Positions 1-64,000 of a DNA stretch of 64,000 nucleotides are shown in pieces. Both the position numbers and the translations under genes were made by a program. Under the pieces are notes generated by a model. It was not told where the DNA came from. It saw only the letters and a list, made by a program, of their open reading frames with translations, and did not search any database. Source of the stretch: a virus (lineage: Duplodnaviria; Caudoviricetes); the IMG/VR virus record IMGVR_UViG_3300037067_027616, positions 160,001-224,000 of that record; one strand, 5' to 3'. How positions within the stretch are numbered: position 1 is the first letter of the stretch; the number at the start of each line of letters is the position of its first letter.

Positions 1-38
1 AACTTTCTTCGTATCTATCCAAGAAAAACACGGCACAG

Positions 39-1082
39 ATGAAGCTCAGCATGTATCAGACGCTTTATGATCGGCTCATGCAGGAGTCTGCGGCGTACAA
101 GGAATTTGTCGAAATCCCCGAGGATTTTGATACAAAACCCGTGATGGAGAGGGGCGAGGAAGATAAGGCTAAAGAGAAGATGGAACCTACCGAGCGCGAA
201 ACCCAGGCTATAACCGACCAATTCTACCGGGGGCTGTTCTGGTATCTGCAGGATTATTGGAAGACTCGGTCCGGCAAGGAGTCTATGTTTGGATCTCGCG
301 AATCTCCTGAATTCTCTAAACTGTATGATGCCACGAAAGCTATGGTCGGCGTACGCAGCACACCTGTCATACAGAAAGTCATACTCGCCGGGAGCCAGGC
401 GAGAAAGCATCTTCGTGATGTGAAGAACTCCATAAGAGGAATAGCAACCAAGTTGAAGAGGATCGATGTGGATCCTTCTGCAGTGATCGAGCGGATAAAG
501 AATCAATATGGGCTTTCCGACAAGAATTTCACAAGCATGGAAGACATCACAAAAGAAGAGGAACGCGTAAAAAGAAATATTCCTACAGAACCCACACAAA
601 CGACCGGGGTACACTTATACTTCCTCATGAAGTACCGTGACCAATTAGAGTCCCTGTTGGAGTCCAAGAACGCGATGTACGAGATCCTCCGCGAGGTAGT
701 GCCAGCAGAATACAAAGTATCTGTACTTGAGGCTATCAAATCAAAGACGGCCGACAAAAATCTCATAGGAGAAATTGACAAGCGCATAAAAATAATCAGG
801 GAGGACGCAGAGGCCTTGGCTGAAAGAAAAACCAAAGATGCGGAGAAAGACATCGGTAAGGCCGTGCTCAAAGGAATAGATACAGTAAAAAAATCTGAAA
901 TCCTTCAAGGGGCTATAGAAGAGACTCCACAATTGACAGAAGAATCAGTCGATGAGGAAGACAAGCAGGCCAGTTATATGAACCGTCCGGGATTCGACTT
1001 GGGTATCTTCTATGGTAAAGTCCTTCAAGACAAAATAGCGTCCATGGCCGCGCGGTATTTGAAGAATCGTTTGGAATCATAA
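39..1082 (+). CDS. Hypothetical phage protein (347 aa), C-terminal 'SMAARYL' motif
   Basis: Long ORF co-oriented with and abutting the next gene; no recognised family. Confidence 0.7.
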   Translation: MKLSMYQTLYDRLMQESAAYKEFVEIPEDFDTKPVMERGEEDKAKEKMEPTERETQAITDQFYRGLFWYLQDYWKTRSGKESMFGSRESPEFSKLYDATKAMVGVRSTPVIQKVILAGSQARKHLRDVKNSIRGIATKLKRIDVDPSAVIERIKNQYGLSDKNFTSMEDITKEEERVKRNIPTEPTQTTGVHLYFLMKYRDQLESLLESKNAMYEILREVVPAEYKVSVLEAIKSKTADKNLIGEIDKRIKIIREDAEALAERKTKDAEKDIGKAVLKGIDTVKKSEILQGAIEETPQLTEESVDEEDKQASYMNRPGFDLGIFYGKVLQDKIASMAARYLKNRLES

Positions 1083-1083
1083 C

Positions 1084-2628
1084 ATGAAGATTTTCTTGGA
1101 TCTTGATGGTGTTTTGACCGATTTTCAAAAATCGATGTGTGCATTGATGGGTGTGAAGCTTGACCGCGACAAGGTGTGGGACGATAGCAGGAAACTGTGG
1201 TCAAAAGTCGATGAAGAGGGTGAGAAATTCTGGACCGAGATGGAGTGGCAACCCGGGGGCAAGAATCTGTGGGAGGCTTTGAAGGAGTACACCCCTACCA
1301 TACTGTCATCGCCGACAAGGCACGAGTCGTCAAAGACGGGAAAACGTAAATGGGTGCGGGAAAATCTTGGTGATGACGTAAAGGTCATCTTGGAAACAAA
1401 AAAGGAGAAATACGCTTCACCCGATGCCATCCTTGTGGACGATAGGAAGAAGAATATCGCCAAATGGAAAGAGGCAGGCGGCATAGGCGTATTGCATACC
1501 GACCCCGATAAGACCATAGACAAGGTTAAAGAACTCATGTCAACAAACAAGGAAGCATCCAATATAAAGTACGTGGCGGATCCAAAAAATCCTACCAGGA
1601 GAATAGTGCTTGAAAAACTCCACGGGGGCAGGGGAACAAAGACGCACACCAATGAAACCGCGTACAAAAGAAAGCGTGAAAAGGATTGGCGCCAACACAC
1701 TGTAGAAGGTTCTCTACGCGTCGTCTTGGCCTATCTGTCCAAAGAGGAAGCCCTCGATAACTTCAAATTTAGATCGCACCCCGTAGTGATAGACCCTTAC
1801 GACGCTATCGTGCAGCAGGCTCTACAGAAAATGGGTCCTTCTGGCAGGAACGTTGACGTGGTGAAGCTTGAGCCTACCTGCCCCGGTGATAGAGTGGCTT
1901 GGGTAGCCAATGAAGATTTCTTCCAAGGAAAAAAGGATAGGAAAAGAGTCGTGCATCTCTGCCTAAACAAAATCAAATCAGATTTCAAAAAGGCACACGG
2001 CAAAGATTTCAATATGACCAACGCCGAGGATACCAAGAGGATGCGTGAGGTAGTCCTGTCCTACTTGAAAGACGTGGTGCTTCCGCATGAGGAAACTCAC
2101 ATCGAGCAGGAGACCAAAGGAGAAGGACAGTTTGGAGCATCGCCGGAGGTAGGCGCCGAGAGGGCGGAGGACTGGTCGAAACTTGAACAAATGGGTATTA
2201 AAAAGAAAGCTGGATTCTTTCCGGATAACTATGATCCAAAAAAGGGAGAATTCATCGGTAAACTAACACCTATATACACAGACAAACCCATGCGCCGAGA
2301 AGTTCCATTTTCCTTTAAAAGGTTGCGCACGGAAAACCTCAACTATGTTAGAAATGCCCTGTTGAAATTAAAGGACCAAAAAGCAACGAAAATATGGGAT
2401 GCCATAGAGTCTGGATTACAGGGTGACTACAGCCGGGAACAAGAAGAGGAACTCAAAAGAATCATACAGGAAGATGCCCGGGACTATAGCTTATCTGTCG
2501 GGGAACTGATAAATAATTTGTTTGGAAATACTAAGATAGAAGACCTCCGTTCATCCCCTGTTTATCAAGGGATAACCAGAAAATTTGCCCAAAGTGTAGT
2601 GATAAGATACCTCCATAAAAAAATGTAA
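1084..2628 (+). CDS. HAD-family 5'(3')-deoxyribonucleotidase-like domain fused to unknown domains, one with HExxH
   Basis: N-terminal IFLDLDGVL (DxD motif) and ILVDD; PHEETH in the second half. Confidence 0.75.
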   Translation: MKIFLDLDGVLTDFQKSMCALMGVKLDRDKVWDDSRKLWSKVDEEGEKFWTEMEWQPGGKNLWEALKEYTPTILSSPTRHESSKTGKRKWVRENLGDDVKVILETKKEKYASPDAILVDDRKKNIAKWKEAGGIGVLHTDPDKTIDKVKELMSTNKEASNIKYVADPKNPTRRIVLEKLHGGRGTKTHTNETAYKRKREKDWRQHTVEGSLRVVLAYLSKEEALDNFKFRSHPVVIDPYDAIVQQALQKMGPSGRNVDVVKLEPTCPGDRVAWVANEDFFQGKKDRKRVVHLCLNKIKSDFKKAHGKDFNMTNAEDTKRMREVVLSYLKDVVLPHEETHIEQETKGEGQFGASPEVGAERAEDWSKLEQMGIKKKAGFFPDNYDPKKGEFIGKLTPIYTDKPMRREVPFSFKRLRTENLNYVRNALLKLKDQKATKIWDAIESGLQGDYSREQEEELKRIIQEDARDYSLSVGELINNLFGNTKIEDLRSSPVYQGITRKFAQSVVIRYLHKKM

Positions 2629-2633
2629 GCGGT

Positions 2634-4094
2634 ATGTACTACACCAAACTATCGTCATACATAAGGAAAATCGCCGCCTCCGGTGGTGGTCCTATTCCTA
2701 AAAGGTCCTTCGGAAAAACAGGCCTCGATGTTACCATCCTCGGACTCGGGGGCGGCGCCGTTGTGGGTCTCAAAGGTAAAGAAAACGAGAGCAAAGCCGA
2801 AGGTGTGATCCGGGCTGCCTTGAGGTTCGGGGTCAATTACTTTGACACCTCTCCGGAGTACGGCCCCAGTGAGGTTCGTATAGGCTCCGCGTTGGGCAAG
2901 GATAGGCCTTCAGTCGTTTTGGCGACCAAGACCCATGACAGGACGAGGGATGGCTCCTTGAGGCTCCTAGAGGCCTCCTTAAAGGCCCTAAAGACCGACC
3001 ATGTTGATGTGTGGCAGATGCACCACATCGACCATGAAGATGAAGTAAAAATGGTACTAGCAAAGGATGGCGCTTTAAAGGCCCTGCAGGAGGCTAAATC
3101 GCAAGGTATGACACGTTATATAGGTGTCACCGGCCATTACGACCCAGCCCCCTTATCTGCCCTCATAAAGACGGGGGAATTGGACACGGCTCTGCTCGCC
3201 ATGAACGCCGCAGACGTACACGACCAACACAGTTTCATAAAAGGAGTCCTTCCATCGGCTATAAAAGCCAGGCTTGGCGTGGTGTGCATGAAGGTCGCGA
3301 GCATGGGAAGGATATTTAACCCTTGGAATCTCAATAACATACGTGACGCTCTTTATTATTGTCTCAGTCTTCCTGTGTCCACGGCAATCATCGGGGTGGA
3401 TGACGAGGATCAACTTGCAGAGAACGTGACATTAGTTAAAATGTTTGAGAAGCTATCCGATGACGAAATGGGTCGCATCCACGATCTCACTGAAGAATAC
3501 CATGAAATTGCTAATTTCTTCAGGAAGGGTCACGAGGTTCACAACCCTTTCTGGAAGCCCTACGGTTACCAGGGAAAAAAAGCATCCGATAAAGGAAAAA
3601 GGTTGATCATACTTCGAGGTATAAGTGGCACGGGCAAGTCGACCTTGGCGAGGGATCTCGAGCGTGAACACAAGACGAAGGCGCTCGGGTCAGACGACTT
3701 TTTCATGAAGGGCGGGAAGTACATCTATGACATGGCCAAGCTTTCGGAGGCCCACTCTTGGAACCAGCAGAGGGTACGCGAAACGATGAAGCGTGGTGAC
3801 CCCGTAGTCATTGTTGATAACACGAACACACAAGCTTGGGAGATGAAGCCGTACGTGCAGGCCGCCAAGGAATTTGGGTACTCTGTAGAATTCAAGGAGC
3901 CCGGTTGGTCGCCGAAACTCAAGGACGAGCAAGGCAAATGGAATGTCGACTTCATTGAAAAATTGCAAAGAAACAAAGATAGATCAAACATAGGAAAAAC
4001 GATACCGCGCGAGGTGCTGGAGAGAATGCGCGACAGGTACCAATATGGGGTTACTGAAGAAGACGTACTCAAATCCCAAATGCCAGAAATTTGA
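2634..4094 (+). CDS. Aldo/keto reductase fused to a P-loop (AAA_33/N4BP2-like) kinase
   Basis: GVNYFDTSPEYG and VVLATK (AKR motifs); LRGISGTGKST, VIVDNTN and MKPY in the C-terminal domain. Confidence 0.85.
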   Translation: MYYTKLSSYIRKIAASGGGPIPKRSFGKTGLDVTILGLGGGAVVGLKGKENESKAEGVIRAALRFGVNYFDTSPEYGPSEVRIGSALGKDRPSVVLATKTHDRTRDGSLRLLEASLKALKTDHVDVWQMHHIDHEDEVKMVLAKDGALKALQEAKSQGMTRYIGVTGHYDPAPLSALIKTGELDTALLAMNAADVHDQHSFIKGVLPSAIKARLGVVCMKVASMGRIFNPWNLNNIRDALYYCLSLPVSTAIIGVDDEDQLAENVTLVKMFEKLSDDEMGRIHDLTEEYHEIANFFRKGHEVHNPFWKPYGYQGKKASDKGKRLIILRGISGTGKSTLARDLEREHKTKALGSDDFFMKGGKYIYDMAKLSEAHSWNQQRVRETMKRGDPVVIVDNTNTQAWEMKPYVQAAKEFGYSVEFKEPGWSPKLKDEQGKWNVDFIEKLQRNKDRSNIGKTIPREVLERMRDRYQYGVTEEDVLKSQMPEI

Positions 4095-4118
4095 CACCCT
4101 CCCAAAAAAGGATTTGAC

Positions 4119-4580
4119 ATGCGCATTACTGATTACCTCGACAGGATAGCGAGTGACCTTGAATCAAAAGGCCTGTTCAAAGAAGCTTACGATATTGATA
4201 TACTCGCCAACACACTTGACCTCATGACTCAACACGCCAAGGTCACCGAGCGCGAAAGGATGGAAGAACTCAACTATGCCGGGCAGTATATTTCGGCAAC
4301 CCGGCCTAATCTCGCTATGCAGTCCTTCTTGGATTATTGGGGGCCGGAGTACGGCCCGACAATTTATGACTTGGCGAAGAGGAAAGCATCCGGCGACACA
4401 AACCCTGGTCTTTTCCAAAATTGGCAGACGGTCGTGGGGAAGGCAAGGCAATCCAAATCGGTAAGAAGGCAATTGACCCCGGAGCAAACTTCACAGGATC
4501 CCTTCATGTCACAAGCGGAACGTGAAAAACTTCGTAGGCCCGTTCAACAAAAAGATGATGTTTTTACTAGAAGTGAATAG
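4119..4580 (+). CDS. Hypothetical protein with repeated 'LDxIAxxLExxG..KEA..D...NT' motif
   Basis: LDRIASDLESKGLFKEAYDIDILANTLD, shared with six other ORFs in the window. Confidence 0.7.
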   Translation: MRITDYLDRIASDLESKGLFKEAYDIDILANTLDLMTQHAKVTERERMEELNYAGQYISATRPNLAMQSFLDYWGPEYGPTIYDLAKRKASGDTNPGLFQNWQTVVGKARQSKSVRRQLTPEQTSQDPFMSQAEREKLRRPVQQKDDVFTRSE

Positions 4581-4605
4581 AATCCCTGCCGAGGTCAAGG
4601 CTTTT

Positions 4606-6396
4606 TCAGACAAGTTCCTCAAAAGGTGGGGCTTTTAACGGAAGACCTTTTTCCCTATCCTCTTGTTTCTTTTTGGTTTTTTGTAAAATTTCAGAGTCAA
4701 CTTTATTCTTCAATATTTTCTCCCAGCCTTTTCTTGAAGCCATCTCGCCAAGTATCTTTCGAGCCTCCGCCGCGCGTTGGCGTTCGTCCATGTTGTCAAA
4801 GTGCCCTTCTAAAAGCTTCTTTTTTAGTATTGCTTTTATTTCCCCAACTACAGGGCCTTTTGTAACTTCTGAAAATTCCGCCATGATTTCATCGCCGGAC
4901 ATGGGATCTATATACCGATACGACCCTCCGGAGGGCGCCAGCAATCCTTTTTTGATGTCATCATCCTTGAGTCTTTTTAAGTCTTGTTTAATTTTGTCGA
5001 TCCTTGATTTTTCAGTATCATCGAGAGCTTGATCAGCCTCGATGACAGCAAGAGCGTCATCAAGGTCATTGAAAACACACTGCAGGAAAGTCCTCAAAAG
5101 CATCGATGATTCTTGGGGCGTTTTCGGATCCTTGGTAAAAGCCATATGCGAATGTATTATTTTGGTAATAGAATCAATATCCTCGTTATCGTACGTAAGT
5201 TCTTTGAGGGCTTTTCTTGCCAAATCTACGCCGTATTCAGCGTGTTCTGCGAAATATACGACGGGCTTTCCTTGTTTGTTGATTGCCTTTTTCTCGGTTA
5301 AAAGCTTGCCGATGTCATGGAACAAAGCTGCAAGTCGTGCTTTTTTGGAACCCGGAGTCTTTTTTATAACATCAAGGGTATGTTCCCACACGTTCTCCCC
5401 ATGATGCCATTTTCTTGATGCATCGTGATATACATCGAGCATTTTAGATAAAGTGGGTGATACAAAATCGAGGACACCCATGTCACGCATAAGATCTAGC
5501 CCTTCTGCTGCGACATTCCCATCAGGGTGTTCGAGTATTTTGTTTAATTCTTCACGGATTCTTTCTGGTTTTACTTTGTCTTTTATGATCTCTTTTCCTT
5601 CTTGAGTCTTTGCGAAACGCTTTATGAATTCCTCCGTACTCGGGTCAAATTCAAAATTAGGAAGTTTTCCTTTGAAGCGAATTATGCGGAAAATTCGCAA
5701 TGGGTCGTCTTTGTATATCTGAACCATGCCCCCTGGATGAGGGGGTGGTTTCAGAATTTTTTTCTTTAGATCTTCAACACCGCCGACGAAATCCTTTATT
5801 TCTCCGGACGCGACGTCTTGGTATATGGCGTTCACAGTTAAGTCGCGCCTTTTTGCATCATCTTCAAGTGTGGTATACTTCACGTAGGAAGGTCCACGTC
5901 CTTTGATATAGGGTCCCTCAAGCCGCGGGGGTGTCATTTCAATGACATACCCTGACACATCGATGCCATCGTAAACGAATGGCTGTTGCTTTTCTCGTGG
6001 CTGGACAAGGGCAAGAGTCCAAATGCCATACTGCTCCTTGAGTACCGCCGGGTTGTTAGGGGTTGTGATCCCCAAAGCATCGCCTAATTTTTTTGTGAAT
6101 ATCTCTGCGGCTTTCATGTCGTCTTCTGGGGAGTCCACGACAAGATCTATATCTTTGGGATTCGTGTTCAACATCTTGTCCCGCACGTATCCACCGACAG
6201 CGTAGACTTTGCCTTTGTATTCGGGGAGAGTAGTCGTGACCATGTCTTTCAGAAGCTTTTCTACAGCCTTCGTTTGTGTCGCCTTATCCTCTTTGGACTT
6301 ACGGATTTCGGTTACCGTATGTGCCGTTTGCTTCTGAAGATATGCCAACACTACTCTTATCGAATCTCCCATAGCATCTTTATCCTTGTTATTCAT
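4606..6396 (-). CDS. cca: CCA-adding tRNA nucleotidyltransferase / poly(A) polymerase family with HD domain
   Basis: VGGYVRD, DID, DAKRRDLTVNA, DDPLRIFR, ERIREEL; VWEHT...LFHDIGK. Confidence 0.9.
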   Translation of the reverse strand: MNNKDKDAMGDSIRVVLAYLQKQTAHTVTEIRKSKEDKATQTKAVEKLLKDMVTTTLPEYKGKVYAVGGYVRDKMLNTNPKDIDLVVDSPEDDMKAAEIFTKKLGDALGITTPNNPAVLKEQYGIWTLALVQPREKQQPFVYDGIDVSGYVIEMTPPRLEGPYIKGRGPSYVKYTTLEDDAKRRDLTVNAIYQDVASGEIKDFVGGVEDLKKKILKPPPHPGGMVQIYKDDPLRIFRIIRFKGKLPNFEFDPSTEEFIKRFAKTQEGKEIIKDKVKPERIREELNKILEHPDGNVAAEGLDLMRDMGVLDFVSPTLSKMLDVYHDASRKWHHGENVWEHTLDVIKKTPGSKKARLAALFHDIGKLLTEKKAINKQGKPVVYFAEHAEYGVDLARKALKELTYDNEDIDSITKIIHSHMAFTKDPKTPQESSMLLRTFLQCVFNDLDDALAVIEADQALDDTEKSRIDKIKQDLKRLKDDDIKKGLLAPSGGSYRYIDPMSGDEIMAEFSEVTKGPVVGEIKAILKKKLLEGHFDNMDERQRAAEARKILGEMASRKGWEKILKNKVDSEILQKTKKKQEDREKGLPLKAPPFEELV

Positions 6397-6563
6397 GATT
6401 CATGAATTGAAGAAAAACGTGAAGCACGGATTTATTAGCCTCAATGCGGTCTTCAAATTTCTCACACGAAGGTGTTTCCGTGCACGCAAAGTACGGCACG
6501 CCTTCTTTTGACACCATGTCTTCGAAGGATCCGTCATGGACTTTGTACTCTATATAGTCGCGC

Positions 6564-7190
6564 TCATGTTTTTGTCACCTTCAAACATTCCCCAGCATCG
6601 GAATATACCAAAGTTTCAACCCCGTGTGCCTTTAATTCCCGGAGCACAAGGGGATCGTAACCTGCACATATTGTCACAGGTATCACATGCGAGTACAGAT
6701 GGTAGTGAAGTCGCAGCATCATGTACATACGGTATTTAAGTATCTGACCTATCAAGTCATGCTCCCCTACACGCACCTTCACTTCAGTCGGGTAAACGGT
6801 GTCATCCGACCTGTAGAGCATGTCCACCCGGCCGTGCGGAGGACAAGGATGTTCGAGGTTCTCAAGCCACACGGGCTGACCGAGTATTTCCCTTATGTCC
6901 CCAAGAGCTTCGGAATGGATCCTCTTGACGATGCTGTCCTGCTTCGAATTGGCGCCCTCCGCCTTGTCGGTCGCAAAAGGGGACTCATCGACCCAGGCCT
7001 TGTCGGAGATCAACCCTGTCGACAAAGCGTTCCGTATCTTCTTCAACTCTTTGTATTGGTTCTCGGAAAGAACGGTAGGGGTGCCTTTTGACCGATACTC
7101 CTCCCGGAGCATGTCAAGGTACAAAGAGGCATACTTTCGGCTGCCCTTCAAATATGAATAAAGGCACATGTAGTAGAGGGTATCTATCAA
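6564..7190 (-). CDS. PD-(D/E)xK nuclease-family protein (NucS C-terminal-like)
   Basis: GRVDML...EVK...IGQILKY pattern. Confidence 0.55.
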   Translation of the reverse strand: MIDTLYYMCLYSYLKGSRKYASLYLDMLREEYRSKGTPTVLSENQYKELKKIRNALSTGLISDKAWVDESPFATDKAEGANSKQDSIVKRIHSEALGDIREILGQPVWLENLEHPCPPHGRVDMLYRSDDTVYPTEVKVRVGEHDLIGQILKYRMYMMLRLHYHLYSHVIPVTICAGYDPLVLRELKAHGVETLVYSDAGECLKVTKT

Positions 7191-7251
7191 AACAGCCTAC
7201 CTGTAAAAGTGACTTACAGGTAGGCCAGAAAATTAAGAGGTAATTATTCGA

Positions 7252-8487
7252 CTATTTTGCTGATGGGTACTTGTAGATGTCCCCTAAATAATTTTTCAAA
7301 AACGTCTGTGTGGAATTGTGGTGTACCTCATTGTCGTCCATGATAGGTACCTTGCCTCCCCCTCCCGGGGCGTCCACCACGTAAGTAGGCACTGCGTACC
7401 CACTTATCCGTCCGCGCATGTCGGACACTATCTTCCTGCCTGTTGCGATCATTGTTCTGAAATGGCTGGATCCAAGTATCGGATCGCATTGGTATAGATA
7501 ATATGGTCGTACGCGCCGGCGCATCAACTCCGTGCACAATTTGCTTATAACAGACACGTTGTCGTTGATACCTTTAAGAAGGACTGTTTGGCTCCCCAAC
7601 GGGATACCTGCATCGGCAAGCATGGCCAATGCCTGTGTGGATTCATTCGTAAGTTCATGTGGATGCGTGACATGCACGCTCATCCAAACAGGATGGAACT
7701 TGGAGATGAGCTTGCACAACGCCGGGGTTATTCTTTGGGGGAGTACCATAGGCACCTTCGTACCTATCCTGATAACCTCTACGTGTGGTATGCTCCGGAA
7801 TAGTTCTAACAATTTGAAAAGGCGGGCGTCAGTCATTGTGAGAGGGTCACCACCAGAGAGTATAACATCCCGCACTTCTGGATGTTCCCTGACGTAATCT
7901 GCGCACCTTTTCCACCTTGCCTCGTCTGGCCTTGCACACGAGGATCTTCCACCCACCAAACGAGACCTGGTGCAGTACCGACAATAACAGGAACACATGT
8001 CGGTGGTCATGACGAGGACTCTATCAGGATAACGGTGCACGAGTCCGTCAACGGGAGATTGTTTGTCCTCGTGCAAGGGGTCACTTTCCTCCCCTTCAGA
8101 GAATAATAGTTCCATTTTGCTTGGAACCATGCACTTTCGTAAGGGGTCGTTTCTGTCGTTTGGATCCATCAAAGACAAGTAATAGGGGGTAACAGCCATA
8201 GGCATATCTGCCTCATGATCTGTATCCCATTCGGAAAAACCGAATTTTTTCAAATCTGATGTGCTTCTAACGGTATTGCGGATTTGCCATCTCCAATCGT
8301 TCCAATCTTTATTAGAGGACTCTGGGAAGTTCCTCTCACGGAACGATGCCGTTTTTATCTTTTCTTCTTGTATGGTTGTTGTAAGGGTACTACCCGGAGG
8401 CTCCGAGTATGAAACTTCGTCCGAACCCATCTTTCTACACTCCTTGTGTGCTTGCCTTAAGCTGTCAATCGTTACTGCAAAATACAC
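7252..8487 (-). CDS. kamA: KamA-family radical SAM lysine 2,3-aminomutase
   Basis: HRYPDRVL, CSCYCRYCTR, SGGDPL, PYYLYQCD, DAPGGGGKVP. Confidence 0.92.
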   Translation of the reverse strand: MYFAVTIDSLRQAHKECRKMGSDEVSYSEPPGSTLTTTIQEEKIKTASFRERNFPESSNKDWNDWRWQIRNTVRSTSDLKKFGFSEWDTDHEADMPMAVTPYYLSLMDPNDRNDPLRKCMVPSKMELLFSEGEESDPLHEDKQSPVDGLVHRYPDRVLVMTTDMCSCYCRYCTRSRLVGGRSSCARPDEARWKRCADYVREHPEVRDVILSGGDPLTMTDARLFKLLELFRSIPHVEVIRIGTKVPMVLPQRITPALCKLISKFHPVWMSVHVTHPHELTNESTQALAMLADAGIPLGSQTVLLKGINDNVSVISKLCTELMRRRVRPYYLYQCDPILGSSHFRTMIATGRKIVSDMRGRISGYAVPTYVVDAPGGGGKVPIMDDNEVHHNSTQTFLKNYLGDIYKYPSAK

Positions 8488-8536
8488 ATAGTGCGGCGTA
8501 TTAGCAATGTATTACTTTATTATTTTTGTAAATGTT

Positions 8537-9445
8537 TCAGAAAGGTCTATCATCAAGTTGCAGAACGACTAAATTAAGGTCACGCCAATTTGCACAGACC
8601 GATGGACGGTCATCCACCACGTAGCGAACGTCATATTTCCCGGCAACGTTGGCCTCGTACAGTTCACGTTTGACAGTGGTATCCGGCCTTGAATCCCCCG
8701 TAACGCGCATGAAAAAAGGTCCATCAGACGGCAACCCGGCTACATCGGAGAGCCATTGGCACGTGCCTGTGCGCCACTTGTCTTCCCTACCGGACATGAA
8801 AATAAGAGCATGCCCGGCATCCATAAGTAGTTTGACCAAAGTTACAACGTGCGCGAACGGGACATCCTCCATCAATCGGGATCCATCATAGGGGTTCCTG
8901 ATGCCCCGAGACAAGGCCAGCGTCCCATCGATGTCCACAATGATAGCCTTTGGAAGGCCTGGGATGTCCACAGGCGCCGAGTATGGCTCGATGGGGTAGT
9001 ATTGAGTCCGGCATTCGATGTGCTTTCCTTTCACATGCTTGCGGTGCATATCACGGATTATCTGCTCCGGCACGCGCTCGGACTCGGGTCGACCCTCATT
9101 ACGACGTATGGCTTCGTTCAAGTCTACATCAAAATACTTCTCGACTACCATGACATCGCCCACGCGTTTGGCGATGCGACACATGCTGTCCCAATGTTTA
9201 TCGGAGAAGTTAGTGTCATCCACGATGACATCGAAATCTCGGAGTAGCGACCTTTGGACGGCGTAATCCCGGATGTCGAGCATGAACCGTTCTTGCGCCG
9301 GGGACCAAGCCTCCCCATCAAGCATGGCGCGGAGGAGATCCTTGTTGACGCGCTTGAACCTTTTAGGGCTCCTACGCATCTCCTCTTTCGTCCACGTACT
9401 TTTTCCACTGGCTGGAATTCCTTTAGTCATTATGATGGTTCGCAT
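8537..9445 (-). CDS. pseT: T4 PseT-like polynucleotide 5'-kinase/3'-phosphatase
   Basis: GIPASGKST P-loop, VIVDDTN, IIVDIDGTL, VDDRPSV; start taken at MRTIIMT. Confidence 0.9.
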   Translation of the reverse strand: MRTIIMTKGIPASGKSTWTKEEMRRSPKRFKRVNKDLLRAMLDGEAWSPAQERFMLDIRDYAVQRSLLRDFDVIVDDTNFSDKHWDSMCRIAKRVGDVMVVEKYFDVDLNEAIRRNEGRPESERVPEQIIRDMHRKHVKGKHIECRTQYYPIEPYSAPVDIPGLPKAIIVDIDGTLALSRGIRNPYDGSRLMEDVPFAHVVTLVKLLMDAGHALIFMSGREDKWRTGTCQWLSDVAGLPSDGPFFMRVTGDSRPDTTVKRELYEANVAGKYDVRYVVDDRPSVCANWRDLNLVVLQLDDRPF

Positions 9446-10470
9446 GCTTGACCCCTTGCCAAACCGTTTGGCTTTACAGGTTTGCTTAACCAATGTTCAT
9501 CGGTTTGTACGTGGTTCTTTCTAACTAGTTTTGCCGTACTCCTTGAAAACGCCTCATATCTGAAATCAGAGGCAAGTCTTACCACGTATCCTTCAACAGG
9601 GTCGGGGCTGGCGGCACAATATTTCTCAAAGGATCTATCTACGAACTCCCTCCCCCATACTTCATGATAGAACACGGGTACTGTTTGAAGCCCTAGCAAT
9701 TTAGAATAGGTGGCTGTATCGTGCCAAGAAAGGCACCTGTTAAGGTCATCCCATATCGAGTAAACGAGAAAAAAAGAGGGGAGATTTTTGTAGGCTATGC
9801 TGTGTTCGGCATACAGGTTCTCCCCACAAACACGCCATTTTTTTGGGATATCATGTTTGATTGACCCGTGAAGGGCATGTACCCAATCGCGGCTTGGGTG
9901 CGGTCCGGAGTTTACCGATCGTGCAAATACCTTTTCTTGAGTCATCGTGGTACACTCACCGTCCATCTTCACCGTAGCCACCACTTCCTTGCCGTCAAAC
10001 AAGTTGTCGTCTTTATGCATCCTGTCATCGTTTTGGACATTTGGGGAATACGAAAAATGATACGTGCGGGGGTATTTGATGTTCCATGTGAATGAATCAA
10101 GCACTCCACCATCTTTCAAAGCTATCCGGACGCTGTCCTTCAAGAACAAGGGTCCTGGATAGCGGACGCCTGTAGGTTCCACCACATTTCCCCAGTGGTC
10201 GTATTCGTTCTCCTCATCGAAACCAGGAGGACATACACGTGACTTGATACCCGCTTTTTCCCGGAGCACGGAACACGGAATAACAGTCCGTTCTGCATCG
10301 AGGTGACAACGTTCGCACAAAGTTACTCCGTTTTCGGTGTAATACCCACCATCGGGCCACAAGCTTCTATCCATCAAGTGGTGCACGGCCGTACCGCGCG
10401 CCGGACACCCCACGCAGAGTCCCTGGTCGCGTTTCCTCACAGCTATGTTGAATTCATCCCTTGTTGGCAT
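9430..10470 (-). CDS. HNH domain fused to ATP-dependent RNA ligase
   Basis: N-terminal RD..CVGC...HH...N..TLC..CH; KYPRTYH, KMDGE, CGENLYA, EGYVVR. Confidence 0.8.
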   Translation of the reverse strand: MPTRDEFNIAVRKRDQGLCVGCPARGTAVHHLMDRSLWPDGGYYTENGVTLCERCHLDAERTVIPCSVLREKAGIKSRVCPPGFDEENEYDHWGNVVEPTGVRYPGPLFLKDSVRIALKDGGVLDSFTWNIKYPRTYHFSYSPNVQNDDRMHKDDNLFDGKEVVATVKMDGECTTMTQEKVFARSVNSGPHPSRDWVHALHGSIKHDIPKKWRVCGENLYAEHSIAYKNLPSFFLVYSIWDDLNRCLSWHDTATYSKLLGLQTVPVFYHEVWGREFVDRSFEKYCAASPDPVEGYVVRLASDFRYEAFSRSTAKLVRKNHVQTDEHWLSKPVKPNGLARGQACEPS

Positions 10471-10607
10471 TGTCCTGCGCTTCTTTCAAAACATCATCAA
10501 TGGTTTCGTCCGGTTTTCCCTCCAAGCGCCTAGCCTTAAGTCTTATGCGCTCGAGCTTCAAACCAGGCTCCAAGGCATCAGCGCCTATGTCATATCCAAT
10601 ATATTGC

Positions 10608-11264
10608 TCAAGCATTTTGCGACCTCAACTTCATAAGAGAGAGGGCAATGTTTGCACGTGCCAGCTTCTCATACTTATTTCGGAACGTATTTGTCTGGTA
10701 GATTTGCGGCCGACGCATGAACCCATCGAGGATCAGTTGCCTGCCTGTGGAGAATTCTTTGTCATTTACGTGTGCGTATTCCTTTCGTATTTGACTCTCG
10801 TACTCCGAAAATCTTTCCCAGGGACTTCCCAAAATGGCCAAATCAATGTCCGCGACAAGGGCTGCATCTCCAGAAAGGGCGTCCACGTGACGGGTTGCCA
10901 ATATAAGTTCCATTACGGCATCGTGGAATACCTTGTCTTCGATGCCAAGGCGCAGGCAATCAAAAAGGGCCTTGTTTGCGCTCAAACGTTCGTTTCCGGT
11001 AGCTGTTGGTTCATAAACTATGTCGTGGTACCACAAAGCCATTTCTACGGTAATAGGATTAGAACACTCCATGGATACTCCGCCAAATTCGTGCAAGCAC
11101 TCCTCGATATGGCGAAGGTTGTGGTAATGTCTATGTTCTTGGCTGTATAGCCTGAGAAGTTCCTCGGCTAGTTCATCTGCGATACCTGGGTGGCTTATGG
11201 CGCCGCGCGGCATCCTGCAGTAGAAATTCTTCAAAAGGCATAAGAGTGGATATTCTCTATCCAT
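10608..11264 (-). CDS. HD-superfamily phosphohydrolase
   Basis: RHYHNLRHI, ALWYHDIVY, DIDLAILG, IRKEY. Confidence 0.85.
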   Translation of the reverse strand: MDREYPLLCLLKNFYCRMPRGAISHPGIADELAEELLRLYSQEHRHYHNLRHIEECLHEFGGVSMECSNPITVEMALWYHDIVYEPTATGNERLSANKALFDCLRLGIEDKVFHDAVMELILATRHVDALSGDAALVADIDLAILGSPWERFSEYESQIRKEYAHVNDKEFSTGRQLILDGFMRRPQIYQTNTFRNKYEKLARANIALSLMKLRSQNA

Positions 11265-12376
11265 ACGTTCATCCCGGTAAGGGTGCCTGCATTGATCTCC
11301 CCGCTGTTATCAATTTCGAGCATTGAACCGTGTTGACACTCCTTGATTTTTCCCTCTATCAATGACCTTTTGTGATCCGCATCCAACTGTGAATTCATGC
11401 GGCGCTCTATTTCGTCATCCCCGTAATTGCGTTCCTTGAGGCGCTTGCGCCGAACATCCTTGTTGGCAGTAACAAGAATGACGTTGTTGTTTACGATGTG
11501 CAATCCGTTGGCATCAGCGAGTAGTGCGCCGCTTATAATTACTATGCTGTTTCTTTTAGAGAGGTAATCTCGGCGAAGGTAGTATAAGATAGGTTCGAGC
11601 ATGATGTCGTTGTATGAACAACGCAACACCTCGTCAGAGAAAACGGCCTTGGACAGTTCCTGGATGTTTACTTTTCCGTTTTCTAACGAGACACTCAGTT
11701 CCGATGAAATCTCCCGGCGAACATCAGCACACACGGGATCCTCGTGGTTTAAAAGTATATCTTTTGCTATGCGATCCAAATCAGCATCCACCAAAGAGAA
11801 CCACGCCGGACCATAAGAATCCTTGAACTTCTGTTTGTATTTCTCCACAAGGAACGATTTACCCGCCCCAATTTCTCCAGTCACGCCAATACGAACTTGT
11901 TTGAGCATCCTCTCTTCCAAGGCCTGCTTAACAGACATCGGCACATACTCGAGGATCTCTTTTGCGGAATGAGCCTGCAGTTCCTTTACCGCGCTGGAAC
12001 TCACATGAGAAAGGGATTGGTCGGCTATGATCAAAAAGGTATCGATGCCCATCCTTTGGCCATAGTTGATATCGTGCAATATCTGCTCGAAGGCAAAGTC
12101 GGTGCTGTTGCGGACGCCACGTATGATGGTGCGTATGTTTTTGCTGTAGGCAAAATCAACGAGGAGGCCCTCAAACGGCACCACCTCCACGTTGATGCGG
12201 TTGAGAGCCTTGCGTGCCAAAGCGACACGTTCCTCTATTGAGAACGTATATTTCTTTGATACGTTGTTTCCGATCCCTACGATGACCTTGTCAAACACGC
12301 GCAAGGCTCTGTTTACGATGTCGATATGACCGTACGTTATTGGGTCAGCACTCAACGCATAAATTGCCTCACGCAT
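11231..12376 (-). CDS. coaD: Bifunctional phosphopantetheine adenylyltransferase / dephospho-CoA kinase (CoaD-CoaE fusion)
   Basis: DPITYGHIDI, IIRGVRN..DF..E, VSSSAVKE, then IGVTGEIGAGKS and RMNSQL. Confidence 0.88.
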   Translation of the reverse strand: MREAIYALSADPITYGHIDIVNRALRVFDKVIVGIGNNVSKKYTFSIEERVALARKALNRINVEVVPFEGLLVDFAYSKNIRTIIRGVRNSTDFAFEQILHDINYGQRMGIDTFLIIADQSLSHVSSSAVKELQAHSAKEILEYVPMSVKQALEERMLKQVRIGVTGEIGAGKSFLVEKYKQKFKDSYGPAWFSLVDADLDRIAKDILLNHEDPVCADVRREISSELSVSLENGKVNIQELSKAVFSDEVLRCSYNDIMLEPILYYLRRDYLSKRNSIVIISGALLADANGLHIVNNNVILVTANKDVRRKRLKERNYGDDEIERRMNSQLDADHKRSLIEGKIKECQHGSMLEIDNSGEINAGTLTGMNVWIENIHSYAF

Positions 12377-12385
12377 GTTATCTCC

Positions 12386-12976
12386 TTACGCAGCCACAAG
12401 TTCATTAAGATACTTCTTGTACGCCACGTGGGCTTCGTTTTCAGGGTTGTAGTTGAACGAAACAAACGCCCATCCACCCCTGCGGATCTTTGGCTCGACC
12501 GGAGTCCGGATAAGTTTCAACCCGGCTTCTTTAGGCGTCCTTCCGCCTTTGCGTCTGATATTGCACGTCTTGCAAGCGCAAACGCAGTTTTCGTAACTGT
12601 CAGCACCCCCACGCCATTGAGGAAAGATGTGGTCGATGGTACGGTCGTTCGCGGTGCACTTGTACACGAAACGATGACCAAATTCGTCATAGTGCCAATA
12701 TTGGCAGTTGTTTTGGTCGCGTTCGTACACCAGGTCGTCACTGTAATGAAGCGGCCCGGCTTTGATTGAGCAACCAAAAAACGTCTTGAGCATCACGACA
12801 AGCGGTATGGGCATGACGAAATGATTTCCGTTTCTGTTATATGCTGCTCGGATTTGCTTAGATTCGTCTGCCTTGACCATGACTACCTTGTTTTTCACGT
12901 GAAGCTTTATGACGTCCTTAATAGACCTGTCTCCCCAATACTGACCACTACCGTTCAATACAACGACCGACCCCAT
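12386..12976 (-). CDS. HNH endonuclease (McrA/HNH_5-like)
   Basis: VVVLN, RD..CQY, TIDHIFP..GG..SYENCV.ACKTCN..KG.RTP.EA. Confidence 0.85.
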   Translation of the reverse strand: MGSVVVLNGSGQYWGDRSIKDVIKLHVKNKVVMVKADESKQIRAAYNRNGNHFVMPIPLVVMLKTFFGCSIKAGPLHYSDDLVYERDQNNCQYWHYDEFGHRFVYKCTANDRTIDHIFPQWRGGADSYENCVCACKTCNIRRKGGRTPKEAGLKLIRTPVEPKIRRGGWAFVSFNYNPENEAHVAYKKYLNELVAA

Positions 12977-13096
12977 GATGGACCTCCTTCCTCGGAACTT
13001 AAAGTAAGAACAAAGCGTTAAGACCCAACCATTCTCTCGCTTTCATACGACCCTCCTTTTAACAGCACGGATTGTTTGCATGTGCTCATATGCAGT

Positions 13097-13126
13097 AATA
13101 TACTAAAATACATAGCGTTGTGTCAA
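13097..13126 (-). promoter_or_regulatory. Sigma70-like promoter upstream of a 15-codon ORF and the HNH/coaDE/RNA-repair run
   Basis: TTGACA-18 nt-TATATT on the minus strand. Confidence 0.6.
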
Positions 13127-13132
13127 CCTAAA

Positions 13133-13732
13133 TCACGCGCTTCGCGACAATGCTTTAAGATGCTCGAAGCATTCCATGACACGGTCGAGGAGCCCGATTG
13201 AATCAACTACGATGAACTTTTTGGGCGGGAACAATTTGAAGATGAAGGGTATCAAGCTGTCGGCCTCTTTGCGCCATCTTTCATCTAACTGTTCTGCAGA
13301 CCTGACGTTGTCGTCCACGGCCGCCATCACGGGCGGTAAGTGAAATACGATGTCGTAGCGCCTCGGTACATTCAGTTCACACAGCCTCGCGAAAAGATCG
13401 GATGCATACATGGCATCCTTTTTACTGTCTTGTTTCATTAGCATCGCATAAAGCCACCCGAGGTGTATGGGGCTGTCAGTTACCATGGCGTCCACAGGGG
13501 TTATGACCGCCCTATCCTCCCACTCTACCTGCCTCATGGAAACGGTGTATTGATCGGCAAGCGTGTCGATAGGGCCGTACTCGGCGATGTGCGCCCTGGC
13601 GTACTCGTGCACGAGTTCCACGCGCTTCATCCAATCGGTTTCAGTCCCGCACAATCCTGCGAGGGCGCGTGCGGTGCTCGTTTTACCTGACCCGGGTACG
13701 CCTGCGAATGCTATCCTTAATGGGTTTGACAC
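13133..13732 (-). CDS. NadR-like P-loop kinase (AAA_28)
   Basis: IAFAGVPGSGKTS, EYAR, TDS, YDIVF. Confidence 0.7.
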   Translation of the reverse strand: MSNPLRIAFAGVPGSGKTSTARALAGLCGTETDWMKRVELVHEYARAHIAEYGPIDTLADQYTVSMRQVEWEDRAVITPVDAMVTDSPIHLGWLYAMLMKQDSKKDAMYASDLFARLCELNVPRRYDIVFHLPPVMAAVDDNVRSAEQLDERWRKEADSLIPFIFKLFPPKKFIVVDSIGLLDRVMECFEHLKALSRSA

Positions 13733-13900
13733 CGTTTTTCTCCAAATTGTCTATGTATATTTTCAAGATGTCTTCCACCATTTGATTCAAAGTTATGTCT
13801 TTGCGGTGCGCTTCATTGAAGAGCCACCACAAAATATCCTCTTTGATTTCAATGGTAATCTTCACACGGCCGTCTTTTTTCATAATCACCTTTCTGTAAT

Positions 13901-13985
13901 TGGCGGAGGATGAGAGGGTCGAACTCCCACGACCTTTCAGTCACGTGTGTTCCAGACACGCCACTTACCATTAGTGTAATCCTCC
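13901..13985 (-). tRNA. tRNA-Ser(GGA)
   Basis: Cloverleaf, loop CT-GGA-AC, long variable arm, CCA. Confidence 0.9.
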
Positions 13986-13995
13986 ATTAATTCGG

Positions 13996-14078
13996 CGGCG
14001 GGCAGAGGACTCGAACCCCTACACCCTTTCGGGCGCCTGATCTCGAATCAGGTGCATTACCAATTATGCAAGCCCGCC
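13996..14078 (-). tRNA. tRNA-Ser(CGA)
   Basis: Loop TT-CGA-GA, long variable arm; ends CCG, no encoded CCA. Confidence 0.88.
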
Positions 14079-14329
14079 TTCCAGCATTTTCTTGACCTTG
14101 TTGAGATCCTCTTCAACTTTTGACATGTCATTGGCAACCATGTCAAGTGCATCGATTTCGTTCTCGTTGAAATTTGTGTCAGACTCCACCCGGCTCTCCT
14201 CCACATCAACATATTTGTCTACGAACACCACCAAATTCGAAAAGTCCTCGATGGCACCTTTGAATTTGGATCGCAGTTGGGCCTCGACAAGTAATTTTTC
14301 TATTTCATCTGCCATAGGATCCCACACAA

Positions 14330-14421
14330 TGGTGGAGGGAGCAAGATTTGAACTTGCGGGAGAGTTGCCCCTCCTCTAGTTTTCAAGACTAGCGCGATAA
14401 ACCAGGCTCTGCCATCCCTCC
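14330..14421 (-). tRNA. tRNA-Ser(TGA)
   Basis: Loop CT-TGA-AA, long variable arm, CCA. Confidence 0.92.
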
Positions 14422-14572
14422 TCATTTATGAATCGTTCTTTGCACCATGCACTCGACACAAAACCGTATGGCTCGTATCCTGTGCAGGATGTCCTCGAGC
14501 AGGCGGTCGGCTTCCTCCGCCTTCTTCGAGGCCTCGATGTCTTTGTTCTTTGGCTGTGTGTCTTCCATGAAG

Positions 14573-14815
14573 TCAACCTCCAGCGCCTTTGGAACTCTTG
14601 GTATTTTTGCCCCACTCCACGTATCCATAACACGCGATTGCCAAGAATACTGCAAATAACACGACATTGTACAATTCATTCTTGTAGTATCCTACAGCCA
14701 CGAGTATCACGTTGGCGGCGATGTAGAACATAAAACCGATGCGGTTCCTGCGCGCGTTGAGGAGCGCCCCAATTACCCCGAGAAGACTTCCGATCCACCC
14801 AAACACATCAGTCAT
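14573..14815 (-). CDS. Small PnuC-like (nicotinamide riboside transporter) membrane protein
   Basis: Three hydrophobic segments; N..L and YGY..W pattern. Confidence 0.55.
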   Translation of the reverse strand: MTDVFGWIGSLLGVIGALLNARRNRIGFMFYIAANVILVAVGYYKNELYNVVLFAVFLAIACYGYVEWGKNTKSSKGAGG

Positions 14816-15054
14816 TTCAACGGCCCCCGAAGATGACCCACAGCCAGCACACCAAGGATATTAGGAACGGGTAAAAAAGTGGGAACGTTGCTTTTTTGCC
14901 TTTCATTGCGTCATTCAGTTGCTCTAACTTTCCCCAATTGGTGCTCGTGTAACATACAAAGAGTAACAACCGAAGTATGAAAATAAGACCGAACAGTATA
15001 CCGAGCGACCAAGATAAAGCGTTCAAAAAGGCCACGACTTCCTCCTTGAATAAT

Positions 15055-15138
15055 TGGTGCGCCGAGAGAGCATCGAACTCACACGGGTTTCCCCACTGGC
15101 TCCTAAGACCAGCGCGTCTGCCATTCCGCCACCGGCGC
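15055..15138 (-). tRNA. tRNA-Leu(TAG)
   Basis: Loop CT-TAG-GA, GGCGGAATGGCAGACGC D arm, CCA. Confidence 0.93.
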
Positions 15139-15480
15139 TCAATCAAATACCCCGGGGTCGAATTTTGAATTCTTGTAACTGTAACATGTCAATATTACTT
15201 TTTCGCATGGGTCATATCGCGGTCCGTATTCATGCACGACCACTATGAGATTGCCATATTTGTAATACACTGCGTCCTTGAGATACTTTATGGTTTGCCT
15301 CAAACTCTTTTTGGGGGACACAGGAATCAAATCCCCGCGTAAATAAGCGTTTATAAGTCGTTGCTTGGTCAACACCTCATTGATTTTATCGTCTATGCGT
15401 GTACGATATTGCTTGATCGCATGTGGGGCGACTATTACAAATTTACGTAGCTTCGACAGTTGACGATAGGTGACCATCAT
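15139..15480 (-). CDS. Hypothetical protein
   Basis: ORF coupled to the HPr gene. Confidence 0.55.
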   Translation of the reverse strand: MMVTYRQLSKLRKFVIVAPHAIKQYRTRIDDKINEVLTKQRLINAYLRGDLIPVSPKKSLRQTIKYLKDAVYYKYGNLIVVVHEYGPRYDPCEKVILTCYSYKNSKFDPGVFD

Positions 15481-15749
15481 TCCACCATAAAATTCTCGAG
15501 GATGTCAGCTATTTCTTTGTATGCTTTTTCCTCTTCGGGGCCGCGCACCACAAGACTGACTGTTTTTCCTCCGTCCACCGCGAGCGACAGGAGACTCAAG
15601 ATGCTTTTGGCATCCGCCTTCATGCCGTTCTCCGGGTTCTCAATGGTTATTTCAGTGTTGTCGTACTCCTTGGCCCTTTGACAAATGCACAGCGAAGGTC
15701 TTGCGTGTAGTCCTATCTCGCTGCGTAACCTTACCGTTCCCTTTACCAT
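15477..15749 (-). CDS. ptsH: HPr phosphocarrier protein
   Basis: GLHARP (His15) and ADAKSILSLLSL (Ser46). Confidence 0.9.
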   Translation of the reverse strand: MVKGTVRLRSEIGLHARPSLCICQRAKEYDNTEITIENPENGMKADAKSILSLLSLAVDGGKTVSLVVRGPEEEKAYKEIADILENFMVE

Positions 15750-15765
15750 TTCAACCTTTCTTCCT

Positions 15766-15841
15766 TGGAGCCGATGAAGGGACTCAAACCCCCGACCCCC
15801 GCATTACAGGTGCGGTGCTCTATCAGCTGAGCTACATCGGC
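15766..15841 (-). tRNA. tRNA-Thr(TGT)
   Basis: Loop CC-TGT-AA (C33), T loop TTTGAGT, CCA. Confidence 0.88.
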
Positions 15842-15846
15842 TTATG

Positions 15847-16131
15847 TCAATATTCGTAATGTCCACGATCTTGATCACGCTCTTCTCTATCCCGGCGGCT
15901 CTTCCTCTTCTGCGGGAATTTGTCGAGCATCGCCTTCCTGATTGCATCCTTACGTTTCCGGCGTTTCTGCTCACTCGGTTTCTCGTACGAGCGCCTCTTC
16001 TTCAGTTCTGCGAGGATACCTGCGGACTCGGCGACCCTTTTGAACCTCCTGAGCATCCTCTCGATATTCTCCATACCGCCCTTGGTGTCTACTACTCCGT
16101 ACATTTTTGCTCCTTTGAATGTGTCCTTCAA
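15847..16131 (-). CDS. rpsU: Ribosomal protein bS21
   Basis: ENIERMLRRFKR...GILAELKKRRSYEKPSEQKRRK. Confidence 0.88.
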   Translation of the reverse strand: MKDTFKGAKMYGVVDTKGGMENIERMLRRFKRVAESAGILAELKKRRSYEKPSEQKRRKRKDAIRKAMLDKFPQKRKSRRDREERDQDRGHYEY

Positions 16132-17042
16132 GCCCTGCGCATCAAATCCGATACGAGGTGCTTTACTACTGGTGGTGGAAAACCGTTTCCTATACCCTCG
16201 AGCATTTTCGTCCTCGAAAGTACATTAATATCATATTCGTCACCGAGTCCTTGCAACCTCGCCGCAAGTCTGGGGCCACACATGTGAAGTTCCCCCGAGG
16301 GCATGACCACAACCCCATAAGGAACCCCTCGTTTGTAGTTGCTGACTACCGTACCAGCCACCACGTCAAAACGTAACGGTGGATGTCTCTTGCACCTTTT
16401 CGGGTCGCGAAACCAATACTTTTTCTCGTTGTAACTCATGGGACGCGTCAAAGGTTGCGTGTCCTTTTCAGGAGAATCGTAGAGATATTCCCGGACAAGG
16501 CTGGGTTTTTCCCAAGGTTCCTCCGGGTATGTCACGTTCCACTGTATCTTTTTAGAGCAGAGCATAACAACACGGCGCCTGTTCTGCGGCACACCATAAT
16601 CATAGCAGTTTATTTCTTGGCAGTCTACTGCGTACCCGCGTGCTTTCAAATCATTTATTATGGTACATAAATAGCTTTTAAACCGCGAAAGCCCAAAGCT
16701 GTTCTCGATAAGTACGTGATCCGGGTTGCACCGATCAATTGCCCTGAAGAAATGCGGGAAGGTGTTGCGTGAATCGTCTTCCCCCTTTGTGCCAAATCTG
16801 TTGGCACCTGGGGAAAAAGCCTTGCAGACGGGACCTCCGCTGAGAAGGTCACATTCAGTTATCTCGTATTTGTCGACATCTGCGCATATAGCTACGGGAC
16901 TGAGGTACATTGGTTGGCTGTTGTAGGCTTGCACAAACTTCGGGTCGATCTCGCAAGCCCCGACTACATTGGCCCCTGCCTGTGTCATACCCCAAGAGGA
17001 TAGTCCTACGCCAGAGAAGATTTCGACTACACGCATGCTCAC
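16128..17042 (-). CDS. C5 DNA cytosine methyltransferase
   Basis: EIFSGVG, GGPVCKAFS, IEN, YGVPQNRRRV, ARLQG, IGN. Confidence 0.85.
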   Translation of the reverse strand: MSMRVVEIFSGVGLSSWGMTQAGANVVGACEIDPKFVQAYNSQPMYLSPVAICADVDKYEITECDLLSGGPVCKAFSPGANRFGTKGEDDSRNTFPHFFRAIDRCNPDHVLIENSFGLSRFKSYLCTIINDLKARGYAVDCQEINCYDYGVPQNRRRVVMLCSKKIQWNVTYPEEPWEKPSLVREYLYDSPEKDTQPLTRPMSYNEKKYWFRDPKRCKRHPPLRFDVVAGTVVSNYKRGVPYGVVVMPSGELHMCGPRLAARLQGLGDEYDINVLSRTKMLEGIGNGFPPPVVKHLVSDLMRRA

Positions 17043-17051
17043 CTGTCCATT

Positions 17052-17139
17052 TGGTGCCCGAACCCGGACTTGAACCGGGACGAGGGTTTACCCCCAAGAG
17101 GGTTTAAGCCTCTTGTGTCTTCCATTCCACCACTCGGGC
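17052..17139 (-). tRNA. tRNA-Leu(TAA)
   Basis: Loop CT-TAA-AC, long variable arm, CCA. Confidence 0.92.
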
Positions 17140-17157
17140 AAAACCTGAAACAAAATA

Positions 17158-17772
17158 CTACTTGCCGGCGACGATGTAAACCCCGGGGGTGCCGTATCCT
17201 TCATAATTCTCGGCCTCCCGGATGCTGTACCCTATCCCCCGCATTTCCTCTACGAGGGTCCTTTTTGAGTATCCGCACGTGTGGAATTGCCCCGGGTCCA
17301 CCGGTGGATCCTCAACATCGCCGCATTCCATGTCGGCTTGGTAACCGAAAAGTGTGTATAAAAACCATCGACGCGAATTCGCGTTCAAGTCCCCACGAAG
17401 AAGGACTCCCATTATCATGTCTATGTCCGGCATGCTGAGGAGCAGGGTGCCCCCAGGCTTAAGAACACGGTGCCAATCTTTCAATGCCAACTTTGCTCTT
17501 CGTATCGGGAGATGCTCCAATGAATGAGCCGAAAAAAGTCCGTCTGCCGTGTTGGGTTTCATCGGTAGCTTGTAGATGTCAGCCTTCAACACTGATGGGA
17601 GCCGTGTATATCGATCGATGTTCACAAACCCTTGCAGAATACGCTTTCCGGAGCCAAGATTTAGGTACACCCCCGGGACATCCACCGCCCTTTTAAACAT
17701 GTCAGCCTCAATCGATTTGAGTCTTTCTCGGGCGTCCACATAGGACTTTGGCAAGTTAAAGGGGGTGCCCAT
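17158..17772 (-). CDS. Class I SAM-dependent methyltransferase (type 11)
   Basis: LNLGSG, NID, HSLEHL, RVLKPGG. Confidence 0.85.
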   Translation of the reverse strand: MGTPFNLPKSYVDARERLKSIEADMFKRAVDVPGVYLNLGSGKRILQGFVNIDRYTRLPSVLKADIYKLPMKPNTADGLFSAHSLEHLPIRRAKLALKDWHRVLKPGGTLLLSMPDIDMIMGVLLRGDLNANSRRWFLYTLFGYQADMECGDVEDPPVDPGQFHTCGYSKRTLVEEMRGIGYSIREAENYEGYGTPGVYIVAGK

Positions 17773-17882
17773 ATTGTGAATATACTAACTCGGTGTCCTT
17801 TTGTAAACATCGATCCACCAATAAGTTGTTTATATCCCCTTCCGTTATGCAGGCGGCACACCAGTAACCTGAGGCACGCATC

Positions 17883-18257
17883 ATGGAAGAACAAGAATTA
17901 AAAGAAGTAATCCAAAAGCAACAGGTCGAATCCTGTGATGAGAGGTATGTCCTTGAAAAGGTATATTGGCAACGCACGGTCAAAATGCTTGTCATGATCG
18001 TGTCACTGCTGATCACATTATCAGGAGGCATAATCGCTTGGGGTTTCAAGACTTCCGCAGAGGTTACAAACAACACCCAAGGCAGACGGGAAATCGAACG
18101 CAGGATTAGTGACATCGAATCCTTTTACAGAATTGCCAACGAAAACTACAGCAATGTTGCCAAAAACCAATTGGAAGCCCTACAATACTCACAGAGATTG
18201 AGCAGAAAATTGGACATCCTCATAGAACGGGCCGGGGCAAAATATTTGGAAGAGTAG
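17883..18257 (+). CDS. Single-pass membrane protein with coiled coil
   Basis: Hydrophobic MLVMIVSLLITLSGGIIAW; lone plus-strand gene in the tRNA block. Confidence 0.6.
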   Translation: MEEQELKEVIQKQQVESCDERYVLEKVYWQRTVKMLVMIVSLLITLSGGIIAWGFKTSAEVTNNTQGRREIERRISDIESFYRIANENYSNVAKNQLEALQYSQRLSRKLDILIERAGAKYLEE

Positions 18258-18260
18258 GTG

Positions 18261-18336
18261 TGGTGGAGCCTGAGAGAGTCGAACTCTCGGTCTCCTGCGT
18301 GCAAGGCAGGCGCTTTTCCAATTAAGCTAAGGCCCC
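18261..18336 (-). tRNA. tRNA-Ala(TGC)
   Basis: GGGGCC acceptor with G3:U70, loop CT-TGC-AC, CCA. Confidence 0.93.
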
Positions 18337-18344
18337 ACAATGTT

Positions 18345-18421
18345 TGGAGCCCACGAGTGGATTCAAACCACCGACTTTTTCCTTACCAAGGAAATACTCA
18401 TATCAACTGAGTTACGTGGGC
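18345..18421 (-). tRNA. tRNA-Thr(GGT)
   Basis: Loop TT-GGT-AA, T loop TTTGAAT, CCA. Confidence 0.88.
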
Positions 18422-18728
18422 TTATCTACCGTATTTGATGCTTAACGATGCCGCTCCGGCTACGCACATCAAAAAAAGATCGTATGTCCTGATCGCATAT
18501 GTGGGTATCTTGCGTAGTTTGTGAATCGTATTTTTAAGTTGTTCTTCGTCCAACAGCAGCGGAACTATCGTCTTGTGAACTCCGTCATACACCATAAAAT
18601 GCACAAAACCTGGATACATAGTTCCTTCAGAAGCAACCGTCCAGGCTCCTTCCGTGTGTGCATACTCATACACAATTAATGATTCCTTTGTCTCCATGTG
18701 TGTGGAGAAAAATGAATGTGTTATTCGG

Positions 18729-18804
18729 TGGCAGGGTGAGAGGGCATCGAACCCCCAGCCTCAGGTTTTGGAGACCTGCGCTCTGCCGATTGAGCTATCA
18801 CCCT
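18729..18804 (-). tRNA. tRNA-Trp(CCA)
   Basis: Loop CT-CCA-AA, CCA end. Confidence 0.93.
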
Positions 18805-20212
18805 AAAAGAGATATGAACTGATCGTAATTTTGTTTTGATCCGCCCACGCCCTCATAATTCGTTGCTCTTGAGGAGTAGGCGATCTGTTGCTCATACCAC
18901 GTGCTTGACAGATCTGCCCTTTGGTGAGTTCCATGGTGACCATCCTCCACGAGCCTTCCTTGTCAAACAACCTCAACGACCATATCGAGGATCTTCCCGA
19001 TGAGCAGGCCCATGTGTATGATGCCACGCAATGTTTCATGGCCCGGCCTTCATCGTACAGTTCCTTCGAGGTCAAAAGTTCCTTGATAATCCAAACCCTG
19101 CGGTTCTGCCCAGTTCCTTCCTCGAGCCGGAAGTCAGACACCACGCTGTGACTCCAAGAGGACGCACCTTTTTTAGCCTTTCCAAGTTCTTTGTGCCACC
19201 GTTCAACTTGATCCATCAAGGTATTGGCGTTCCGGCCGTTCATGCTGAAGTTTGGTTGTTCGGGATTTTGAGTAACGATGTTGCCTCGGTCGTCATATTC
19301 ATTGCGTATCTCATATTTAATGTGGCATATGTAATCGATGATCGGACCATATTGATTCGAGTCGAGCATGGGATTTGCAATGAGAAATTTTATAAACGAC
19401 TGCCGGAACTCATCATCAAACCGTTGCATGCGAGTGCCCCGCAAACGGGATGATATCCTCGTGTCCCCGCCGAGGGCAACGACCTGGCCATGTAAGAGGG
19501 CATCTATTACAGAGAAATACCCGGGGGCTTCAAGGAAATGGTGCGCCATCTTTTTCGTCAGCGGGAACGGAAGATTTCTCGCCGTCCGTATGTTGTTGCC
19601 GTTCCCTATGTGTATGTACCACTCTTGATGGAGTTGTTCATCAGCCTCCCAAACGCTGTCCATGAAGGTTGGTATGGGATACTTCGTGAAAAGGTGCCGT
19701 AACAACGATGATATCTGCCGTTGCAAGCTGTGGCTCTTCACCACCCACGTGGTGGGATCCTTTATCCAATACGGGGACCACCTCGCGATTTTTATGAGCA
19801 TCCTGATCGCTTGGGTGTCTTTAAGGATCTTTGACCGGTCATTACCTTTTCCAGACACGGAGTCGACAAGTTTGATTAAAGATCTTTTTGTGTCTTCGTC
19901 TAAAACAGACCTGTGATCAAACAGCGCGTTAGAAACAGAGGAAAATTCACACGATTTAGTTGGGTCTTGCAGGACCCTGTGAATGGCTTCCCGTTCGTTT
20001 CGAGGGGTGTGACTGCTTTTTTCCAAAGCTTTGATAGCCTTGTCTGCTTTGTATATCGAGGCCTCCCGTGCAATTTGCCAAGGGGTTTTATACCACGTGG
20101 CCTCAAACCCTGCTTCCTGGCACCACTCAAGGTACTTCGGCATCTCCAAACCGAAGCTACGAAGTATGACTTGTTCGGCGCTCTCCTTGTTGTACTTTTT
20201 CTGTACGGCCAT
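18803..20212 (-). CDS. PcfJ-like domain protein
   Basis: WH...L..EG..M.HCV.SY...C..G.SSIWSLR...T.E....Q.RG..N. Confidence 0.8.
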   Translation of the reverse strand: MAVQKKYNKESAEQVILRSFGLEMPKYLEWCQEAGFEATWYKTPWQIAREASIYKADKAIKALEKSSHTPRNEREAIHRVLQDPTKSCEFSSVSNALFDHRSVLDEDTKRSLIKLVDSVSGKGNDRSKILKDTQAIRMLIKIARWSPYWIKDPTTWVVKSHSLQRQISSLLRHLFTKYPIPTFMDSVWEADEQLHQEWYIHIGNGNNIRTARNLPFPLTKKMAHHFLEAPGYFSVIDALLHGQVVALGGDTRISSRLRGTRMQRFDDEFRQSFIKFLIANPMLDSNQYGPIIDYICHIKYEIRNEYDDRGNIVTQNPEQPNFSMNGRNANTLMDQVERWHKELGKAKKGASSWSHSVVSDFRLEEGTGQNRRVWIIKELLTSKELYDEGRAMKHCVASYTWACSSGRSSIWSLRLFDKEGSWRMVTMELTKGQICQARGMSNRSPTPQEQRIMRAWADQNKITISSYLF

Positions 20213-20223
20213 AAGGTCACCTT

Positions 20224-21111
20224 CTACAGGATGACGATTCTGACATCAGGTACTCCCGCAGGATCCGCCTCTATGACTGCGGCGATTAGTTTGGAGGTTT
20301 CCACCCACGGGTGTCTCATGAGGTAGTCTTCTCTCATGGTTTCCATCCTCGAGGGGTCGATGACGGCGGCGGACAGATACTGTCCAGGTTGCACGACAAC
20401 GGTTCTGCCGATGGTGGCTGTACGTATTTTTGTCCTCCAGGGGCATTCATGTATGTGTCCGGACAATACCATGTACGGCTGCTTTTCCTCAATCCATTCT
20501 TTGATGGCGTTTGACCCGACCTCGCGGCCATCTATGCACACATCCAACCCGACCAATTTGGGAGGGGAATGTATGGCTATTATCTCGTTCGGCTTCGCCT
20601 TTCTCGACCGCAAATCATCTTCGATGGTGCCTTTTTTTCGGAAGTATTCTTTCACATCTATTATGGGTACCAACCCGTGTTCGGTGTCTTCTGTGGGTAT
20701 CTGTATATACGATTCAGGTTTCCACCCCTTGTGGTCATACTTGCAGGCGGTCTTCAACCCGAACGGATAGTCAGGCACGTACGGGTATCCAGTAAACGTA
20801 AACCCCTCGAAATCGATGGGTTTCTCATCGATGAGATCCCCGCATCTTTCCCGGTAGAGGGGTTTGCGTGTCCACAAGTCATCATTGCCAAACATGGCCA
20901 TGAACTTTATGTCCTTATCTCCGCACTTCTTGATGAACCCCGGCAAGAATTTCTTTATGAATTCCTTCTGCCGCGGTTGCATGGAGTAACCTTTTGGGAG
21001 TATGTCGGCTCCCACGTGAAGGAGTTTTGCTCCTTCAGTTACGCATAAATCGAGAGCCTTTGCGTACTTCCCCTCATCCCCATGTAAATCTGTGGCATAA
21101 ACGAACTTCAT
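20224..21111 (-). CDS. Metallophosphoesterase (calcineurin-like)
   Basis: TDLHG, GAD, GNDD, HSPP, SGHIHE. Confidence 0.88.
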   Translation of the reverse strand: MKFVYATDLHGDEGKYAKALDLCVTEGAKLLHVGADILPKGYSMQPRQKEFIKKFLPGFIKKCGDKDIKFMAMFGNDDLWTRKPLYRERCGDLIDEKPIDFEGFTFTGYPYVPDYPFGLKTACKYDHKGWKPESYIQIPTEDTEHGLVPIIDVKEYFRKKGTIEDDLRSRKAKPNEIIAIHSPPKLVGLDVCIDGREVGSNAIKEWIEEKQPYMVLSGHIHECPWRTKIRTATIGRTVVVQPGQYLSAAVIDPSRMETMREDYLMRHPWVETSKLIAAVIEADPAGVPDVRIVIL

Positions 21112-21137
21112 TCGTCACCCCATTCAAAAGGTAAGAT

Positions 21138-21166
21138 AATATACTATTTTGAATATCTTTTGTCAC
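21138..21166 (-). promoter_or_regulatory. Possible internal promoter within tRNA block 1
   Basis: GTGACA-17-TATATT. Confidence 0.45.
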
Positions 21167-21175
21167 CTTGAATTT

Positions 21176-21254
21176 TGGTAGGATCGGTGAGATTTGAACT
21201 CACGACCAGCTGCTTATAAGGCAGCTGCTCATCACCAGGCTGAGCTACGATCCT
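21176..21254 (-). tRNA. tRNA-Ile(TAT)
   Basis: Loop CT-TAT-AA, CCA. Confidence 0.88.
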
Positions 21255-21303
21255 ACAAACCGGAGTGTGCTGACAATGAAGCATGTCCATACTTTGATAA
21301 TTG

Positions 21304-21376
21304 TGGAGCTGAGGGGGATCGAACCCCTGGCCTCGACATTGCGAACGTCGCGCTCTCCCAGCTGAGCTACAGCCCC
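21304..21376 (-). tRNA. tRNA-Ala(CGC)
   Basis: GGGGCTGTAGCTCAG, loop TT-CGC-AA; no encoded CCA. Confidence 0.92.
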
Positions 21377-21397
21377 GTATTAGATTCTTAAAATTTG

Positions 21398-21694
21398 TCA
21401 TGCGGCCCAAGGACGTATATCAGAAAGATCTTCCTGCCAAGGTCTGCAGTATCTTTTCTCCTGCATAGTCCTTTTGTCTTTGTTCCAACGACTTCTACGT
21501 GGGTTTCCGCAGGAAGAACAAGAACACAATTTGGTCGTGTTCCTTCTCAAGTAACCCCAACGTTCGAGAAGTTTCTTCTTCTGTTCTTCGGTACACCATG
21601 TCCACCGGTATGAACTGGTTTCACCGCGAGCACGTGCGTCACCTTTCCACTTTCCTACGAGGAAGCGTTCCCGGCGATTGCGGGGATGAGGCAT
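21398..21694 (-). CDS. Small basic Arg/Lys-rich protein with CSCxxCGNPR motif
   Basis: Strong SD (TAAGGAGG) inside a hairpin; upstream mini-ORF. Confidence 0.65.
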   Translation of the reverse strand: MPHPRNRRERFLVGKWKGDARARGETSSYRWTWCTEEQKKKLLERWGYLRRNTTKLCSCSSCGNPRRSRWNKDKRTMQEKRYCRPWQEDLSDIRPWAA

Positions 21695-21797
21695 CAGTAA
21701 CCTCCTTATGAGTTAAATACTGATTGCCATCATTTTACCCCTTTGTTGGAAAAGTGATTACACTATCATCTTTTAAAAATGAGTAGATGATTAATTT

Positions 21798-21873
21798 TGG
21801 TGGAGCTGGCGAGGGTCGAACTCACTACCTCCTCGTAGCCAACGAGGCGCTCTCCCAATTGAGCTACAGCCCC
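21798..21873 (-). tRNA. tRNA-Ala(GGC)
   Basis: Loop TT-GGC-TA, CCA. Confidence 0.92.
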
Positions 21874-22020
21874 ACATTGATAATATACTATCAAAAACAT
21901 TGAAATGGACTGCGGTCTCCGGTTCGCCTATGGGAGCCACCTGTGCTTGATAACGGGAGAGGTGGGCGCCCACGTCACCGCCATTCCGGTTCACACGATA
22001 CCCGCAGTCCATTTTTGTTT

Positions 22021-22098
22021 TGGAGCCAACGACTGGACTCGAACCAGCAACCCCCGCATTACGAATGCGGTGCTCTACCAAATTGAAGCTACGTTGGC
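22021..22098 (-). tRNA. tRNA-Thr(CGT)
   Basis: Loop TT-CGT-AA, CCA. Confidence 0.92.
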
Positions 22099-22099
22099 A

Positions 22100-22176
22100 T
22101 GGTGGGCGACAGAGGGCTCGAACCTCTGATCTCCGCGATGTGGACGCGGCGCCTTAGCCGACTGGGCCAGTCGCCC
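22100..22176 (-). tRNA. tRNA-Val(CAC)
   Basis: Loop TC-CAC-AT (C33), CCA. Confidence 0.88.
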
Positions 22177-22186
22177 CTGAAGATTG

Positions 22187-22275
22187 TGGTGGGAGGTGAT
22201 GGAGTCGAACCACCCGAGCCCGTTAAAGGCAACAGCTCTACAGGCTGTCCCGCTACCCCTACGGTATAACCTCCC
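22187..22275 (-). tRNA. tRNA-Tyr(GTA)
   Basis: Loop CT-GTA-GA, long variable arm, CCA. Confidence 0.92.
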
Positions 22276-22286
22276 ATAAATAAAAA

Positions 22287-22492
22287 GGGGACACTCCCGT
22301 AATTGGACTTCTGTTCTATGGCCACATTTGACTGAGCCCGAGACCCGTCCATTGTAGCCCTGCTCACCGGCTAGGACTGTTTTCGGTTGCTACCGAGGAA
22401 GTGCGGGCGACCTTGCGATCTCCTTCCACGAGCAGTGTAGGTCCAATTTCCTCACCGGACTGACGTCCGGCGCGTGACCTCGGAGTGTCCCC
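22287..22492 (-). ncRNA. rnpB: Minimal RNase P RNA-like gene (~206 nt)
   Basis: P1 GGGGACACTCC/GGAGTGTCCCC; P2 GGTCAC/GTGGCC; GAGGAAATTGGAC and AGAACAGAAGTCCAATTAC form the P4 pseudoknot; GAGCAG. Confidence 0.8.
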
Positions 22493-22497
22493 GGGAT

Positions 22498-22583
22498 TGG
22501 TGCTCAAGGAGAGACTTGAACTCTCACGAAGTTTCCCTCGGTGGGTTTTGAGTCCACTGGGTCTGCCATTCCCCCACTTGAGC
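22498..22583 (-). tRNA. tRNA-Leu(CAA)
   Basis: Loop CT-CAA-AA, CCA. Confidence 0.92.
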
Positions 22584-22627
22584 ATGTTCATAATTTCACG
22601 AATGTTCACGTAAACGTGAACAAAAAT

Positions 22628-22711
22628 TGGTGCGGCTGACTGGATTTGAACCAGCAAGGCGTTTGCCATAACGTTCTTAGCGTTACGTGTATGCCATTCC
22701 ACCACAGCCGC
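22628..22711 (-). tRNA. tRNA-Leu(AAG)
   Basis: Loop CT-AAG-AA, Leu-type D arm and variable arm, CCA. Confidence 0.88.
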
Positions 22712-22718
22712 ATATTTA

Positions 22719-22874
22719 TAAGATCCGCGTCCGAGTCGATGGGGCGTCTTCTTTCGAAGACTGATTAACCATCAGTTGCTCCACCCTGGAGCATACTCCC
22801 CATAAGTGGGGAGTCGTGGGATCGAACCACGCATACACGGAATGTACGCCCTCTCATGGAGGACGCGGATCTTA
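22719..22874 (-). ncRNA. Circularly permuted tRNA-like RNA 1 (YrlA/Y-RNA-like), GTT loop
   Basis: Order is T arm, acceptor 3' strand, short linker, acceptor 5' strand, D arm, anticodon arm, inside a long terminal stem. Confidence 0.8.
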
Positions 22875-22882
22875 ATTTCAGT

Positions 22883-23042
22883 AGGACACCGTCCGAGTCG
22901 ATGGAGCGTCATCGTCAGATGATGGTTTAGAGACCATTGCGTTTACCATTTCGCCATCCCGGCATTGGTGCCGGGGCCAGGATTTGAACCTGGAGTTGCC
23001 TTTCGGCTTAAATGTACGCTTCGTCCTGGAGGACGGTGTCCT
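22883..23042 (-). ncRNA. Circularly permuted tRNA-like RNA 2 (Leu-like body, CTCTAA loop)
   Basis: CCAGG-TTCAAAT-CCTGG-CCCCGGC-ACCA-AT-GCCGGGATGGCGAAATGGTAAACGC; same conserved flanks as units 1 and 3. Confidence 0.8.
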
Positions 23043-23048
23043 TTTTCT

Positions 23049-23134
23049 TGGTGCGGATGAAAGGATTTGAACCTTCATGGGTGTTAGCCCACTAGCGCCT
23101 GAAACTAGCGTGTCTGCCTTTCCACCACATCCGC
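23049..23134 (-). tRNA. tRNA-Leu(CAG)
   Basis: Loop TT-CAG-GC, CCA. Confidence 0.92.
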
Positions 23135-23144
23135 GCATCTTAAT

Positions 23145-23293
23145 GGGATCCCCGCCTGAGTCGACGGAGCAAGTGACGCATTTTGACTGTTTTACTGACA
23201 GTTGCCTTACCATTTGGCTATTCCCCCATATAAGGGGGAATCAGGAGTTGAACCTGAAGAGTGTATGCTTTCATCATGGAAGGCGAGGATCCC
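23145..23293 (-). ncRNA. Circularly permuted tRNA-like RNA 3 (GTA loop)
   Basis: TCAGG-TTCAACT-CCTGA-TTCCCCC-ttatat-GGGGGAATAGCCAAATGGTAAGGCA-ACTGT-CAGTAAA-ACAGT; conserved flanks. Confidence 0.8.
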
Positions 23294-23302
23294 TAACTTG
23301 TT

Positions 23303-23380
23303 TGGGGTGACCGGCGAGACTCGAACTCGTAACCGCTGGATTCACAATCCAGTGCTCTGACCAATTGAGCTACGGCCACC
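23303..23380 (-). tRNA. tRNA-His(GTG)
   Basis: G-1:C73, loop TT-GTG-AA, CCA. Confidence 0.93.
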
Positions 23381-23392
23381 ATAATTCTCCTT

Positions 23393-23466
23393 TGGAGCTG
23401 GCGCCCAGATTTGAACTGAGGATGAAGGTTTTGCGGACCTTTGCCTTTCCACTTGGCTACGCCAGC
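23393..23466 (-). tRNA. tRNA-Cys(GCA)
   Basis: Loop CC-GCA-AA (C33), U73, CCA. Confidence 0.9.
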
Positions 23467-23624
23467 ATAAGGTAACAAGGAGGAGGGAACGGGCCGGGGA
23501 GCACCGCCCCCACCCCTTGATGCTATTGACATGACTGCGTCCCGCATCAGCGGGCGCATTCATCATGTGCTTCATGCAAACAATCCGTATTTTCAATGAA
23601 CCAGAAACCACAAACAACTCCGTA

Positions 23625-23671
23625 AAAACTTAAAGGCCCCCGTCCGAATCTCTCCGGGCGGGGGCCTTCTG
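23625..23671 (-). terminator. Attenuator terminator of tRNA block 1
   Basis: AAGGCCCCCGCCCGGA-gaga-TTCGGACGGGGGCCTTT followed by AAGTTTTT. Confidence 0.85.
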
Positions 23672-23690
23672 GTTTTCGCTATGGGCTTGT

Positions 23691-23813
23691 TCAGCCCTTC
23701 AGAAGTCCCCCGCCGTAACTATCCCACGTGAGGTGCAAATACGACAGTCGGCATGCGGCTATCGCTTGCACGTTTGTGGATGATCCGGTTAGTAAGGACT
23801 CTCTGCGTTTCAT
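23691..23813 (-). CDS. Leader peptide 1 (MKRRESLLTGSSTNVQAIAACRLSYLHLTWDSYGGGLLKG)
   Basis: AGGAG SD; lies between promoter and terminator; 3' end holds the antiterminator strand; contains the exact codon for all 20 downstream tRNAs. Confidence 0.88.
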   Translation of the reverse strand: MKRRESLLTGSSTNVQAIAACRLSYLHLTWDSYGGGLLKG

Positions 23814-23835
23814 TTGAAAACTCCTGATGGCTCCA

Positions 23836-23864
23836 AATATACCACACAAAAATGGTTTTGTCAA
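23836..23864 (-). promoter_or_regulatory. Promoter of tRNA block 1
   Basis: TTGACA-17-TATATT with extended -10 TG. Confidence 0.88.
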
Positions 23865-24104
23865 CCTGTTTCTTCCAAAGGCCTTTGGGACAGCGGGAAC
23901 AGCCTCTCATCCACCTGCTTTACGAGGCTCCAAAGTGATGGACACTCCGGCCCATCACCGTAGGTGCTTATGTACTGCCGGATGTACGCACGGGCGTTTT
24001 CAAGTTGCTCGCGGGTCATGCACCCTGTGGTCGTGGACACCGCCTTGGTGAACGCTGTTTCCTTCTCGCTCAACTGCTCGGTGACATCGTCCATAGGGTC
24101 TCCT

Positions 24105-24557
24105 TTACCAGGTGACTACGAACGGCCCGAAATGGAAACCTTTGCACCATTTACAGGCGTACCCATCTCCTTTGAAAGGCACCGGCCGCGTGACAAGGAA
24201 AAGGCTGAAACGCCAGTCGAAAGGCACGATCTGCAGGCCGATGTCATCGACTTTGTCATACAGCTTCCACCACCATTTCTTTTCGCGCTCCGTGCGCTCC
24301 GCCTCGTGCTTTTCGTACTCCGGGTCAGGCTCATACACTTTTTCCTCATCCGCCTCAAGCCCGAACACTACTTTCAATACGTCATCCCGCTCTTCATCCG
24401 GAAAATCAAAACAAATACCCGCGCTGTCATCATCACCTTTTTTCAGCAATTTCCATATGCAACAACCGACACCGTCCGGGTAGCGTATTTTCTCACCCCG
24501 ATACTCGTTTGATCTCACCATGGTCGTCCCCCTTTTGTATCGGGATAAACTAATCAA
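24105..24557 (-). CDS. Hypothetical protein
   Basis: ORF in the co-directional run. Confidence 0.5.
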   Translation of the reverse strand: MISLSRYKRGTTMVRSNEYRGEKIRYPDGVGCCIWKLLKKGDDDSAGICFDFPDEERDDVLKVVFGLEADEEKVYEPDPEYEKHEAERTEREKKWWWKLYDKVDDIGLQIVPFDWRFSLFLVTRPVPFKGDGYACKWCKGFHFGPFVVTW

Positions 24558-24561
24558 GACA

Positions 24562-25224
24562 TTATTGCGAGGGACTATAGATTCCTTTGTCCACTATGAA
24601 AGCGAGAACCATACTCGAGAGTCCTGCTTTCAGTATCCCCGGCACGGGGGTGGTCCTGTCCTTCCACGTATGCAATGCCTCGCGTGCTTTCGTGGATGAC
24701 ATGTCGGGTGTGGCCAGGCCCTCCAGATACCTGTGACCACCGGTGGTGTACCATGCCCCGGGGATGTGAACGTATCCCGGCCGTGGCACAACGATAAACG
24801 ATGCGAAGATCCGCAGTTCCTCAAAGTGCTTCCACCTGCCAAAATCGAGGGCATTGTCCAAGCCTATGACGAATTTGAAGGTCACATCTTCGTAGTCGCC
24901 GGCGAGGTTCATGGCCGTCTTCATGGTGCTGCCGTCATCCCAACAGGACCACCGTTTGGCGACTTCAAACTCGAAGTCGCTGACGATTATGCGCTTCTCT
25001 CCTTCAGGCACGGCGAGTGTACACAATTTCACCCGTTCGGAGAAGTCTGTCATGACCTTGCCGAAACAATGATCGATGCACGGCATCAGCCATACCTCAT
25101 CCACCTTGAGTGTCGGGTTGTTGAGTATCCCCAAGGCAACATCGATGTGTCCCGTGGTCGGCGGGTCGAAAGATCCCCCGAACACAGCCACCACCTTGGT
25201 CGGTTTTTTATCCGTGACGGTCAT
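24562..25224 (-). CDS. nadD: Nicotinate-nucleotide adenylyltransferase
   Basis: VFGGSFDPPTTGH, VWLMP, VIGLDN...W, VPRPGY, MSST. Confidence 0.88.
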   Translation of the reverse strand: MTVTDKKPTKVVAVFGGSFDPPTTGHIDVALGILNNPTLKVDEVWLMPCIDHCFGKVMTDFSERVKLCTLAVPEGEKRIIVSDFEFEVAKRWSCWDDGSTMKTAMNLAGDYEDVTFKFVIGLDNALDFGRWKHFEELRIFASFIVVPRPGYVHIPGAWYTTGGHRYLEGLATPDMSSTKAREALHTWKDRTTPVPGILKAGLSSMVLAFIVDKGIYSPSQ

Positions 25225-26084
25225 TCACTCTCCTCAAAGTGGTGGATATTGTAGATTGTGAAGTCGAAAACCGTGTGGTTAAAAAGGGCAAACCGCACGA
25301 AGAATTGAGGATTGTGATCCCCTTTGAACCAACTGAAGTTTACATCAGCGTTTATTACGGTAAGTCCGTCTTTGAAGGAACGGTATTGATAGAACACGCA
25401 CAAATCCATGGCGTAGTTTTTGCCAAGTTTTATACTGAATCCTGTCATGATTGTTACTCCTTATCTCCTTTGAAGAAGCCCATCTTTCTCTTCTTCGCTG
25501 GACGCCATTCCTTGAGGAAGCTTACGAATCTCACTATGGTCTCGAAGGCGATAATCACGGAAACAACAATGTTCAACGCCGTCACGAAAACATTTAGGGC
25601 GTTACCCATCCGTATACCTTGTCGACTGCCAGAAAACGACTTGGTCATAGATCTCCTGTGGTCACCACAGGAATATACCAAACTTAACGGCAAAATTACT
25701 TAAAATTTTAGCGGCACCGTGTTATTTGACACGGATTCGTAGAGATGTTTGGCACGCAGATATGCTTCACGGGATACGGGCTTGGGATTGCCAAGGCTCT
25801 CGATGAACCTCTTGGCATCCCGTCCCGTAAGGGTGGGTGTGGGTTTTGGTAGGGTTTCCAACACCTTTTTGAGTTCAAGGTTCACAGGGGTACTCCGGTA
25901 GGTTCCTTGTGGTCATGGACGCGCTGTAGCTTCACTACAGTCTCCTTGGGAAGAGAGGTGGTGTCCAGATACCCTTGGGCTATTTGACGTGCCTGGAGGT
26001 TGTCTAGGGCCTCGTAGGGGATTTTAATGACCAATTGGTATTGGTATAGTTCGAGTTTGTCGGGCATGTGGACACCTTTCAAAA

Positions 26085-26177
26085 TGGCGGAGGGTGAAGG
26101 ATTTGAACCTTCGGTAGAGCTTTTGGCCCTACAGACGTTTAGCAAACGCCCGCTTTAGACCTCTCAGCCAACCCTCC
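26085..26177 (-). tRNA. tRNA-Ser(GCT)
   Basis: Loop TT-GCT-AA, long variable arm, CCA. Confidence 0.93.
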
Positions 26178-26180
26178 GTT

Positions 26181-26269
26181 TGGTAGGTCCGGGTGGAATT
26201 GAACCACCGTTTACCTTTCGGCCCCTTGCGTATCAGACAAGTGCTCTAACCGGGCTGAGCTACGGACCT
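26181..26269 (-). tRNA. tRNA-Ile(GAT) with an unusual long variable arm
   Basis: Loop CT-GAT-AC; GCC-GAAA-GGT extra arm; CCA. Confidence 0.85.
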
Positions 26270-26276
26270 GCATATA

Positions 26277-26369
26277 TGGTAGCGGGGGCAAGATTCGAAC
26301 TTGCGACCTCCGTTAGGAAGTTCTGGCTTATGAGGCCAGTGACTTAGACCTGCTCTAGTCTACCCCGCA
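26277..26369 (-). tRNA. tRNA-Met(CAT), initiator-like acceptor, long variable arm
   Basis: T1:T72 mismatch, GCGGGG stem, loop CT-CAT-AA, CCA. Confidence 0.82.
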
Positions 26370-26375
26370 ATGTAT

Positions 26376-26747
26376 TCATCTCAACTCTATTTTTGCCCCG
26401 ACCTCCTCGAACCTCGTTTTGAGAGCCTCGGCCTCCGCTTTCGCGAGTCCGTCCTTTATCACCGCTCCTGGCACCGTGTTCTTGCCGGCGTCCATCAAAC
26501 TTGCTCCGGTCACCTCACGGAGTATCTTGATGACTTGGATGCGTTTTTCTCCGACCTCTGACAATACTACCGAGAACTCTGTCTGTTCCTCGACCACCGG
26601 CGCCGTGTTTACCTGTGGCACCATCGGTGTAATCACATCCGAAGCCTTCACCCCAAATTTTTCTTCAAGCGCCCGGGTGAGTTCGACAAGTTCCATCACG
26701 GTCATCGACCCGAAGGCTTCAAGCAGCTGCTCGTTTGTATAAGACAT
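26376..26747 (-). CDS. rplL: Ribosomal protein bL12 (L7/L12)
   Basis: MTVMELVEL..ALEEKFGV.A, EEQTEFSVVL, IQVIK..RE.TG, GAKIEL. Confidence 0.92.
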   Translation of the reverse strand: MSYTNEQLLEAFGSMTVMELVELTRALEEKFGVKASDVITPMVPQVNTAPVVEEQTEFSVVLSEVGEKRIQVIKILREVTGASLMDAGKNTVPGAVIKDGLAKAEAEALKTRFEEVGAKIELR

Positions 26748-26771
26748 GTCTATCTCCTGTCTTTGAATGTC

Positions 26772-26850
26772 TGGTACCGGAAGCCGGGGTCGAACCGGCG
26801 ACAGACCTGCCGTATGAGAGCAGCGCTCTACCACGCTGAGCTATTCCGGT
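26772..26850 (-). tRNA. tRNA-Met(CAT), elongator-like
   Basis: Loop CT-CAT-AC, CCA. Confidence 0.85.
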
Positions 26851-26857
26851 ATAACTT

Positions 26858-27226
26858 TTACTGCAAAACTTTCAGCTTGTATTTCTTCACCAATCCTTCT
26901 ATTTCTTTTTGATCCGAGTTTATCCACAAGAAATGCTCCGGACTCGTCATCGTCCTGAAACCTGTTTCCAAGTACCATTTCCAATTTTCGAAGCCCCTCC
27001 GATGGATGAACACACAAAGAGATCCAGGTAACAGCTTCATTACATCCTCAAAAGACATTTGAACAGTTTGTCTTTGATATGACTTTTTGCAATCTAACGT
27101 ATCCACCCACCAATGAAAAGATTTTTCCTTTGCCTCACGAAGAAGACTTTCCTGTCTTTTCAAAGAAAGCCTCTGAATATCGTAAAAAACATCAGGACTG
27201 TGGATCATTTTCTCCGTGCTTTCCAC
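26858..27226 (-). CDS. Hypothetical protein
   Basis: ORF in the co-directional run. Confidence 0.5.
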   Translation of the reverse strand: MESTEKMIHSPDVFYDIQRLSLKRQESLLREAKEKSFHWWVDTLDCKKSYQRQTVQMSFEDVMKLLPGSLCVFIHRRGFENWKWYLETGFRTMTSPEHFLWINSDQKEIEGLVKKYKLKVLQ

Positions 27227-27462
27227 AACGGGTCAGGATCGTATGACTCCATCACCCCGTTTCTCCAATAATAACTTGTCCAAGGTTCCCATTTCCACCG
27301 ATAATCGCAGATATCCCAAGGATTGAAATATCTGCGGTACGCATTACCGTTTGGAACATCTTCCGTGTTTCTGACGATACGGTTGGCGTACCTCTTCATC
27401 CAACGCTTGCGTGCGGTACCATACCCATCGACAGTCCACGGCTCCCTGTAGGAACGTGACAT
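27205..27462 (-). CDS. Small basic Trp/Arg-rich protein (MSRSYR...WDICDY)
   Basis: AAGGAG SD inside a hairpin with an upstream amber-containing mini-ORF. Confidence 0.65.
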   Translation of the reverse strand: MSRSYREPWTVDGYGTARKRWMKRYANRIVRNTEDVPNGNAYRRYFNPWDICDYRWKWEPWTSYYWRNGVMESYDPDPLWKARRK

Positions 27463-27527
27463 GCTCCAGCTCCTTTGTTAAGGTAACTAATGCATGTGTT
27501 CCCCCTTTTCTTTTGTTTGACGTGTGT

Positions 27528-27743
27528 TCATGCCGCTTCTACCATTTCCTCACGGTACTTCCTGATGTACCGCATAAGATAAATAGCTTTGTCATCACGT
27601 AGGAAAGTGGCATTGCCCACATCGCTGATCGGTACCGGGAACAGAAAACCTGAGTCCGTTTTGTACCACAGTTCATTGTCCCTGTAGTACTGGAAGTGGG
27701 CTTTCTGCTCCTTCACCAGGTCAATCAGCTTCGGCGTGGACAC
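27528..27743 (-). CDS. Small hypothetical phage protein
   Basis: Compact ORF with SD. Confidence 0.55.
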   Translation of the reverse strand: MSTPKLIDLVKEQKAHFQYYRDNELWYKTDSGFLFPVPISDVGNATFLRDDKAIYLMRYIRKYREEMVEAA

Positions 27744-27763
27744 CTGACACCTTCCTTTCTATT

Positions 27764-27841
27764 TGGCGGGGGTGACGAGGCTCGAACTCGCGAATCTCGA
27801 CCGTGACAGGGTCGCGTGCTAACCAGCTGCACCACACCCCC
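27764..27841 (-). tRNA. tRNA-Asp(GTC)
   Basis: Loop CT-GTC-AC, G73, CCA. Confidence 0.93.
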
Positions 27842-28359
27842 GTATTTTACTTGTCCTCAACTACATCGAACCAATCTCCTGCGATCGTGTAGCAACTATG
27901 ATCCTCTTCGCGTTCCTTTGATATCTTCCTGCATTTCTCGCACTCACCCTCTGCGGTCGTGTGCACGCAGATCACTTCCTCGTACAGAGGATCCCAATTC
28001 ACGAATACCTTTGCCATGTTATGCTACTTCCTGCTTAAGGATATTCTCTTCAATGTACTTCTTTACCATCCTTGGTGTAACTGATATATTGCCGTACTCA
28101 GCGCAACCATAACACTCGGCACAATGCTCTTCTGTCACACCACAACGCTCTGGAGACAACTTGAAATACTCCAACGGCACTCGGTAGAACTTCTTTGTCG
28201 GAGAGTATATGCCGATTGTTCCTTTGACTCCATTTATTAGGTTGAGTAATCCTTGGAGTCCATTCACTACCCCAACTTTCCGAGTCGACCACACCCAAGC
28301 CTCTCCATTGATGTGCACTTTTCTCGGGGAACTCATAGTGTGTCACTCCCTCTCAAATT

Positions 28360-28436
28360 TGGTGGTCCCGAACGGATTTGAACCGCTGACGCCCAGGTCT
28401 TCGGCCTGGCGCTCTACCGGGCTGAGCTACAGGACC
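28360..28436 (-). tRNA. tRNA-Phe(GAA)
   Basis: Loop CC-GAA-GA (C33), CCA. Confidence 0.9.
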
Positions 28437-28516
28437 ACGATATAACACGTGGCCCTTGTAGCCACGTGTTTATGTAGAGTCTGTAAATCGATCTTCCATC
28501 TCATATCTCCTAAACG

Positions 28517-28553
28517 AAAAAACCCCACCGATCCTTTTGGGCCCGGTGGGGTT
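28517..28553 (-). terminator. Attenuator terminator of tRNA block 2
   Basis: AACCCCACCGG...TCGGTGGGG followed by TTTTTT. Confidence 0.88.
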
Positions 28554-28578
28554 CAGAATGCTAACGAGTCCACCGGGC

Positions 28579-28650
28579 TTACATGGCAATATCCATGCTA
28601 TCAAAGTCGATAGCGCTGAAGATAATGCTGATGCCGATGGTAGTACGCAT
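28579..28650 (-). CDS. Leader peptide 2 (MRTTIGISIIFSAIDFDSMDIAM)
   Basis: AAGGAG upstream; rich in ATC/AGC/TTC/GAC/ATG; antiterminator directly follows the TAA. Confidence 0.88.
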   Translation of the reverse strand: MRTTIGISIIFSAIDFDSMDIAM

Positions 28651-28683
28651 TGAAAGTATTGCTCCTTTTACGACGTTGGGCAT

Positions 28684-28712
28684 AATATACCACGGATTTA
28701 GAAGATTGTCAA
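28684..28712 (-). promoter_or_regulatory. Promoter of tRNA block 2
   Basis: TTGACA-17-TATATT with extended TG. Confidence 0.88.
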
Positions 28713-28725
28713 TAGGAATCTTATA

Positions 28726-29148
28726 TTAAGTGATCCCTGCGAGTATCTTGCCCCTCAACATGCCCTTCAAAAGGTCAACTTCACCTTCCGACTTATCCAT
28801 TGCCCTCAACCATCCAGTGACATCTTCGAGGATTAAGTCTGTTGTAGCTTCCGCCTCTATTTTATCAATGTTGTAGTCGGGATGAGCCTTCATCGCCTGA
28901 TCATAGGCCCTCTTGCCTTGGGCGCTGTCTACATACTCTTGATAGAGTTTATTCACATACTGTTGACTTTTATTCTTAAGATAGTCTGCGGTAATGAACC
29001 CTTGCGCGGTCACGGATTGGTCAATAGTATTGCTTACCACATCCAAATCATGAGCCTCTTTGATCATACCGAGGGATTCAAGATGGGAAGCTATTTTGTC
29101 GAGTTTCTTTGCGATGTCTTTCATAGGGTCATCAAAAATGATATTCAT
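28726..29148 (-). CDS. Repeat-motif protein
   Basis: LDKIASHLESLGMIKEAHDLDVVSNTID. Confidence 0.7.
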   Translation of the reverse strand: MNIIFDDPMKDIAKKLDKIASHLESLGMIKEAHDLDVVSNTIDQSVTAQGFITADYLKNKSQQYVNKLYQEYVDSAQGKRAYDQAMKAHPDYNIDKIEAEATTDLILEDVTGWLRAMDKSEGEVDLLKGMLRGKILAGIT

Positions 29149-30016
29149 TCAAATGTTGCAGTATGTCCGCTGCGTTCTCTTTTATTTCTTTTTCATAATC
29201 TCGTTGTGGGACCATAGATGACCTTGGGTCTTGAGAATTTTGGCTTATTGATACTACGGCTAAACCGTCCCCAATTCGTATTGTTATGGTGCTAACAACC
29301 ACAAAGCTTTCGTATAGTTTAGCTCTCCTCTGTGCCTTCGAAACTAGGTATCCTGGAGCGCCTCCTGTTGAGTCGAGAGCCATACCAACGCCAAAAGTCA
29401 TTCGACCGTATGTGCTGTCAACTACTTCCACGGATCCAACTGTTCTTCCTGGTTTCTGCTTTAGAAACTCATCAACTATTGGGTTAGAACCACCAAAAAC
29501 TTCCCCCAAAACTTGGGTTTTTGATACCTTCTTAGTTGGTGTTTCAGCTGTTGTATCTGCGGTATCTTGTTTTAAAGCCTGCCATTCTAGGCGTTCCTTT
29601 TGAATTGCGTCTTTAAACTTCCCAGCGTCTGCGGTCTGAAACACCCCCATTAAAGCTATAATGGCAAGAATGACTTTTGGGTTTGTGATTGTCTTTACAC
29701 CCCTCATCAATCCTTGTAGGTTAAAAGCCTCTTTATTAGAAGCCTGCCGTACCATTGAATTACCACCAAGTGCCCCGGCTATTTCATTGATAGCAACTTC
29801 CAATTTTCCTGGAGAGGTTTGCGCGAAATCGAGTACGATTTTGAGGGCTTCCTCTTTAGAAGGTAGTCCGGGTATTTTTGATACAATACCACGGATCCAT
29901 TGCCCCGCACCTGCCTCCAAAGTATTACTCACCACATCCAAATCGTGTGCCTCTTTGATCATCCCAAGGGACTCAAGGTGTGTGGAGAGGGAATCAAGGC
30001 GGTAAGTGATTTTCAT
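29132..30016 (-). CDS. Repeat-motif protein with a hydrophobic segment
   Basis: LDSLSTHLESLGMIKEAHDLDVVSNTLE. Confidence 0.7.
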   Translation of the reverse strand: MKITYRLDSLSTHLESLGMIKEAHDLDVVSNTLEAGAGQWIRGIVSKIPGLPSKEEALKIVLDFAQTSPGKLEVAINEIAGALGGNSMVRQASNKEAFNLQGLMRGVKTITNPKVILAIIALMGVFQTADAGKFKDAIQKERLEWQALKQDTADTTAETPTKKVSKTQVLGEVFGGSNPIVDEFLKQKPGRTVGSVEVVDSTYGRMTFGVGMALDSTGGAPGYLVSKAQRRAKLYESFVVVSTITIRIGDGLAVVSISQNSQDPRSSMVPQRDYEKEIKENAADILQHLNEYHF

Positions 30017-30030
30017 GATATGATGCCTTA

Positions 30031-30774
30031 TTAAAACTTGGGTTTCAGTTCTTTGGCATTATCTAATGCTGTTTTGTATTCTTTGTTATCCGGATACATT
30101 TTGCAAAGCCTGTCTATAGCGTTGACAATTTGCTGTTTGTTTTCTTCCCCAAGAAAACCCCTGCCTACAATCGTGTAATAAAACCCGTGTAATACCTCTT
30201 TAGCAGGAAGGTCGCTATTATTAACATTAACTAATTCCTCATCCGTGGGATCCCTGTATGTTGTGTACGTAAATATAGAGGGTTTTTCGTTGGCTTTTTT
30301 GATCGTGCCAAGTGTTTCGGGGTGAGAAGAGTAGGGCTTTTTGTTTGCCATGACCTTATTGACTTCATCACCAAGCGTACGCGCTATTTCCGGGTATTTC
30401 TTCAAAGTAGCTACAGAGGCGCGATAGGCGCTGGAATTATCCATATCAAGAGATTCTTGTAGAAGATCCGATAGGGCTATCCGAATGTTTTCTGGCAGCA
30501 CTCTCTGGATATACGCCTCGTCAAGGAGACTGCTTGTGGCTTCGAGTGTATTACTGACGACATCCAAATCATGGGCCTCTTTGACCATCCCGAGGGACTC
30601 AAGGTGTGAGGCTATTTTATCAAGTGCAGAAGATAATTTTGCACGTAATACCTTACCGGTTTGATCAATGGTCGCACCACAATGTGGGCAGATAATTGCA
30701 CCCATGGCCACTTCAGGAGTGTTACCATAATCAACTTCTTTTCCACATCCTTGACATTTTACCTTATTAGTCAT
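30031..30774 (-). CDS. Zn-ribbon plus repeat-motif protein
   Basis: CxxC...CPHCG; LDKIASHLESLGMVKEAHDLDVVSNTLE. Confidence 0.7.
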   Translation of the reverse strand: MTNKVKCQGCGKEVDYGNTPEVAMGAIICPHCGATIDQTGKVLRAKLSSALDKIASHLESLGMVKEAHDLDVVSNTLEATSSLLDEAYIQRVLPENIRIALSDLLQESLDMDNSSAYRASVATLKKYPEIARTLGDEVNKVMANKKPYSSHPETLGTIKKANEKPSIFTYTTYRDPTDEELVNVNNSDLPAKEVLHGFYYTIVGRGFLGEENKQQIVNAIDRLCKMYPDNKEYKTALDNAKELKPKF

Positions 30775-31384
30775 GTGCTTATCAATTCTCTCTTTTTGGC
30801 TTCAACGATCTATATCGGCTGTTACCTCACGAGACACCGCTTCTTTGAGATAAATATGAGCCACCTTGAGGGGTTTAGTTCCCTTGCTCTCACGCGCCAT
30901 TGAACGAGCAGCTTGTTCACGAGTTTTATGAGACGTTCCAATGTGAGGTTGACCCATAACAACCCATCCCACACCCCCGATACGTGTCCAACCCTTTACA
31001 ATATTACCAAGAACGACCCCATCCTCGCTCACTTCATATTCTTCTTCGTTTATTTTGTGGTACGTGAAGTTACTCATCCTACATTCCGGTTTCAGAATAT
31101 GTTTACTATCAATTCTCTCTTTTTGCTTTTGCTACTTCTGATTCTAGGGACCCAAGGCGGGCAGAGTGGTTGCTGAGGCGTTCACTTAACAACGTATTTA
31201 CGTACCCCAGCGTGTCAGTGATTTTGTCCAATTTTCTGTCAAATTTCGAAAAGTATTCCAAGAACACCTTGTTGCACTTCTGCTCTTGTTGTGAAATGGC
31301 CTCTTTAAGTTGATCAGGGGTGATGTGGGATTTTCCGTTTCCGCCGCTGTTAGGTGTCTTGGAGTTCACGGTGTCTTCCTCAAG

Positions 31385-31939
31385 TTAGTTGGACGGTTGG
31401 TTGCCCGATTCAATGGTGTTACTCACCACATCGAGGTCATGAGCCTCTTTGACCATCCCGATGGACTCAAGGCGGTCAGCAATTTTGTCTAAAGCAAACG
31501 GCACTGAAGCTTCTTTTGTTTTTACACCCAATGACTTAAGCATTTCTATCCGCTTTGAGTCAGTGACGTTCATTGGAGACAGAGGGGTGTATGTGAACGT
31601 AATATCGAACCTGTCGAGAGGATCCTCAACAGAGCCTGCGCCGTGTGCCTTTATCTGTGCAGGAACAACGCGTTGTACGCCTGCAGGGGTGACAAAAACT
31701 CCTAGGAAATTCCAAATCTTCGATTTGTTTGGCATCTCATTGTCGTAGAAGGATTCCACGAGACTGAATGTAGGAAGGATATCTTTGAGTTCCTTCATCA
31801 TCTTTTGGATGGGCGCCCAAGACGTGTCGTCCTTGTAAAAGTCGTGCGTGTACTTGTCGGAAATGCGACCAAAAGCGGACTTCAACTTTGCATCGGTCAT
31901 TACCGGGAGGGATTCAGTCTGCACACCGGATTCATTCAT
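31385..31939 (-). CDS. Repeat-motif protein (motif at C-terminus)
   Basis: LDKIADRLESIGMVKEAHDLDVVSNTIE. Confidence 0.7.
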   Translation of the reverse strand: MNESGVQTESLPVMTDAKLKSAFGRISDKYTHDFYKDDTSWAPIQKMMKELKDILPTFSLVESFYDNEMPNKSKIWNFLGVFVTPAGVQRVVPAQIKAHGAGSVEDPLDRFDITFTYTPLSPMNVTDSKRIEMLKSLGVKTKEASVPFALDKIADRLESIGMVKEAHDLDVVSNTIESGNQPSN

Positions 31940-31947
31940 ACTATCCT

Positions 31948-32214
31948 CTATTTCTTAACAGGGTGCTTCACAACCCTCACCGGAGCCGAAGTACGAACGA
32001 CCCCAAGCACTTTAGCTGTGTCGGTCTTTAACACGATGCTTGTGTCGTTCACGACCTTCGTGATGACCAAAGTGTCCCACACCACAGTCTTGATGGTATC
32101 GACCTTCACCGTGACAATCGTGTCAGCCTTGGCGATCTTCACCGTTTCCGTGCGTTGCGCCGCGATACATCCTATGACCATAATCAATATTATTACCCTT
32201 GAAATCCTCATCAT
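31948..32214 (-). CDS. Secreted or membrane protein with (K/V)xDT repeats
   Basis: Signal-like N-terminus; repeated DT units. Confidence 0.55.
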   Translation of the reverse strand: MMRISRVIILIMVIGCIAAQRTETVKIAKADTIVTVKVDTIKTVVWDTLVITKVVNDTSIVLKTDTAKVLGVVRTSAPVRVVKHPVKK

Positions 32215-32771
32215 TCCTGTTCCTTGTCTGCTGAAGTTCTCATGCCCGAAGCGGGGATGTCCCTGCTGAGCGTGTCAACCAAATCATCCAAAAGTGTCTT
32301 TGGTATCTTCTTCGCGATCAATTTTATGAAATTGGCGATGTTGGCAGGGGTAACGATCTTCTTAAGCTTCTGTTCTGCCTGTTCGGATTCTTCCTCGGAA
32401 AGCTTATCGATCGTGTTGCTGATAACGTCAACTTCCGCGGCTTCTTTCGTAAGACCCTTTGACTCCAAAGCATCGGCGATGGAATCAAGTACGGACGACA
32501 ACTTATTGGTGGGCACACCTTCCTCCTTGTTCATCTTCTTTATTGACTGCACCAACCTCTTGTATTCCGAATCATCGTCCCCTATAAGGTCGGCATCTCC
32601 TGGGGTCACGCCTGCGGTGTCATATGAAGAAGGCTTGTTGTTGAGGACGTTACCTATTTGTGTCCGATTCTCCAACAAGGCCTTGAATTCAGGAGTTCCT
32701 GGTTGGGCATCAGTTTCGATAGGGACGTACGCCACACCTTTGTAGTGTACCTTCACCACGTATTTTGCCAT
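32211..32771 (-). CDS. Repeat-motif protein
   Basis: LDSIADALESKGLTKEAAEVDVISNTID. Confidence 0.7.
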   Translation of the reverse strand: MAKYVVKVHYKGVAYVPIETDAQPGTPEFKALLENRTQIGNVLNNKPSSYDTAGVTPGDADLIGDDDSEYKRLVQSIKKMNKEEGVPTNKLSSVLDSIADALESKGLTKEAAEVDVISNTIDKLSEEESEQAEQKLKKIVTPANIANFIKLIAKKIPKTLLDDLVDTLSRDIPASGMRTSADKEQE

Positions 32772-33073
32772 TTTGTTACCTTACTGAATTTCAGGTGCTT
32801 TGGCCTGCATGCCAATGTACGCCCCACGGTTCGTGCTCGGATCGGTACGCAAGGTGCCGTTGTTCAACGGGTTGTCGGAAGCCGTGTTGTCGACCACGTC
32901 ACCGTTCGGGTTTCCTCGTATAGCGTCTGCCGTGTTCTTACCAACTGTGCCGTTGCTTCCGGATGCCATAGGCATGCCGATGTAGGTGCTGTCTGTTCCA
33001 GCCATGACGTTCTCCTTGTTGGGTTAAACGATACGTCAAAGGTTCAATATTAAGAGTTAATTATAAAAACGGG

Positions 33074-33688
33074 TCAGCACAGAAGATGCTTCTTGGCCAA
33101 TTCCATGACCTTGGCACACAAAGGCTCTTCTAGCCCCGTTATTTCAGCTATTTGAGGACCCTCAGAGGCACCGTCTTCAAAAGCGTCTATTACTGACATG
33201 GCATCATCGGGTTGTATATTGGCATTGCCAAGGTCATCAAAAAAGCCTATTGATTTAGGTCCAAGCCAAGATCTCCTGAAGTTGAGGGCTATTGGCTTGA
33301 GCATTTCAGCCACACGGCCGAGGCCTTTTTCCTGCAACTCGGAAGCTATCAAACCCATCTTCCGCGCAAATTTTAGGCTCATCTGCTCGCCTTCGGAAGG
33401 AGTATTCTTTTTAGGCTCTGGTGCAGGCTTTGACTTTTCGGGGGATTTTGTGTCTCCCGGGGTGCCGTCGCTGCGCTCTACATTGTAGCGATCCCGCCAA
33501 TTCCTGAAGGTGAAGGGGCTTGTGCCTGTCTTGGGACACACATGCTGTACGTATGTGAGGAATGGTTCAAGGGACGCTCCGCCCTTGGGGGTTACCTTGT
33601 AGCGTTTTCCATCGTGGATAAAGTCAAAATCTGTGACGCCGATGTCACTATCGCGTCCTACCCAAACCACTACTGTTTTGTTTGGCAT
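33074..33688 (-). CDS. Hypothetical protein with a degenerate repeat motif
   Basis: IASELQEKGL. Confidence 0.55.
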   Translation of the reverse strand: MPNKTVVVWVGRDSDIGVTDFDFIHDGKRYKVTPKGGASLEPFLTYVQHVCPKTGTSPFTFRNWRDRYNVERSDGTPGDTKSPEKSKPAPEPKKNTPSEGEQMSLKFARKMGLIASELQEKGLGRVAEMLKPIALNFRRSWLGPKSIGFFDDLGNANIQPDDAMSVIDAFEDGASEGPQIAEITGLEEPLCAKVMELAKKHLLC

Positions 33689-33730
33689 GCGTGATCCCCT
33701 TGATAGGGACGTACGCGCATGAGAACACTA

Positions 33731-34375
33731 TTAGAAGTTAAGCCATCGGCGCAATTTTATAGGTGACACCTTTTCCTTGAGATATACGTCTGCCTTGATT
33801 TCAAACTGTCCCCAGGCCGTGAACTCGAGGGCGAAGTTTGTGGATCGGTCGGTCACCTCGCGGGTATTGATATCGAAAGTCTCATGAAGATGGTAGATCA
33901 CCTTTTCAACCTTGTTCATGAGATCGGGGTCGAGAGCACCAAGGGTTACCTTGACGGTATAATCCGTGCGTTGCTTGGCGGCACCGTGGACGAGATAGAA
34001 GATATCCTCGACATTTACTTTGCTGATGTTTCCCATGCCTTTCGTTGGCGCCACGGCACTTTGGATAATGGACATACCTGCCCCGCCAGATCCAGATCTT
34101 GTAAGTGCCGAGCCGGCCATTTCAAGATCCGCCAGGTACTTTGAGTCCACTGAAGCGACTTTTGTCACGGGCATTTTCGGGGCTTCCCCGAGCTTGATGC
34201 CCGCAGGTCCTATGCTCACCTCTCCGCCGGACACCAGGCGATCCACGGTGGCGTCCATCAAAGTGATCAGTTGTTGTGCGAATATGACGAGGCATAAAAG
34301 GATGAAGGCGTATTTTGTAAGTTGTTGTATGAGTGGCATATACGCGACTAAACGGTTTACTTTTATTTCGTTCAT
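33731..34375 (-). CDS. Membrane-anchored prokaryotic YEATS (pYEATS) domain protein
   Basis: N-terminal TM; VEKVIYHLHETF...NFALEFTAWGQFEIKADV. Confidence 0.75.
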   Translation of the reverse strand: MNEIKVNRLVAYMPLIQQLTKYAFILLCLVIFAQQLITLMDATVDRLVSGGEVSIGPAGIKLGEAPKMPVTKVASVDSKYLADLEMAGSALTRSGSGGAGMSIIQSAVAPTKGMGNISKVNVEDIFYLVHGAAKQRTDYTVKVTLGALDPDLMNKVEKVIYHLHETFDINTREVTDRSTNFALEFTAWGQFEIKADVYLKEKVSPIKLRRWLNF

Positions 34376-34388
34376 AGAAAACTCCTTA

Positions 34389-35858
34389 TCACAACGGGAA
34401 CCCGTTTCGGTTCTTTACTGTTATCTTGACGTTATGTTTTCTTTTTCCGTTTGACCTGTGATCGAAAAGAACTTTTGTATCGGTGCGCGCGAATGGACAG
34501 TCGGATTCGATTTCCACTTCCCATGATTCAGGAACATATACTTCTGTCGGATTGTTTATGGGGCTGATCCAATCCGAATCTTTATAGTCCCACGTCATCT
34601 TGAACACGTCTTTTTTGAAACTGTACTTGGCGTTGGTGCCTCCGATTCGTTGTGGATATATTCTCACCAGCAAACCGAGGTACTCCGTTGGTTTTCCACC
34701 CTCTGTGATAAGACCATACTCGCTGTGAATGTTTTTATCATACGCCCAATGACACCACCCTACTGTGTGTTTGTCAGCAAGGTCAAGGAAATTTTGGTAC
34801 GCTTTTTTGCAATTTTTAACCGCGAGCGGGAACCCGAATTCCCCGTATAACATCGGGGATTCGAACTCTTCTGCCTCGGAACTACGTATGTTCATTCCGC
34901 GTTTCATAACCTGTCGGTTAAACCACCTGTACGGTTTCCTTTGTTCACAGAAGAAATCATAGTAGTGGGGCATGTACACCAATCCGCAGAAATGAGTGCC
35001 TTTCCAATTATTCACCCGCAGATTCGTGGGGTATCCTGCGCTCGTCGACATCCAAGGTTCGAACATGAGATGCGGATAACCGTTGTTGTGCTTGAGCCAC
35101 ATCTCCATCAATTTCTCATAGTAGTGGGTAAGTTCCTTCCTCTCAAACTTGAGGAAAAATCCTTTTGGCCAAGGCTCATTGATGACATCTATGCCGATGA
35201 CATTGGGTATTTCCTTGACCTTCAAAAGGACATGTTCGATCATGGCCACGTTGGCATCGAGGAGCCCGTCCTTGTTTGACCAGAAGTTGTCGAAGCAGGC
35301 GCGTACTGCAGGCTGGAAATAGTTCATGGCCCAGGACTCTTGAAACTCAAACTTTTTACCGTCATCCCTCACGGCCCACTCCGGGAAACCATCGCCATGA
35401 TATCTTTGTGCGAACAAATCTTGATGTATGTCTACTATGACATCAACACCGTGGTTTCCCAATAGGCGTATCTTTTCTATGACGGAGTCTATGTACGCAT
35501 TGTCGTACTGACCGCGTATCGGTTCTATGGCTTCCCAAAATACCGTGTAGCGCACGATGTTGAATCCCCAGGACTCGAGATCTGACGCTTCTTTTTCACC
35601 ATGCCATGTAAGGCCCGCAACACCTATCCCGGTGCTTGGCAACGGCGGGCCGCTGTGCTTGCTGTAGTTGGATATATTCGCACCATGGTAAATGATCGTG
35701 CGCCCCGGGATATCCCGCATATAGTGTGTTTTATACGGCGTTGGGAAAGATAACAACCTTCGTGTGAACGTGCATGACGTTAGGAAAAAAGTTATTGAAA
35801 CACACAATAACAGGATTACTAAAAACGTTTCCATTTCTGTCCTCTTTCTTTTTTTCAT
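34389..35858 (-). CDS. GH5 endoglycoceramidase-like glycoside hydrolase
   Basis: WGFN.VR...WEA.EP, DIHQD, G.GFP.W, INEP, YGEFG, R.YP. Confidence 0.85.
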   Translation of the reverse strand: MKKRKRTEMETFLVILLLCVSITFFLTSCTFTRRLLSFPTPYKTHYMRDIPGRTIIYHGANISNYSKHSGPPLPSTGIGVAGLTWHGEKEASDLESWGFNIVRYTVFWEAIEPIRGQYDNAYIDSVIEKIRLLGNHGVDVIVDIHQDLFAQRYHGDGFPEWAVRDDGKKFEFQESWAMNYFQPAVRACFDNFWSNKDGLLDANVAMIEHVLLKVKEIPNVIGIDVINEPWPKGFFLKFERKELTHYYEKLMEMWLKHNNGYPHLMFEPWMSTSAGYPTNLRVNNWKGTHFCGLVYMPHYYDFFCEQRKPYRWFNRQVMKRGMNIRSSEAEEFESPMLYGEFGFPLAVKNCKKAYQNFLDLADKHTVGWCHWAYDKNIHSEYGLITEGGKPTEYLGLLVRIYPQRIGGTNAKYSFKKDVFKMTWDYKDSDWISPINNPTEVYVPESWEVEIESDCPFARTDTKVLFDHRSNGKRKHNVKITVKNRNGFPL

Positions 35859-35860
35859 AA

Positions 35861-35937
35861 TGGTGCGCCCGGTGGGATTTTAACCCACGACCATCGGTTT
35901 TAGAGACCGTCGGCTCTACACGCTGAGCTACGGGCGC
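35861..35937 (-). tRNA. Amber suppressor tRNA (CTA anticodon)
   Basis: GCGCCCG acceptor, GCTC/GAGC D stem, CGGT-CTCTAAA-ACCG, T loop TTAAAAT, CCA. Confidence 0.82.
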
Positions 35938-35944
35938 ACGATTA

Positions 35945-36256
35945 TCATGCCGTCTTCAGCCCAGAAAAAACGGTTCCTATGTCAAAGCACGCCACCGCAG
36001 TGATCTGCCCATCGAGATCCGGCTCGTGGAAAGCACTGAACCGCTTTTTGTTCATCGTGAGTATGCTTTCCCAAGTACGTATTTCTATGAGGTTTCTCAC
36101 TGCAAGGAACACAATGGTACCGTTCCCCCAGACACGGAAAAGTTCACCGTGTTCCAAAGAGTATTGAGCCAATGCGTGTGCACCTTGAACCAACCGGTAT
36201 GTTTCTGAAAGATCCTGGCGCACCAACACGTACATTTTAGGCTGTTGTGGGGACAT
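35945..36256 (-). CDS. Pth2-like peptidyl-tRNA hydrolase
   Basis: KMYVLVRQDLS...VQGAHA...EPD....TA; start taken at MSPQQPK. Confidence 0.75.
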   Translation of the reverse strand: MSPQQPKMYVLVRQDLSETYRLVQGAHALAQYSLEHGELFRVWGNGTIVFLAVRNLIEIRTWESILTMNKKRFSAFHEPDLDGQITAVACFDIGTVFSGLKTA

Positions 36257-36476
36257 GTTGTATCTCCTCCACAATCGCCCAATCAGGCTCGTTACCTTCG
36301 CGAGGACGCTCGATACGCTCATACTCCACTCCCCTTAAAAGGCCATAGGCAATGAGAACGTGCCGACATCTCCTCGACTTCGGTCCGTGCTTCCATCCGC
36401 TCGCCTTGATTTCGATGGCGAGTTCCTTGATTTCCTTCTTGAGTGACGCGATGTGTTCATATATGCTTGTTTCCAT
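36237..36476 (-). CDS. Small protein upstream of Pth2
   Basis: LK.EIK.LA..IK...RH..IAY.LLRG..YE.IE; SD sequestered in a hairpin. Confidence 0.65.
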   Translation of the reverse strand: METSIYEHIASLKKEIKELAIEIKASGWKHGPKSRRCRHVLIAYGLLRGVEYERIERPREGNEPDWAIVEEIQHVPTTA

Positions 36477-36478
36477 GG

Positions 36479-36583
36479 TACCTTCCTTTATGGTTTGGTT
36501 GACTTACAGACACTACCCAAAACAAAGGAAGGTCATGGAGGCTTTAAGACTCGTACCTATGTGAATCCAGACACCTATCTCAT
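36479..36583 (-). promoter_or_regulatory. Amber-containing leader (MR*VSGFT*VRVLKPP-UGA) with an anti-SD hairpin
   Basis: TAAGGAG-6 nt-ATG at 36583; in-frame TAG at 36575-77 and 36557-59; ACCTTCCTTT pairs with downstream AAAGGAAGGT. Confidence 0.7.
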
Positions 36584-37060
36584 GGGGTTCTCCTTATGAC
36601 AATCAGCTTCTCAATCGAAACGAGGTTAAGAAGTGTACAACGTGTGGAGGCTTCCTGTATATTTTTCTTGGCCGCTTCTGCTTTTGTAACGCTTTCTGCC
36701 GAACACGTTATCCGTATCCTGCCGTTCGATAACGACAACGTAATGGAATCGTATTCCGTTTCTTCAGGTATCTCCGTAAGGAGACACTTAAGAAGGGATA
36801 ATTCAAAGAGTTCCCGGGGTTCAAATGAACCAGCTACGTCCGGGAGGAGGTTATTAGCTGTCTTGTTGTACGATGCCAACTTCCGTATCCCCTTTAGAAA
36901 TTTCCTGCGGTGACAGAAGCCCGGCGATTTCCATGGAGTACATGGTGACATGCTTCTCGGCAACGTCCCTGGCTACAAGCCCCATCTTGCATGCCTCGAC
37001 CATTGTATTGGTGAGGTCGTTCATGACGGACAGCCTGTCGAGTACTTCATCGCTTAACAT

Positions 37061-37648
37061 TTATTCCCCCAATATTGTAGGATCTTTTCCATAAAGTTTG
37101 AGCATCCGCTCGGCATCGGCCCAAGTGTATAGTCCGGGAAGGTAGTGGCCCCCGAATCTTCTCGATACATTTATAAGCCTCAAAGACAGGGCCTTTTGAA
37201 AGCGTTGCTGTATGTCAAAACAGAGGTCACGGGATTTCTTGTCAGTGCAACGGACGCACATGTCCCACCCGTCTTCGCCTGCGCCTATGTTTCTTATGAC
37301 AAAACTCTGCGATCGGAAGTAGTCCCTTACGGAAACAGCGAGGGCGCCGGCTCTTTCAAGCATGCCATCGGAGTCGTTCGTTTTGATGGCCTCGTCCATT
37401 GTTTCCGTGGAAACACCTTGTTTTCCCACAACAGTCACGAGCCAAGATTCAAGTATGTCAAAGAATTGAGGCATAGCCGCCAACCTGTTTCCGAATTCGG
37501 CCGTGTTTGCTCGGAGATACTGCATACGCTTATCATACACCGCCTTGACCTCAAGGTCATCAAGATGATCCTTGTGTTTGTCATACAGGTTCTTCTCGTA
37601 GACCATGAGATAACTCATGGTGATGGTCGCCTCACTGAGTTCCATCAT
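37061..37648 (-). CDS. Hypothetical protein
   Basis: 195-aa ORF. Confidence 0.6.
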   Translation of the reverse strand: MMELSEATITMSYLMVYEKNLYDKHKDHLDDLEVKAVYDKRMQYLRANTAEFGNRLAAMPQFFDILESWLVTVVGKQGVSTETMDEAIKTNDSDGMLERAGALAVSVRDYFRSQSFVIRNIGAGEDGWDMCVRCTDKKSRDLCFDIQQRFQKALSLRLINVSRRFGGHYLPGLYTWADAERMLKLYGKDPTILGE

Positions 37649-38169
37649 AGTATGTCTCCAGACACGGTGAAACGGGCGCGCGACGTCAAAGACGTGGTGC
37701 CATATACAAATATACTTTCGTGTAGCTTTATTTTAACCTAATGCTGTTTTTGTGGGGCGGGTTCGTTCAACATCTGGAACGATGCTTCATTGAGGTAGGA
37801 CACTGTATCCATGAGGTTTCGGCATTCGAGCAGATCGTTGCCGTGTATGTTGGGGGTACTTTTGGTGGCAAGTTTGTATGATTTTAGTGTACGATTGGTC
37901 GGTTTTACCATACTGTTTTGTGCAGGCTCAGGGAAACTGACTGAAGGTTGTTCCGCGAACACAGGTACGTTACCAAGAGTCACCCCAAGGTCAAATTGCG
38001 ACAAACGCGACTGGGTTTTCGCTATGGAGACACAGGAAAACCACACGACAATAACCATGAGGGAGGTCAAAGCGAAATAATATTTTTTCATACGCCTTCA
38101 CCTTTCCACACGTGGAAGGAGTATGAGAACTTTATTAAAAATGCGAAGTGTTGCTTCGCATTTATATGA

Positions 38170-38246
38170 TGGTCGGGGCGACTGGATTCGAACCAGCGAC
38201 CACTTGGACCCCATCCAAGTGCCCTACCAGACTGGGCCACGCCCCG
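38170..38246 (-). tRNA. tRNA-Pro(GGG)
   Basis: CGGGGCG acceptor, loop AT-GGG-GT, CCA. Confidence 0.92.
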
Positions 38247-38261
38247 ACGATATCACGTCAT

Positions 38262-38666
38262 TCAACCCTTAACGAGTTCGAGCAAATGGGTACACGGCTT
38301 ATTTTCGGAGTGTTCCGATACGACGCACCCGCATACAGTGCATATGATAGTTTTCGGCTTCAAAGGGCAGGTTATGACACGGTCATATGCTTTTAACAAC
38401 TCTTTTACCAAGTTTGGCTTATGCATTACCAAATTCTCCTTCTCATTTTTTGAGAACTTCTTGATGACGCATTCTCTTTTCAAAGCCGCGCTGCGACTGC
38501 TACACTCCTCCACGTGTACAAGCCTTACTGGCAGTCCCAAGGCCTTCACCGATCGGGCACCTTTACCGGCGTTGTGGGTGGCGACCCTGCGTGGTACGTC
38601 ACAGGTCATTCCCGTGTAGAGAGCGCCTTTGGAGCATCGGACCATGTAGACGTACCAAGATTTCAT
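38262..38666 (-). CDS. GIY-YIG nuclease (YhbQ-like)
   Basis: WYVYMVRC..G.LYTG.T....R...HN.GKGA, RSAALKRE. Confidence 0.88.
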   Translation of the reverse strand: MKSWYVYMVRCSKGALYTGMTCDVPRRVATHNAGKGARSVKALGLPVRLVHVEECSSRSAALKRECVIKKFSKNEKENLVMHKPNLVKELLKAYDRVITCPLKPKTIICTVCGCVVSEHSENKPCTHLLELVKG

Positions 38667-38684
38667 AGAGCCTCATTTAAAAAA

Positions 38685-38786
38685 GATTTGGCGGCTTGCC
38701 CCGTCATGTAGTGGCTGCACCACGGCTGCCACCCTTGGGTGTCTAATCCGGCTTTTTGGTCGCCTCACCGGCAGGGCCGCCAAACC
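38685..38786 (-). ncRNA. Rod-shaped RNA, possibly divergent 4.5S/SRP-like
   Basis: 11-bp terminal stem; A-rich asymmetric loop; apical TAGAC-ACC-CAAG-GGT-GGCAGCC. Confidence 0.35.
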
Positions 38787-38808
38787 CTGTATGACTTTCC
38801 TTTCAAGA

Positions 38809-38884
38809 TGGCTGGGGCACGAGGGGTCGAACCTCGGACCTTCTGATTCAGAGCCAGACGCTCTACCAACTGAGCTATGCCCCA
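38809..38884 (-). tRNA. tRNA-Gln(CTG)
   Basis: TGGGGCA acceptor, loop CT-CTG-AA, CCA. Confidence 0.92.
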
Positions 38885-38892
38885 CTGTATTC

Positions 38893-38967
38893 TCGGGACA
38901 CTCGGATTCGAACCGAGAGTCTCGCGGACCCGAACCGCGCGCGTTAGCCAGGTTACGCTATGTCCCG
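38893..38967 (-). tRNA. tRNA-Pro(CGG)
   Basis: Loop TT-CGG-GT; no encoded CCA. Confidence 0.9.
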
Positions 38968-39050
38968 TTGTAATCATTGCAGAGGTACCATACCCGTTTC
39001 GGTTTTTCGACCCTTCAGGTACGGCGTGGTATGATACCTCTACATCTTAC

Positions 39051-39126
39051 TGGCTGGGGTGGCAGGACTCGAACCTGCGACACCGACCTTCAAAGGGTCG
39101 TGTTCTAGCCACTGAACTACACCCCA
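39051..39126 (-). tRNA. tRNA-Gln(TTG)
   Basis: Loop CT-TTG-AA, CCA. Confidence 0.92.
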
Positions 39127-39133
39127 TCATATT

Positions 39134-39212
39134 TGGTCGGGATGACTGGATTCGAACCAGCGACCCCTTGCTCCCAAGGCAAGTGCTCTAAACCAGACTG
39201 AGCTACATCCCG
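39134..39212 (-). tRNA. tRNA-Pro(TGG)
   Basis: Loop CT-TGG-GA, CCA. Confidence 0.93.
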
Positions 39213-39686
39213 ATATCAATTTTACTCATCGTGACTTCGTACGGTGACAGGTAGTACCTTCCGACCCTGTAATCCGCGTATCCTTCCTTCCTGTCGCCTT
39301 TGAAGCTCCTCGGGCCTGCAGGAGGGTTAGGAAGGTCTTCTACGGTCTTCCTCTGGTCGTACAGCATGAGTCGGCTTCCATCCCTCGCGTACCACTTGTC
39401 GTAGTACCCGATCCTGACACGCTCTCGCTCCCAGGCATCCCAAAGAACTTGCTCCTTCAAGAGTTCCAAATACGCCCCATGGTCACCGTACACGACCCTG
39501 AGGTATCCTTTCGCCACCAAAGTACCCCGCGTAGTGAAGAAGTGCATCGCCGGGGAACCTCCCTCGACCAGGTCAGTGTCCCTCTCCAACGCTTCCTTCT
39601 CCTCCATACGGTTCGGGTAGACGGCCGTTGTCCTGAACGGCTCACCTGTCGTGCATGTGTAGAAGGTGGTCACGTTTAGAATATAA

Positions 39687-39777
39687 TGGCTGGCACGGAG
39701 AGATTTGAACTCCCGATGGGCTTTCGCCACGGCGGATTAACAGTCCGCTGCCTTAGACCAAACTAGGCTACGTGCCA
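39687..39777 (-). tRNA. tRNA-Asn(GTT) with a long variable arm
   Basis: Loop CT-GTT-AA; GGC-GAAA-GCC extra arm; CCA. Confidence 0.87.
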
Positions 39778-39801
39778 TTGTGTCCTGTCAAAGAACAAAA
39801 G

Positions 39802-39838
39802 AAAAACCCCGGCGATCCTTTCGGTCCGCCGGGGTCTT
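39802..39838 (-). terminator. Attenuator terminator of tRNA block 3
   Basis: ACCCCGGCGGACC-GAAA-GGATCGCCGGGGT followed by TTTT. Confidence 0.88.
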
Positions 39839-39859
39839 GTGTTCTGGTCTTCAGTTAAT

Positions 39860-39940
39860 TCAGAGCGTGCGACCGAACCCCAACGGACTTTTGTTCCGCG
39901 GTTGCTGATTGGGGTTTGGGTTCTGAACGAACAAAAACAT
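39860..39940 (-). CDS. Leader peptide 3 (MFLFVQNPNPNQQPRNKSPLGFGRTL)
   Basis: AGGAG SD; CAG/CAA/AAC/CCA/CCC/CCG cluster; contains the antiterminator strand. Confidence 0.88.
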   Translation of the reverse strand: MFLFVQNPNPNQQPRNKSPLGFGRTL

Positions 39941-39962
39941 GGTTTATTCTCCTGTGGTGTTA

Positions 39963-39991
39963 AATATACACCTATCGGGACAAATTGTCAA
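39963..39991 (-). promoter_or_regulatory. Promoter of tRNA block 3
   Basis: TTGACA-17-TATATT. Confidence 0.88.
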
Positions 39992-40331
39992 CCTCTTTTT
40001 TCATTCTTTTGATCTTCCTTGCCAAAAATGCGCGCTCAAGTCCTTTTATGTCGCGGGTGATAGCGTACTCTACACGCTTCTGCCTGTACCCGGAAACTTT
40101 GAGAGTATCGACAGAAAGGAGTGTGACCCCATCCATATTAATGCGGTCAGTCAACCCCACATACACAGTGAATCGCGGAGCGCAGGAAACTAGAAGCAAC
40201 AACATCGCCATTGCGGCGACTATCTTGAAATTCATCGAAAGTCCTTTGTTTCAGGAATAATGACAAAAATGTGGTCTTATCGGGGATATGCTTGTTGCTA
40301 TGATATCCGTAAACGTGCAGCTACGACAATG

Positions 40332-40928
40332 TCATTCTATGATTTTCTTGGCTTCTGCGCGTCCCTCGTCAAGAAGCTTCTCATCTTTGAGGTCAAGCAC
40401 GGAAAGCAACTGTTGTAATTCTCCGGCATGTACCTTTTCCTCATCAGCGATATCACCCAAAAGTTCCTTTACATCGGCGTTCTCACAGCTGTCGATGATG
40501 AGTTCGTAAAGGTGCACCGCGTCCTGCTCTGCTGATATTGCAAGGCGTATAGCCCTGGCTGTTTCGCGTTGGTCGAGGGGCTTGTCCGTCTTGAGGAGGG
40601 ATCCTATGGATGAGAAGTCCATCGCCTGCTTCTCGGCGCCGGACTCCATCTTCTTCAGCCGCGTGTAATAGTCCTTAAACTCCCGAAGATGCGCTTGGGC
40701 GACCATTTCGTAAAACTGATCTTCGGTGACGGGCATCTTTACGCCAGCATCCTCGAAAGCTTTATTGAACAAATCGAAGATGTCTTTGTGTTCCTTCTCG
40801 ACCTCTTTGCCCATGGACAACTGTTTATTGCTGGGTTTGTCCGCCGCCATCTTTTCCAAATATGAACGCACCACATCCCGTGCTATTGCAGGGCTTTCCA
40901 TAATCACCGCCTTGTTTGTTACACACAA
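40332..40928 (-). CDS. DUF5661-like domain fused to a ferritin-like (rubrerythrin/Flp-type) domain
   Basis: MGKEVEKEH...AHLRE..DYYTRLKKME; AEQDAVHLYE...IADEEKVHAGE. Confidence 0.75.
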   Translation of the reverse strand: MCVTNKAVIMESPAIARDVVRSYLEKMAADKPSNKQLSMGKEVEKEHKDIFDLFNKAFEDAGVKMPVTEDQFYEMVAQAHLREFKDYYTRLKKMESGAEKQAMDFSSIGSLLKTDKPLDQRETARAIRLAISAEQDAVHLYELIIDSCENADVKELLGDIADEEKVHAGELQQLLSVLDLKDEKLLDEGRAEAKKIIE

Positions 40929-41218
40929 GGCGTTCTATATTAGAAGAGAATTAGTTAAATTCTTGGGGCGTTCCGAGCCGTTCCAAGATACCGATGGCGT
41001 GTTCCGGGTAAAGTTCCTTCAAACACTCGGGGCATATACTATGCGTAACTATTTTGCGCGGGGCTACGGCGAGGAGTTCTTTGCCTTCGCACCAATAGCC
41101 GTCATCGGTGCGTATCCGCCGACACGAACAACAGGAAGTTACGAGGAAGTTAAGCGGTTTAGTACCAGGTTGTGACATAGCGGGTAGTGGGTACATGAAT
41201 AGGAAATTACATCCGGTA

Positions 41219-41704
41219 CTACCCGTGCGCAAGATCGTCACGCACCTTCGTGAGGGTCTGCCCGAGCCAGTTGGTGCCTTTCCAATTCTTTGGGTCGTCA
41301 CACAGGGTCGACTTCCAATGGAGTCCGATGCCCCAGATGCAGTCTTGGGGGCTTGCCTCAACGATCGTGCGGGTGCCTGTCGACAGAAGTTCCTCCTTCA
41401 AATCCTTGTTCTGGCTGTACTTGGCCAAACACCCCTTGTACATGATGTCGAGAGCCTTGCCGTCCCATGTGTCCTTGTCGAATCCGCGTACGGCACGGCC
41501 GCATTGCTTTTGATAACCGGGATCATCGGAGGACATGATCTCGTTGAGCGTCTCTGTATCTCCGAACATGCGGGCCTTCTCGGCCATGAGATACTGCTCG
41601 GAGCAATTGTACTTGATGCCGTCGACCTCGAACCCGCAAGGGTGCCAATTGCTGAACGAGCACCCTTTTCCCCAGAAGAACACATACTTGTCGGTCATCC
41701 TCAT
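41219..41704 (-). CDS. NADAR (YbiA-like) family protein
   Basis: FSNWHP, SEQYLMAEKA.MFGD, GRAV.GF, EASP.D.IWGIG, G.NWLG. Confidence 0.92.
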   Translation of the reverse strand: MRMTDKYVFFWGKGCSFSNWHPCGFEVDGIKYNCSEQYLMAEKARMFGDTETLNEIMSSDDPGYQKQCGRAVRGFDKDTWDGKALDIMYKGCLAKYSQNKDLKEELLSTGTRTIVEASPQDCIWGIGLHWKSTLCDDPKNWKGTNWLGQTLTKVRDDLAHG

Positions 41705-41713
41705 AGGTTACTC

Positions 41714-42334
41714 CTATACGAGTCTGTTGAACATTGCTTGGTCATCGCCGCATTTCTCTTTAAGTTTGGCTAACCACGCGCGGGTCTTTACCTTGAACAT
41801 CTCTGGATTCTGCTGTTTGCCTTGGACCTTCATCTTGCAGACAACACCCTCGAAGGTGATGCCAAGCATACGAGAGGAACGGATCTCCTCCTCGACCTCG
41901 GCATTCATGTTACCACGAAATATAAACCTCGCCGTTCCAAGATGCCCGAACAGATCCAAGAACTCGTCAGGGTTGAGGATCCCGTGCTTGAAAGGTTTCA
42001 CATCGATAAGGGTGACATCGTGTGGCTCATCGAGCACGTGCCAACCAGCGAATGAGTGTTGACCCCAAAATTCAAAAAAAGCTGTAGCCTCGTGCCAACG
42101 GTTTTTTTCAAATACGTGACACATGCCTTCTTCATACTTCTCCTGTATAATCCCGATGGCATCCCCTAAAAACGGATGGCCCCCGTCCATGAGTTGGGTG
42201 CGGCTACCGTATTTGTAAAATTGGCCCTTCTTGCGGCGCCATTCGGCACGGATGTTGGATCCGTCCAATTTATCAAAGGCGTATACCGGGACTCCATAGT
42301 GTGGTATCCGCGGTATGGAAGGATATTCTTTCAT
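41714..42334 (-). CDS. RNA ligase-like nucleotidyltransferase
   Basis: YPSI, KLDGSN, FFEFWG, EGVV, FK.K; start taken at MKEYPSI. Confidence 0.7.
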   Translation of the reverse strand: MKEYPSIPRIPHYGVPVYAFDKLDGSNIRAEWRRKKGQFYKYGSRTQLMDGGHPFLGDAIGIIQEKYEEGMCHVFEKNRWHEATAFFEFWGQHSFAGWHVLDEPHDVTLIDVKPFKHGILNPDEFLDLFGHLGTARFIFRGNMNAEVEEEIRSSRMLGITFEGVVCKMKVQGKQQNPEMFKVKTRAWLAKLKEKCGDDQAMFNRLV

Positions 42335-42351
42335 AAAATTTCTATTTGAAG

Positions 42352-42426
42352 TGGTACGCCTGCCAGGACTTGAACCTGGGTAACTGGTTTCGTAGACCAG
42401 GGCCTGATCCGCTAGGCTACAGGCGC
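42352..42426 (-). tRNA. tRNA-Arg(ACG)
   Basis: Loop CT-ACG-AA, CCA. Confidence 0.92.
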
Positions 42427-43062
42427 ACAAGTTTTGTCCCACTCGGCTCTCAAAAAATCGTACAAACCTTTTATCTTTTGTAGGGCTTTTGTGTCTGTGA
42501 TAACCATCTTGAATGTTCCATAGTTACTTCTTCTAGGACTTACGTTACCCCCTTTTTCATAAGAATGAATATCGTCAACTTTTATTTTCATTTGGTCCGC
42601 CCAATATTTTTTCATTTCTTCAGTAACACTGTGACCAATTAAAACGTATCTTGGGTTTTTTACAGAAAATAATGTAATGTATTTGGCAAAAAGTTTCATT
42701 ATTGATGGGTCAGTGTTTGTAAAGTCTATGGTGTTTTTAGATTTTTTGTAACCTTCTGCTAAATACATTACAATAAAATCCCTAACTCCTTTGTTTGAAA
42801 GTATCTCTTCAGCATTGTCATAGCCTTCTCTGTAACAGCCATCTCTGATTTTCCTATACTTTTCAACTAATACCACGACTGCTACTTTCCTAGCACGCTC
42901 AAGAGACTCGCTCCTTGTTATCCTATTGAAACCGAAACCACGAAGCCAATAAAACACTGTAGATTTTCTTCGCCCTAAAATAGATGCTATCTCGTCAATT
43001 GTTTTACCGCTTCTCTTCAGTTCTACAGCTTTTTCTTTCTCCTGCTTGCTGCCTCTTCTCAT
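42412..43062 (-). CDS. HTH plus LAGLIDADG-like putative homing endonuclease
   Basis: N-terminal HTH (G.TI.EIA..LG..KSTV..W); MYLAEG.K...F.N.D motif; visibly AT-richer than its flanks; stop lies inside tRNA-Arg. Confidence 0.6.
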   Translation of the reverse strand: MRRGSKQEKEKAVELKRSGKTIDEIASILGRRKSTVFYWLRGFGFNRITRSESLERARKVAVVVLVEKYRKIRDGCYREGYDNAEEILSNKGVRDFIVMYLAEGYKKSKNTIDFTNTDPSIMKLFAKYITLFSVKNPRYVLIGHSVTEEMKKYWADQMKIKVDDIHSYEKGGNVSPRRSNYGTFKMVITDTKALQKIKGLYDFLRAEWDKTCAPVA

Positions 43063-43134
43063 TTGAACCTCCTATCGGATGGTGTAGGCCACACGAATGA
43101 AAGTTCAAATAGAAGATTATTACAAATTGTCACA

Positions 43135-43172
43135 TCGTAGCCTGGTATTCTATCCAGTTGAGCTACGGACGC
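43135..43172 (-). pseudogene. 5' half of a tRNA-Arg(ACG), truncated just after the anticodon
   Basis: GCGTCCGTAGCTCAACTGGATAGAATACCAGGCTACGA followed by unrelated AT-rich sequence. Confidence 0.8.
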
Positions 43173-43179
43173 ATGTTTC

Positions 43180-43449
43180 CTACAATTTCTGTCTTCCCTC
43201 CACCAACTTGTCATCGATGATGATGTACCCTTGTTGTGAAAACGGCTTGTGTATGATGCCCCTGAATCGTAACCCTTGCGATTTGAGGGCACATATCCAT
43301 TCGGTGTTTTCCGGCCGACACGTAAACAGCCACACTTCATTTCCTTCAGAGATGATGGTGTTGACCTTTTCCACCACCCCCGGGAACAACTCGTCAGAGC
43401 CACTAGGTACGATCGTGTTGTCCACGTCCAACAGGTAGCACAACCCCAT
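43180..43449 (-). CDS. Small HAD-like protein
   Basis: LLDVDNTI, FTCR, KP....IIDD. Confidence 0.65.
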   Translation of the reverse strand: MGLCYLLDVDNTIVPSGSDELFPGVVEKVNTIISEGNEVWLFTCRPENTEWICALKSQGLRFRGIIHKPFSQQGYIIIDDKLVEGRQKL

Positions 43450-43714
43450 TCTAGCCCCTATTCTATATCTTCAAAGGTTCAACGGTAACGAACTTCTTTC
43501 CTATGTGGCTCATGGTTTTTTCCTCATACCCACATTTCTTGCATTTGACTTTCCCAGACCACGGTCCCCACGCGAGCGCCGAAATGACTACGATTTGGTC
43601 GTTACCACATTTGGTGCATGTGTCACCGTTCGGGGCTGGTCGTTCCACAGGAAGCATGGGCTTCAAGACGATTTCTTTGACGGCTTCTAACGTTTTCCTA
43701 TTCACAAATGCCTC

Positions 43715-44302
43715 CTACCCTACGAAAAAGTAGTCCACTGTCTTATCCCCGTACACCGACTCCGCCGCCTTCTCCTTTGAATCGTAAGAAGCCAGGCGGT
43801 ACATGTTTGACATTACTCTCCATTGGTCATCTTCATATACGAGAAGTATTGCGTGTCCTCGCCTTTTACCGTCCTTGCGTCCGTGGCACACAGCCATGAC
43901 ACATTTTTTATTTCCCCGCAGGACTTCCCACGACAAGAGTGCAAAATCCTCACAATCTCCACCCCATTTTGCTGCCGTAAGCCAAGGCTTGCTGTAGCAA
44001 TTAATTTTGTCTTTCCGCCACACAAAACCATATTCTGAATACCAAGCCTTCAACGTGATCGTATCATTTACTTTCTTGCGGGCCTCTTTTATCAAGTGCA
44101 TGCCCCACTGTTTCCGTTTGGCATTGAGCAGGCCCTCGATACCTCCCGACAGAAAGATGTAGGGTTTTGCCGTCAACGGACCGTACCACTTGATAAACCA
44201 TCTCCACAACCTCACGACTTGACCTCTCCTGTTTCGATCGGTATAATAAAAAGATCCGGCATGGTATCTACCTTTTCGTACTGCTGATGACGAGCAAGCC
44301 AC
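43715..44302 (-). CDS. Transglutaminase-like cysteine protease domain protein (true start probably downstream)
   Basis: GDCEDFA...GHAIL. Confidence 0.6.
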   Translation of the reverse strand: MACSSSAVRKGRYHAGSFYYTDRNRRGQVVRLWRWFIKWYGPLTAKPYIFLSGGIEGLLNAKRKQWGMHLIKEARKKVNDTITLKAWYSEYGFVWRKDKINCYSKPWLTAAKWGGDCEDFALLSWEVLRGNKKCVMAVCHGRKDGKRRGHAILLVYEDDQWRVMSNMYRLASYDSKEKAAESVYGDKTVDYFFVG

Positions 44303-44541
44303 TTTACCACCACGTGAACCTCATGCTCCCCGAGTTCTGCCTGCCAATAGGAGTTGTCACCGTCTGTAAGCCTTTGTGACCCGTTTCTCTCCGCTATCTC
44401 CTTGAGGAACCCCAACATGTCCATCATCCAGGAGTGCCTTGAAGAATTCGTGTCTGCGATGTTTGGTACCCGGATGAGGTTCCCTTCAAACCAATACCTC
44501 AATGTTTCCTTTTTTCTTGCCACTGTGCACCCCTTTTCTTT

Positions 44542-44619
44542 TGGTACCCGCGGTGCGACTTGAACGCACGATCTTTGCCTTCGGAGGGCAATGTTTTGAT
44601 CCAACTAAACTACGCGGGC
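44542..44619 (-). tRNA. tRNA-Arg(CCG)
   Basis: Loop CT-CCG-AA, CCA. Confidence 0.92.
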
Positions 44620-44810
44620 ATTGTTCGCTCATCCCGTATTTTCTTTTCAACCAACCCCTTTTTCCCATTTCAGCACACAATCCTTGGAACATTTTTCGGT
44701 CGTCTCCGGAAAGACCAAACTCGCGGCCTTTAGTAAACAGTCCCCGGAAGTCATCAAACAAATATTCATCAGACATCTTCGACAAGTCTTCCACAATGTC
44801 CTTCAATCTA

Positions 44811-44887
44811 TGGTGGGCCCGGCCCGGCTTGAACGGGCGACCTCCTGCATGTCGAGCAGGCACTCTAGCCAACTGAGCTACGAGCCC
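44811..44887 (-). tRNA. tRNA-Val(GAC)
   Basis: Loop TC-GAC-AT (C33), CCA. Confidence 0.9.
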
Positions 44888-44893
44888 ACGTAT

Positions 44894-44970
44894 TGGTACC
44901 CCCTCCCGGAGTCGAACCGGGTACCTACTGATTAAGAGTCAGTTGCTCTAGCCAAATGAGCTAAGGAGGC
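44894..44970 (-). tRNA. tRNA-Lys(CTT)
   Basis: Loop CT-CTT-AA, CCA. Confidence 0.93.
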
Positions 44971-45379
44971 ATGAATTATCCGTTGAACTCCTCTTCGTTC
45001 TCTTTTTCTTTGGTTTCGTCCACACTATCCACGAGTACCTTCTCGATGCTGTCACAAAATTTACGTATGCTCGATACCAACAATTCCCTTTGCGCCTTGT
45101 TGACCTTTTTCATGAATTCACCGAAAATGGCGTTGAACTCCTCATCTGCAAACATTTTCTTTTCCATCTCGGAAGCAATAGTTCCGAGAGCATTGATTTG
45201 CAACTCACGCCATTTCCAAACCATGTCGCGCATAAACTTTTTAGGATCTTCTGTCAGCACGGCCATCGTCTTCAGCACAGACATCGCCACGAAGAACGTG
45301 AAGTCGTTTCTGAGTTCCCTCAATGCCTCTCCACTCACGTTCTCCTCGGTACCCATTCATCGTACCTTTCGTTTTGATT

Positions 45380-45457
45380 TGGTAGGCGCGAGAGGACTTG
45401 AACCTCCGACCCTCGGTTTGTAGGACCGATGCTCTGTACCAACTGAGCTACGCGCCT
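45380..45457 (-). tRNA. tRNA-Val(TAC)
   Basis: Loop CC-TAC-AA (C33), CCA. Confidence 0.9.
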
Positions 45458-45834
45458 TCAATATCTTCTCCTTCTTGAGTTTTCCGCCGGCCATTTCAGA
45501 CCAATACTCTACATCGAGGTCGGGTTTCTCCGCCTTGATGTCTTCAGCTATCTTGCGTCCCATCTCGTACAGTTTCTTCTCGTACTTCTTGAGGACACAG
45601 TAATTGGGTCTTCCCGTCGCCACGTCATCGTAGTAGCGCTCAAATTTATTCAAATCATTTGTGATGCTCTTTGACAACCCAATATCTTCTGGGTCGATCA
45701 TAAAACCCTTGTCCAGGCTCCACAAGCACGAAGAACTGAAGTCAGGCATGACCTTCACTCCCGGGACTTTGTACCGTTTTGACTTTGATTCCTTTGACAT
45801 ATGTTCAAGCCTTTTATTAACAGGTTAGACTTTC

Positions 45835-45909
45835 TGGTACCCCCGGTTGGATTCGAACCAACGACCCCCATCTTAAAAGGATGGTATTCTACCTCTGAAT
45901 TACGGAGGC
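45835..45909 (-). tRNA. tRNA-Lys(TTT)
   Basis: Loop CT-TTT-AA, CCA. Confidence 0.93.
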
Positions 45910-45910
45910 A

Positions 45911-45953
45911 CAAAACAAGAAGGCCCCCGGTGACTTTGTCATCCGGGGGCCTT
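45911..45953 (-). terminator. Attenuator terminator of tRNA block 4
   Basis: AAGGCCCCCGG-ATGAC-aaa-GTCA-CCGGGGGCCTT followed by CTTGTTTT. Confidence 0.85.
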
Positions 45954-45980
45954 AAACCTATTGTGAAGAGATTGAATAGG

Positions 45981-46046
45981 CTACACGACCCCCGATGGCG
46001 TCACCCGGCGCTTGGATACGACTCGTTTTGCCTTCAGTGAGAACAT
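45981..46046 (-). CDS. Leader peptide 4 (MFSLKAKRVVSKRRVTPSGVV)
   Basis: AAG/AAA/GTC/GTA/CGG/CGC/CGA cluster; contains the antiterminator strand. Confidence 0.85.
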   Translation of the reverse strand: MFSLKAKRVVSKRRVTPSGVV

Positions 46047-46071
46047 GGTGCCTTTTTCCCTTCAAAAACAT

Positions 46072-46100
46072 AATATACCACAACCTGACAGGTTTGTCAA
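46072..46100 (-). promoter_or_regulatory. Promoter of tRNA block 4
   Basis: TTGACA-17-TATATT with extended TG. Confidence 0.88.
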
Positions 46101-46103
46101 TGG

Positions 46104-46667
46104 TCAATTCGTGAAATTTACAGGTTGCTTACCGGATCTTTTCAAACAAGCATCGTATAACTTTGCTGCCTGGAGTTCGTTAGCAAAAGTTCCTACTCTC
46201 TTATTGCGATATCTCACCACCCAAGGTTTGTTGATACTTCCGCTATAACTCACTCCGATGTATTTCGATATTGGAGTACCGACGTTTGAATATTGTTCGG
46301 CACGCACTTTAGTGCCCGGACTCCTTGAGAGATCTATGCCGTTCTGTGATCTGTTCCTTATCTTTTTGAAAACCTGAACAGGCTGCTGTGGCATACAGAG
46401 CGGTCTGGCAACAATGTTTTTTCCTACCCTTGCAGGATCGGCCGTCAGCTGGTCACTGACTTCTTCGAGGGGAGAATCTATGAGGGTTATATCGTGTGAG
46501 GTGTCCCCGAAGTACTTTGAGGTACATTCATCGATAGCTTTTTCCAAATAATCAATACTCCCCGCGAATTGGGCCAACTTGAATACTTCATTTACAAGCT
46601 CAAGGATCCTTTGGTTAATCGCAGGTTTCATCAATTCGAGGACGTCATCTGTAACGGTCTTTGTCAT
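46104..46667 (-). CDS. Protein with a C-terminal AP2-like DNA-binding domain
   Basis: SKYIGVS...W.......VGTF..E..AAK.YD. Confidence 0.65.
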   Translation of the reverse strand: MTKTVTDDVLELMKPAINQRILELVNEVFKLAQFAGSIDYLEKAIDECTSKYFGDTSHDITLIDSPLEEVSDQLTADPARVGKNIVARPLCMPQQPVQVFKKIRNRSQNGIDLSRSPGTKVRAEQYSNVGTPISKYIGVSYSGSINKPWVVRYRNKRVGTFANELQAAKLYDACLKRSGKQPVNFTN

Positions 46668-46708
46668 ATTGCTCTCCTTTTATTGTTTTTGATTTCAGAA
46701 ACGGTTTT

Positions 46709-47464
46709 CTATTCCTTTTTATCTTCAGGTATTAAGTCTTCCTTAATAAGCGCCCGGTGCCTGACCTGGCTGTCCAAATGCCACTTTCCTTCCCTGTTCG
46801 ACATGCGTAAAACTTCACAGTTGTAGGGGTTTCTGACGGTTTCATAGTATTCGACAGACCAATGAAACCAGCGCATGAGGAAAAGTCTCATCGTGAGTCC
46901 GTGCGTGACGATGAGGCAAACCCTGGGAAAATCCGGCTTATCGAAATCTCTCCAGAGTGTGTCCATGAAGGTGGACAAGCGGTCATAGACATCAGCCCCT
47001 GATTCTCCATCGGGGATCCTGTAGAAGAACGTGCCAAACTTGTCACGTTCTTCCTCGATCTTTTTTGAAACATCGGCGTCCTTGTAGTTTCCCCAATCCT
47101 GCTCGCGCAACCGCGGGTCGAACGTTTCGCTTGCGATGTGGACATAGTATGGTTTATGGAGTAAATCTTTTATTCTTCCTGTGTGCGTGTGAATACCATC
47201 GAACAAAAGCCTCCAGACGGTATGCCACGTTTGTTTGGTCCGCTCATATGGCGAGCAATATGCGGCGATTTCCGGCGGGTCGATGCCTTTGGGGAATTCG
47301 TGAACGAGATCGTCTTTGATGTAAATGCCTGCGGTAACAGCCTGCTGACGACCGAAATCGGTGAGAGGTATCTTCCAATCAGGGACGGTCTTCAAAAGAT
47401 CCCAATTCACGTTCGCTTCAGACTGACCGTGCCTTATGAGATATATGAATTTTGGAGGAGCCAT
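46709..47464 (-). CDS. Histidine phosphatase (phosphoglycerate mutase family)
   Basis: LIRHGQS, SPY.RT.QT, LREQDWG, GES..DV..R, VTHG. Confidence 0.9.
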   Translation of the reverse strand: MAPPKFIYLIRHGQSEANVNWDLLKTVPDWKIPLTDFGRQQAVTAGIYIKDDLVHEFPKGIDPPEIAAYCSPYERTKQTWHTVWRLLFDGIHTHTGRIKDLLHKPYYVHIASETFDPRLREQDWGNYKDADVSKKIEEERDKFGTFFYRIPDGESGADVYDRLSTFMDTLWRDFDKPDFPRVCLIVTHGLTMRLFLMRWFHWSVEYYETVRNPYNCEVLRMSNREGKWHLDSQVRHRALIKEDLIPEDKKE

Positions 47465-47482
47465 AGTGCCTCTTTTTTTATT

Positions 47483-47557
47483 TGGTATCCTCACCGGGAA
47501 TCGGACCCGGATCTAGAGTTTAGGAAACTCTTGTTCTGTCCGTTGAACTATGAGGAC
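47483..47557 (-). tRNA. tRNA-Arg(CCT)
   Basis: Loop TT-CCT-AA; atypical T loop TCCGATT; CCA. Confidence 0.88.
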
Positions 47558-47615
47558 ATAGTTGAATATACCATTTCGTAACCCTGATTTACAGCACTTT
47601 TCGAAGACATAAATG

Positions 47616-47691
47616 TGGTGCGGCAGCCGAGACTCGAACTCGGGGCATTCAGCTTGGGAAGCTGACATTCTACCAACTGAATTACTGCCGC
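47616..47691 (-). tRNA. tRNA-Gly(CCC)
   Basis: Loop TT-CCC-AA, CCA. Confidence 0.92.
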
Positions 47692-47696
47692 ATATT

Positions 47697-47771
47697 TGGA
47701 GCGCCAGCCGAGGCTCGAACTCGGGACCCCTACCATGGCAAGGTAGTATTCTACCACTGAACTACTGGCGC
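47697..47771 (-). tRNA. tRNA-Gly(GCC)
   Basis: Loop TT-GCC-AT, U73, CCA. Confidence 0.92.
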
Positions 47772-48189
47772 TTTCTGTTTTCATCAATGATTTTGTGCTC
47801 CCGCTCCCACCCGTCCACATATGTCTGTAACTGTTTTTCCACCCAATCGTGAACTTTCTGGGAAAAATCCACTCCATATTCTTTTTTAGCCTCTTCAAAT
47901 CCGACCCGCCACGCTTCCTTCTCAATGTCCGGTGTGTAGTATTCAACAGAAGATGCAAAGTCATCTGGCATGAGAGCGTGACCCAACTCATGGAAAAATG
48001 ACGCCACCTTCAACTCATCATCCTCATAAATCCCTAAATAAATTTTGGGGTGGCAGATGTAACTTTTGTTTTCGTATTCTTCAAGACCATTGGCACTGCA
48101 GTAATCGTCTCCAGGTACGACTTGAACAACCTCATATCCGTATTTGGCGGCTACTTTTTTGAAATCGGATAGTGCCCACGAAATTAAAA

Positions 48190-48265
48190 TGGAGCGGGAG
48201 ACGAGGCTCGAACTCGCGACCTTCAGATTGGAAATCTGAGACTCTACCAACTGAGTTACTCCCGC
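48190..48265 (-). tRNA. tRNA-Gly(TCC)
   Basis: Loop TT-TCC-AA, U73, CCA. Confidence 0.93.
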
Positions 48266-48278
48266 GTATTTTCATATC

Positions 48279-48356
48279 TGGTACGCCTGGCGAGACTCGA
48301 ACTCGCGACCCTCAGATTAGAAGTCTGATGCTCTGATCCAGCTGAGCTACAGGCGC
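48279..48356 (-). tRNA. tRNA-Arg(TCT)
   Basis: Loop CT-TCT-AA, CCA. Confidence 0.93.
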
Positions 48357-48361
48357 TCATG

Positions 48362-48868
48362 TTATCTCAACCCATACAAGTACAAAAGTGCCGCATACCC
48401 CGAGGGAAGTAACTGAAGAGGTTTGTCGACCTCCTTCGAGTACTTCACGGCCATCTCTAAAAAATACCGCGCGTGGAGCATCGCCTCTATCCATCTTCGC
48501 GGGTCTTTTTTAGGATCCAAGCCATCCTCCATAATTTCTTTGAACACGGAACATCGATTTTTCCAACCGTACTTGTATAGGCCTTCCAACTCCTTCAGCA
48601 CCTTGCGTGTCACAACCACCGCGGATCCAACTTTATAGGAACCGTGGTACAGCCTGTAAACTGTGTCCTCAATTTCCCAATGGCTGTTGATGTTTTCGAG
48701 AAGTTCCTCAAGTACCTTTTGTTTTTTATGGAGGTTCTTGATGAGAACGCGTTGCCCTTGGTCGTTGCTGCGCTTCTCCTTCATGGCAGCCGCGCTACTG
48801 TTGCGCAGACCTTTCTCACAGAATTTTTTGAAATCCTCGATGCTAATCTTTTTTGCTTTGTCATTCAT
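48362..48868 (-). CDS. Hypothetical protein
   Basis: YR.YH.S.KV...EA.LHARYFLEMAVKY...LPSG.AALLYLY.LR. Confidence 0.6.
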   Translation of the reverse strand: MNDKAKKISIEDFKKFCEKGLRNSSAAAMKEKRSNDQGQRVLIKNLHKKQKVLEELLENINSHWEIEDTVYRLYHGSYKVGSAVVVTRKVLKELEGLYKYGWKNRCSVFKEIMEDGLDPKKDPRRWIEAMLHARYFLEMAVKYSKEVDKPLQLLPSGYAALLYLYGLR

Positions 48869-49153
48869 GGAATTTTTGTTTCTCCGTGAGATTCGGAATC
48901 CATGTGCGGATCCTCGCAGAGTACAACGAATTCTCCAGTACCTTCGAGAGCCTCAAGTTCCAAATCATCGAAGTCATTCTCTTGGAAGTTCGTCCCGTCC
49001 CACCAACGGCACATGTACGTTATCCCGTGTTTTGTCACCAGTACTCCGCACACTCTGCCGTCCTGTTTTCCATCGACGATGTGTACCCTTTGGCCCGGGC
49101 TGAACTTTGATTTTACAACCATGTGGCTCCCCTGTGGTGTGTGGTGTATGGTG

Positions 49154-49227
49154 TGGGCCCACCAAGAGTCGAACTTGGGACAGGCGGATTATGAGACCGC
49201 TACTCTAACCAACTGAGTTATGGGCCC
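49154..49227 (-). tRNA. tRNA-Ile2(CAT), lysidine-type
   Basis: GGGCCCA acceptor, loop CT-CAT-AA; leader 5 carries three ATA codons; no encoded CCA. Confidence 0.8.
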
Positions 49228-49248
49228 GTTGATTCCTGCTCATACACC

Positions 49249-49277
49249 AATATACCATTCAGCGGGACACGTGTAAA
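49249..49277 (-). promoter_or_regulatory. Possible internal promoter in tRNA block 5
   Basis: TTTACA-17-TATATT with extended TG. Confidence 0.55.
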
Positions 49278-49303
49278 CTTGATACATTTGTGAAACAGGT
49301 ATG

Positions 49304-49377
49304 TAGCCCGGACGAGATTCGAACTCGTGATTTTCACAGTGAAAGTGTGATGGATTAGACCGCTACCCTACCGGGCC
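49304..49377 (-). tRNA. tRNA-Glu(TTC)
   Basis: Loop CT-TTC-AC; no encoded CCA. Confidence 0.9.
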
Positions 49378-49382
49378 ATACT

Positions 49383-50063
49383 TTATGCCAAATCACTTAT
49401 AAAGCCTTGATTATACCGCTTATATGATGTTCGTCTTCCGTTGGAGTGGTTCACGACCATGTCATCTCGCACCCGTATAGTACGGACCTTGTCACCCCGC
49501 ATACCACTTCCGACCTGCCCTCGCCTGGCATCATTCACGTTTCCGGTCACTTTTGACGTGAGCCTGTGGTGGATCCTCTGGCGCAACACGCTCATCGCTT
49601 GTTCCTTATTTTGGTGCTGGCTACGCTCCGATTCGCATCTCACAATAATGCCCGTCGGGATGTGCTTCACCTGTACGGCAGAATCCGTCACGTTTCGGTG
49701 TTGTCCGCCTTTTCCGGAACCGCGCGCTATTGAGATCTCTATGTCACTACACGGTATGTCCACCTTTACCCCGGGGATCTCTTCGAGGACGGCCACTGTG
49801 ATGGTGGAAGTCTGTACACGGCCGCGCTTCTCTGTCGGAGGTATCCTTTGCCACCTGTGACCGCCCGGCTCGTTCTCAAACGTTCTTGCGGCGTCTTCTC
49901 CCGATATTTTGATGCAGACGTAACCTGGTCGCATCTCCAGGACACGCATCTAATATCCCTTCAAAACGCACACCTTTCCATAAATCCTGAACTGATCTTC
50001 AACTAAAAGCTTTGCATCGTCTCCGCCTTCGGCGGCTCTGATTTCCACTATGATTGATTGCAT
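49383..50063 (-). CDS. Short RF1-like peptide chain release factor with in-frame TAG at codon 38
   Basis: GGAGG SD, MQSIIVEIRAAEGGDDAK...KGY*MRVLE..., E.G.HR.QRIPPTE..GRVQTS, GGQ, SQ..NK. Confidence 0.85.
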
Positions 50064-50199
50064 GGTACCCTCCGTTATAAAACGCCCTGGTGTTCCCTAC
50101 GTCCGTCCTGATAGCCCGGGCATCGGGGCATAGGAACGGTAACCTTTCGGTGAGACTTGTTCGCCGAAAGAAAACTCGGTTGCACCTTTTGGCTTATAT

Positions 50200-50277
50200 T
50201 GGTAGCCCGGATGAGGTTCGAACTCATGAGTCTCCGCCTTGAGAGGGCGGTGTCCTAGCCAATTAGACGACCGGGCC
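50200..50277 (-). tRNA. tRNA-Glu(CTC)
   Basis: Loop CT-CTC-AA, CCA. Confidence 0.93.
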
Positions 50278-50324
50278 TTACATTCAAAAGTGCTTTTGTC
50301 GTCAGCAGACTGTCAAAGATCAAC

Positions 50325-50359
50325 GAAAAAACCCCGCCAGGCTTGGCCTGACGGGGTTT
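50325..50359 (-). terminator. Attenuator terminator of tRNA block 5
   Basis: AAACCCCGTCAGGC-caa-GCCTGGCGGGG followed by TTTTTT. Confidence 0.88.
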
Positions 50360-50381
50360 GTGTATAAGTACAATACTCCCG

Positions 50382-50441
50382 TCAGGTGGGTATTCTTCCC
50401 TCCCTACCTTCTTCAGCTATTCTGACGGTTGCGTTTATCAT
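50382..50441 (-). CDS. Leader peptide 5 (MINATVRIAEEGREGRIPT), near-leaderless
   Basis: ATG about 10 nt from the -10 box; ATA/AGA/AGG/GAA/GAG/GGA/GGT cluster; antiterminator overlaps the TGA. Confidence 0.85.
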   Translation of the reverse strand: MINATVRIAEEGREGRIPT

Positions 50442-50450
50442 AGGATATTA

Positions 50451-50479
50451 AATATAACACAAAAAAACGGTGTTGTCAA
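50451..50479 (-). promoter_or_regulatory. Promoter of tRNA block 5
   Basis: TTGACA-17-TATATT with extended TG. Confidence 0.88.
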
Positions 50480-50949
50480 CCCTGTTCTTTTTTAGCGAGT
50501 CTCATGTGTTCTATCGAACTGGTCATGGTGTCTTTACCGCCCATCTCCGTTAGAAGGTACAAAAGAAGATTTTTCAAACGGAATTCGACATCCTCTTTCA
50601 TCTCGCGGACACCTTTTTTATACTTCTCCACAGACATCTTCAACTTTGGTACTTTGGCGGCCACGCTGTCGAGTATCCTCTCGAATTGGTCGAGAGCATT
50701 TTTAATGCTGTCTATTGGAACTTGGGCCTTGTCCCTATGTTCCATAATGACATCGTCTAAAGAAGGGGTATTCAAATCCCGGGGACTTGGGATAACATTG
50801 TACGGATGCTTTGCAGGATACACGGTGTTTGGAGAGTAAGCAGATTCGATGGTGTTAGATATCACATCGACATCCTCTGCCTCCTTGATCATTCCTAAAA
50901 ACTCGAGTCGTTCAGCAATGTCATCAAATGTCGCGATTACTTCTTTCAT
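50476..50949 (-). CDS. Repeat-motif protein
   Basis: FDDIAERLEFLGMIKEAEDVDVISNTIE. Confidence 0.7.
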   Translation of the reverse strand: MKEVIATFDDIAERLEFLGMIKEAEDVDVISNTIESAYSPNTVYPAKHPYNVIPSPRDLNTPSLDDVIMEHRDKAQVPIDSIKNALDQFERILDSVAAKVPKLKMSVEKYKKGVREMKEDVEFRLKNLLLYLLTEMGGKDTMTSSIEHMRLAKKEQG

Positions 50950-50956
50950 ACACCCC

Positions 50957-51862
50957 TCATTTTAGATACGTGTAATCTACCTGCTTGGACAGTTGTTCGC
51001 CTATCTCGATGTATTGGCTCATGTATTTGACCCCGTCCATGATGTCCATTTTAGGGTCAAGGTCGTATTTTTCAAGTCTTTGAAAGGTAAAATCTTGATA
51101 TTGCCCGGCTATTCCGGACAATATTTCTTCGTTAGTTCTGTCACATTGTCTACGTGCAAGTCCACCGTCCATGGGACTCATGAAATAGTAGAGTTGCCGG
51201 AGAGCATTGTAACTAGATGCCTCTTTATAGGACATGGAGAACGGGGACTCCCCGCATCCGAGGGACAACATGTGTACCTGTTCGTTTTTGAGCCAATCCA
51301 AGCGGCAGGCCTCTACGTAGGCCTCTACGGTCGGGCTGCTCATGTTACCGGTTCCTCCGTCAAGCCACACAGCGTTTCCTGCTTTGTCTTTGATGGATCC
51401 AAAATAATAAGGCGCGGCGTAGCTCCTGGACAAGGCTTCAAGTACAGTAAGTTCACCGTCTTTTTCTTCCCAAGACTTGAAGAAGTGTGTCCTTCCGTCC
51501 ACCATATTCACGCTGGTGCAGACAAAACGTGTTTCGCAATTCTTCATCCTGAACTCTCCGCCGACGTGATAACGTATGAGTTCGTCTAACGGCGTGCGGC
51601 TGTATTTATTTCCGATGAACGGTATGTGCGTTTGTGGAGTGAACACTTTAGGTATGGCCGACAGCAACAACGGGTAGAACGTTTCCATTCGGAGGGCGCC
51701 TGTGGATAGCACTCCGCCGATTATTGCACCCACGGAAGATCCCCAAACAAGGTCGAAAACCTCGTGTATTTCCTTGCCGAGGACGCGAACGATGTTGGAG
51801 AGTATCGTGGCAGCAATGGGACCCTTGGCGCCGCCGCCGTCTATTACCAAAATGCGCTTCAT
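50957..51862 (-). CDS. Patatin-like phospholipase
   Basis: DGGGAKG, GSSVG, AAPYYF, DGG. Confidence 0.9.
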   Translation of the reverse strand: MKRILVIDGGGAKGPIAATILSNIVRVLGKEIHEVFDLVWGSSVGAIIGGVLSTGALRMETFYPLLLSAIPKVFTPQTHIPFIGNKYSRTPLDELIRYHVGGEFRMKNCETRFVCTSVNMVDGRTHFFKSWEEKDGELTVLEALSRSYAAPYYFGSIKDKAGNAVWLDGGTGNMSSPTVEAYVEACRLDWLKNEQVHMLSLGCGESPFSMSYKEASSYNALRQLYYFMSPMDGGLARRQCDRTNEEILSGIAGQYQDFTFQRLEKYDLDPKMDIMDGVKYMSQYIEIGEQLSKQVDYTYLK

Positions 51863-51898
51863 ACCGAGTTAACGGTATGAAGAGAGCATTATGGTTTG

Positions 51899-52798
51899 TT
51901 AGGACGGGTCAAGACCGTTGATGTCGCTTCTTTCGATCGACAACGGGTTTTTTCTTTTGTATCCAGAAGTCTCGTGCCTTTTAACGACCTTATGATCTTC
52001 ATAGGATGCACGGAGTTTCAAAAATTCATTGTAAGACTCCGGTCTTCCATCGAACTTCAAAAAATCGTCCCAGGCGAACATGTCTTCGTCTTTGCAGAGC
52101 CATATTTTGAGGATGCGGTCGACTTCATCATAGGATTGTGCCCCGAACTGCTCCAAATCGGAGGATGTGATTCCGAGCCCGTCTGTAGGAACAGCGTGGA
52201 CACACTGCTCAAGTGCGGTTGCGGCATCCTCGGCGTGTTCGGTGCGTAGTGATTGCACGAGATACTTCGAAAGATCGTAAACCTCCGTCTTCCACAGATA
52301 TTGTATCATGCCATAGTCGCCGACGTCACCATGAAGCGTCCAGAACCCCAACTCATATTCGGAAAGATTGTCGGTAGACAGAACCAATCCTTTGTGTTTG
52401 CTTGCAAGGTCAAACAGTCTTATCATGCGGAGGCGCGCTTTCAAATTTCCCCGGCGAACTTTTCGCTCATGTGTGAGGTCACCAGGTTCATCGTCTTCCA
52501 TGAGTATTTTTACCATCGATGCAAAGTCGTTGCCAAAGTCGGCTTCTTTGAAGCTTGTGCAAAAGGCCTTTCCTACGGCCGCCGCGCGTTGTATTTCTTC
52601 ACTTTTATTCGTGGCTATGGTGATGCTTCTGCCGATGAGTTCCATACCATGATAGTCGCATACAGGTTTGGCCAATGCTGCGCACAAGGCACTGTCCAAT
52701 CCCCCGGACACACCGAGAACCAAAGAATTCAAATGGTTGGATGAAACATATTCCGACAGCGATTTCCGTAGACTCTCAACAACTTTAAGATGATCCAT
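51899..52798 (-). CDS. nadE: NH3-dependent NAD+ synthetase
   Basis: LGVSGGLDSA, GNLKARLRM, TDN.SE..LGF.TL.GD, KTEV, PTDGL. Confidence 0.92.
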   Translation of the reverse strand: MDHLKVVESLRKSLSEYVSSNHLNSLVLGVSGGLDSALCAALAKPVCDYHGMELIGRSITIATNKSEEIQRAAAVGKAFCTSFKEADFGNDFASMVKILMEDDEPGDLTHERKVRRGNLKARLRMIRLFDLASKHKGLVLSTDNLSEYELGFWTLHGDVGDYGMIQYLWKTEVYDLSKYLVQSLRTEHAEDAATALEQCVHAVPTDGLGITSSDLEQFGAQSYDEVDRILKIWLCKDEDMFAWDDFLKFDGRPESYNEFLKLRASYEDHKVVKRHETSGYKRKNPLSIERSDINGLDPS

Positions 52799-52818
52799 TT
52801 TATGTCCTTCCTGCAGGG

Positions 52819-54321
52819 TCAGTCAATGAGGATGCATTGATTTATCATATTCTGTCGTTTTTCGAAAAGATTTGGACTCAAGCCAACTTTAACCGTGTGA
52901 GGCTTGTCGATTCTCTTTTGTGTCCAATGTAACATGGCAATCTGCGACCGCACTCGTGCACGGACATCTTCAAGGGTGTCCATGAGATAGCCTTTATTTT
53001 GTGTCTGCCGCGGTTGAACATTCCAATGGCTTTCTATTTCCGTACTCTTATTGCCATCGTCCTGGTGTACAAACTTGTGTATCTCTTTAAGGTTTTCTTC
53101 TTTTCCATATATGAGGATCCCCTGCAGGAACCCGTCCTTGTCCACCAACGCGGCGGATCTGTTGGAACCGGGTATGCTTGTTTTGACCGGATTGTCCCGT
53201 GCCAATTTGATAACGCTCCGCTCGACATATCCTGCTTGCACAGAAGTAAGTTTGGCAACGCCGCCGATGCTCGGTTGATCCCAACATGTACCGGGTTTCG
53301 TTCCGCAAGCCCATACAAGGTTTTTGAGTATTTCATCAGGCTTGTATCCGAAACGCGCTGCGTTATCGCTTATCTGCTCGCGGATGGCCTGTATGGAATA
53401 TTCATCGAGGTCGTTCGTCATATAAATTTTGACATCTTGCAACCCGGCGGATTGCAACATCCGGTATCCTTCCATGGCCAAGTAGGCCAAGTCGCCACCA
53501 TCGAGGCGTATTCCCATCGTTCCTTTTGACCTGCGTATCTCATCGATGTTCTTGCTGAACGCCTTGATGGCATTTGGTATACCGGACGACAACGTGTCGA
53601 CAGTGTCCACAAGAAGTACAGGACGGCCAGGGTTGCATTGCAACCACAAGTCAAACGCTTTGAATTCATTGCCAAAACTCTGGATCCACTCGTGACCCAT
53701 GGTGCCCACGGTCGGGATATCAAACCACGATCTTATTTCTGAATTGCTGCTGATCGTGGCTCCGGCAAGATACGAATACAACGTGGTGCGCAAACAATCT
53801 TGCGCGCGCCGGCGTGCGAACTCCATAACCGATCCGACTTCCGTGGCGTTGACCACCCTCCGCCATTTCGTCATGGCGAGGCTCGGGTAATTCACGCACT
53901 CGAGGAGCATACCTTCCGCTATACGTACATCGAGAAGCGACCCCTCCAAGACAACCGCAGGCTCCCCCCCGAACATGAGGGAACCTTCGGGAAGGGCGTT
54001 TACGGTAACATTGACAGTCTTCCTCTCGATAAGGTACTTGATGAAGTCCTCACGGTATCCTTGCCCATGCAATATGTCACCTACATCGATGGAGAATTTA
54101 TACTCCGCCAGTAAGCGTTGGAACTCTGTAATTCCCCCCAAGATGGCGTAAGATCCTTCGAATGGCGCCTTTCGGATGAAGTACGTCTTCGATGCGGTAA
54201 GGTTATGCCTTTGCAGAAAGAAGTCCGACTGTGCCATCCGAGGATAGTAGTCATCCCACGGGCAAAGGCTTTTGCGAGCCATCGCGCTGAGTCCTTGGTA
54301 CAGATTCTTCTTGTCATGCAT
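52819..54321 (-). CDS. pncB: Nicotinate phosphoribosyltransferase
   Basis: R..PF, EFARRRAQ, GTMGH, LVDT.D, IRLD.GD, TNDLDE. Confidence 0.88.
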   Translation of the reverse strand: MHDKKNLYQGLSAMARKSLCPWDDYYPRMAQSDFFLQRHNLTASKTYFIRKAPFEGSYAILGGITEFQRLLAEYKFSIDVGDILHGQGYREDFIKYLIERKTVNVTVNALPEGSLMFGGEPAVVLEGSLLDVRIAEGMLLECVNYPSLAMTKWRRVVNATEVGSVMEFARRRAQDCLRTTLYSYLAGATISSNSEIRSWFDIPTVGTMGHEWIQSFGNEFKAFDLWLQCNPGRPVLLVDTVDTLSSGIPNAIKAFSKNIDEIRRSKGTMGIRLDGGDLAYLAMEGYRMLQSAGLQDVKIYMTNDLDEYSIQAIREQISDNAARFGYKPDEILKNLVWACGTKPGTCWDQPSIGGVAKLTSVQAGYVERSVIKLARDNPVKTSIPGSNRSAALVDKDGFLQGILIYGKEENLKEIHKFVHQDDGNKSTEIESHWNVQPRQTQNKGYLMDTLEDVRARVRSQIAMLHWTQKRIDKPHTVKVGLSPNLFEKRQNMINQCILID

Positions 54322-54734
54322 TTTAACAGCGCTCCCTATTTGGAGTTAGGAACTTCTTGGCACGATGCGAACCGCGCCTCGGGGTTTTTCGTAAGGACCT
54401 TCGGCATGAATTCGATCTCCGGATTTTCCACTTGCTCTAATGACTTGAAAAAGAATGGCCTGAGCACGAACCCATCTACTTCTTTCTCAAACGCCGACAA
54501 TCCCTCTTTTAAAGCAGAGTCATCGTAGAAGACGTTTTTTAAGAAGAACTTAAACTCTTCCATTGTCTTATTCTTCTCAACAACGTCCATGCCCGATGTC
54601 GGATGTACCCAACATTGCACTAGATAAGTTCTTTCTCGTTGTCCTTCGCTGTTTTCAGACATATCGTTTCGGCCCTCGGTTGTTGTAGAGAACCTACCCT
54701 CCCATGGATAATATACTTTTCTGAACACGGTTTG

Positions 54735-56996
54735 TCACACCTTACTTGAGTGATAGTCTGTAATCACTTGATATATAACATCTTCCACATATTCACGATC
54801 TGGAGAGTGGGGCAATTTTGATGCCTTGTACAACTCTCCGAGTTGCTTGTCCATATCGTGTGCGTATTGCTCCACTTTGTCGTAAGACCATGCGCCATCG
54901 CGTATGGACTTCAGTTCTTCAGCATCAATGTTCGTACGGTCGACGTTCACTTTTCCTGCTTCAAGTATCTCCGCTCCCATGCGGCAAAGTCTGACAAGAT
55001 GCATAGCGTGCTTGCTGTTACCGTGGAAAGCGACATGTCCATTCCTGCGGGTGACCAACACACCATTTGGTACGGAAAAGCACACTATATTCTGGCCAAC
55101 CACCGGTATTTTTCTTACTGCACAGCGCCTCATAATCCTGTGATGTTTTTGGGAATTTTTGTCGATGTGCACATGGAACATTTTTGCCTTTGGGTAATGC
55201 TCATTGTCGCTGTCGTACGGGCCATACAAGGATGTTTCCCAACCACAAGTAACCGCCAATTCTTGCACATCATCGGCAAGACTTTTCACGGAAGTGTAGT
55301 AAATCACCGACTTTTTGGACGTGTTCCTAATGGTACCATCCCCGAGTACCATAGCGTCAAAAAGAATTTCTTTTTCGTGCTTTGATAGTCCAAAAACCCA
55401 CCGCGGTATCTTTTTTGTTGTTTTCTCGCCACAATCGGAAAGAAACCTTTGCGCCAACTCTTTCCCGTACACAATGAGAACTATTTCTTGGATCGAAGTA
55501 GAGCGAAATAGGTTGGGACCGCGTTCATAAGAATAGAGTCCTGTAGGGGCTTCCGTGCTACCGTGAAATCTGGACATGTGCCAATGAAGCCTACCACCGG
55601 ACTTCTGGCTGATGCGTACGTTTTTGGGATTGCTTTTACATTTTCCCAGGCACCCATCAGACAAGTACCACCCCATCAACGACAAGTATTGCCTGCGCGT
55701 GAGTTTTACATCGGGAAAATTGTTGATTGTACCATATGTTTTTGTTGCTGGGTCAATGGTGGCTAGAACCTCAAAACATTCTGGTAAACAAGAAATTTCC
55801 TCAAGTACAAAATCTGAAGAGATTCTATTTTTTCTTGACACAGGCTTGAACAGCATTCGGTGATTTGGTGTCACCCGCACATCTATGTGGTTACCGGTGA
55901 GCTGGTACATAGATCCGGTGAAAGTCCCTTCAAATCTATCTACAAAATGTTGATATTCTAATTGACCTCTACGACCGGATTCTTTATACCGACCCGGTTT
56001 ACCTGTAAGGCGTTTTGACTGGAAAAGGTACTTTTTATGAAGTATCCCCCTCACTGTGGCAAGTCGATCTTCGATTGACACGTCCCTATATTTCTTCCAA
56101 CCAGAATCTGTCAAAAACTCGGTGTCGTCCGCATAACAATCAAACCCGAACTTTTCCTCCAAAGCTGCCCGTTTCTTGTTTCTTGATTTTGACCAATTTT
56201 GGTACTGTTCCCACTCCGTCTTTTTGTTGAGATAAACGACCTCTTTGCTGGCCATGTCGTAGTACTCTTCTTTGAGGTACTTCGTACCTAAAGCTTGAAA
56301 AGCATGTGCTTGTGCGGAAATTCCCATCTGGAGCCACTCCAAGGACAACTTGCGTTGATCCGGGTCGAGGAACCGTGCAAACAAAGGAATAACCCAATCA
56401 CCGTAGATTTGGTCGAGTTCAACCAAAAAGTCATGTCGGAGATCCTCCGGGATAGCCTCAATGGCCGCGTAGCACACGGCTTTGAGTTGAGAAGTCGGAA
56501 ACAAGGACTGCTCTGGAAGGCCCATTTCCGTCCGTGTAGGGAAGGATTTTGGGGGGTCAAGCAAAAACTTCCTGTGAACTTTTATCCTGTTAAGTTGTGC
56601 GATAGCGTACCCCGAGAATGTGTATCGGCATTTCTTTGATAGAAATTTTTCACGGGATAACAAAATTCTCTCCCACCACGGGCTTGTTTTCTTTATGCAC
56701 CTATCCGGCGCCCACAGTAAATCGAGCATGTTTGGGTTGTTTTCAAGTAGCAATGACGTAGCTTTGTGGATAGCATAGATTTTTCTGTCCACGCCCCCAA
56801 AGTCAGAGAACTCCTCAACATTTTTGAAACCCAAAAAATACTCTGGCCCAGGGATCATCACACCTGTCCTATCCTCATCAGATTCGGGTGTATTTGTACC
56901 GTAGGCCTGCGAACCCGTAACGGTTTCAAATATGGTGTGATTCAACGCGTATTGCTGTTCCATGTTTTTCCCTCCAGAGGAAATATACCATTTCAC
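54735..56996 (-). CDS. Pol-beta-superfamily (YcgL/RlaP-like) nucleotidyltransferase containing an intein
   Basis: GSQAYGT....SDED..GV, NPN.LD.L, GFD|intein|SKHAMHLVRL. Confidence 0.85.
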   Translation of the reverse strand: MKWYISSGGKNMEQQYALNHTIFETVTGSQAYGTNTPESDEDRTGVMIPGPEYFLGFKNVEEFSDFGGVDRKIYAIHKATSLLLENNPNMLDLLWAPDRCIKKTSPWWERILLSREKFLSKKCRYTFSGYAIAQLNRIKVHRKFLLDPPKSFPTRTEMGLPEQSLFPTSQLKAVCYAAIEAIPEDLRHDFLVELDQIYGDWVIPLFARFLDPDQRKLSLEWLQMGISAQAHAFQALGTKYLKEEYYDMASKEVVYLNKKTEWEQYQNWSKSRNKKRAALEEKFGFDCYADDTEFLTDSGWKKYRDVSIEDRLATVRGILHKKYLFQSKRLTGKPGRYKESGRRGQLEYQHFVDRFEGTFTGSMYQLTGNHIDVRVTPNHRMLFKPVSRKNRISSDFVLEEISCLPECFEVLATIDPATKTYGTINNFPDVKLTRRQYLSLMGWYLSDGCLGKCKSNPKNVRISQKSGGRLHWHMSRFHGSTEAPTGLYSYERGPNLFRSTSIQEIVLIVYGKELAQRFLSDCGEKTTKKIPRWVFGLSKHEKEILFDAMVLGDGTIRNTSKKSVIYYTSVKSLADDVQELAVTCGWETSLYGPYDSDNEHYPKAKMFHVHIDKNSQKHHRIMRRCAVRKIPVVGQNIVCFSVPNGVLVTRRNGHVAFHGNSKHAMHLVRLCRMGAEILEAGKVNVDRTNIDAEELKSIRDGAWSYDKVEQYAHDMDKQLGELYKASKLPHSPDREYVEDVIYQVITDYHSSKV
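55017..56138 (-). mobile_element. Intein with LAGLIDADG homing endonuclease (374 aa, residues 287-660)
   Basis: CYADDTEFLT..GW, VTPNHRML, GWYLSDG, AMVLGDG, VTRRNG...HGN followed by Ser. Confidence 0.92.
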
Positions 56997-57255
56997 TCTG
57001 CAAAATTATCAATCAAAATTGCGTGATGATGTTCAAAGAAACAGGTTTAATCTAAACCCTCCGAGGCATTAGATTAGATAGGAACGAGTTGTGACTAATG
57101 GCCGATACTCAATTGATACGTGGATTCTGTTGTCCCAGAACATTTGGCTCAAAATAAAAGTTACCAAGGATGGCGGTCCCTATGAGTGAAAAACGTCCCA
57201 CCTTGCTCATAGAAAAATTTCAAAAGAGATTCGAAAATACGGGGGCCACCTGGAG

Positions 57256-57921
57256 ATGTTAATCAAAAGGTGGATACCGAGTCCGTTCATACACGAGAGG
57301 CCTGCGGGATGTCCTCTCGATATGATCGTCATTCACCACATAGGGTCAAAGAACGGAAAATTGTATACGATTTCGGGAACTATTGCTTGGTTCACTAATG
57401 AGTCATTGCATGTGAACAAAACAACGGGCGTGGTCGAGAACAGAGTAAGCGCCCATTACATCATACCAAGGTCGATCTACGAGAAGCAGACAGACATGAT
57501 CGCCTTAGTAAAACACGAGGAGGTGGCCTACCACGCCGGCGACTCAAGCTGGACAGTGAATGGTGTCACCAGATCCAACATCAACAACTATAGCATAGGC
57601 ATAGAACTCGAAGGCGATGGCAATGCCATTGAATACACGGACTTCCAATATGATCGCTTGACGAAACTTGTCAAAGAACTCATGCAGAAATACAATATAA
57701 CGGACGCAAACATTGTTGGCCACGAGGATATTGCTCCTGGCAGGAAGACCGACCCGGGGATATTCTTTGATTGGAAGAGGCTCCGTGTTTCCATCGCCCC
57801 TAAAATACAAATTGTCGTCCCGGATACGGATTCCGTTCCGGAAAGAAAATTCCACAGGACATCGGGCATGAATACTCAGCCCGATTTTTTATCAAAATTA
57901 CGAAAACTTTTTAACCGATAA
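57256..57921 (+). CDS. N-acetylmuramoyl-L-alanine amidase (AmpD/Amidase_2)
   Basis: IVIHH, VSAHY, AYHAG, SIGIELEG, GHEDIAPGRKTDPG. Confidence 0.92.
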   Translation: MLIKRWIPSPFIHERPAGCPLDMIVIHHIGSKNGKLYTISGTIAWFTNESLHVNKTTGVVENRVSAHYIIPRSIYEKQTDMIALVKHEEVAYHAGDSSWTVNGVTRSNINNYSIGIELEGDGNAIEYTDFQYDRLTKLVKELMQKYNITDANIVGHEDIAPGRKTDPGIFFDWKRLRVSIAPKIQIVVPDTDSVPERKFHRTSGMNTQPDFLSKLRKLFNR

Positions 57922-57987
57922 TTGCAAGAAGCAGCGCCGTGCGAGTTATCGCCCGGCGGCATGTTTCGTTTGTGCGGAGGAATTTCA

Positions 57988-59988
57988 ATGCAGACTCAAA
58001 AAGGATGGCTGATTAAGCAGACTTTCGACAATGACTTCGTACACATCATGGAATCCCTTTATGAAAAGTATGGTGAGGAAATTTTCAGTATCCAAGGAAT
58101 CGCGAATAAGCACATGGACATCGTCGCGTTTTCAAAACAATTTTTTGGCAAGTCCGGCAACGTCGCCGACATCAGTATCGATGGCAACGCCAACATAAAA
58201 GAGAAAAACATCTTGCAGTACAATTACGAGAGCGGCAAAGCGGTTATGAAGCTGAATTCTTTCTATCTGCTCTACAAGTGGGTGAACAAATGCTTTGGCG
58301 AGGAGGTTGCGGCACAAGCGCTTGAGAAGGTCGTGAACGGTGAACTGTTCGTGAACGACATGAATTCGTTTGTATCGCCATATTGTTTTGCCTTTGATTT
58401 GCGCAATCTGCTGGCGCAAGGCATGAATTTTTTCAAAGGCAACATGACCATCAAACCACCAAGAAGGTCGGAATCCTTCATTGCCCTCATTATTCAATCC
58501 ACGGCATATATTTCCAACCAGATTGCTGGGGCCGCCAGCTACCCGGACTTTTTTGTAGTTCTCGATTGGTTCTATCGTAAAGAACTTGGCCCCGAATATG
58601 CGAAGACGATTCGCAAAGGATTCGAAGATAAACTCTCTGGCAAAGACACACCGGAAGTAGCTTCGTGGGACAAAGTCAAAAACCAATTCCAGAATTTCAT
58701 TTACTCTATGAATTTTCCTTTCCGAGGATCCCAATCCGCTTTCACCAATCTGTCGGTGATGGACAACGGGTTTATGAACACGTTGTTCAAAGACTACAAG
58801 ATACCAACATCAGATGGTGGGTTTGAAGATCCGGATCTTCAGTCAGCCAAAGAACTCTCAAAATTGTTCTTTGAGTATTTCTCGCACATCAACTGCAGTG
58901 AAGGTATCTTCACCTTTCCGGTCATGACCATTGCCATATCAGTGGAGAAAGGTGGCAATCCCATTGACCCAAAGTTCTGTGAGTGGGCAGCCAAAGCAAA
59001 CAGCGAGAAGGGTCTTGCCAATATATTCCAGAGTGAACCCACAAGTTTTTCAAGTTGTTGTCGGTTGAAAAACGATTTGACTAAAGTCGCCGACACGGGC
59101 TATCAGAACTCGTTTGGGGTGGGCGGACTGTCCATTGGATCTCACCGCGTTGCCGGCCTCAACCTCCCCCGCATTGCACTTTTGGAGAAAAAAGATCCGG
59201 ACATCCTCTCGAAGGATCTCGAAATTCTGCATAAGGTCTTGTACGCTCACCGTCAACTCATCAAACACCTCATCGACCTTGGAAACATGCCCCTCTACAC
59301 GGCCGGGTGGATCCACCTCGCGCGTCAATACTCAACAATCGGTTTCATCGGGGCCCACGAGTACGTCGCCAATAAAGGGATGGACATCGCGAAACAAGAC
59401 GGTCTTAAGGTCATCAAGGACGTACTCGGGTTGATCGAAAATAAAATCGTAGGGTGGCAAGAAGCAGAAAAGGAAGAAAAAAATATTTATAACTTGGAGC
59501 AAATCCCCGGGGAGTCCATGTGCGTCAGGTTGTGCGAAATAGACACACTCTTGAAACACAACCCTAACAAATACATTATGTACTCCAATCAGTACATACC
59601 CTTGGTCCAAGATGCCTCTATCTATGACCGGATCCGCATACAGGGTAAAATTGATAGTCACACATCTGGCGGTGCAATTTTGCACATCAATGTCGATGAT
59701 AACACGACATTGTCGCCAAAACAATTTGGATCAATCATGCAGTTGGCCAGGGAACACGGTTGCACATATTTTGCCATCAACTACGCTTACAGTGAGTGTT
59801 CCGCCGGTCATTATTCCGTCGGTAAGCACGAGAAATGCCCTGCATGCCAAGCCGAAATCGTGTGTACCTACAGCAGGGTAGTAGGGTTTATTACGCCGAT
59901 AAGATCTTGGTCCAAAACAAGAAGAGAGTGGGAATTCCCTCTTAGGGTTTTCTACAGGAATGGCCGTCTTGAGGACGTGCACGCGTGA
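57988..59988 (+). CDS. nrdD: Anaerobic ribonucleoside-triphosphate reductase
   Basis: PYC, FTFPV, SSCCRL, PGES, SGG, C...H...CPAC, SRVVGF glycyl-radical motif. Confidence 0.92.
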   Translation: MQTQKGWLIKQTFDNDFVHIMESLYEKYGEEIFSIQGIANKHMDIVAFSKQFFGKSGNVADISIDGNANIKEKNILQYNYESGKAVMKLNSFYLLYKWVNKCFGEEVAAQALEKVVNGELFVNDMNSFVSPYCFAFDLRNLLAQGMNFFKGNMTIKPPRRSESFIALIIQSTAYISNQIAGAASYPDFFVVLDWFYRKELGPEYAKTIRKGFEDKLSGKDTPEVASWDKVKNQFQNFIYSMNFPFRGSQSAFTNLSVMDNGFMNTLFKDYKIPTSDGGFEDPDLQSAKELSKLFFEYFSHINCSEGIFTFPVMTIAISVEKGGNPIDPKFCEWAAKANSEKGLANIFQSEPTSFSSCCRLKNDLTKVADTGYQNSFGVGGLSIGSHRVAGLNLPRIALLEKKDPDILSKDLEILHKVLYAHRQLIKHLIDLGNMPLYTAGWIHLARQYSTIGFIGAHEYVANKGMDIAKQDGLKVIKDVLGLIENKIVGWQEAEKEEKNIYNLEQIPGESMCVRLCEIDTLLKHNPNKYIMYSNQYIPLVQDASIYDRIRIQGKIDSHTSGGAILHINVDDNTTLSPKQFGSIMQLAREHGCTYFAINYAYSECSAGHYSVGKHEKCPACQAEIVCTYSRVVGFITPIRSWSKTRREWEFPLRVFYRNGRLEDVHA

Positions 59989-60605
59989 GGATTGTAAGTT
60001 GCATCCAAAACTCCTTCCAGGAGTATGACGACCATATATCATTGGTCCTCTTTTGCTTCGGGTGCAACTTGAATTGTTGTGGGTGCTACAATCACGAAAC
60101 AATCATGAACCTCGATAACATACGGGGTACGGTGAAGGAATTCATCGATGACAAGCTTACCCCACTTGACGATGCCATCGTGTTCCTTGGCGGAGAACCA
60201 ACCGTATGGGCGGAAGACATCCCCGGGGATGTGTCCTACGCTAAAAGCAAAGGGAAGTTGGTAAAATTGTTCACCAACGGAACGAACCCGGCCGTGGTGC
60301 GCGAACTGAACAAACTCCACCTAGTAGACAGTTACAGCATCGACCTCAAAACAGTAACAGATGCTCCGAGGTTCCTCCGGGCTACAAAGCCGTTGAGCAC
60401 CGATGAATACCTAATGCTCGTAGACGAATCCATACAAAGCGTTTTGGAATCGGGGGCATCTCTTGAGATAAGGACTACGGCATGGAAGGAACTCGATGAC
60501 TTGGACAAAACGAAGGAGTATGTTTTAAAACGTTATGGTGGTGTAAAACACATAGTGCAGGACGATTTCCGGGACACGATAGAAAAGCTTAAGAACTTGA
60601 AATAG
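59985..60605 (+). CDS. nrdG: NrdD activating radical SAM enzyme
   Basis: GCNLNCCGCYN, GGEPT, TNG; abuts nrdD. Confidence 0.88.
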   Translation: MRIVSCIQNSFQEYDDHISLVLFCFGCNLNCCGCYNHETIMNLDNIRGTVKEFIDDKLTPLDDAIVFLGGEPTVWAEDIPGDVSYAKSKGKLVKLFTNGTNPAVVRELNKLHLVDSYSIDLKTVTDAPRFLRATKPLSTDEYLMLVDESIQSVLESGASLEIRTTAWKELDDLDKTKEYVLKRYGGVKHIVQDDFRDTIEKLKNLK

Positions 60606-61248
60606 ACTCTGAAACAAGTCCTGACGTAGTGAACTTCTTGCAGAAACTCTGGCGGTGAATTTCGCACAACCCAAGGCTACGGATCGCCTCAATATGTCGT
60701 GGCGATCCGTAGCCTTTGTGTTCCTCAAAGCCATATCCAGGGAATCTTATGGCTTCTCGCTCCATTATCAAATCCCGTTCGACCTTCGCCACAATGGACG
60801 CCGCCGCGATGCTGGCGCTTTTGGCATCGCCTTTAATTATTGAAATCTGTCTATCTTCTGGTATTTCTGGGATTTTAATGTTTCCATCGATGGCGATGAT
60901 GGTATCCCCTTCCTTGAGGATATCCTCAAAAGCTTCAAGACATACGTGCATGCCGAGCATCGTGGCCCCAAGTATGTTGAGCGATTCTATCTTATCGACA
61001 GGGATGATAGCCAGACTATGCCTGTGGTTTGCCTTGATTTCCTTGGCGATTCGGTGACGCTCTTTGCTAGGAACCTTCTTGGAGTCGTTAACGCCCTCTA
61101 CAGGGCATCCTAAATCGAGTACCACCGCACATATGACCACAGGCCCTGCCAGCGGTCCTCGGCCTACCTCATCGATTCCTATAAGCTTTTGGGCGCCGTA
61201 ACTGGATATGAGGTTGAGGTCATAACTATAGAGCCTATCTGATCGCAT
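60589..61248 (-). CDS. rnhB: Ribonuclease HII
   Basis: GIDEVGRGPLAGPV, DSKK, IDGN, KGD.KSASIAAASIVAKV.RD, HKGY. Confidence 0.95.
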   Translation of the reverse strand: MRSDRLYSYDLNLISSYGAQKLIGIDEVGRGPLAGPVVICAVVLDLGCPVEGVNDSKKVPSKERHRIAKEIKANHRHSLAIIPVDKIESLNILGATMLGMHVCLEAFEDILKEGDTIIAIDGNIKIPEIPEDRQISIIKGDAKSASIAAASIVAKVERDLIMEREAIRFPGYGFEEHKGYGSPRHIEAIRSLGLCEIHRQSFCKKFTTSGLVSESISSS

Positions 61249-62141
61249 GACCTTTTTTCCAATTCTTTCAACTTGTTGTATAAATCTGATGTTTCCGGTG
61301 TTAGGGGTGGAACATAATCGTTGAATCTTATTCTGATCGTCCTAAAGAAGTTTAAACGCACCCCGTCTTTCACGTAAACCTCTGTATCTCCTGGTTTTAT
61401 GACATAGGGTATCTTACGGTCGAATATCTCCAATATACCACTGTCGCCAGACACCCTTTGGGCGGGGGTAACGTTTACGTGGACCTTAAAATAGTCATCC
61501 TCTATGCCCACATACGGATCTTCATAGGTGTTTACCCTGACCATCAAATCCTCGTAAGTGCCATCAGTACGGGCATTTCCGAAGTTTTTAAGTAGCACGT
61601 GCTTTTTATAATAGACATGCAATGTCGCTCTGAATTTAGCTAAAACGTTCTCCATAACCCTTTTCTCACCTTTGCACGTCTTGCAAGGTATTCCGGTTAT
61701 CCCTGTGCCTTTACACACGGGACAGATGCTGTCCCTGTCAAGCAAAGAAAGAATTGAACTTTCAATTATTCCTTGTCCGTTGCAACATGTGCAAACCCCA
61801 GCTTTGCCTTCCTGGGCACCTGTTCCTGAACAGGATTGACATAATGAGTGCCTTCGCAATTTGACTGATTTCTCCTCCGCATAGTATACATCACGTACGG
61901 TAATAGTCATTTGACTATCAAGGTAACTGTGTGTACCAGGACCTTGTGGTGCGCGGAGTATTCCTGGATTCGTCCGTATGCTATTGTAGGCCTCTGTAAT
62001 AGCCCTGAAGAGGTCCTCGTTTCCGGGACTCTTGTCAGGGTGGTACTTGAGGCAGAGAATACGGTAGCGCTCGCGTACATCAACGAGCGTACACTCGGGA
62101 GGAAGACCGAGGACTTTCAACGGACTGTTTGTATCTGCCAT
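61179..62141 (-). CDS. dnaJ: DnaJ-like chaperone
   Basis: KYHPDK J domain; four CxxCxGxG repeats. Confidence 0.88.
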   Translation of the reverse strand: MADTNSPLKVLGLPPECTLVDVRERYRILCLKYHPDKSPGNEDLFRAITEAYNSIRTNPGILRAPQGPGTHSYLDSQMTITVRDVYYAEEKSVKLRRHSLCQSCSGTGAQEGKAGVCTCCNGQGIIESSILSLLDRDSICPVCKGTGITGIPCKTCKGEKRVMENVLAKFRATLHVYYKKHVLLKNFGNARTDGTYEDLMVRVNTYEDPYVGIEDDYFKVHVNVTPAQRVSGDSGILEIFDRKIPYVIKPGDTEVYVKDGVRLNFFRTIRIRFNDYVPPLTPETSDLYNKLKELEKRSCDQIGSIVMTSTSYPVTAPKSL

Positions 62142-62174
62142 TTGTTATATCAGGGTTGTGCCCTGTGTAAAACG

Positions 62175-62666
62175 TTAAACCCTAGGTGCAAGTGCTTGAG
62201 TAATTTCCCATCCTGATTCGCCAGCATAACTATCCGGGAACGGGGATTGCACGGTCTGTTGCGAAAGATTGGTGACCCCGCGTTCGAACACGTATGAGGT
62301 ATAAATCAACCCTGTGGAATCTACTCCGCTGATGGCGTTGAAGCGCACACGCAAATTGGTGTTGTAGAAGTCCATCCCTTCATCTTCTTTTGCCATCCAT
62401 TCGAACGTGTGTGCAGTGCCTGCTTCAGAAAAAGCCAAAGACGTCAGTTGTGTCGACCCGGAAGGGGTCATAGCCGTCCAAGTCGACCCGTTGTCCAAAG
62501 AGTACTCGTATGTATCGATTTCGACGTTAGACAACTCCGGATATCCGTATCCGACATAGTTGATGACGACCTTCTGTTTGTCCGCACTCAAAGCTGCTGT
62601 GCTGAAGATGAGAGCGAAGTCTGTGACTTCTATGAATCCATCGAGGTCTTTGTGATTAATGGCCAT
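62175..62666 (-). CDS. Hypothetical beta-rich protein (possibly virion)
   Basis: EYSLDNGSTW motif. Confidence 0.55.
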   Translation of the reverse strand: MAINHKDLDGFIEVTDFALIFSTAALSADKQKVVINYVGYGYPELSNVEIDTYEYSLDNGSTWTAMTPSGSTQLTSLAFSEAGTAHTFEWMAKEDEGMDFYNTNLRVRFNAISGVDSTGLIYTSYVFERGVTNLSQQTVQSPFPDSYAGESGWEITQALAPRV

Positions 62667-62681
62667 TTTCTTTCTCCGGTG

Positions 62682-63083
62682 TTAGTTATCTTCCAAATTT
62701 ATGCCGGCCTTTTGGAGCTGTCTTACGAGTTCCTCGGTCAGCCTTTCTTTCGTTTTTTCATCTTCGTCTTTGAAGATCTCCTTATGGAGTATCTTCGCAG
62801 CATCCTCATCGTTTGGCTTTGTTGTACCTTCCGTCGTCAGATTCTGTCGAAAGTACACCACGTATGCCAGCAACAAGCGCCTATCGTCATCGGATATGTC
62901 GTCAAAAGCTTTGCCTTTTTTCGCGTTTTTTACCTTCTTCGCGAGTTTCGGTCCTTCTTCTCGAAGTCTGCGGACATCTTGGTCGCTGAGGCCTGTACCA
63001 GCCGCCAGCAACCCGTAGGCCGCCTCTGTCAAATACCGTGCGATGACCTTTTTCACCATTGACTTAGACATATTCAAAAACAA
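62682..63083 (-). CDS. Hypothetical protein with 'KKVIARYL..AA' motif
   Basis: ORF in the co-directional run. Confidence 0.55.
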   Translation of the reverse strand: MFLNMSKSMVKKVIARYLTEAAYGLLAAGTGLSDQDVRRLREEGPKLAKKVKNAKKGKAFDDISDDDRRLLLAYVVYFRQNLTTEGTTKPNDEDAAKILHKEIFKDEDEKTKERLTEELVRQLQKAGINLEDN

Positions 63084-63501
63084 ACCTAAGGTTTATGATC
63101 GCCTCTCCCAAGTTCGTTTCAGCAGTGCCAACCTCGGCATCCATCCAGACGTACTCTGGGCTGTTATGATCGAGCGGGAGGCCGTAGTCACTTATCTCTG
63201 AATAGTTTGTGAAGTCAGAAACGCCGGCTGCGCGAACGAAAAAGTCGCTCAATTCATCATCCCCGGGTTCTATACCAAGTACGGACGTTGCAGACTTGAA
63301 CTTTCCGAATTTGGTGTGGTTGAGATCGGCATTGTCTTCGAGGAATAAAGCGAGTTTGCTCAAGACTTCCCCTACGGCCACGGGCTTCACAACGACCGCT
63401 TGCGAATTGTAGTGTCCGCGGGCGACGGTTCCAAAATCAACCAATGCAGCATCCGACTCGAGAAGAACCATTGTTTCCGGATTGTATGTTTCTATTCTCA
63501 T
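63064..63501 (-). CDS. Hypothetical protein, paralogue of 63520..63960
   Basis: Shared Y.P.T..LL, FG.V..G, L.L.L, YVW.D, IN.RF.FEY. Confidence 0.65.
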   Translation of the reverse strand: MRIETYNPETMVLLESDAALVDFGTVARGHYNSQAVVVKPVAVGEVLSKLALFLEDNADLNHTKFGKFKSATSVLGIEPGDDELSDFFVRAAGVSDFTNYSEISDYGLPLDHNSPEYVWMDAEVGTAETNLGEAIINLRFVFEYV

Positions 63502-63519
63502 GGCCTTCGTCCTTTTGGG

Positions 63520-63960
63520 TTAGGCGTACTCGAAAATGAACCGATAATTTATGGAGGACGTCGAGCCTGTTTCTGCGGCCCCGGATTGGACATCCAACCA
63601 CACGTAGTCCCCCCGGCCCTCCAAGTCAATACCTATAGGTACTCCCCCAGAATCTTGGGGAGGATCTGATACCTCTAAAAAATGATCGGTGATGGCAGGT
63701 GCTGCGCTGTCATCACTCGTATATGAATGCACCCCCGGAACGAATTCCGAATAGGTGTAGTATCCGTAACGAGATTGAGAAAAACCCCCATCGTTTTGAA
63801 GATACAAAGTCAGGGCGGTAAGTGTTTCAACATCGCAAATCGGCCGTATAAGCACAGGCATAGCCCCGTGCACACCCTGCCGGACATTCCCGAAGTTTAA
63901 GCCGGTGATATCTTCGGCAAGGAGGTTTCCCGTGTGCGGACTGTATGCTCTTATCTTCAT
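63520..63960 (-). CDS. Hypothetical protein, paralogue of 63064..63501
   Basis: Same shared motifs. Confidence 0.65.
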   Translation of the reverse strand: MKIRAYSPHTGNLLAEDITGLNFGNVRQGVHGAMPVLIRPICDVETLTALTLYLQNDGGFSQSRYGYYTYSEFVPGVHSYTSDDSAAPAITDHFLEVSDPPQDSGGVPIGIDLEGRGDYVWLDVQSGAAETGSTSSINYRFIFEYA

Positions 63961-64000
63961 CTTTTGCCTGTTCAGCTAGTTGTGGAACACTATCAACAAC

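Follow-up and report, generated by a model that had tools for sequence, protein, structure and literature searches.

The tRNA genes of the phage in record IMGVR_UViG_3300037067_027616 are most likely preceded by five ribosome-mediated (leader-peptide) transcription attenuators, each on a polycistronic tRNA operon and each with control codons that are the operon's own. The record is 466.7 kb (~467 kb), and the window analysed here is the 64,000 nt stretch at its positions 160,001 to 224,000. It was confirmed that leader codons match their own tRNA block far above chance, down to the choice of synonymous codon. The leaders are putative translated ORFs and the terminators are predicted, and attenuation is probably their function as read from the sequence. 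The combination of a codon-matched leader with a switchable terminator suggests that each tRNA set is probably made only when its codons are read slowly.

Layout of the tRNA region

ARAGORN identified 47 tRNA genes, every one of them minus-strand and within 13901-50277 of the window, with 46/47 lying in five blocks and an amber-reading tRNA(CTA) at 35861-35937 as the sole tRNA outside them. A sequence-only reading of this region had claimed a five-fold shared minus-strand architecture of promoter, 19-40 codon ORF, antiterminator, U-tailed terminator and tRNA block, and this was confirmed. All five units have the order exact TTGACA-N17-TATATT promoter, short ATG ORF, antiterminator, terminator and tRNA block, with the following components (window coordinates).

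50451-50479, minus: unit 5 promoter TTGACA-N17-TATATT, hexamers kept in the relative L069
50382-50441, minus: putative leader ORF L5, 19 codons, MINATVRIAEEGREGRIPT
50374-50387, minus: unit 5 predicted antiterminator, overlapping the stop codon; duplex with terminator 5' arm -20.3 kcal/mol
50329-50359, minus: unit 5 predicted intrinsic terminator, about -27 kcal/mol, U tract
47483-50277, minus: tRNA block 5, Glu-CTC, Glu-TTC, CAT (Ile2-like), Arg-TCT, Gly-TCC, Gly-GCC, Gly-CCC, Arg-CCT and one ORF
46072-46100, minus: unit 4 promoter TTGACA-N17-TATATT
45981-46046, minus: putative leader ORF L4, 21 codons, MFSLKAKRVVSKRRVTPSGVV, SD present
45986-45998, minus: unit 4 predicted antiterminator, -20.2 kcal/mol
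45920-45953, minus: unit 4 predicted intrinsic terminator
42352-45909, minus: tRNA block 4, Lys-TTT, Val-TAC, Lys-CTT, Val-GAC, Arg-CCG, Arg-ACG, with ORFs interspersed
39963-39991, minus: unit 3 promoter TTGACA-N17-TATATT
39860-39940, minus: putative leader ORF L3, 26 codons, MFLFVQNPNPNQQPRNKSPLGFGRTL, SD AGGAG
39875-39889, minus: unit 3 predicted antiterminator, -24.6 kcal/mol, z -5.2
39805-39836, minus: unit 3 predicted intrinsic terminator
38170-39777, minus: tRNA block 3, Asn-GTT, Pro-TGG, Gln-TTG, Pro-CGG, Gln-CTG, Pro-GGG
28684-28712, minus: unit 2 promoter TTGACA-N17-TATATT
28579-28650, minus: putative leader ORF L2, 23 codons, MRTTIGISIIFSAIDFDSMDIAM, SD AAGGAG
28569-28579, minus: unit 2 predicted antiterminator, immediately 3' of the stop codon, -21.7 kcal/mol
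28521-28553, minus: unit 2 predicted intrinsic terminator
26085-28436, minus: tRNA block 2, Phe-GAA, Asp-GTC, Met-CAT, CAT with 1:72 mismatch (initiator-like), Ile-GAT, Ser-GCT
23836-23864, minus: unit 1 promoter TTGACA-N17-TATATT
23691-23813, minus: putative leader ORF L1, 40 codons, SD AGGAG
23702-23715, minus: unit 1 predicted antiterminator, -21.8 kcal/mol
23633-23668, minus: unit 1 predicted intrinsic terminator, about -31 kcal/mol, strongest on the strand in the tRNA region
13901-23466, minus: tRNA block 1, 20 tRNAs (Cys, His, Leu x5, Tyr, Val-CAC, Thr x3, Ala x3, Ile-TAT, Trp, Ser TCN x3)

An SD is present for leaders L4, L3, L2 and L1. L5 is without one and is near-leaderless, with a 5' UTR of about 3-5 nt, and would need leaderless-type initiation. 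Block 1 is interspersed with metallophosphoesterase, PcfJ-like and C5 methylase ORFs and an RNase P-like RNA; across the blocks, the protein ORFs carried include a methylase, phosphatases and a PcfJ-like protein. Several block tRNAs are structurally odd, for example in having long variable arms.

Thirteen further units were found in the distant relatives G001, G002 and G009, whose neighbouring phosphatase is 42-46% identical, and together with the five units of the present phage (G000 in the four-genome comparisons) these gave a set of 18. In five of the relative units the ORFs were nested or alternative, and the leader was picked by SD or homology and not blind. The five leader terminators of G000 are the five strongest U-tailed minus-strand hairpins in 13,901-50,479 (-23 to -31 kcal/mol). 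In each of these units a segment of 9-15 nt, lying at -27 to +12 nt of the stop codon, forms a duplex of -20 to -25 kcal/mol with the 5' arm of the terminator, and it is the MFE partner of that arm once the 3' arm is omitted. In truncated MFE structures, 9-15 nt of the 5' arm pair upstream in 18/18 units (13/14 bases in unit 5), with sequences that differ among units, and 21-31 nt separate the stop codon from the terminator in 18/18. Genome-wide, a strong terminator with a consensus promoter <=300 nt upstream occurs only at these five loci, plus one hit within a CDS, so the promoter-leader-terminator arrangement is restricted to tRNA blocks in this genome. The first tRNA follows the terminator by 6-160 nt, with no intervening promoter in any of the five units.

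Codon content of the leaders

The control codons are AGA, GAA, GGT, AGG, GAG, GGA and ATA x3 in L5, AAG, AAA, CGA, GTC, GTA, CGC, CGG and GTG in L4, and CAG, AAC, CCA, CCC, AAT, CAA and CCG in L3. The tRNAs of block 2 read 16/22 codons of L2, and L1 carries the exact Watson-Crick cognate codon for 20/20 downstream tRNAs. The 45/46 match between leader codons and blocks that had been counted earlier was reproduced. Counted as distinct anticodons, the coverage by the own leader was 20/20, 5/5, 6/6, 6/6 and 6/8 for blocks 1-5, the last rising to 7/8 when the start ATG, or ATA read as Ile2, is counted towards the CAT tRNA. A permutation of leader-block assignments, which the same reading had proposed, returned the true pairing as the unique best of 120 on three measures.

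Relative to the phage's own codon usage, the coverage gave P values of 5.5e-5, 0.026, 0.022, 0.0067 and 0.07 for blocks 1-5, and the enrichment of own-block codons gave 0.009, 3e-8, 5e-5, 1.5e-4 and 0.01. In L1, 35/39 codons are distinct (P = 8e-5); synonymous resampling of this leader covered a mean of 12.2 anticodons exactly and reached 20 in 0/3000 draws. Over the 18 units, synonymous-codon choice was biased towards exact cognates (z = 4.5) and own-block codons (z = 5.5) under a null in which G000 codon usage was applied to all four genomes.

The match is also specific to frame and position. In frame, 50% of leader codons in the 18 units were own-block codons and 95% of anticodons were covered, against 21-24% and 52-60% off-frame. 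Own-block codons were absent from codons 2-3 (0/36), made up 241/388 (62%) from codon 4 to the antiterminator, and fell to 13/79 (16%) in or past the antiterminator. About 40% of central leader codons lie outside the reading set of their own block.

Leader/array co-variation in related phages, also suggested as a check, was found, with leader codons having moved together with relocated tRNA families (Arg-CGN, Asn, Glu/Gly and Lys). The Arg-CGN tRNAs lie with Lys/Val in G000 and G009 (leaders KAKRVVSKRRV and VKKVKVVVKRRK) and with Pro/Gln in G001 and G002 (leaders RRPQPQQPRR and RQTQPQQPRQPR). Asn is with Pro/Gln in G000 and G009 (leader QNPNPNQQP) and with Phe/Ser-AGY/Cys in G001 (leader CNSNYFTSSFSN), and Glu/Gly forms a separate block in G000 and G009 (leader EEGREGR) and belongs to the large one in G001 and G002 (leader LLEGEGYDKT). 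The true pairing was the unique best permutation in each relative (1/24 in G001, 1/24 in G002 and 1/120 in G009), and the highest cognate-codon count was in the own leader for 124/151 anticodon cases.

Control codons and helices are likewise kept in the close relatives L068, L069 and L070. Orthologues of L4 were found in L068, L070 and G009 and of L3 in G009; the core AGA/GAA-GGT-AGG-GAG-GGA of L5 is kept in L069, and its peptide motif EGREG was found again in a G009 leader. Other tRNA-rich relatives (G003, G006 and G008) have leaderless tRNA clusters behind plain promoters. The leader-terminator design recurs in the unrelated, cultured phage phiCbK, where three annotated terminators are arranged in this way and own-block coverage is 2/2, 9/9 and 7/7.

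Predicted mechanism and alternative explanations

In the predicted mechanism, host sigma-70 RNA polymerase would initiate from the consensus promoter, with a ribosome loading onto the leader. If all listed codons were decoded promptly, the ribosome at the stop codon would cover the antiterminator (-27 to +12 nt) while polymerase transcribed the terminator 21-31 nt on, and the hairpin would form and end transcription. If any listed codon were decoded slowly, through scarcity of a charged tRNA of host or phage origin, the ribosome would stall upstream, and the freed antiterminator would pair with the terminator 5' arm and let polymerase enter the tRNA block. Since the products are the sensed tRNAs, each unit would be a negative-feedback loop holding decoding capacity for its own codon set. 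The antiterminators of units 1 and 3 are 9-27 nt 5' of the stop codon, and a ribosome at the stop would thus cover them only in part. No strong anti-antiterminator (1:2 helix) was seen in the units, so an untranslated leader is predicted to read through, and no conserved pause or 1:2 hairpin synchronizing ribosome with polymerase was identified.

The complete tRNA set of the phage reads all 61 sense codons, and the five leaders would between them survey 50 codons that represent all 20 amino acids, with sensors divided by isoacceptor such that Ser AGY and TCN, and Arg AGR and CGN, are in different units. Phage tRNAs are known from work on T4, T5 and PARIS to offset anticodon nucleases. The same hardware could have been selected as counter-defence, with leaders tripped by host anticodon nucleases (PrrC-, RloC-, PARIS- or colicin-like): a cleaved host isoacceptor would stall a leader and induce the phage block holding the replacement. 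The isoacceptor split would fit anticodon-specific threats, and the 61-codon set and odd tRNA structures, such as long variable arms, are also consistent with this. However, no sequence feature links the units to a nuclease, host shut-off or codon-usage mismatch would be equally able to stall the leaders, and plain supply-and-demand feedback accounts for the same features, so we regard a counter-defence origin as rather unlikely.

Any leader attenuator inherently responds to charged tRNA, as is established for trp and his, and the units might then read amino-acid supply and not tRNA abundance. They would act as a switch for starvation or timing that takes in the entire region, interspersed protein genes (methylase, phosphatases, PcfJ-like) included. 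Without a 1:2 helix, any loss of translation would switch on all units. Starvation would not be relieved by additional tRNA, however, and a match to isoacceptors and synonymous codons (z = 4.5-5.5) that tracks tRNA genes between blocks is superfluous for a sensor of this kind, which makes it improbable. That the hairpins are unconditional terminators, insulators or processing/stability elements behind small early peptide genes, with tRNAs transcribed from internal promoters and a codon match of no regulatory role, is very hard to credit: candidate internal promoters are present and one is conserved, but the block-, frame- and position-specific match, its co-variation in four genomes and phiCbK, the antiterminators at fixed spacing in 18/18 units and the promoter-free 6-160 nt before the first tRNA are left unexplained.

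The internal candidates do bear on how completely the attenuators would control their blocks.

49249-49277, minus: candidate promoter TTTACA-17-TATATT in block 5, 50 nt 5' of the CAT tRNA; kept in L069 at 4913
21138-21166, minus: candidate promoter GTGACA-17-TATATT in block 1
17779-17807, minus: candidate promoter TTTACA-17-TATATT in block 1

Such promoters had been named as possible grounds for refutation. The one at 49277-49249 is conserved in L069, whose neighbouring phosphatase is 77% identical to that of G000, which suggests that an ungated promoter probably also serves 6/8 block 5 tRNAs. Given near-consensus promoters inside blocks 5 and 1, gating is likely partial, with a basal and an inducible level, and distal tRNAs may be made whatever the attenuator state. 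The codon-matched attenuator core of the earlier interpretation remains supported by matching, position, structure and co-variation.

Comparison with known systems

Full-text literature searches found no description of codon-matched leader control of tRNA genes, in agreement with the earlier statement that none existed for tRNA arrays. Large tRNA sets are shared with T4, T5, mycobacteriophages and huge phages, where they are viewed as codon-usage supplements or counter-defence; in the searched literature those arrays are described with ordinary promoters, in contrast to the codon-matched leader control predicted here.

The closest design is that of the enterobacterial attenuators (ilvGMEDA for Ile/Leu/Val, thr for Thr/Ile, trpL, hisL, leuL and pheL), which likewise place a short ORF with control codons close to the promoter and an intrinsic terminator ahead of the structural genes, and have a mutually exclusive antiterminator whose availability is set by ribosome position. 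Multivalent leaders among them also combine different kinds of control codon. The phage units differ in being phage-borne, in regulating tRNAs and not biosynthetic enzymes, in showing no clear 1:2 anti-antiterminator/pause helix and no Rfam leader match, and in listing up to 20 isoacceptors, mostly in 1-2 copies each, whereas enterobacterial leaders have single-codon runs.

The pheST attenuator of E. coli (pheM leader) controls phenylalanyl-tRNA synthetase and tunes a decoding component to the reading speed of its own codons. The phage units would similarly adjust decoding machinery to the own-codon reading rate, but pheST makes a synthetase for one amino acid, while the phage units would make the sensed tRNA itself, for many codons at once, and would thereby close a direct feedback loop. 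T-box riboswitches also report specific tRNAs by isoacceptor through transcription attenuation. They bind uncharged tRNA directly without translation, whereas the phage units would sense through the ribosome and, with no leader family or T-box match in Rfam, have no T-box fold. Mycobacterial polycysteine leaderless short ORFs are outlined as Cys-responsive attenuators (bioRxiv 10.1101/834739). As described there they concern one amino acid and protein-coding operons, unlike the phage units, and resemble L5 as short ORFs with little or no 5' UTR that serve as ribosome-speed sensors (bioRxiv 10.1101/834739).

tRNA genes and anatomy of the leader units

The source genome of the window, here G000, is an IMG/VR virus record of 466,729 bp, of which the window covers bases 160001–224000. 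ARAGORN predicted 47 tRNA genes in the window, all on the minus strand between 13901 and 50277, and only two further tRNA genes elsewhere in the genome, both distant and on the plus strand. Five blocks hold 46 of these genes, with 44 distinct anticodons, and under ordinary wobble rules the block tRNAs are able to read all 61 sense codons. Protein genes for a C5 methylase, a metallophosphoesterase, a PcfJ-like protein and a histidine phosphatase are also located within the blocks.

It had been proposed from the sequence alone that each block stands behind a leader ORF whose codons match its own tRNAs, and this observation of five codon-matched units was confirmed by their anatomy, by permutation and codon statistics, and by comparison with relatives. 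Exact TTGACA-N17-TATATT promoters were found at five positions, each followed by a single short ATG ORF:

50479, minus strand: promoter of unit 5, then leader ORF L5 of 19 codons
46100, minus strand: promoter of unit 4, then leader ORF L4 of 21 codons
39991, minus strand: promoter of unit 3, then leader ORF L3 of 26 codons
28712, minus strand: promoter of unit 2, then leader ORF L2 of 23 codons
23864, minus strand: promoter of unit 1, then leader ORF L1 of 40 codons

Four of the five ORFs have a Shine–Dalgarno (SD) sequence of the AGGAG type. L5 lacks one, and with its start codon 9 nt past the −10 hexamer it would be almost leaderless. The leader terminators are GC-rich hairpins with a U tract (−23 to −31 kcal/mol), the strongest such hairpins on the minus strand within the tRNA region, and the first tRNA follows after 6–160 nt. 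In each unit, a segment of 9–15 nt at or near the leader stop is complementary to the 5′ arm of the terminator (−20 to −25 kcal/mol), and when the 3′ arm is withheld the minimum free energy fold pairs the 5′ arm with this segment. Four defining features of a leader-peptide attenuator were found: a short ORF, a set of control codons, a terminator and an antiterminator that competes with it. A genome-wide search for consensus promoters followed by a strong terminator within 300 nt gave the five units and one further match. This candidate sixth unit, with its promoter at position 265822 of the genome, was rejected, as the hairpin 220 nt downstream lies inside the CDS of a signal-peptide protein. 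A permissive cmscan of 13000–52000 (E up to 1) gave no match at the five units to T-box or to the Rfam leader families, including His_leader, Thr_leader, Leu_leader and Trp_leader.

Several further RNA features were observed in the tRNA region. An RNase P-like RNA lies inside block 1 at 22288–22491 (minus strand), with tRNA-Tyr on one side and tRNA-Leu-CAA on the other. Its match to RF00373 scores 54.8 bits (gathering score 84; E ~1e-14) and spans only 204 nt. The conserved core motifs GAGGAAA and ACAGAA are kept and the specificity domain is mostly absent, and the phage may here encode a minimal RNase P RNA. No counterpart was found in the tRNA region of the relative G009. Variable regions long for their type are present in tRNA-Ile-GAT (89 nt), a CAT tRNA (93 nt) and tRNA-Asn-GTT (91 nt), located at 26181–26369 and 39687–39777 on the minus strand, and the 93 nt CAT tRNA has a 1:72 mismatch, as in the bacterial initiator. 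In block 4, a hairpin at 43132–43172 (minus strand) resembles the 5′ half of a tRNA, with acceptor stem and D arm; no tRNA was called there, and a tRNA fragment or split tRNA gene is possible. The only tRNA-like genes outside the window are at genome positions 411456–411917 (plus strand), with anticodons ATT and TAA, directly behind a consensus promoter and with neither a leader nor a terminator.

Codon correspondence between leaders and blocks

The earlier count of leader codons matched to 45 of the 46 block tRNAs was reproduced. L1 contains an exact Watson–Crick cognate codon for 20/20 tRNAs of block 1, and all distinct anticodons are covered by L2 (5/5), L3 (6/6) and L4 (6/6). For L5 the coverage is 6/8 without the start codon. 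GGG is missing, and the CAT tRNA of block 5 can be credited only with the start ATG or, should it be a tRNA-Ile2, with three ATA codons. This tRNA carries C4:G69 and C5:G68, which we take to be lysidine-synthetase determinants.

Permutation of leaders among blocks, the check suggested by the sequence-only reading, gave the true pairing as the unique best of 120 on three measures. Relative to the phage’s own codon usage, the coverage P values for blocks 1–5 were 5.5e-5, 0.026, 0.022, 0.0067 and 0.07, and those for enrichment of own-block codons, that is, codons read by the tRNAs behind the same leader, were 0.009, 3e-8, 5e-5, 1.5e-4 and 0.01. The 39 codon positions of L1 hold 35 distinct codons (P = 8e-5 vs coding windows), and the leader thus resembles a codon inventory. 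Jointly, the five leaders would monitor 50 codons for all 20 amino acids on behalf of 46 tRNAs, and we know of no more extensive instance than these five sensors.

Co-variation in relatives and controls across 18 units

Relatives were sought through a histidine-phosphatase gene located between block 5 and block 4. Three IMG/VR contigs with large tRNA arrays and a phosphatase of 42–46 % identity were recovered: G001 (329.8 kb, 56 tRNAs), G002 (416 kb) and G009 (258.6 kb). Their tRNA blocks have a strong terminator directly upstream and a short ORF ahead of it, and the true pairing of leaders with blocks was again the unique best permutation (1/24 in G001, 1/24 in G002 and 1/120 in G009, as for 1/120 in G000). 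The leader with the top cognate-codon count was the block’s own in 124 of 151 cases of an anticodon in a block.

G009 shares the block layout of the window; in G001 and G002 the tRNAs are grouped differently and the leaders match that grouping. The Arg-CGN tRNAs stand beside Lys/Val in G000 and G009, with leaders KAKRVVSKRRV and VKKVKVVVKRRK, and beside Pro/Gln in G001 and G002, with leaders RRPQPQQPRR and RQTQPQQPRQPR. The Asn tRNA stands beside Pro/Gln in G000 and G009 (leaders QNPNPNQQP and NQNNPNPQQP) and beside Phe/Ser-AGY/Cys in G001 (leader CNSNYFTSSFSN). Glu and Gly form a separate block with Arg-AGR in G000 and G009, where the leaders read EEGREGR and EGREGEGEG, and are part of a block of 13–23 tRNAs in G001 and G002, where the leaders read LLEGEGYDKT and LLEGKEGYDKT. 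In G009, Thr-CGT is now in the Glu/Gly block, and an ACG codon is present in the leader of that block. In three closer metagenome relatives (L068, L069 and L070; 61–77 % identity), control codons, antiterminator and terminator are all conserved.

The tRNA region of G009 also contains two group I introns (L058, 2944–3239 and 12433–12677, minus strand) whose scores of 79 and 67 bits exceed the gathering threshold. These may interrupt tRNA genes, which would explain the tRNAs seemingly absent from G009 blocks.

The five units of the window and those of G001 (4), G002 (4) and G009 (5) gave 18 units for control analyses. In frame, own-block codons made up 50 % of the leaders and 95 % of anticodons were covered, vs 21–24 % and 52–60 %, respectively, when the same nucleotides were read in the other two frames. 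By position, own-block codons accounted for 0/36 at codons 2–3, 241/388 (62 %) from codon 4 to the antiterminator and 13/79 (16 %) in or past the antiterminator; they are thus concentrated in the central stretch, the only place where a ribosome stall would leave the antiterminator free. Synonymous choice was assessed by holding the peptide fixed and resampling synonymous codons in 3000 draws, with G000 codon usage for all genomes. Exact-cognate coverage was 122 vs 101.4 ± 4.6 resampled and own-block codons numbered 254 vs 226.5 ± 5.0, values reached in none of the draws.

The structural elements were similarly constant, with unit sequences that differ. In truncated folds, 9–15 nt of the terminator 5′ arm paired with an upstream segment in 18/18 units; this antiterminator segment lay between −27 and +16 relative to the stop codon, and the gap from stop codon to terminator was 21–31 nt, both also in 18/18. 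These structural data are from folding of individual units, as a MAFFT alignment of four unit-4 orthologues misplaced the 3′ arm and its pair counts were dropped.

Other searches gave mixed outcomes. In G004, 46 tRNAs form one array with a single candidate leader ahead (L057, 1466–1653 of the reverse strand of the array). Its 41 codons include all 20 amino acids, as do 0.4 % of coding windows (P ~0.004), and an antiterminator lies over the stop codon, with a terminator following after 28 nt. The candidate lacks an SD, and no tRNA of the array corresponds to its His, Cys and Phe codons. The tRNA clusters of G003, G006 and G008 have plain promoters or no convincing terminator, and no unit was found within 330 nt of the Lys tRNA of L072. 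Megablast of 23300–28800 against GenBank phages gave no match, tblastn of the neighbouring phosphatase for a cultured close relative found only distant phages (30–34 % identity), a search with the aligned G001 and G002 leader peptides matched only G001 itself, and a 220-aa ORF of the region had no pattern matches.

The unrelated cultured Caulobacter phage phiCbK (JX100813) has three annotated rho-independent terminators directly ahead of tRNA blocks. Short ORFs ending upstream of these terminators, including the annotated gp083, cover 2/2, 9/9 and 7/7 of their own-block anticodons, and of the six possible pairings the true one scores best. This provides a cultured phage with the same design that is open to tests during real infection.

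Predicted attenuation of tRNA supply

The anatomy, statistics and co-variation strongly support, in silico, the core of the sequence-only reading, in which leader attenuation acts through the codons of the unit’s own tRNAs. The tRNA operons are most likely under classical ribosome-mediated attenuation, with a working mode like that of the multivalent ilv and thr leaders and the pheST leader. If the leaders are translated and all listed codons are read promptly, the ribosome at the stop would mask the antiterminator, as the geometry of the leader end suggests, and the terminator would form. A ribosome held at any listed codon would leave the antiterminator free, and polymerase would continue into the tRNA genes. 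The tRNAs made would be the ones sensed, so that each unit would adjust decoding capacity for its own codons by negative feedback, with slow decoding as the presumed physiological trigger. Transcripts truncated with the entire leader free adopt the antiterminator fold, and no conserved 1:2 helix, the anti-antiterminator or pause hairpin of trp-type attenuators, was seen in the folds of the units; an untranslated leader is therefore predicted to read through, unlike trp. When unit 1 is folded at full length, its SD region pairs with the antiterminator segment.

Transcription from internal promoters had been named as a possible objection to leader control, and this probably holds in part. The near-consensus candidate promoter TTTACA-17-TATATT of block 5 (49277–49249, minus strand) lies 50 nt ahead of the CAT tRNA and is kept in L069. 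Two further near-consensus internal promoters are located in block 1, at 21166 and 17807. Distal tRNAs of blocks 5 and 1 may therefore have a basal, ungated supply.

Phage tRNA arrays are usually regarded as constitutive codon-usage supplements or as counter-defence cargo, and to our knowledge there has been essentially no study of how phages regulate these genes. A full-text literature search, which took in only a minority of subscription journals, yielded no account of tRNA genes under leader-peptide control, whether in phages or outside them, in agreement with the earlier statement that none was known for tRNA arrays. A leader listing the codons of its tRNAs would provide a self-adjusting supply, made only until those codons are read fast enough, which would explain how a full 61-codon tRNA set is carried without cost in every host. 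Classical attenuation, which responds to amino-acid supply, would be extended to the supply of tRNAs, with as many as 20 inputs of which any one slow codon would turn the block on.

Leader control would also offer ready sensing of tRNA loss from host defences or host shut-off, and an anti-defence purpose for the units is plausible. The broader proposal appears rather doubtful, namely that codon-inventory leader attenuation is a general and so far unrecognised control of tRNA genes in unrelated phage lineages (a huge-phage clade and phiCbK-like Caulobacter phages) and that the five sensors form a translation-based counter-defence circuit surveying essentially the whole code, replacing isoacceptors after anticodon-nuclease cuts or host shut-off. 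The units are short, have consensus sigma-70 promoters and make sharp predictions, and so are directly testable in E. coli reporters; the leaders could also be compact natural sensors of decoding speed at chosen codons.

A tRNA with anticodon CTA, amber-reading and labelled Pyl by ARAGORN, lies outside all five blocks at 35861–35937 (minus strand). Amber-reading tRNAs are also present in G001 and G009, and G001 additionally has an ochre-reading TTA tRNA. TAG is the stop codon of L4 and of several leaders in the relatives, and at such leaders suppression would bring ribosomes into the terminator.

Follow-up and report, generated by a model that had tools for sequence, protein, structure and literature searches.

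A putative minimal RNase P RNA lacking the bulged P4 uridine in the tRNA array of a huge phage

Introduction

The RNA of RNase P is a universal ribozyme, and the uridine bulging from its helix P4 is said to be conserved universally and to bind the catalytic metal ion (PMC4919922, PMC3488217). This nucleotide (U52 in T. maritima, U69 in E. coli) is not stacked within P4 and coordinates metal M1 through its O4 (PMC4919922, PMC3488217, PMC11143913). Activity falls about 13-fold with the exchange U52C; when the uridine is deleted, the loss is 13-fold in an archaeal holoenzyme and reaches about 80-fold in a cis ribozyme. Overall, deletion or mutation leaves some activity, at a cost of 13- to 100-fold, and the nucleotide has been judged 'strictly conserved ... 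not irreplaceable' (PMC3488217). Changes of U69 were more expensive in the E. coli holoenzyme acting on a minimal substrate, with a cost of >500-fold in kc and binding unaffected (PMC11221534). Isolated C-domains devoid of the S-domain, in turn, cleave pre-tRNA with the protein present or absent (PMC11143913).

What is to be made, then, of an RNA gene in the tRNA array of a huge phage, which carries the core motifs of RNase P RNA but has neither a specificity domain nor a bulge in P4? The gene is found in a stretch of 64,000 nucleotides, here called the window, which corresponds to bases 160001-224000 of a single IMG/VR virus record of 466,729 bp (98% complete according to CheckV). Here we ask what the RNA is, where it comes from, whether the missing bulge is genuine and what the RNA may do for the phage.

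Identification of the RNA gene

The phage record has a GC percentage of 49% and contains 49 tRNA genes and one tmRNA gene. Altogether 47 of the tRNA genes reside in the window, all on the minus strand. The tmRNA gene (G000:C1:422973-423321(+), tag AEDYSYAMAEAA) lies outside the window, and two further tRNAs are found near 411.5 kb.

An earlier note on the window had pointed to a phage mini RNase P RNA of approximately 206 nt, in which P1, P2, P3, CR-I and CR-V were recognisable and the specificity domain was much reduced. Covariance models bear this out. The archaeal model RF00373 (RNaseP_arch) matches positions 22288-22491(-) end to end (model positions 1-288; cmscan, E-value mode) with 54.8 bits, a score that is significant but below the Rfam gathering score of 84; the E-value is 1.1e-14 locally and 2.4e-15 across the 466,729-bp record. 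All the elements named in the earlier note are present in this alignment, as is CR-IV. A default Rfam scan of the window returns only tRNAs and no RNase P RNA. The score remains below the cut-off because the specificity domain has shrunk to a stub of 36 nt, which replaces P7-P14, and about 40% of the model is absent. The bacterial model RF00010 gave no match at E <= 0.001 in this phage genome. Neither did the archaeal type T model RF02357, for which a control search likewise gave matches in 0/14 genomes.

The boundaries of the gene are set by P1. In a search for the longest terminal helix, this helix of 11 bp closes exactly the 206 nt at 22287-22492 on the minus strand, and the minimum free energy fold of the RNA has a z-score of -3.96 in comparison with shuffled sequences. 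All the helices of the catalytic domain (P1-P5 and P15-P17) and the long-range pairings P4 and P6 are present (Table 1). The S-domain block spans about 117 model positions (RF00373, window RNA) or 140 (RF00010, relative L184), against about 29-39 nt in the phage RNAs. P18 is absent from the window RNA, and P18-like hairpins occur in the relatives L123, L184, L192 and L121. We regard as spurious an open reading frame at 22364-22705(-), which would encode 113 aa and overlaps the RNA as well as two tRNAs.

Table 1. Features of the predicted mini RNase P RNA gene and its surroundings (window positions)
Feature	Position	Strand	Remarks
Whole mini RNase P RNA gene	22287-22492	-	RF00373, P1 boundaries, syntenic homologues
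P1 5' strand, RNA positions 1-11	22482-22492	-	11 bp with 22287-22297; 7/11 pairs covary in alignment A2
P1 3' strand, RNA positions 196-206	22287-22297	-	Followed by U-rich 11-nt spacer to tRNA-Tyr
P2 5' strand	22474-22479	-	Partner 22320-22325; 6 bp, 100% paired, double changes at 3 pairs
P3 hairpin	22454-22471	-	7 bp, 5 pairs covary; longer in L124 and L192
J3/4, GAGGA of CR-I	22449-22453	-	Invariant in 11 aligned members; agrees with Rfam consensus
P4 5' strand AAUUGGAC	22441-22448	-	1 nt shorter than in 21 relatives
P4 3' strand GUCCAAUU	22301-22308	-	8 contiguous pairs; covarying: 6/8 family-wide, 3 within bulge-less clade
P5 5' strand	22437-22440	-	Partner 22390-22393; 4 bp, 2 pairs covary
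P6 pseudoknot 5' strand CUGCUC	22430-22435	-	Partner GAGCAG in P17 loop, 22360-22365
Specificity-domain stub	22394-22429	-	5-bp stem, internal loop, 4-bp hairpin with GCAA loop; replaces P7-P14; stem covaries
J5/15 CAA	22387-22389	-	Invariant GCAA takes in last P5 base; aligns to RF00010 GCAA in sister L184
P15-P16-P17 arm	22338-22386	-	All three helices paired and covarying
L15 internal loop GGGUC, between P16 and P15	22342-22346	-	Invariant
CR-IV-like AGUCAAAUG into P2 3' strand	22325-22333	-	RF00373 alignment and family alignment
J2/4 with CR-V (AACAGAA)	22309-22319	-	Rfam consensus and family alignment
Upstream tRNA-Leu(CAA), encoded CCA	22498-22583	-	Ends 5 nt before P1
Downstream tRNA-Tyr(GUA)	22187-22275	-	Starts 11 nt after P1
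Predicted sigma-70-type promoter	23836-23864	-	11/12 match, TG extension; predicted to drive the tRNA operon holding the RNA gene

Relatives and descent of the RNA

A neighbouring gene encodes a PcfJ-like protein, homologues of which (45-53% identical) are found on short metagenome contigs. Three of these contigs have the tRNA order Cys-His-Leu-Leu-Leu(CAA)-[RNA]-Tyr-Val-Thr, and the slot is occupied by an RNase P-like match of 26.4 bits in L121, 50.7 bits in L124 and 18.9 bits in L123. The P17 loop together with L15, common to these three RNAs and that of the window, served as the first search motif and brought in more members from IMG/VR and metagenomes, about 110 of its 120 metagenome matches being due to chance. 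The second motif (CR-I, the 5' strand of P6 and the stub stem), which is independent of the P17 loop, gave 15 further IMG/VR loci with 13 distinct sequences. The family comprises 24 distinct sequences, which have lengths of 206-342 nt and all come from contigs of huge phages or metagenomes; this number underestimates the true one, since the family was extended by patterns only.

The IMG/VR records carrying the L131 group of RNAs are fragments of 49-223 kb, 11-46% complete and with 10-16 tRNAs each, and their sizes and completeness suggest phages of about 450-490 kb. In this group the RNA is located outside the tRNA array. A conserved -10-like TATGAT precedes P1 (L131:5693-5704, as well as L134, L135 and L160) and a U-run follows, so that the RNA looks like a free-standing gene. 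In L131 it is adjoined by a class II aaRS gene.

Other searches added no members. With one genome taken per prokaryote species, the P17-loop/L15 pattern gave 49 matches, none of which is a family member: all are due to chance, and most lie in GC-rich genomes of actinobacteria. None of 50,697 GenBank phage records had a blastn match to the window RNA or to any of three relatives that were also used as queries. An exact 14-mer from CR-I/P4 hit 95 stretches of IMG/VR, all by chance except in the phage itself. A three-block scan (CR-I, CR-IV, CR-V) had 24 matches, with a complementary P4 in none, and a scan specific to the bulge-less form (12-nt spacing plus P17 loop) had two, both in coding DNA. 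No related loci were found via the CCA-adding enzyme. Within the searches made, the family thus seems to be confined to huge phages with tRNA arrays of their own.

The best Rfam match of the window RNA could be taken as a sign of archaeal origin. We reject this reading, since the P18-bearing sisters match bacterial type A. Members keeping two hairpins after P15, the P18-like region, match the bacterial class A model RF00010 with 64.9 bits in L160, 63.5 bits in L184 (E 2e-19) and 53.7 bits in L131, and the E-values of the P18-bearing sisters at 63.5-64.9 bits range from 1e-17 to 2e-19. The alignment of L184 to this model spans CR-I, P4, P5, GCAA, P15, the CCGGGU loop, CR-IV and CR-V. The archaeal model is itself devoid of P18 and for this reason is the one that matches members without P18 (the window RNA, L124 and L211). 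As the relatives that keep P18 match bacterial type A, the whole family is a derivative of it, and the gene in the window is one for a stripped-down bacterial type A RNase P RNA, encoded by a phage of approximately 467 kb.

Structure and conserved motifs

The structure, derived from the window RNA, was tested on seven sequences. Paired cells amount to 95.6%, in comparison with 84.5% in shuffles (0/500 reach the observed value), and both sides have changed at 34 of 77 pairs; sliding the 3' partners by 1-3 columns leaves only 4-8 such pairs. Pairing in P4 is complete (100%) across the seven sequences, and six of its eight pairs covary; covariation is also seen in P1, P2, P3, P5, P16 and the P18-like hairpins. 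Without any structure as input, RNAalifold again arrives at P1, P3, P4, P5, the stub stem and P15-P17. In the case of P6 the evidence is complementarity, as both strands are nearly invariant and do not covary: they are complementary in 7/7 sequences, except for the last pair in two.

No variation across 11 family members is seen in GAGGAA, GCAA, AG..A.AUG and AACA.AA, nor in GGGUC, a motif that belonged to the search pattern for some members. Indeed, the conservation of P6 and L15 is partly circular, both motifs having been used to fish out several members. At the same time, GAGGAA (CR-I), AG..A.AUG, AACAGAA and GCAA line up with the Rfam consensus.

The P4 helix without a bulged uridine

In 21 members of the family P4 consists of a 5' strand of 9 nt, A-N-N-U-C-N-N-N-N, facing a 3' strand of 8 nt, which gives 3 bp, the bulged U and 5 bp, the geometry of E. 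coli. In the window RNA, L124 and L123 the strands are 8 nt each, and the length from CR-I to P5 is shorter by one. The earlier note had described P4 as eight contiguous pairs with compensatory changes and the bulged U missing, and this description holds. The helix of the window RNA (AAUUGGAC/GUCCAAUU) has eight contiguous Watson-Crick pairs leading straight into P5, with a spare nucleotide on neither strand, and the same helix is formed in the two relatives with compensatory changes (AAUUAGGC/GCCUAAUU and AAUUAGGA/UCCUAAUU). The three helices differ at pairs 5, 7 and 8, each time through compensatory double changes. U48 (22445) occupies the place of the bulged U but pairs with A189.

Two other explanations of the helix were rejected. 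In the canonical register, with U48 bulged, three of the eight pairs would be mismatched; the contiguous register has no mismatch and is supported by covariation. A chance palindrome would not recur as the same bulge-less helix in two relatives with compensatory changes.

The change in P4 extends beyond the bulge. The C following it, present in 21/21 bulged members, is lost as well in the three bulge-less RNAs, and their four proximal pairs consist of A:U throughout, whereas the sisters have G:C there. Because the conserved C has changed too, the P4 metal site has been remodelled and not merely shortened by one deletion. CR-V varies elsewhere in the family: at L134:882-1152(-) and L135:7651-7954(+) the otherwise invariant ACAGAA is replaced by ACAAAA, with the bulged U kept, and a core position has thus undergone a second natural change.

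In a maximum-likelihood tree of the 24 RNAs, the bulge-less RNAs of the window, L124 and L123 form one clade (support 100/99), with only three known members, and this clade is nested among the bulged L121, L184 and L192 (support 96/92). All six RNAs share the Leu(CAA)-Tyr slot. As the bulge-less clade is monophyletic and nested, one loss suffices. Together with the compensatory changes at three P4 pairs, the nesting argues that the loss of the bulge is derived and maintained by selection.

The three bulge-less RNAs are 83-85% identical to one another. Of their 64 comparable pairs, 44 are invariant, 10 have changed in a compensatory way (three of these in P4), seven are changes of the G-U type and three are broken, the last only where MAFFT misaligns the longer P3 or a variable hairpin; among the unpaired columns, 13/75 vary. 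Such counts are what a functional RNA leaves behind, as opposed to a relic. A once-functional gene that lost its bulge and P18 and is now drifting would readily explain why a universally conserved active-site nucleotide, the S-domain and P18 (in the window RNA and L124) are gone and why the model score is below threshold. Such decay is very improbable, and already disfavoured by the three lineages themselves, which have diverged by about 15-17% and yet keep every helix, with 10 compensatory double changes, no genuine disruption and invariant unpaired core motifs. Furthermore, L123 is bulge-less yet has P18-like hairpins, which argues against a progressive collapse.

Genomic context

As proposed in the earlier note, the RNA is situated among tRNAs that need 5' processing, 5 nt after tRNA-Leu(CAA) and 11 nt before tRNA-Tyr. 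A scan for minus-strand terminator-like sites between the promoter (23864-23836) and the RNA found none, and the RNA gene is predicted to be co-transcribed with about 14 tRNAs from this one predicted promoter. Neighbouring tRNAs can be as little as 1-10 nt apart, so that an RNase P cut at a downstream tRNA would nearly set the 3' end of the RNA upstream of it, including that of the ribozyme. CCA is encoded by 42/47 of the phage tRNAs. Nearby genes encode a CCA-adding enzyme, an RlaP-like nucleotidyltransferase, NrdD and the PcfJ-like protein, and a Pfam search of the phage found no homologue of RnpA.

Several features of the array and of its neighbours may be recorded here. Between tRNA-Thr(CGU) and tRNA-Ala(GGC) there is an RNA-like element of ~120 nt (window 21890-22012(-)) with a perfect closing stem of 13 bp, a folding z-score of -2.45 and no Rfam match; at the syntenic place in L121 (4679-4772) ARAGORN reports a 'tRNA-???' with a 4-base anticodon. 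The element may be one of the 'permuted RNAs' of the earlier note. The tRNA at 35861-35937(-) of the window has the anticodon CUA ('Pyl' in ARAGORN) and is of the amber-suppressor type. In the ORF of the RlaP-like nucleotidyltransferase (window 54735-56996(-)), the C-terminal half contains a LAGLIDADG domain, possibly that of an intein or of an inserted homing endonuclease. TnpB/Cas12f-like and IS200-type Y1 transposase genes reside in the syntenic tRNA arrays of L121 (2688-3113 and 9699-10094) and L125 (4592-5989). The PcfJ-like protein (window 18803-20212(-)) has many homologues of ~40% identity on Mb-sized contigs, several of them named Candidatus Poribacteria, one Planctomycetes and one Solirubrobacterales, which is a weak hint at the host or at gene exchange. 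One contig with a PcfJ homologue (42% identity) also carries the type I-E Cascade genes Cse1, Cas7, Cas5 and Cas6e (L129:5837-10127).

Possible function

We lean towards the view that the RNA is a still-active ribozyme without an S-domain, using the host RnpA and a contact between CCA and L15. The RNA would be freed from the polycistron by tRNA-end processing on both sides and would pair up with host RnpA, which we propose because the phage encodes none. It would then remove the 5' leaders of the closely packed phage pre-tRNAs. The main hold on these substrates would come from their genome-encoded 3' CCA, paired with L15, and not from the missing T-loop reader. With the bulged U gone, the backbone oxygens of P4 might bind metal M1 by themselves, or U48 might flip out to do so, for which the weak, all-A:U proximal half of P4 would be suited. 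The chemistry would probably be slower or have a different metal preference. Slower chemistry may be tolerable, as the RNA would be made in cis with its substrates and its local concentration is likely to be high.

Since mutants of the conserved U and isolated C-domains keep activity, it is plausible that an RNA with neither bulge nor S-domain still cleaves, only more slowly. The retention of all the other core motifs suggests continuing selection for cleavage or, at the least, for productive binding of substrates. As to the stronger statement, that a natural RNase P ribozyme cleaves pre-tRNA without the bulged P4 uridine, its neighbouring C and a specificity domain, we consider the chances to be evenly balanced.

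An active ribozyme could also work with a protein cofactor of the phage in place of host RnpA, the protein offsetting the missing S-domain and bulge. The phage has hundreds of unassigned ORFs, genes for RNA handling are close by (the CCA-adding enzyme and the RlaP-like nucleotidyltransferase, and the class II aaRS in the L131 group), and archaeal and eukaryal RNase P RNAs with weakened cores are known to lean on extra proteins (PMC4919922). Nevertheless, no candidate was found, no gene is consistently adjacent to the RNA across the family and none matches RnpA in Pfam. [quoted passage not shown] A phage-encoded cofactor is therefore improbable in our opinion.

More weight, although it is still an unlikely explanation, can be given to a decoy or timer. 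In this case the bulge-less RNA would still bind host RnpA and, by way of CCA and L15, pre-tRNA, and would draw off the protein or detain phage pre-tRNAs; its own cleavage would be very slow, and the effective cleavage would fall to the host RNase P. Mutations of U69 uncouple binding from catalysis, with a kc lower by >500-fold and unchanged binding kinetics (PMC11221534), so that a bulge-less RNA could bind its substrates yet hardly cleave them. The phage RNA has lost both the bulge and the adjacent conserved C while everything needed for binding is conserved, and with no RnpA of the phage that of the host must be shared. On the other hand, CR-I, CR-V and J5/15 are invariant in the clade, and a pure sponge for RnpA would not need them. 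Since the sisters among which the clade is nested look canonical and occupy the same locus, an unchanged job is the simpler reading, and deletion of the U costs only about 13-fold in the archaeal holoenzyme (PMC3488217). Taken by themselves, the published data on U mutants (13-fold to >500-fold loss, binding unaffected) would fit altered catalysis or a mimic binding RnpA alike.

Comparison with known RNase P RNAs

The closest known counterpart is the bacterial type A RNase P RNA (rnpB/M1; RF00010), to which the sister RNAs align end to end. Shared with it are the C-domain helices P1-P6 and P15-P16-P17, GCAA of J5/15, CR-I, CR-IV and CR-V, as well as the GGU loop, which in the bacterial RNA pairs with the 3' CCA of tRNA and may do so in the phage RNA. 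The bacterial RNA has 340-420 nt, whereas the phage RNA has about 206 nt: the stub of 36 nt replaces P7-P14, and with it CR-II, CR-III and the T-loop binding site, and P18 is gone. In addition, the phage RNA is encoded by a virus, inside a tRNA operon, and its P4 lacks the bulged U and the C that follows.

Similarly small is the minimal RNase P RNA of Pyrobaculum and other Thermoproteaceae (type T/P; RF02357), which, as summarised in PMC4919922 with reference to PMC3012483, also has about 200 nt, consisting of a catalytic domain with nearly no specificity domain. The Pyrobaculum RNA, however, is archaeal and cellular and works with archaeal proteins, whereas the phage RNA is of bacterial type A descent. 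The minimal RNA of the Thermoproteaceae keeps the bulged U.

Both peculiarities of the phage RNA have laboratory versions, namely the engineered ribozymes consisting of the C-domain only (PMC11143913) and the U69 and U52 mutants (PMC3488217, PMC11221534). These constructs are artificial and have a single defect each, whereas the phage RNA is natural, has both features together and is maintained by selection. In the full-text literature that was covered, which leaves most subscription journals outside, no phage-encoded or viral RNase P RNA was found, and RNase P is not mentioned in a 2021 comparative review of 224 jumbo phages. As far as searched, a virus-encoded RNase P RNA, a bacterial-type RNA without the S-domain and a naturally selected P4 without the bulge are each undescribed.

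Implications

If the RNA is indeed an active ribozyme, a nucleotide seen as a universal catalytic-metal ligand would not be needed in vivo, and the active site could be built by a regular helix or by a U transiently flipped from a stretch of A:U pairs only. The three bulge-less RNAs beside three close bulged sisters at the same locus offer a ready-made natural comparison, which addresses the role of the bulge in metal binding, rate and metal specificity and the changes that may compensate for its loss. The compact ribozyme of ~200 nt would also be a practical scaffold for structural work. For the phages themselves, the 5' maturation of tRNAs would join the translation-related functions that huge phages bring along, and a phage lineage would be running a minimal and altered ribozyme on its own set of 47 tRNAs.

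What the first reader, a model, noticed from the sequence alone, without database searches (positions are those of the whole stretch)
22719..23293. Three circularly permuted tRNA-like RNAs with a shared conserved scaffold (YrlA/Y-RNA-like) and aberrant anticodon loops
Seen: each ~150-160 nt unit reads T arm, acceptor 3' strand, a loop of about 6 nt (ACCAAT in unit 2), acceptor 5' strand, D arm and anticodon arm, so the break lies in the variable region. All three are enclosed by a covarying terminal stem with conserved motifs (5' TCCA(T/G)GA...GC(G/A)TACA; 3' GC(C/T)CC(A/G)TCGACTC). The tRNA bodies differ, and the loops are TG-GTT-AA (G33), 6-nt CTCTAA and CA-GTA-AA (A33). Known: bacterial YrlA RNAs are permuted tRNA mimics bound by Ro60. 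No Ro60/TROVE gene is in this window. Inference: these are Y RNAs, decoys for tRNA-targeting toxins, or precursors matured by ligation and the adjacent RNase P. They are under attenuator 1.
Basis: partly seen in the sequence, partly recalled or inferred. Interest (0 to 1): 0.8.

Follow-up and report, generated by a model that had tools for sequence, protein, structure and literature searches.

The report
Permuted tRNA mimics on shared handle
A 467-kb phage makes three conserved, tRNA-shaped RNAs with closed acceptor ends and scrambled anticodon loops, each mounted on an invariant helical handle that four other small RNAs of the phage also use, so they look like a new kind of non-decoding tRNA mimic, not tRNAs or classical Y RNAs.

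Summary
Three 149-163-nt units lie on the minus strand (22875-22719, 23045-22883, 23293-23145). Each folds as P1 stem, internal loop, P2, T arm, closed 7-bp acceptor hairpin, D arm, anticodon arm, P2', P1'.

Orthologues sit at the same syntenic places in three related metagenomic phage contigs. Across 10 distinct sequences, 93% of cells pair and 26 of 42 pairs show compensatory change.

They are not decoding tRNAs. The anticodon loop is the least conserved part, U33 survives in 1 of 10, the anticodon changes between orthologues, and encoded CCA has mostly decayed.

They are not detectable YrlA. The Rfam YrlA model gives no hit, the 467-kb phage has no TROVE gene, the anticodon arm is kept, and the ends lie in the variable region.

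The conserved scaffold is a general handle. It has a C-G closing pair, a 4x4 loop UCCA/ACUY and GCRUACA. Four more RNAs at genome 411.5-412.1 kb carry it, with ordinary tRNAs or plain hairpins as cargo.

Best reading (0.4): non-decoding tRNA mimics on a common binding or processing handle, acting in tRNA-centred phage-host conflict. The function is inferred. This scan had noted the same stretch before, but not on other DNA.

The parts
22719..22875 (-). Unit A (A-like): permuted tRNA-like RNA, anticodon loop UGGUUAA (G33), acceptor loop ACUUAU
   Evidence: (171 bits)
22883..23045 (-). Unit B (B-like): permuted tRNA-Leu(UAG)-derived RNA, 6-nt anticodon loop CUCUAA, acceptor loop ACCAAU, two GNRA-type hairpins (V 22998-23007, H 22910-22921)
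   Evidence: (146.7 bits)
23145..23293 (-). Unit C (C-like): permuted tRNA-like RNA, anticodon loop CAGUAAA (A33), acceptor loop UUAUAU, D arm close to tRNA-Cys
   Evidence: (150.7 bits)
22861..22873 (-). Unit A P1 5' strand; pairs with 22720-22732 (13 bp). Equivalent: B 23031-23042 with 22883-22894; C 23281-23293 with 23145-23157
   Evidence: (helix 1: 98.4% paired, 9 of 13 pairs compensatory)
22857..22860 (-). Invariant 5' half of the 4x4 internal loop, UCCA (unit A). Also B 23027-23030, C 23277-23280
   Evidence: UCCA in 13 of 14 scaffolds
22733..22736 (-). Invariant 3' half of the internal loop, ACUC (unit A), followed by G of the C-G closing pair. Also B 22895-22898, C 23158-23161
   Evidence: ACUC 11, ACUU 3 of 14; closing pair C-G 13 of 14
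22843..22851 (-). P2 5' strand plus conserved ACA junction (GGGCGUACA, unit A); pairs with 22742-22747. Also B 23013-23020 with 22905-22909; C 23262-23269 with 23168-23171
22795..22814 (-). Closed 7-bp acceptor hairpin with 6-nt loop (unit A). Also B 22957-22976, C 23221-23240. Possible RNase P site 5' of G1
   Evidence: (helix 4: 6 of 7 pairs compensatory); precedent
22760..22776 (-). Anticodon arm, stem conserved by covariation, loop not conserved (unit A). Also B 22922-22937, C 23186-23202
22815..22831 (-). T arm with canonical GGUUCRA loop (unit A). Also B 22977-22993, C 23241-23257
   Evidence: (helix 3: 100% paired)
22288..22491 (-). Neighbouring mini RNase P RNA in the same operon (context, candidate processing enzyme)
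   Evidence: RNaseP_arch 54.8 bits, below gathering; conserved in relatives
23836..23864 (-). Sigma-70-like promoter (TTGACA-17-TATATT, 11 of 12) upstream of the tRNA operon that holds the units

Best explanation
The three units are stable, non-decoding tRNA mimics made from the phage's tRNA operon. Each is a tRNA-shaped body whose acceptor end is closed by a 6-nt loop. The body is attached through its variable region to a conserved leader/trailer rod: 13-bp P1, a C-G closing pair, an invariant 4x4 loop UCCA/ACUC, irregular pairs, P2, and GCRUACA.

The bodies derive from class II-type tRNAs. B-like units derive from tRNA-Leu(UAG). The likely route is tandem duplication, which leaves A73-CCA plus a 2-nt spacer as the acceptor loop and, in B-like units, both copies of the variable-arm hairpin.

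The rod is a common handle. It is either the binding site of one shared partner or a shared processing and protection signal. The tRNA-shaped head is what is presented to tRNA-binding factors.

I think they work like Y RNAs or decoys in the conflict over tRNAs, by engaging or titrating tRNA-recognising enzymes. Candidates are host anticodon or acceptor nucleases, RNase P, and modification or repair enzymes. The closed acceptor and defective anticodon loop would keep them out of translation.

Shown here: structure, conservation, co-transcription context, non-tRNA-like evolution of the anticodon loop, and sharing of the handle. Inferred: stability, the partner, and any decoy or adapter role.
For: Structure and covariation. 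Syntenic conservation in four phage lineages, 73-86% nucleotide identity, while flanking proteins are 47-62% identical.

Region-wise conservation: scaffold loops 0.93-0.96 majority fraction, T loop 0.81, anticodon loop 0.60 (lowest).

Anticodon loops differ between orthologues and U33 survives in 1 of 10. The flanking ordinary tRNAs keep their anticodons. All 20 amino acids are already served by ordinary tRNAs.

Elbow nucleotides (GG in the D loop, GGUUCRA in the T loop) are kept. ARAGORN accepts 8 of 10 un-permuted bodies.

The same handle flanks four other RNAs in the phage, with tRNA or hairpin cargo.

The phage carries a tRNA repair kit in the same window: T4-like Pnkp, Rnl2-type ligase, CCA-adding enzyme, RlaP. 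This fits pressure from tRNA-targeting defences (review PMC7824862). Modular tRNA-mimic precedent: YrlA (PMC4201824; bioRxiv 10.1101/312249).
Against: There are no expression or end-mapping data. No partner protein was identified. Ro60/TROVE is absent from the phage. A pure decoy would not need an invariant rod. One lineage (L065) has replaced the A-like unit with an HNH endonuclease ORF, so at least that unit is dispensable. The family is known from only four related lineages, so comparative power is limited.
Confidence: 0.4

Rival explanations
1. RNase-P-addressed cassettes. The invariant loop is an internal mimic of a tRNA acceptor end: G1-C72 closing pair, U73-C74-C75-A76 on one strand, and a leader ACUY directly 5' of G1 on the other. 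P1 (13-24 bp) plays the acceptor/T-stem stack. The phage's mini RNase P, which has almost no specificity domain, or the host enzyme cleaves at ACUY|G and at the closed acceptor loop (AU|G). This excises or splits the scaffolded RNAs, and the permuted units become two-piece tRNA-like RNAs held together by the rod.
For: C-G closing pair in 13 of 14 scaffolds, UCCA in 13 of 14, ACUY in 14 of 14. A mini RNase P RNA lies about 230 nt downstream in the same operon and is conserved in all relatives, including an invariant hairpin loop containing GGU. In the acceptor loops, U is at -1 in 10 of 10 and A at -2 in 9 of 10, against U(-1) in 25 of 47 ordinary tRNAs. All units have a 7-bp acceptor stem. M. 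smegmatis YrlA, with a 7-bp closed stem, is cut by RNase P in vivo and in vitro and receives CCA (PMC4201824). In E5 the conserved GCGUACA ends exactly at tRNA position +1.
Against: UCCA is internal, not a 3' end. Ordinary tRNA leaders of this phage show no ACUY preference, so RNase P alone does not explain the invariance. A73 and U(-1) could simply pair to close an 8-bp hairpin, which would disfavour canonical cleavage. I found no complementarity between the motifs and the mini RNase P RNA by eye. In E4 the tRNA starts 3 nt earlier relative to the motif.
Confidence: 0.2
2. Permuted precursor tRNAs. The rod is cut, the ends are joined by the phage Pnkp/Rnl pair into a variable arm, the acceptor loop is opened by RNase P, and CCA is completed. 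This would give functional, decoding class II tRNAs, as in the Cyanidioschyzon merolae pathway.
For: Complete cloverleaf parts. ACCAAU acceptor loop in own B and L052 B, and GCCA in L052 C. One orthologue (L065 B-like) has a canonical Leu loop CUUAGGA. Pnkp, two Rnl2-type ligases and a CCA-adding enzyme are encoded.
Against: Anticodons change between orthologues. Position 33 is A, G or C in 9 of 10. Own B has a 6-nt loop. CCA is kept in only 3 of 10, although about 43 of 47 ordinary tRNAs encode it. The anticodon loop is the least conserved region. There is no bulge-helix-bulge motif, and no splicing endonuclease, RtcB or RNase III in the phage. All these anticodons are already present as ordinary tRNAs. 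The same rod flanks non-tRNA hairpins.
Confidence: 0.1
3. True Y RNAs. The rod binds Ro60 (Rsr) of the host, and the units are divergent YrlA relatives that tether Ro60 to a tRNA-binding effector.
For: Same module order as YrlA: T arm, closed acceptor stem-loop, D arm. Also a long terminal stem, tandem copies from one precursor, and occurrence in a phage rich in tRNAs. B-like units carry GACGAAG near the 5' end, which fits the YrlA motif GNCGAAN0-1G.
Against: RF02553 does not hit the units at E<=10, although it detects Bxz1 YrlA. R1 scores Bxz1 YrlA at only 8.2 bits. There is no TROVE gene in the 467 kb. The anticodon arm is retained and the termini are in the variable region. The GNCGAA match is limited to one orthologue group. 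The host is unknown.
Confidence: 0.1
4. Decaying by-products of tandem tRNA duplication with no function of their own.
For: Decayed CCA and anticodon loops. Loss of the A-like unit in L065.
Against: Compensatory changes in every helix, and 93% pairing across lineages whose proteins are only about 50-60% identical. Loop motifs are invariant. Three paralogues are kept at fixed syntenic places.
Confidence: 0.03

Closest known systems
YrlA (bacterial and mycobacteriophage Y RNA-like tRNA mimics; Rfam RF02553)
   Same: Permuted tRNA-like order (T arm, closed acceptor stem-loop, D arm). tRNA elbow kept. Long terminal stem formed by the 5' and 3' ends. Modular logic of a conserved stem plus a tRNA-like head. 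A 7-bp closed acceptor stem, as in the M. smegmatis YrlA that RNase P cleaves.
   Different: The units keep a complete anticodon arm. Their termini leave through the variable region, not the anticodon stem. The stem carries a different invariant motif (UCCA/ACUY, GCRUACA). There is no Ro60 gene nearby or anywhere in the phage. The units are not detected by the Rfam model. The same stem also flanks ordinary tRNAs and plain hairpins.
Circularly permuted tRNA genes (Cyanidioschyzon merolae and some archaea)
   Same: The 3' half (T arm, acceptor 3' strand) lies upstream of the 5' half, joined by a short intervening sequence that contains remnants of CCA. The terminal helix is formed by the precursor ends.
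   Different: Those mature into decoding tRNAs through a bulge-helix-bulge cut and ligation. Here there is no BHB and no splicing endonuclease, and the anticodon loops are defective and unconserved.
Phage T4 stable RNAs rnaC and rnaD (species 1 and 2) in the T4 tRNA cluster
   Same: Small stable RNAs of unknown function, co-located with phage tRNA genes. rnaC ends in a tRNA-like T arm.
   Different: They are not permuted, have no shared scaffold motif and show no sequence relation to the units.
Two-piece (permuted) tmRNA
   Same: A permuted tRNA-like domain whose closed acceptor is opened by processing to give two base-paired pieces.
   Different: The units have no tag reading frame and ARAGORN does not call them. 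The phage has an ordinary one-piece tmRNA elsewhere.
External guide sequences / minimal RNase P substrates
   Same: A helix followed by unpaired NCCA, opposite a single-stranded leader that abuts G+1.
   Different: Here both strands continue, giving an internal loop. Cleavage is untested.

Membership tests
YrlA / Y RNA (RF02553) | Match to the Rfam covariance model (gathering score 69 bits) | tested here: not met
   No YrlA hit at E<=10 on 22150-23700. A genome-wide scan hits only junctions of adjacent tRNAs, none in the units. Positive control: Bxz1 YrlA at 32.5 bits, E 1.5e-4, itself below the 69-bit gathering score.
YrlA / Y RNA (RF02553) | Encoded within about 4 kb of a Ro60/TROVE gene on the same strand | tested here: not met
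   PF05731 finds nothing in the 466,729-bp genome; controls ring. The same search finds gp220 in Bxz1.
YrlA / Y RNA (RF02553) | T arm, closed acceptor stem-loop, D arm in permuted order, with the tRNA elbow nucleotides | tested here: met
YrlA / Y RNA (RF02553) | No anticodon loop; the anticodon-stem equivalent leads to the Ro60-binding module and the termini | tested here: not met
   All 10 sequences keep a 5-bp anticodon stem with a 6-7-nt loop. The termini emerge between the anticodon arm and the T arm.
YrlA / Y RNA (RF02553) | 5' motif GNCGAAN0-1G (putative Ro60 contact) | tested here: inconclusive
   GACGAAG is present in the four B-like sequences only. A- and C-like units and E4-E7 lack it.
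Permuted tRNA genes (C. merolae type) | 3' half upstream of 5' half, joined at the acceptor end | tested here: met
Permuted tRNA genes (C. merolae type) | Bulge-helix-bulge at the precursor ends and a splicing endonuclease plus ligase pathway | tested here: not met
   The loop is a symmetric 4x4, not BHB. No PF01974 and no RtcB. ATP-dependent ligases are present.
Permuted tRNA genes (C. merolae type) | Functional anticodon loop (7 nt, U33) with the anticodon conserved among orthologues | tested here: not met
   U33 in 1 of 10, one 6-nt loop, and anticodons differ within each orthologue group.
Two-piece tmRNA | Tag-peptide reading frame and a tmRNA-type tRNA-like domain | tested here: not met
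   ARAGORN finds no tmRNA in the window. The only tmRNA is at genome 422,973-423,321.
Known self-cleaving ribozymes (hammerhead, twister, twister-sister, pistol, hatchet, hairpin, HDV) | Match to the Rfam models | tested here: not met
   No such hit at E<=10.
Class II tRNA (as evolutionary source) | 3-bp D stem, long variable-arm hairpin, A73; similarity to tRNA-Leu | tested here: met
   B-like units have a GCG/CGC D stem, GAAA-capped hairpins on both sides of the break, A73, the loop CUUAGGA in L065, and a 5' half closest to phage tRNA-Leu(UAG). This is less clear for A- and C-like units.

The most novel reading that the evidence does not exclude
The invariant C-G / UCCA / ACUY loop is a built-in mimic of a tRNA acceptor end. 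It would make every RNA carrying the handle (permuted tRNA mimics, odd tRNAs, plain hairpins) a ligand or substrate of the phage's own RNase P, which has almost no specificity domain. That would be a natural 'external guide sequence' system, in which a virus addresses arbitrary small RNAs to a private RNase P for excision or for regulated two-piece maturation.
Probability: 0.2. Interest if true: 0.85.

Novelty: new variant of a known kind. Interest (0 to 1): 0.68.

Why it matters
tRNA mimicry by non-coding RNAs is known mainly from YrlA with Ro60, tmRNA and viral 3' ends. These RNAs add a conserved phage-borne class with three distinct features. It keeps all four tRNA arms yet cannot decode. 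It arose by permutation of class II tRNAs. It sits on a sequence-invariant handle shared with unrelated cargos. If the handle recruits a defined partner or the phage's mini RNase P, it would reveal a new way for huge phages to process, stabilise or deploy small RNAs in the contest over host tRNA cleavage and repair. It would also supply a compact natural scaffold for RNA display.

Tried and rejected
- **Rfam at E<=10 on both loci:** only tRNAs and the sub-threshold RNase P hit. No YrlA, skipping-rope, ribozyme or other family.
- **IMG/VR pattern scans:** only chance matches. These were picornavirus-like coding DNA, junctions of adjacent tRNAs, or sequences with no P1 stem.
- **Metagenome and GTDB scans:** 11 of 16 loci were chance matches in coding DNA. 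Only L052, L060, L061, L064 and L065 are real.
- **Relatives through proteins:** the PcfJ-like protein gave no loci. A profile of the 150-aa upstream protein found only distant homologues without tRNAs.
- **INPHARED blastn:** nothing relevant. The 735-kb phage LR756501 has only weak tRNA-junction hits.
- **Motifs considered by eye and rejected:** k-turn, C/D box, BHB, hairpin-ribozyme loop A, the Ro60 bulged helix, and 11-nt receptor docking. None fits all copies.
- **MITE-like terminal inverted repeats:** rejected, because P1 covaries instead of being conserved.
- **T4 rnaC/rnaD:** not permuted and unrelated.
- **Recent copy of one phage tRNA:** no unit body is one.

Full report
**Setting.** The window is bases 160,001-224,000 of a 466,729-bp IMG/VR phage record. 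It holds 47 tRNA genes, all on the minus strand and covering all 20 amino acids, plus a CUA suppressor. A tRNA repair kit is present: CCA-adding enzyme at 4606-6396, T4-like Pnkp at 8537-9493, an Rnl2-type ligase at 9430-10470, and RlaP at 54735-56996. A strong sigma-70-like promoter at 23864-23836 (minus strand) precedes the block that holds the finding. No minus-strand promoter or terminator lies inside that block.

**Observation.** Read on the minus strand, the three units are A (22875-22719), B (23045-22883) and C (23293-23145).
- Each has, in order: a 12-13-bp terminal stem P1; a 5' motif UCCAKGA; a short P2 whose 5' strand runs into GCRUACA; a linker; a T arm with a canonical loop; a 7-bp acceptor stem closed by a 6-nt loop; a D arm with GG; a 5-bp anticodon stem; in A and B an extra GNRA-type hairpin; then P2 3', CCRUCGACUC and P1 3'.
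- The MFE folds give this architecture unaided.
- A covariance model of the three (R1) finds only these three at high score in the genome.

**Relatives.**
- A very specific pattern spanning both scaffold motifs found nothing real in IMG/VR.
- In the JGI metagenome collection it hit five contigs that carry tRNA arrays. L052, L060 and L061 are identical to each other; the others are L064 and L065. R1 scores on them are 113-141 bits.
- The other 11 hits, including both GTDB hits, are chance matches in coding DNA.
- Gene order is conserved: Cys, His, [C-like], Leu(CAG), [B-like], [A-like], Leu(GAG/AAG), Leu(CAA), RNase P, Tyr, Val, Thr.
- Flanking proteins are 47-62% identical to those of the window. 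The units are 73-86% identical, similar to the neighbouring tRNAs.
- On 10 distinct sequences, 93.1% of cells pair, against 35-43% for slid partners. 26 of 42 pairs have compensatory changes and every helix is supported. The structure is therefore real and under selection.

**What the bodies are.**
- Put back in normal order, 8 of 10 bodies are called tRNAs by ARAGORN.
- B-like units have a 3-bp D stem and A73. Their 5' half is most like phage tRNA-Leu(UAG). In L065 they carry the exact Leu loop CUUAGGA.
- B-like units also carry two GAAA-capped hairpins, one just 5' of the T arm and one just 3' of the anticodon arm.
- The acceptor loops read ACCAAU (twice), ACUCAU (twice), ACUCGU, ACUUAU, AUCAAU, AACAAU and UUAUAU, plus G-CCA-UCUCAU in L052 C.
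- The simplest origin (inference) is a tandem duplicate of a class II tRNA read from one variable arm to the next. That leaves discriminator, CCA and a 2-nt spacer as the loop, and both variable-arm copies in the unit.

**Why they are not decoders.**
- The anticodon loop is the least conserved region (majority fraction 0.60). The scaffold loops are the most conserved (0.93-0.96), above even the T loop at 0.81.
- Within orthologue groups the 'anticodon' changes: GUU/GUA/GUU in A-like units; UAG/AAG/UAG and a 6-nt loop in B-like units; GUA/GUC/AUA in C-like units.
- Position 33 is U in only 1 of 10.
- The flanking ordinary tRNAs keep their anticodons across the same contigs.
- Encoded CCA survives in 3 of 10 units but in about 43 of 47 ordinary tRNAs.
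- In L065 the A-like unit is replaced after its 5' motif by an HNH endonuclease ORF.

**Why they are not YrlA.**
- Rfam holds YrlA as RF02553.
- It detects the known YrlA next to the Ro60 gene of mycobacteriophage Bxz1 at 32.5 bits, below its 69-bit gathering score.
- It gives no hit on the units at E<=10. Its weak genome hits are junctions of adjacent tRNAs. R1 scores Bxz1 YrlA at 8.2 bits.
- The phage has no TROVE, RtcB, splicing endonuclease or RNase III gene.
- By its published definition, YrlA lacks the anticodon loop and exits through the anticodon stem. These units keep the arm and exit through the variable region.
- The working analogy remains strong. M. smegmatis YrlA, which also has a 7-bp closed acceptor stem, is cut there by RNase P and receives CCA in vivo.

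**The scaffold is a shared handle.** A weak R1 hit led to genome 411,497-412,074 on the plus strand, outside the window. There, a TTGACA-17-TATATT promoter and a terminator bracket four tandem RNAs that carry the same handle.
- E4 has a 24-bp P1. Its cargo is an ordinary-topology tRNA with anticodon AUU (Rfam tRNA 52 bits).
- E5's cargo is a complete tRNA with anticodon UAA, a short variable loop and encoded ACCA (59.2 bits). The conserved GCGUACA ends exactly at its position +1.
- E6 and E7 carry plain hairpins.
- Over all 14 scaffolds, the P1-closing pair is C-G in 13, the 5' loop is UCCA in 13, and the 3' loop is ACUC in 11 and ACUU in 3.
- So the handle, not the permuted body, defines the family.

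**Mechanism.**
- *Best reading (0.4).* I commit to non-decoding tRNA mimics on a common handle. The handle binds a shared factor or directs shared processing and protection. The closed acceptor and defective loop keep the body out of translation. The body engages tRNA-recognising enzymes, in a phage that is visibly invested in tRNA supply and repair.
- *RNase P rival (0.2).* The most interesting rival is that the loop is an internal acceptor-end mimic: G1-C72, then U73-CCA opposite the leader ACUY. It would address these RNAs to RNase P, perhaps to the phage's own mini enzyme, whose hairpin loop with GGU is invariant in all four lineages. U at -1 in 10 of 10 acceptor loops is compatible with this. 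But A73:U-1 pairing would explain it equally well.
- *Other rivals.* Maturation into decoding tRNAs (0.1), true Ro60-binding Y RNAs using a host protein (0.1) and junk (0.03) are less likely, for the reasons above.

**Limits.**
- There are no expression data and the host is unknown.
- Only four lineages are known.
The second locus could therefore not be traced in relatives, and the family's spread may be underestimated.
- I found no publication describing these RNAs. The paper library is incomplete, so this is weak evidence of novelty.

Noticed in passing
outside the window: genome 411,497-412,074 (+), locus L007:1492-2069: An RNA-only operon (promoter about 411,446-411,480, terminator about 412,080-412,110) of four tandem RNAs with the same handle. 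E4 carries tRNA(AUU), E7 a hairpin cargo with divergent motifs, E5 a class-I-shaped tRNA(UAA) with ACCA, and E6 a tiny hairpin cargo.
   Followed up: partly
L065:959-1481 (-): In one relative the A-like unit keeps only P1 5' and UCCAUGA. It is then replaced by an HNH homing-endonuclease ORF, recalling SegB in the T4 tRNA cluster.
   Followed up: partly
window 26181-26269, 26277-26369, 39687-39777 (-): tRNA-Ile(GAU), tRNA-Met(CAU) and tRNA-Asn(GUU) are 89-93 nt long with GAAA-capped long variable arms, a class II shape unusual for these tRNAs. tRNA-Cys is 87-90 nt in the relatives but 74 nt here.
   Followed up: no
window 21903-22014 (-): Another unassigned RNA of about 110 nt in the same operon, also closed by a 13-bp terminal stem but without the UCCA/ACUC handle (fold -51 kcal/mol over a 147-nt stretch that also includes flanking sequence).
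   Followed up: partly
window 8537-10470 (-), 4606-6396 (-), 54735-56996 (-): tRNA repair kit: T4-like Pnkp, an Rnl2-type RNA ligase with an N-terminal HNH match, a CCA-adding enzyme with an HD domain, and RlaP carrying a LAGLIDADG segment (possible intein). A second Rnl2-type ligase lies at genome 28,396-28,872.
   Followed up: no
window 35861-35937 (-); genome 422,973-423,321 (+): A CUA-anticodon (amber suppressor-type) tRNA, and a one-piece tmRNA with tag AEDYSYAMAEAA.
   Followed up: no
window 15766-15841 (-) and others: Some ordinary tRNAs have C33, for example Thr(UGU) with loop CCUGUAA.
   Followed up: partly
genome-wide: The Rfam YrlA model gives sub-threshold hits (up to 31.8 bits) on junctions of closely spaced tRNA genes, because T arm, acceptor 3' strand, spacer, acceptor 5' strand and D arm mimic its order. 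This is a false-positive source in tRNA arrays.
   Followed up: yes
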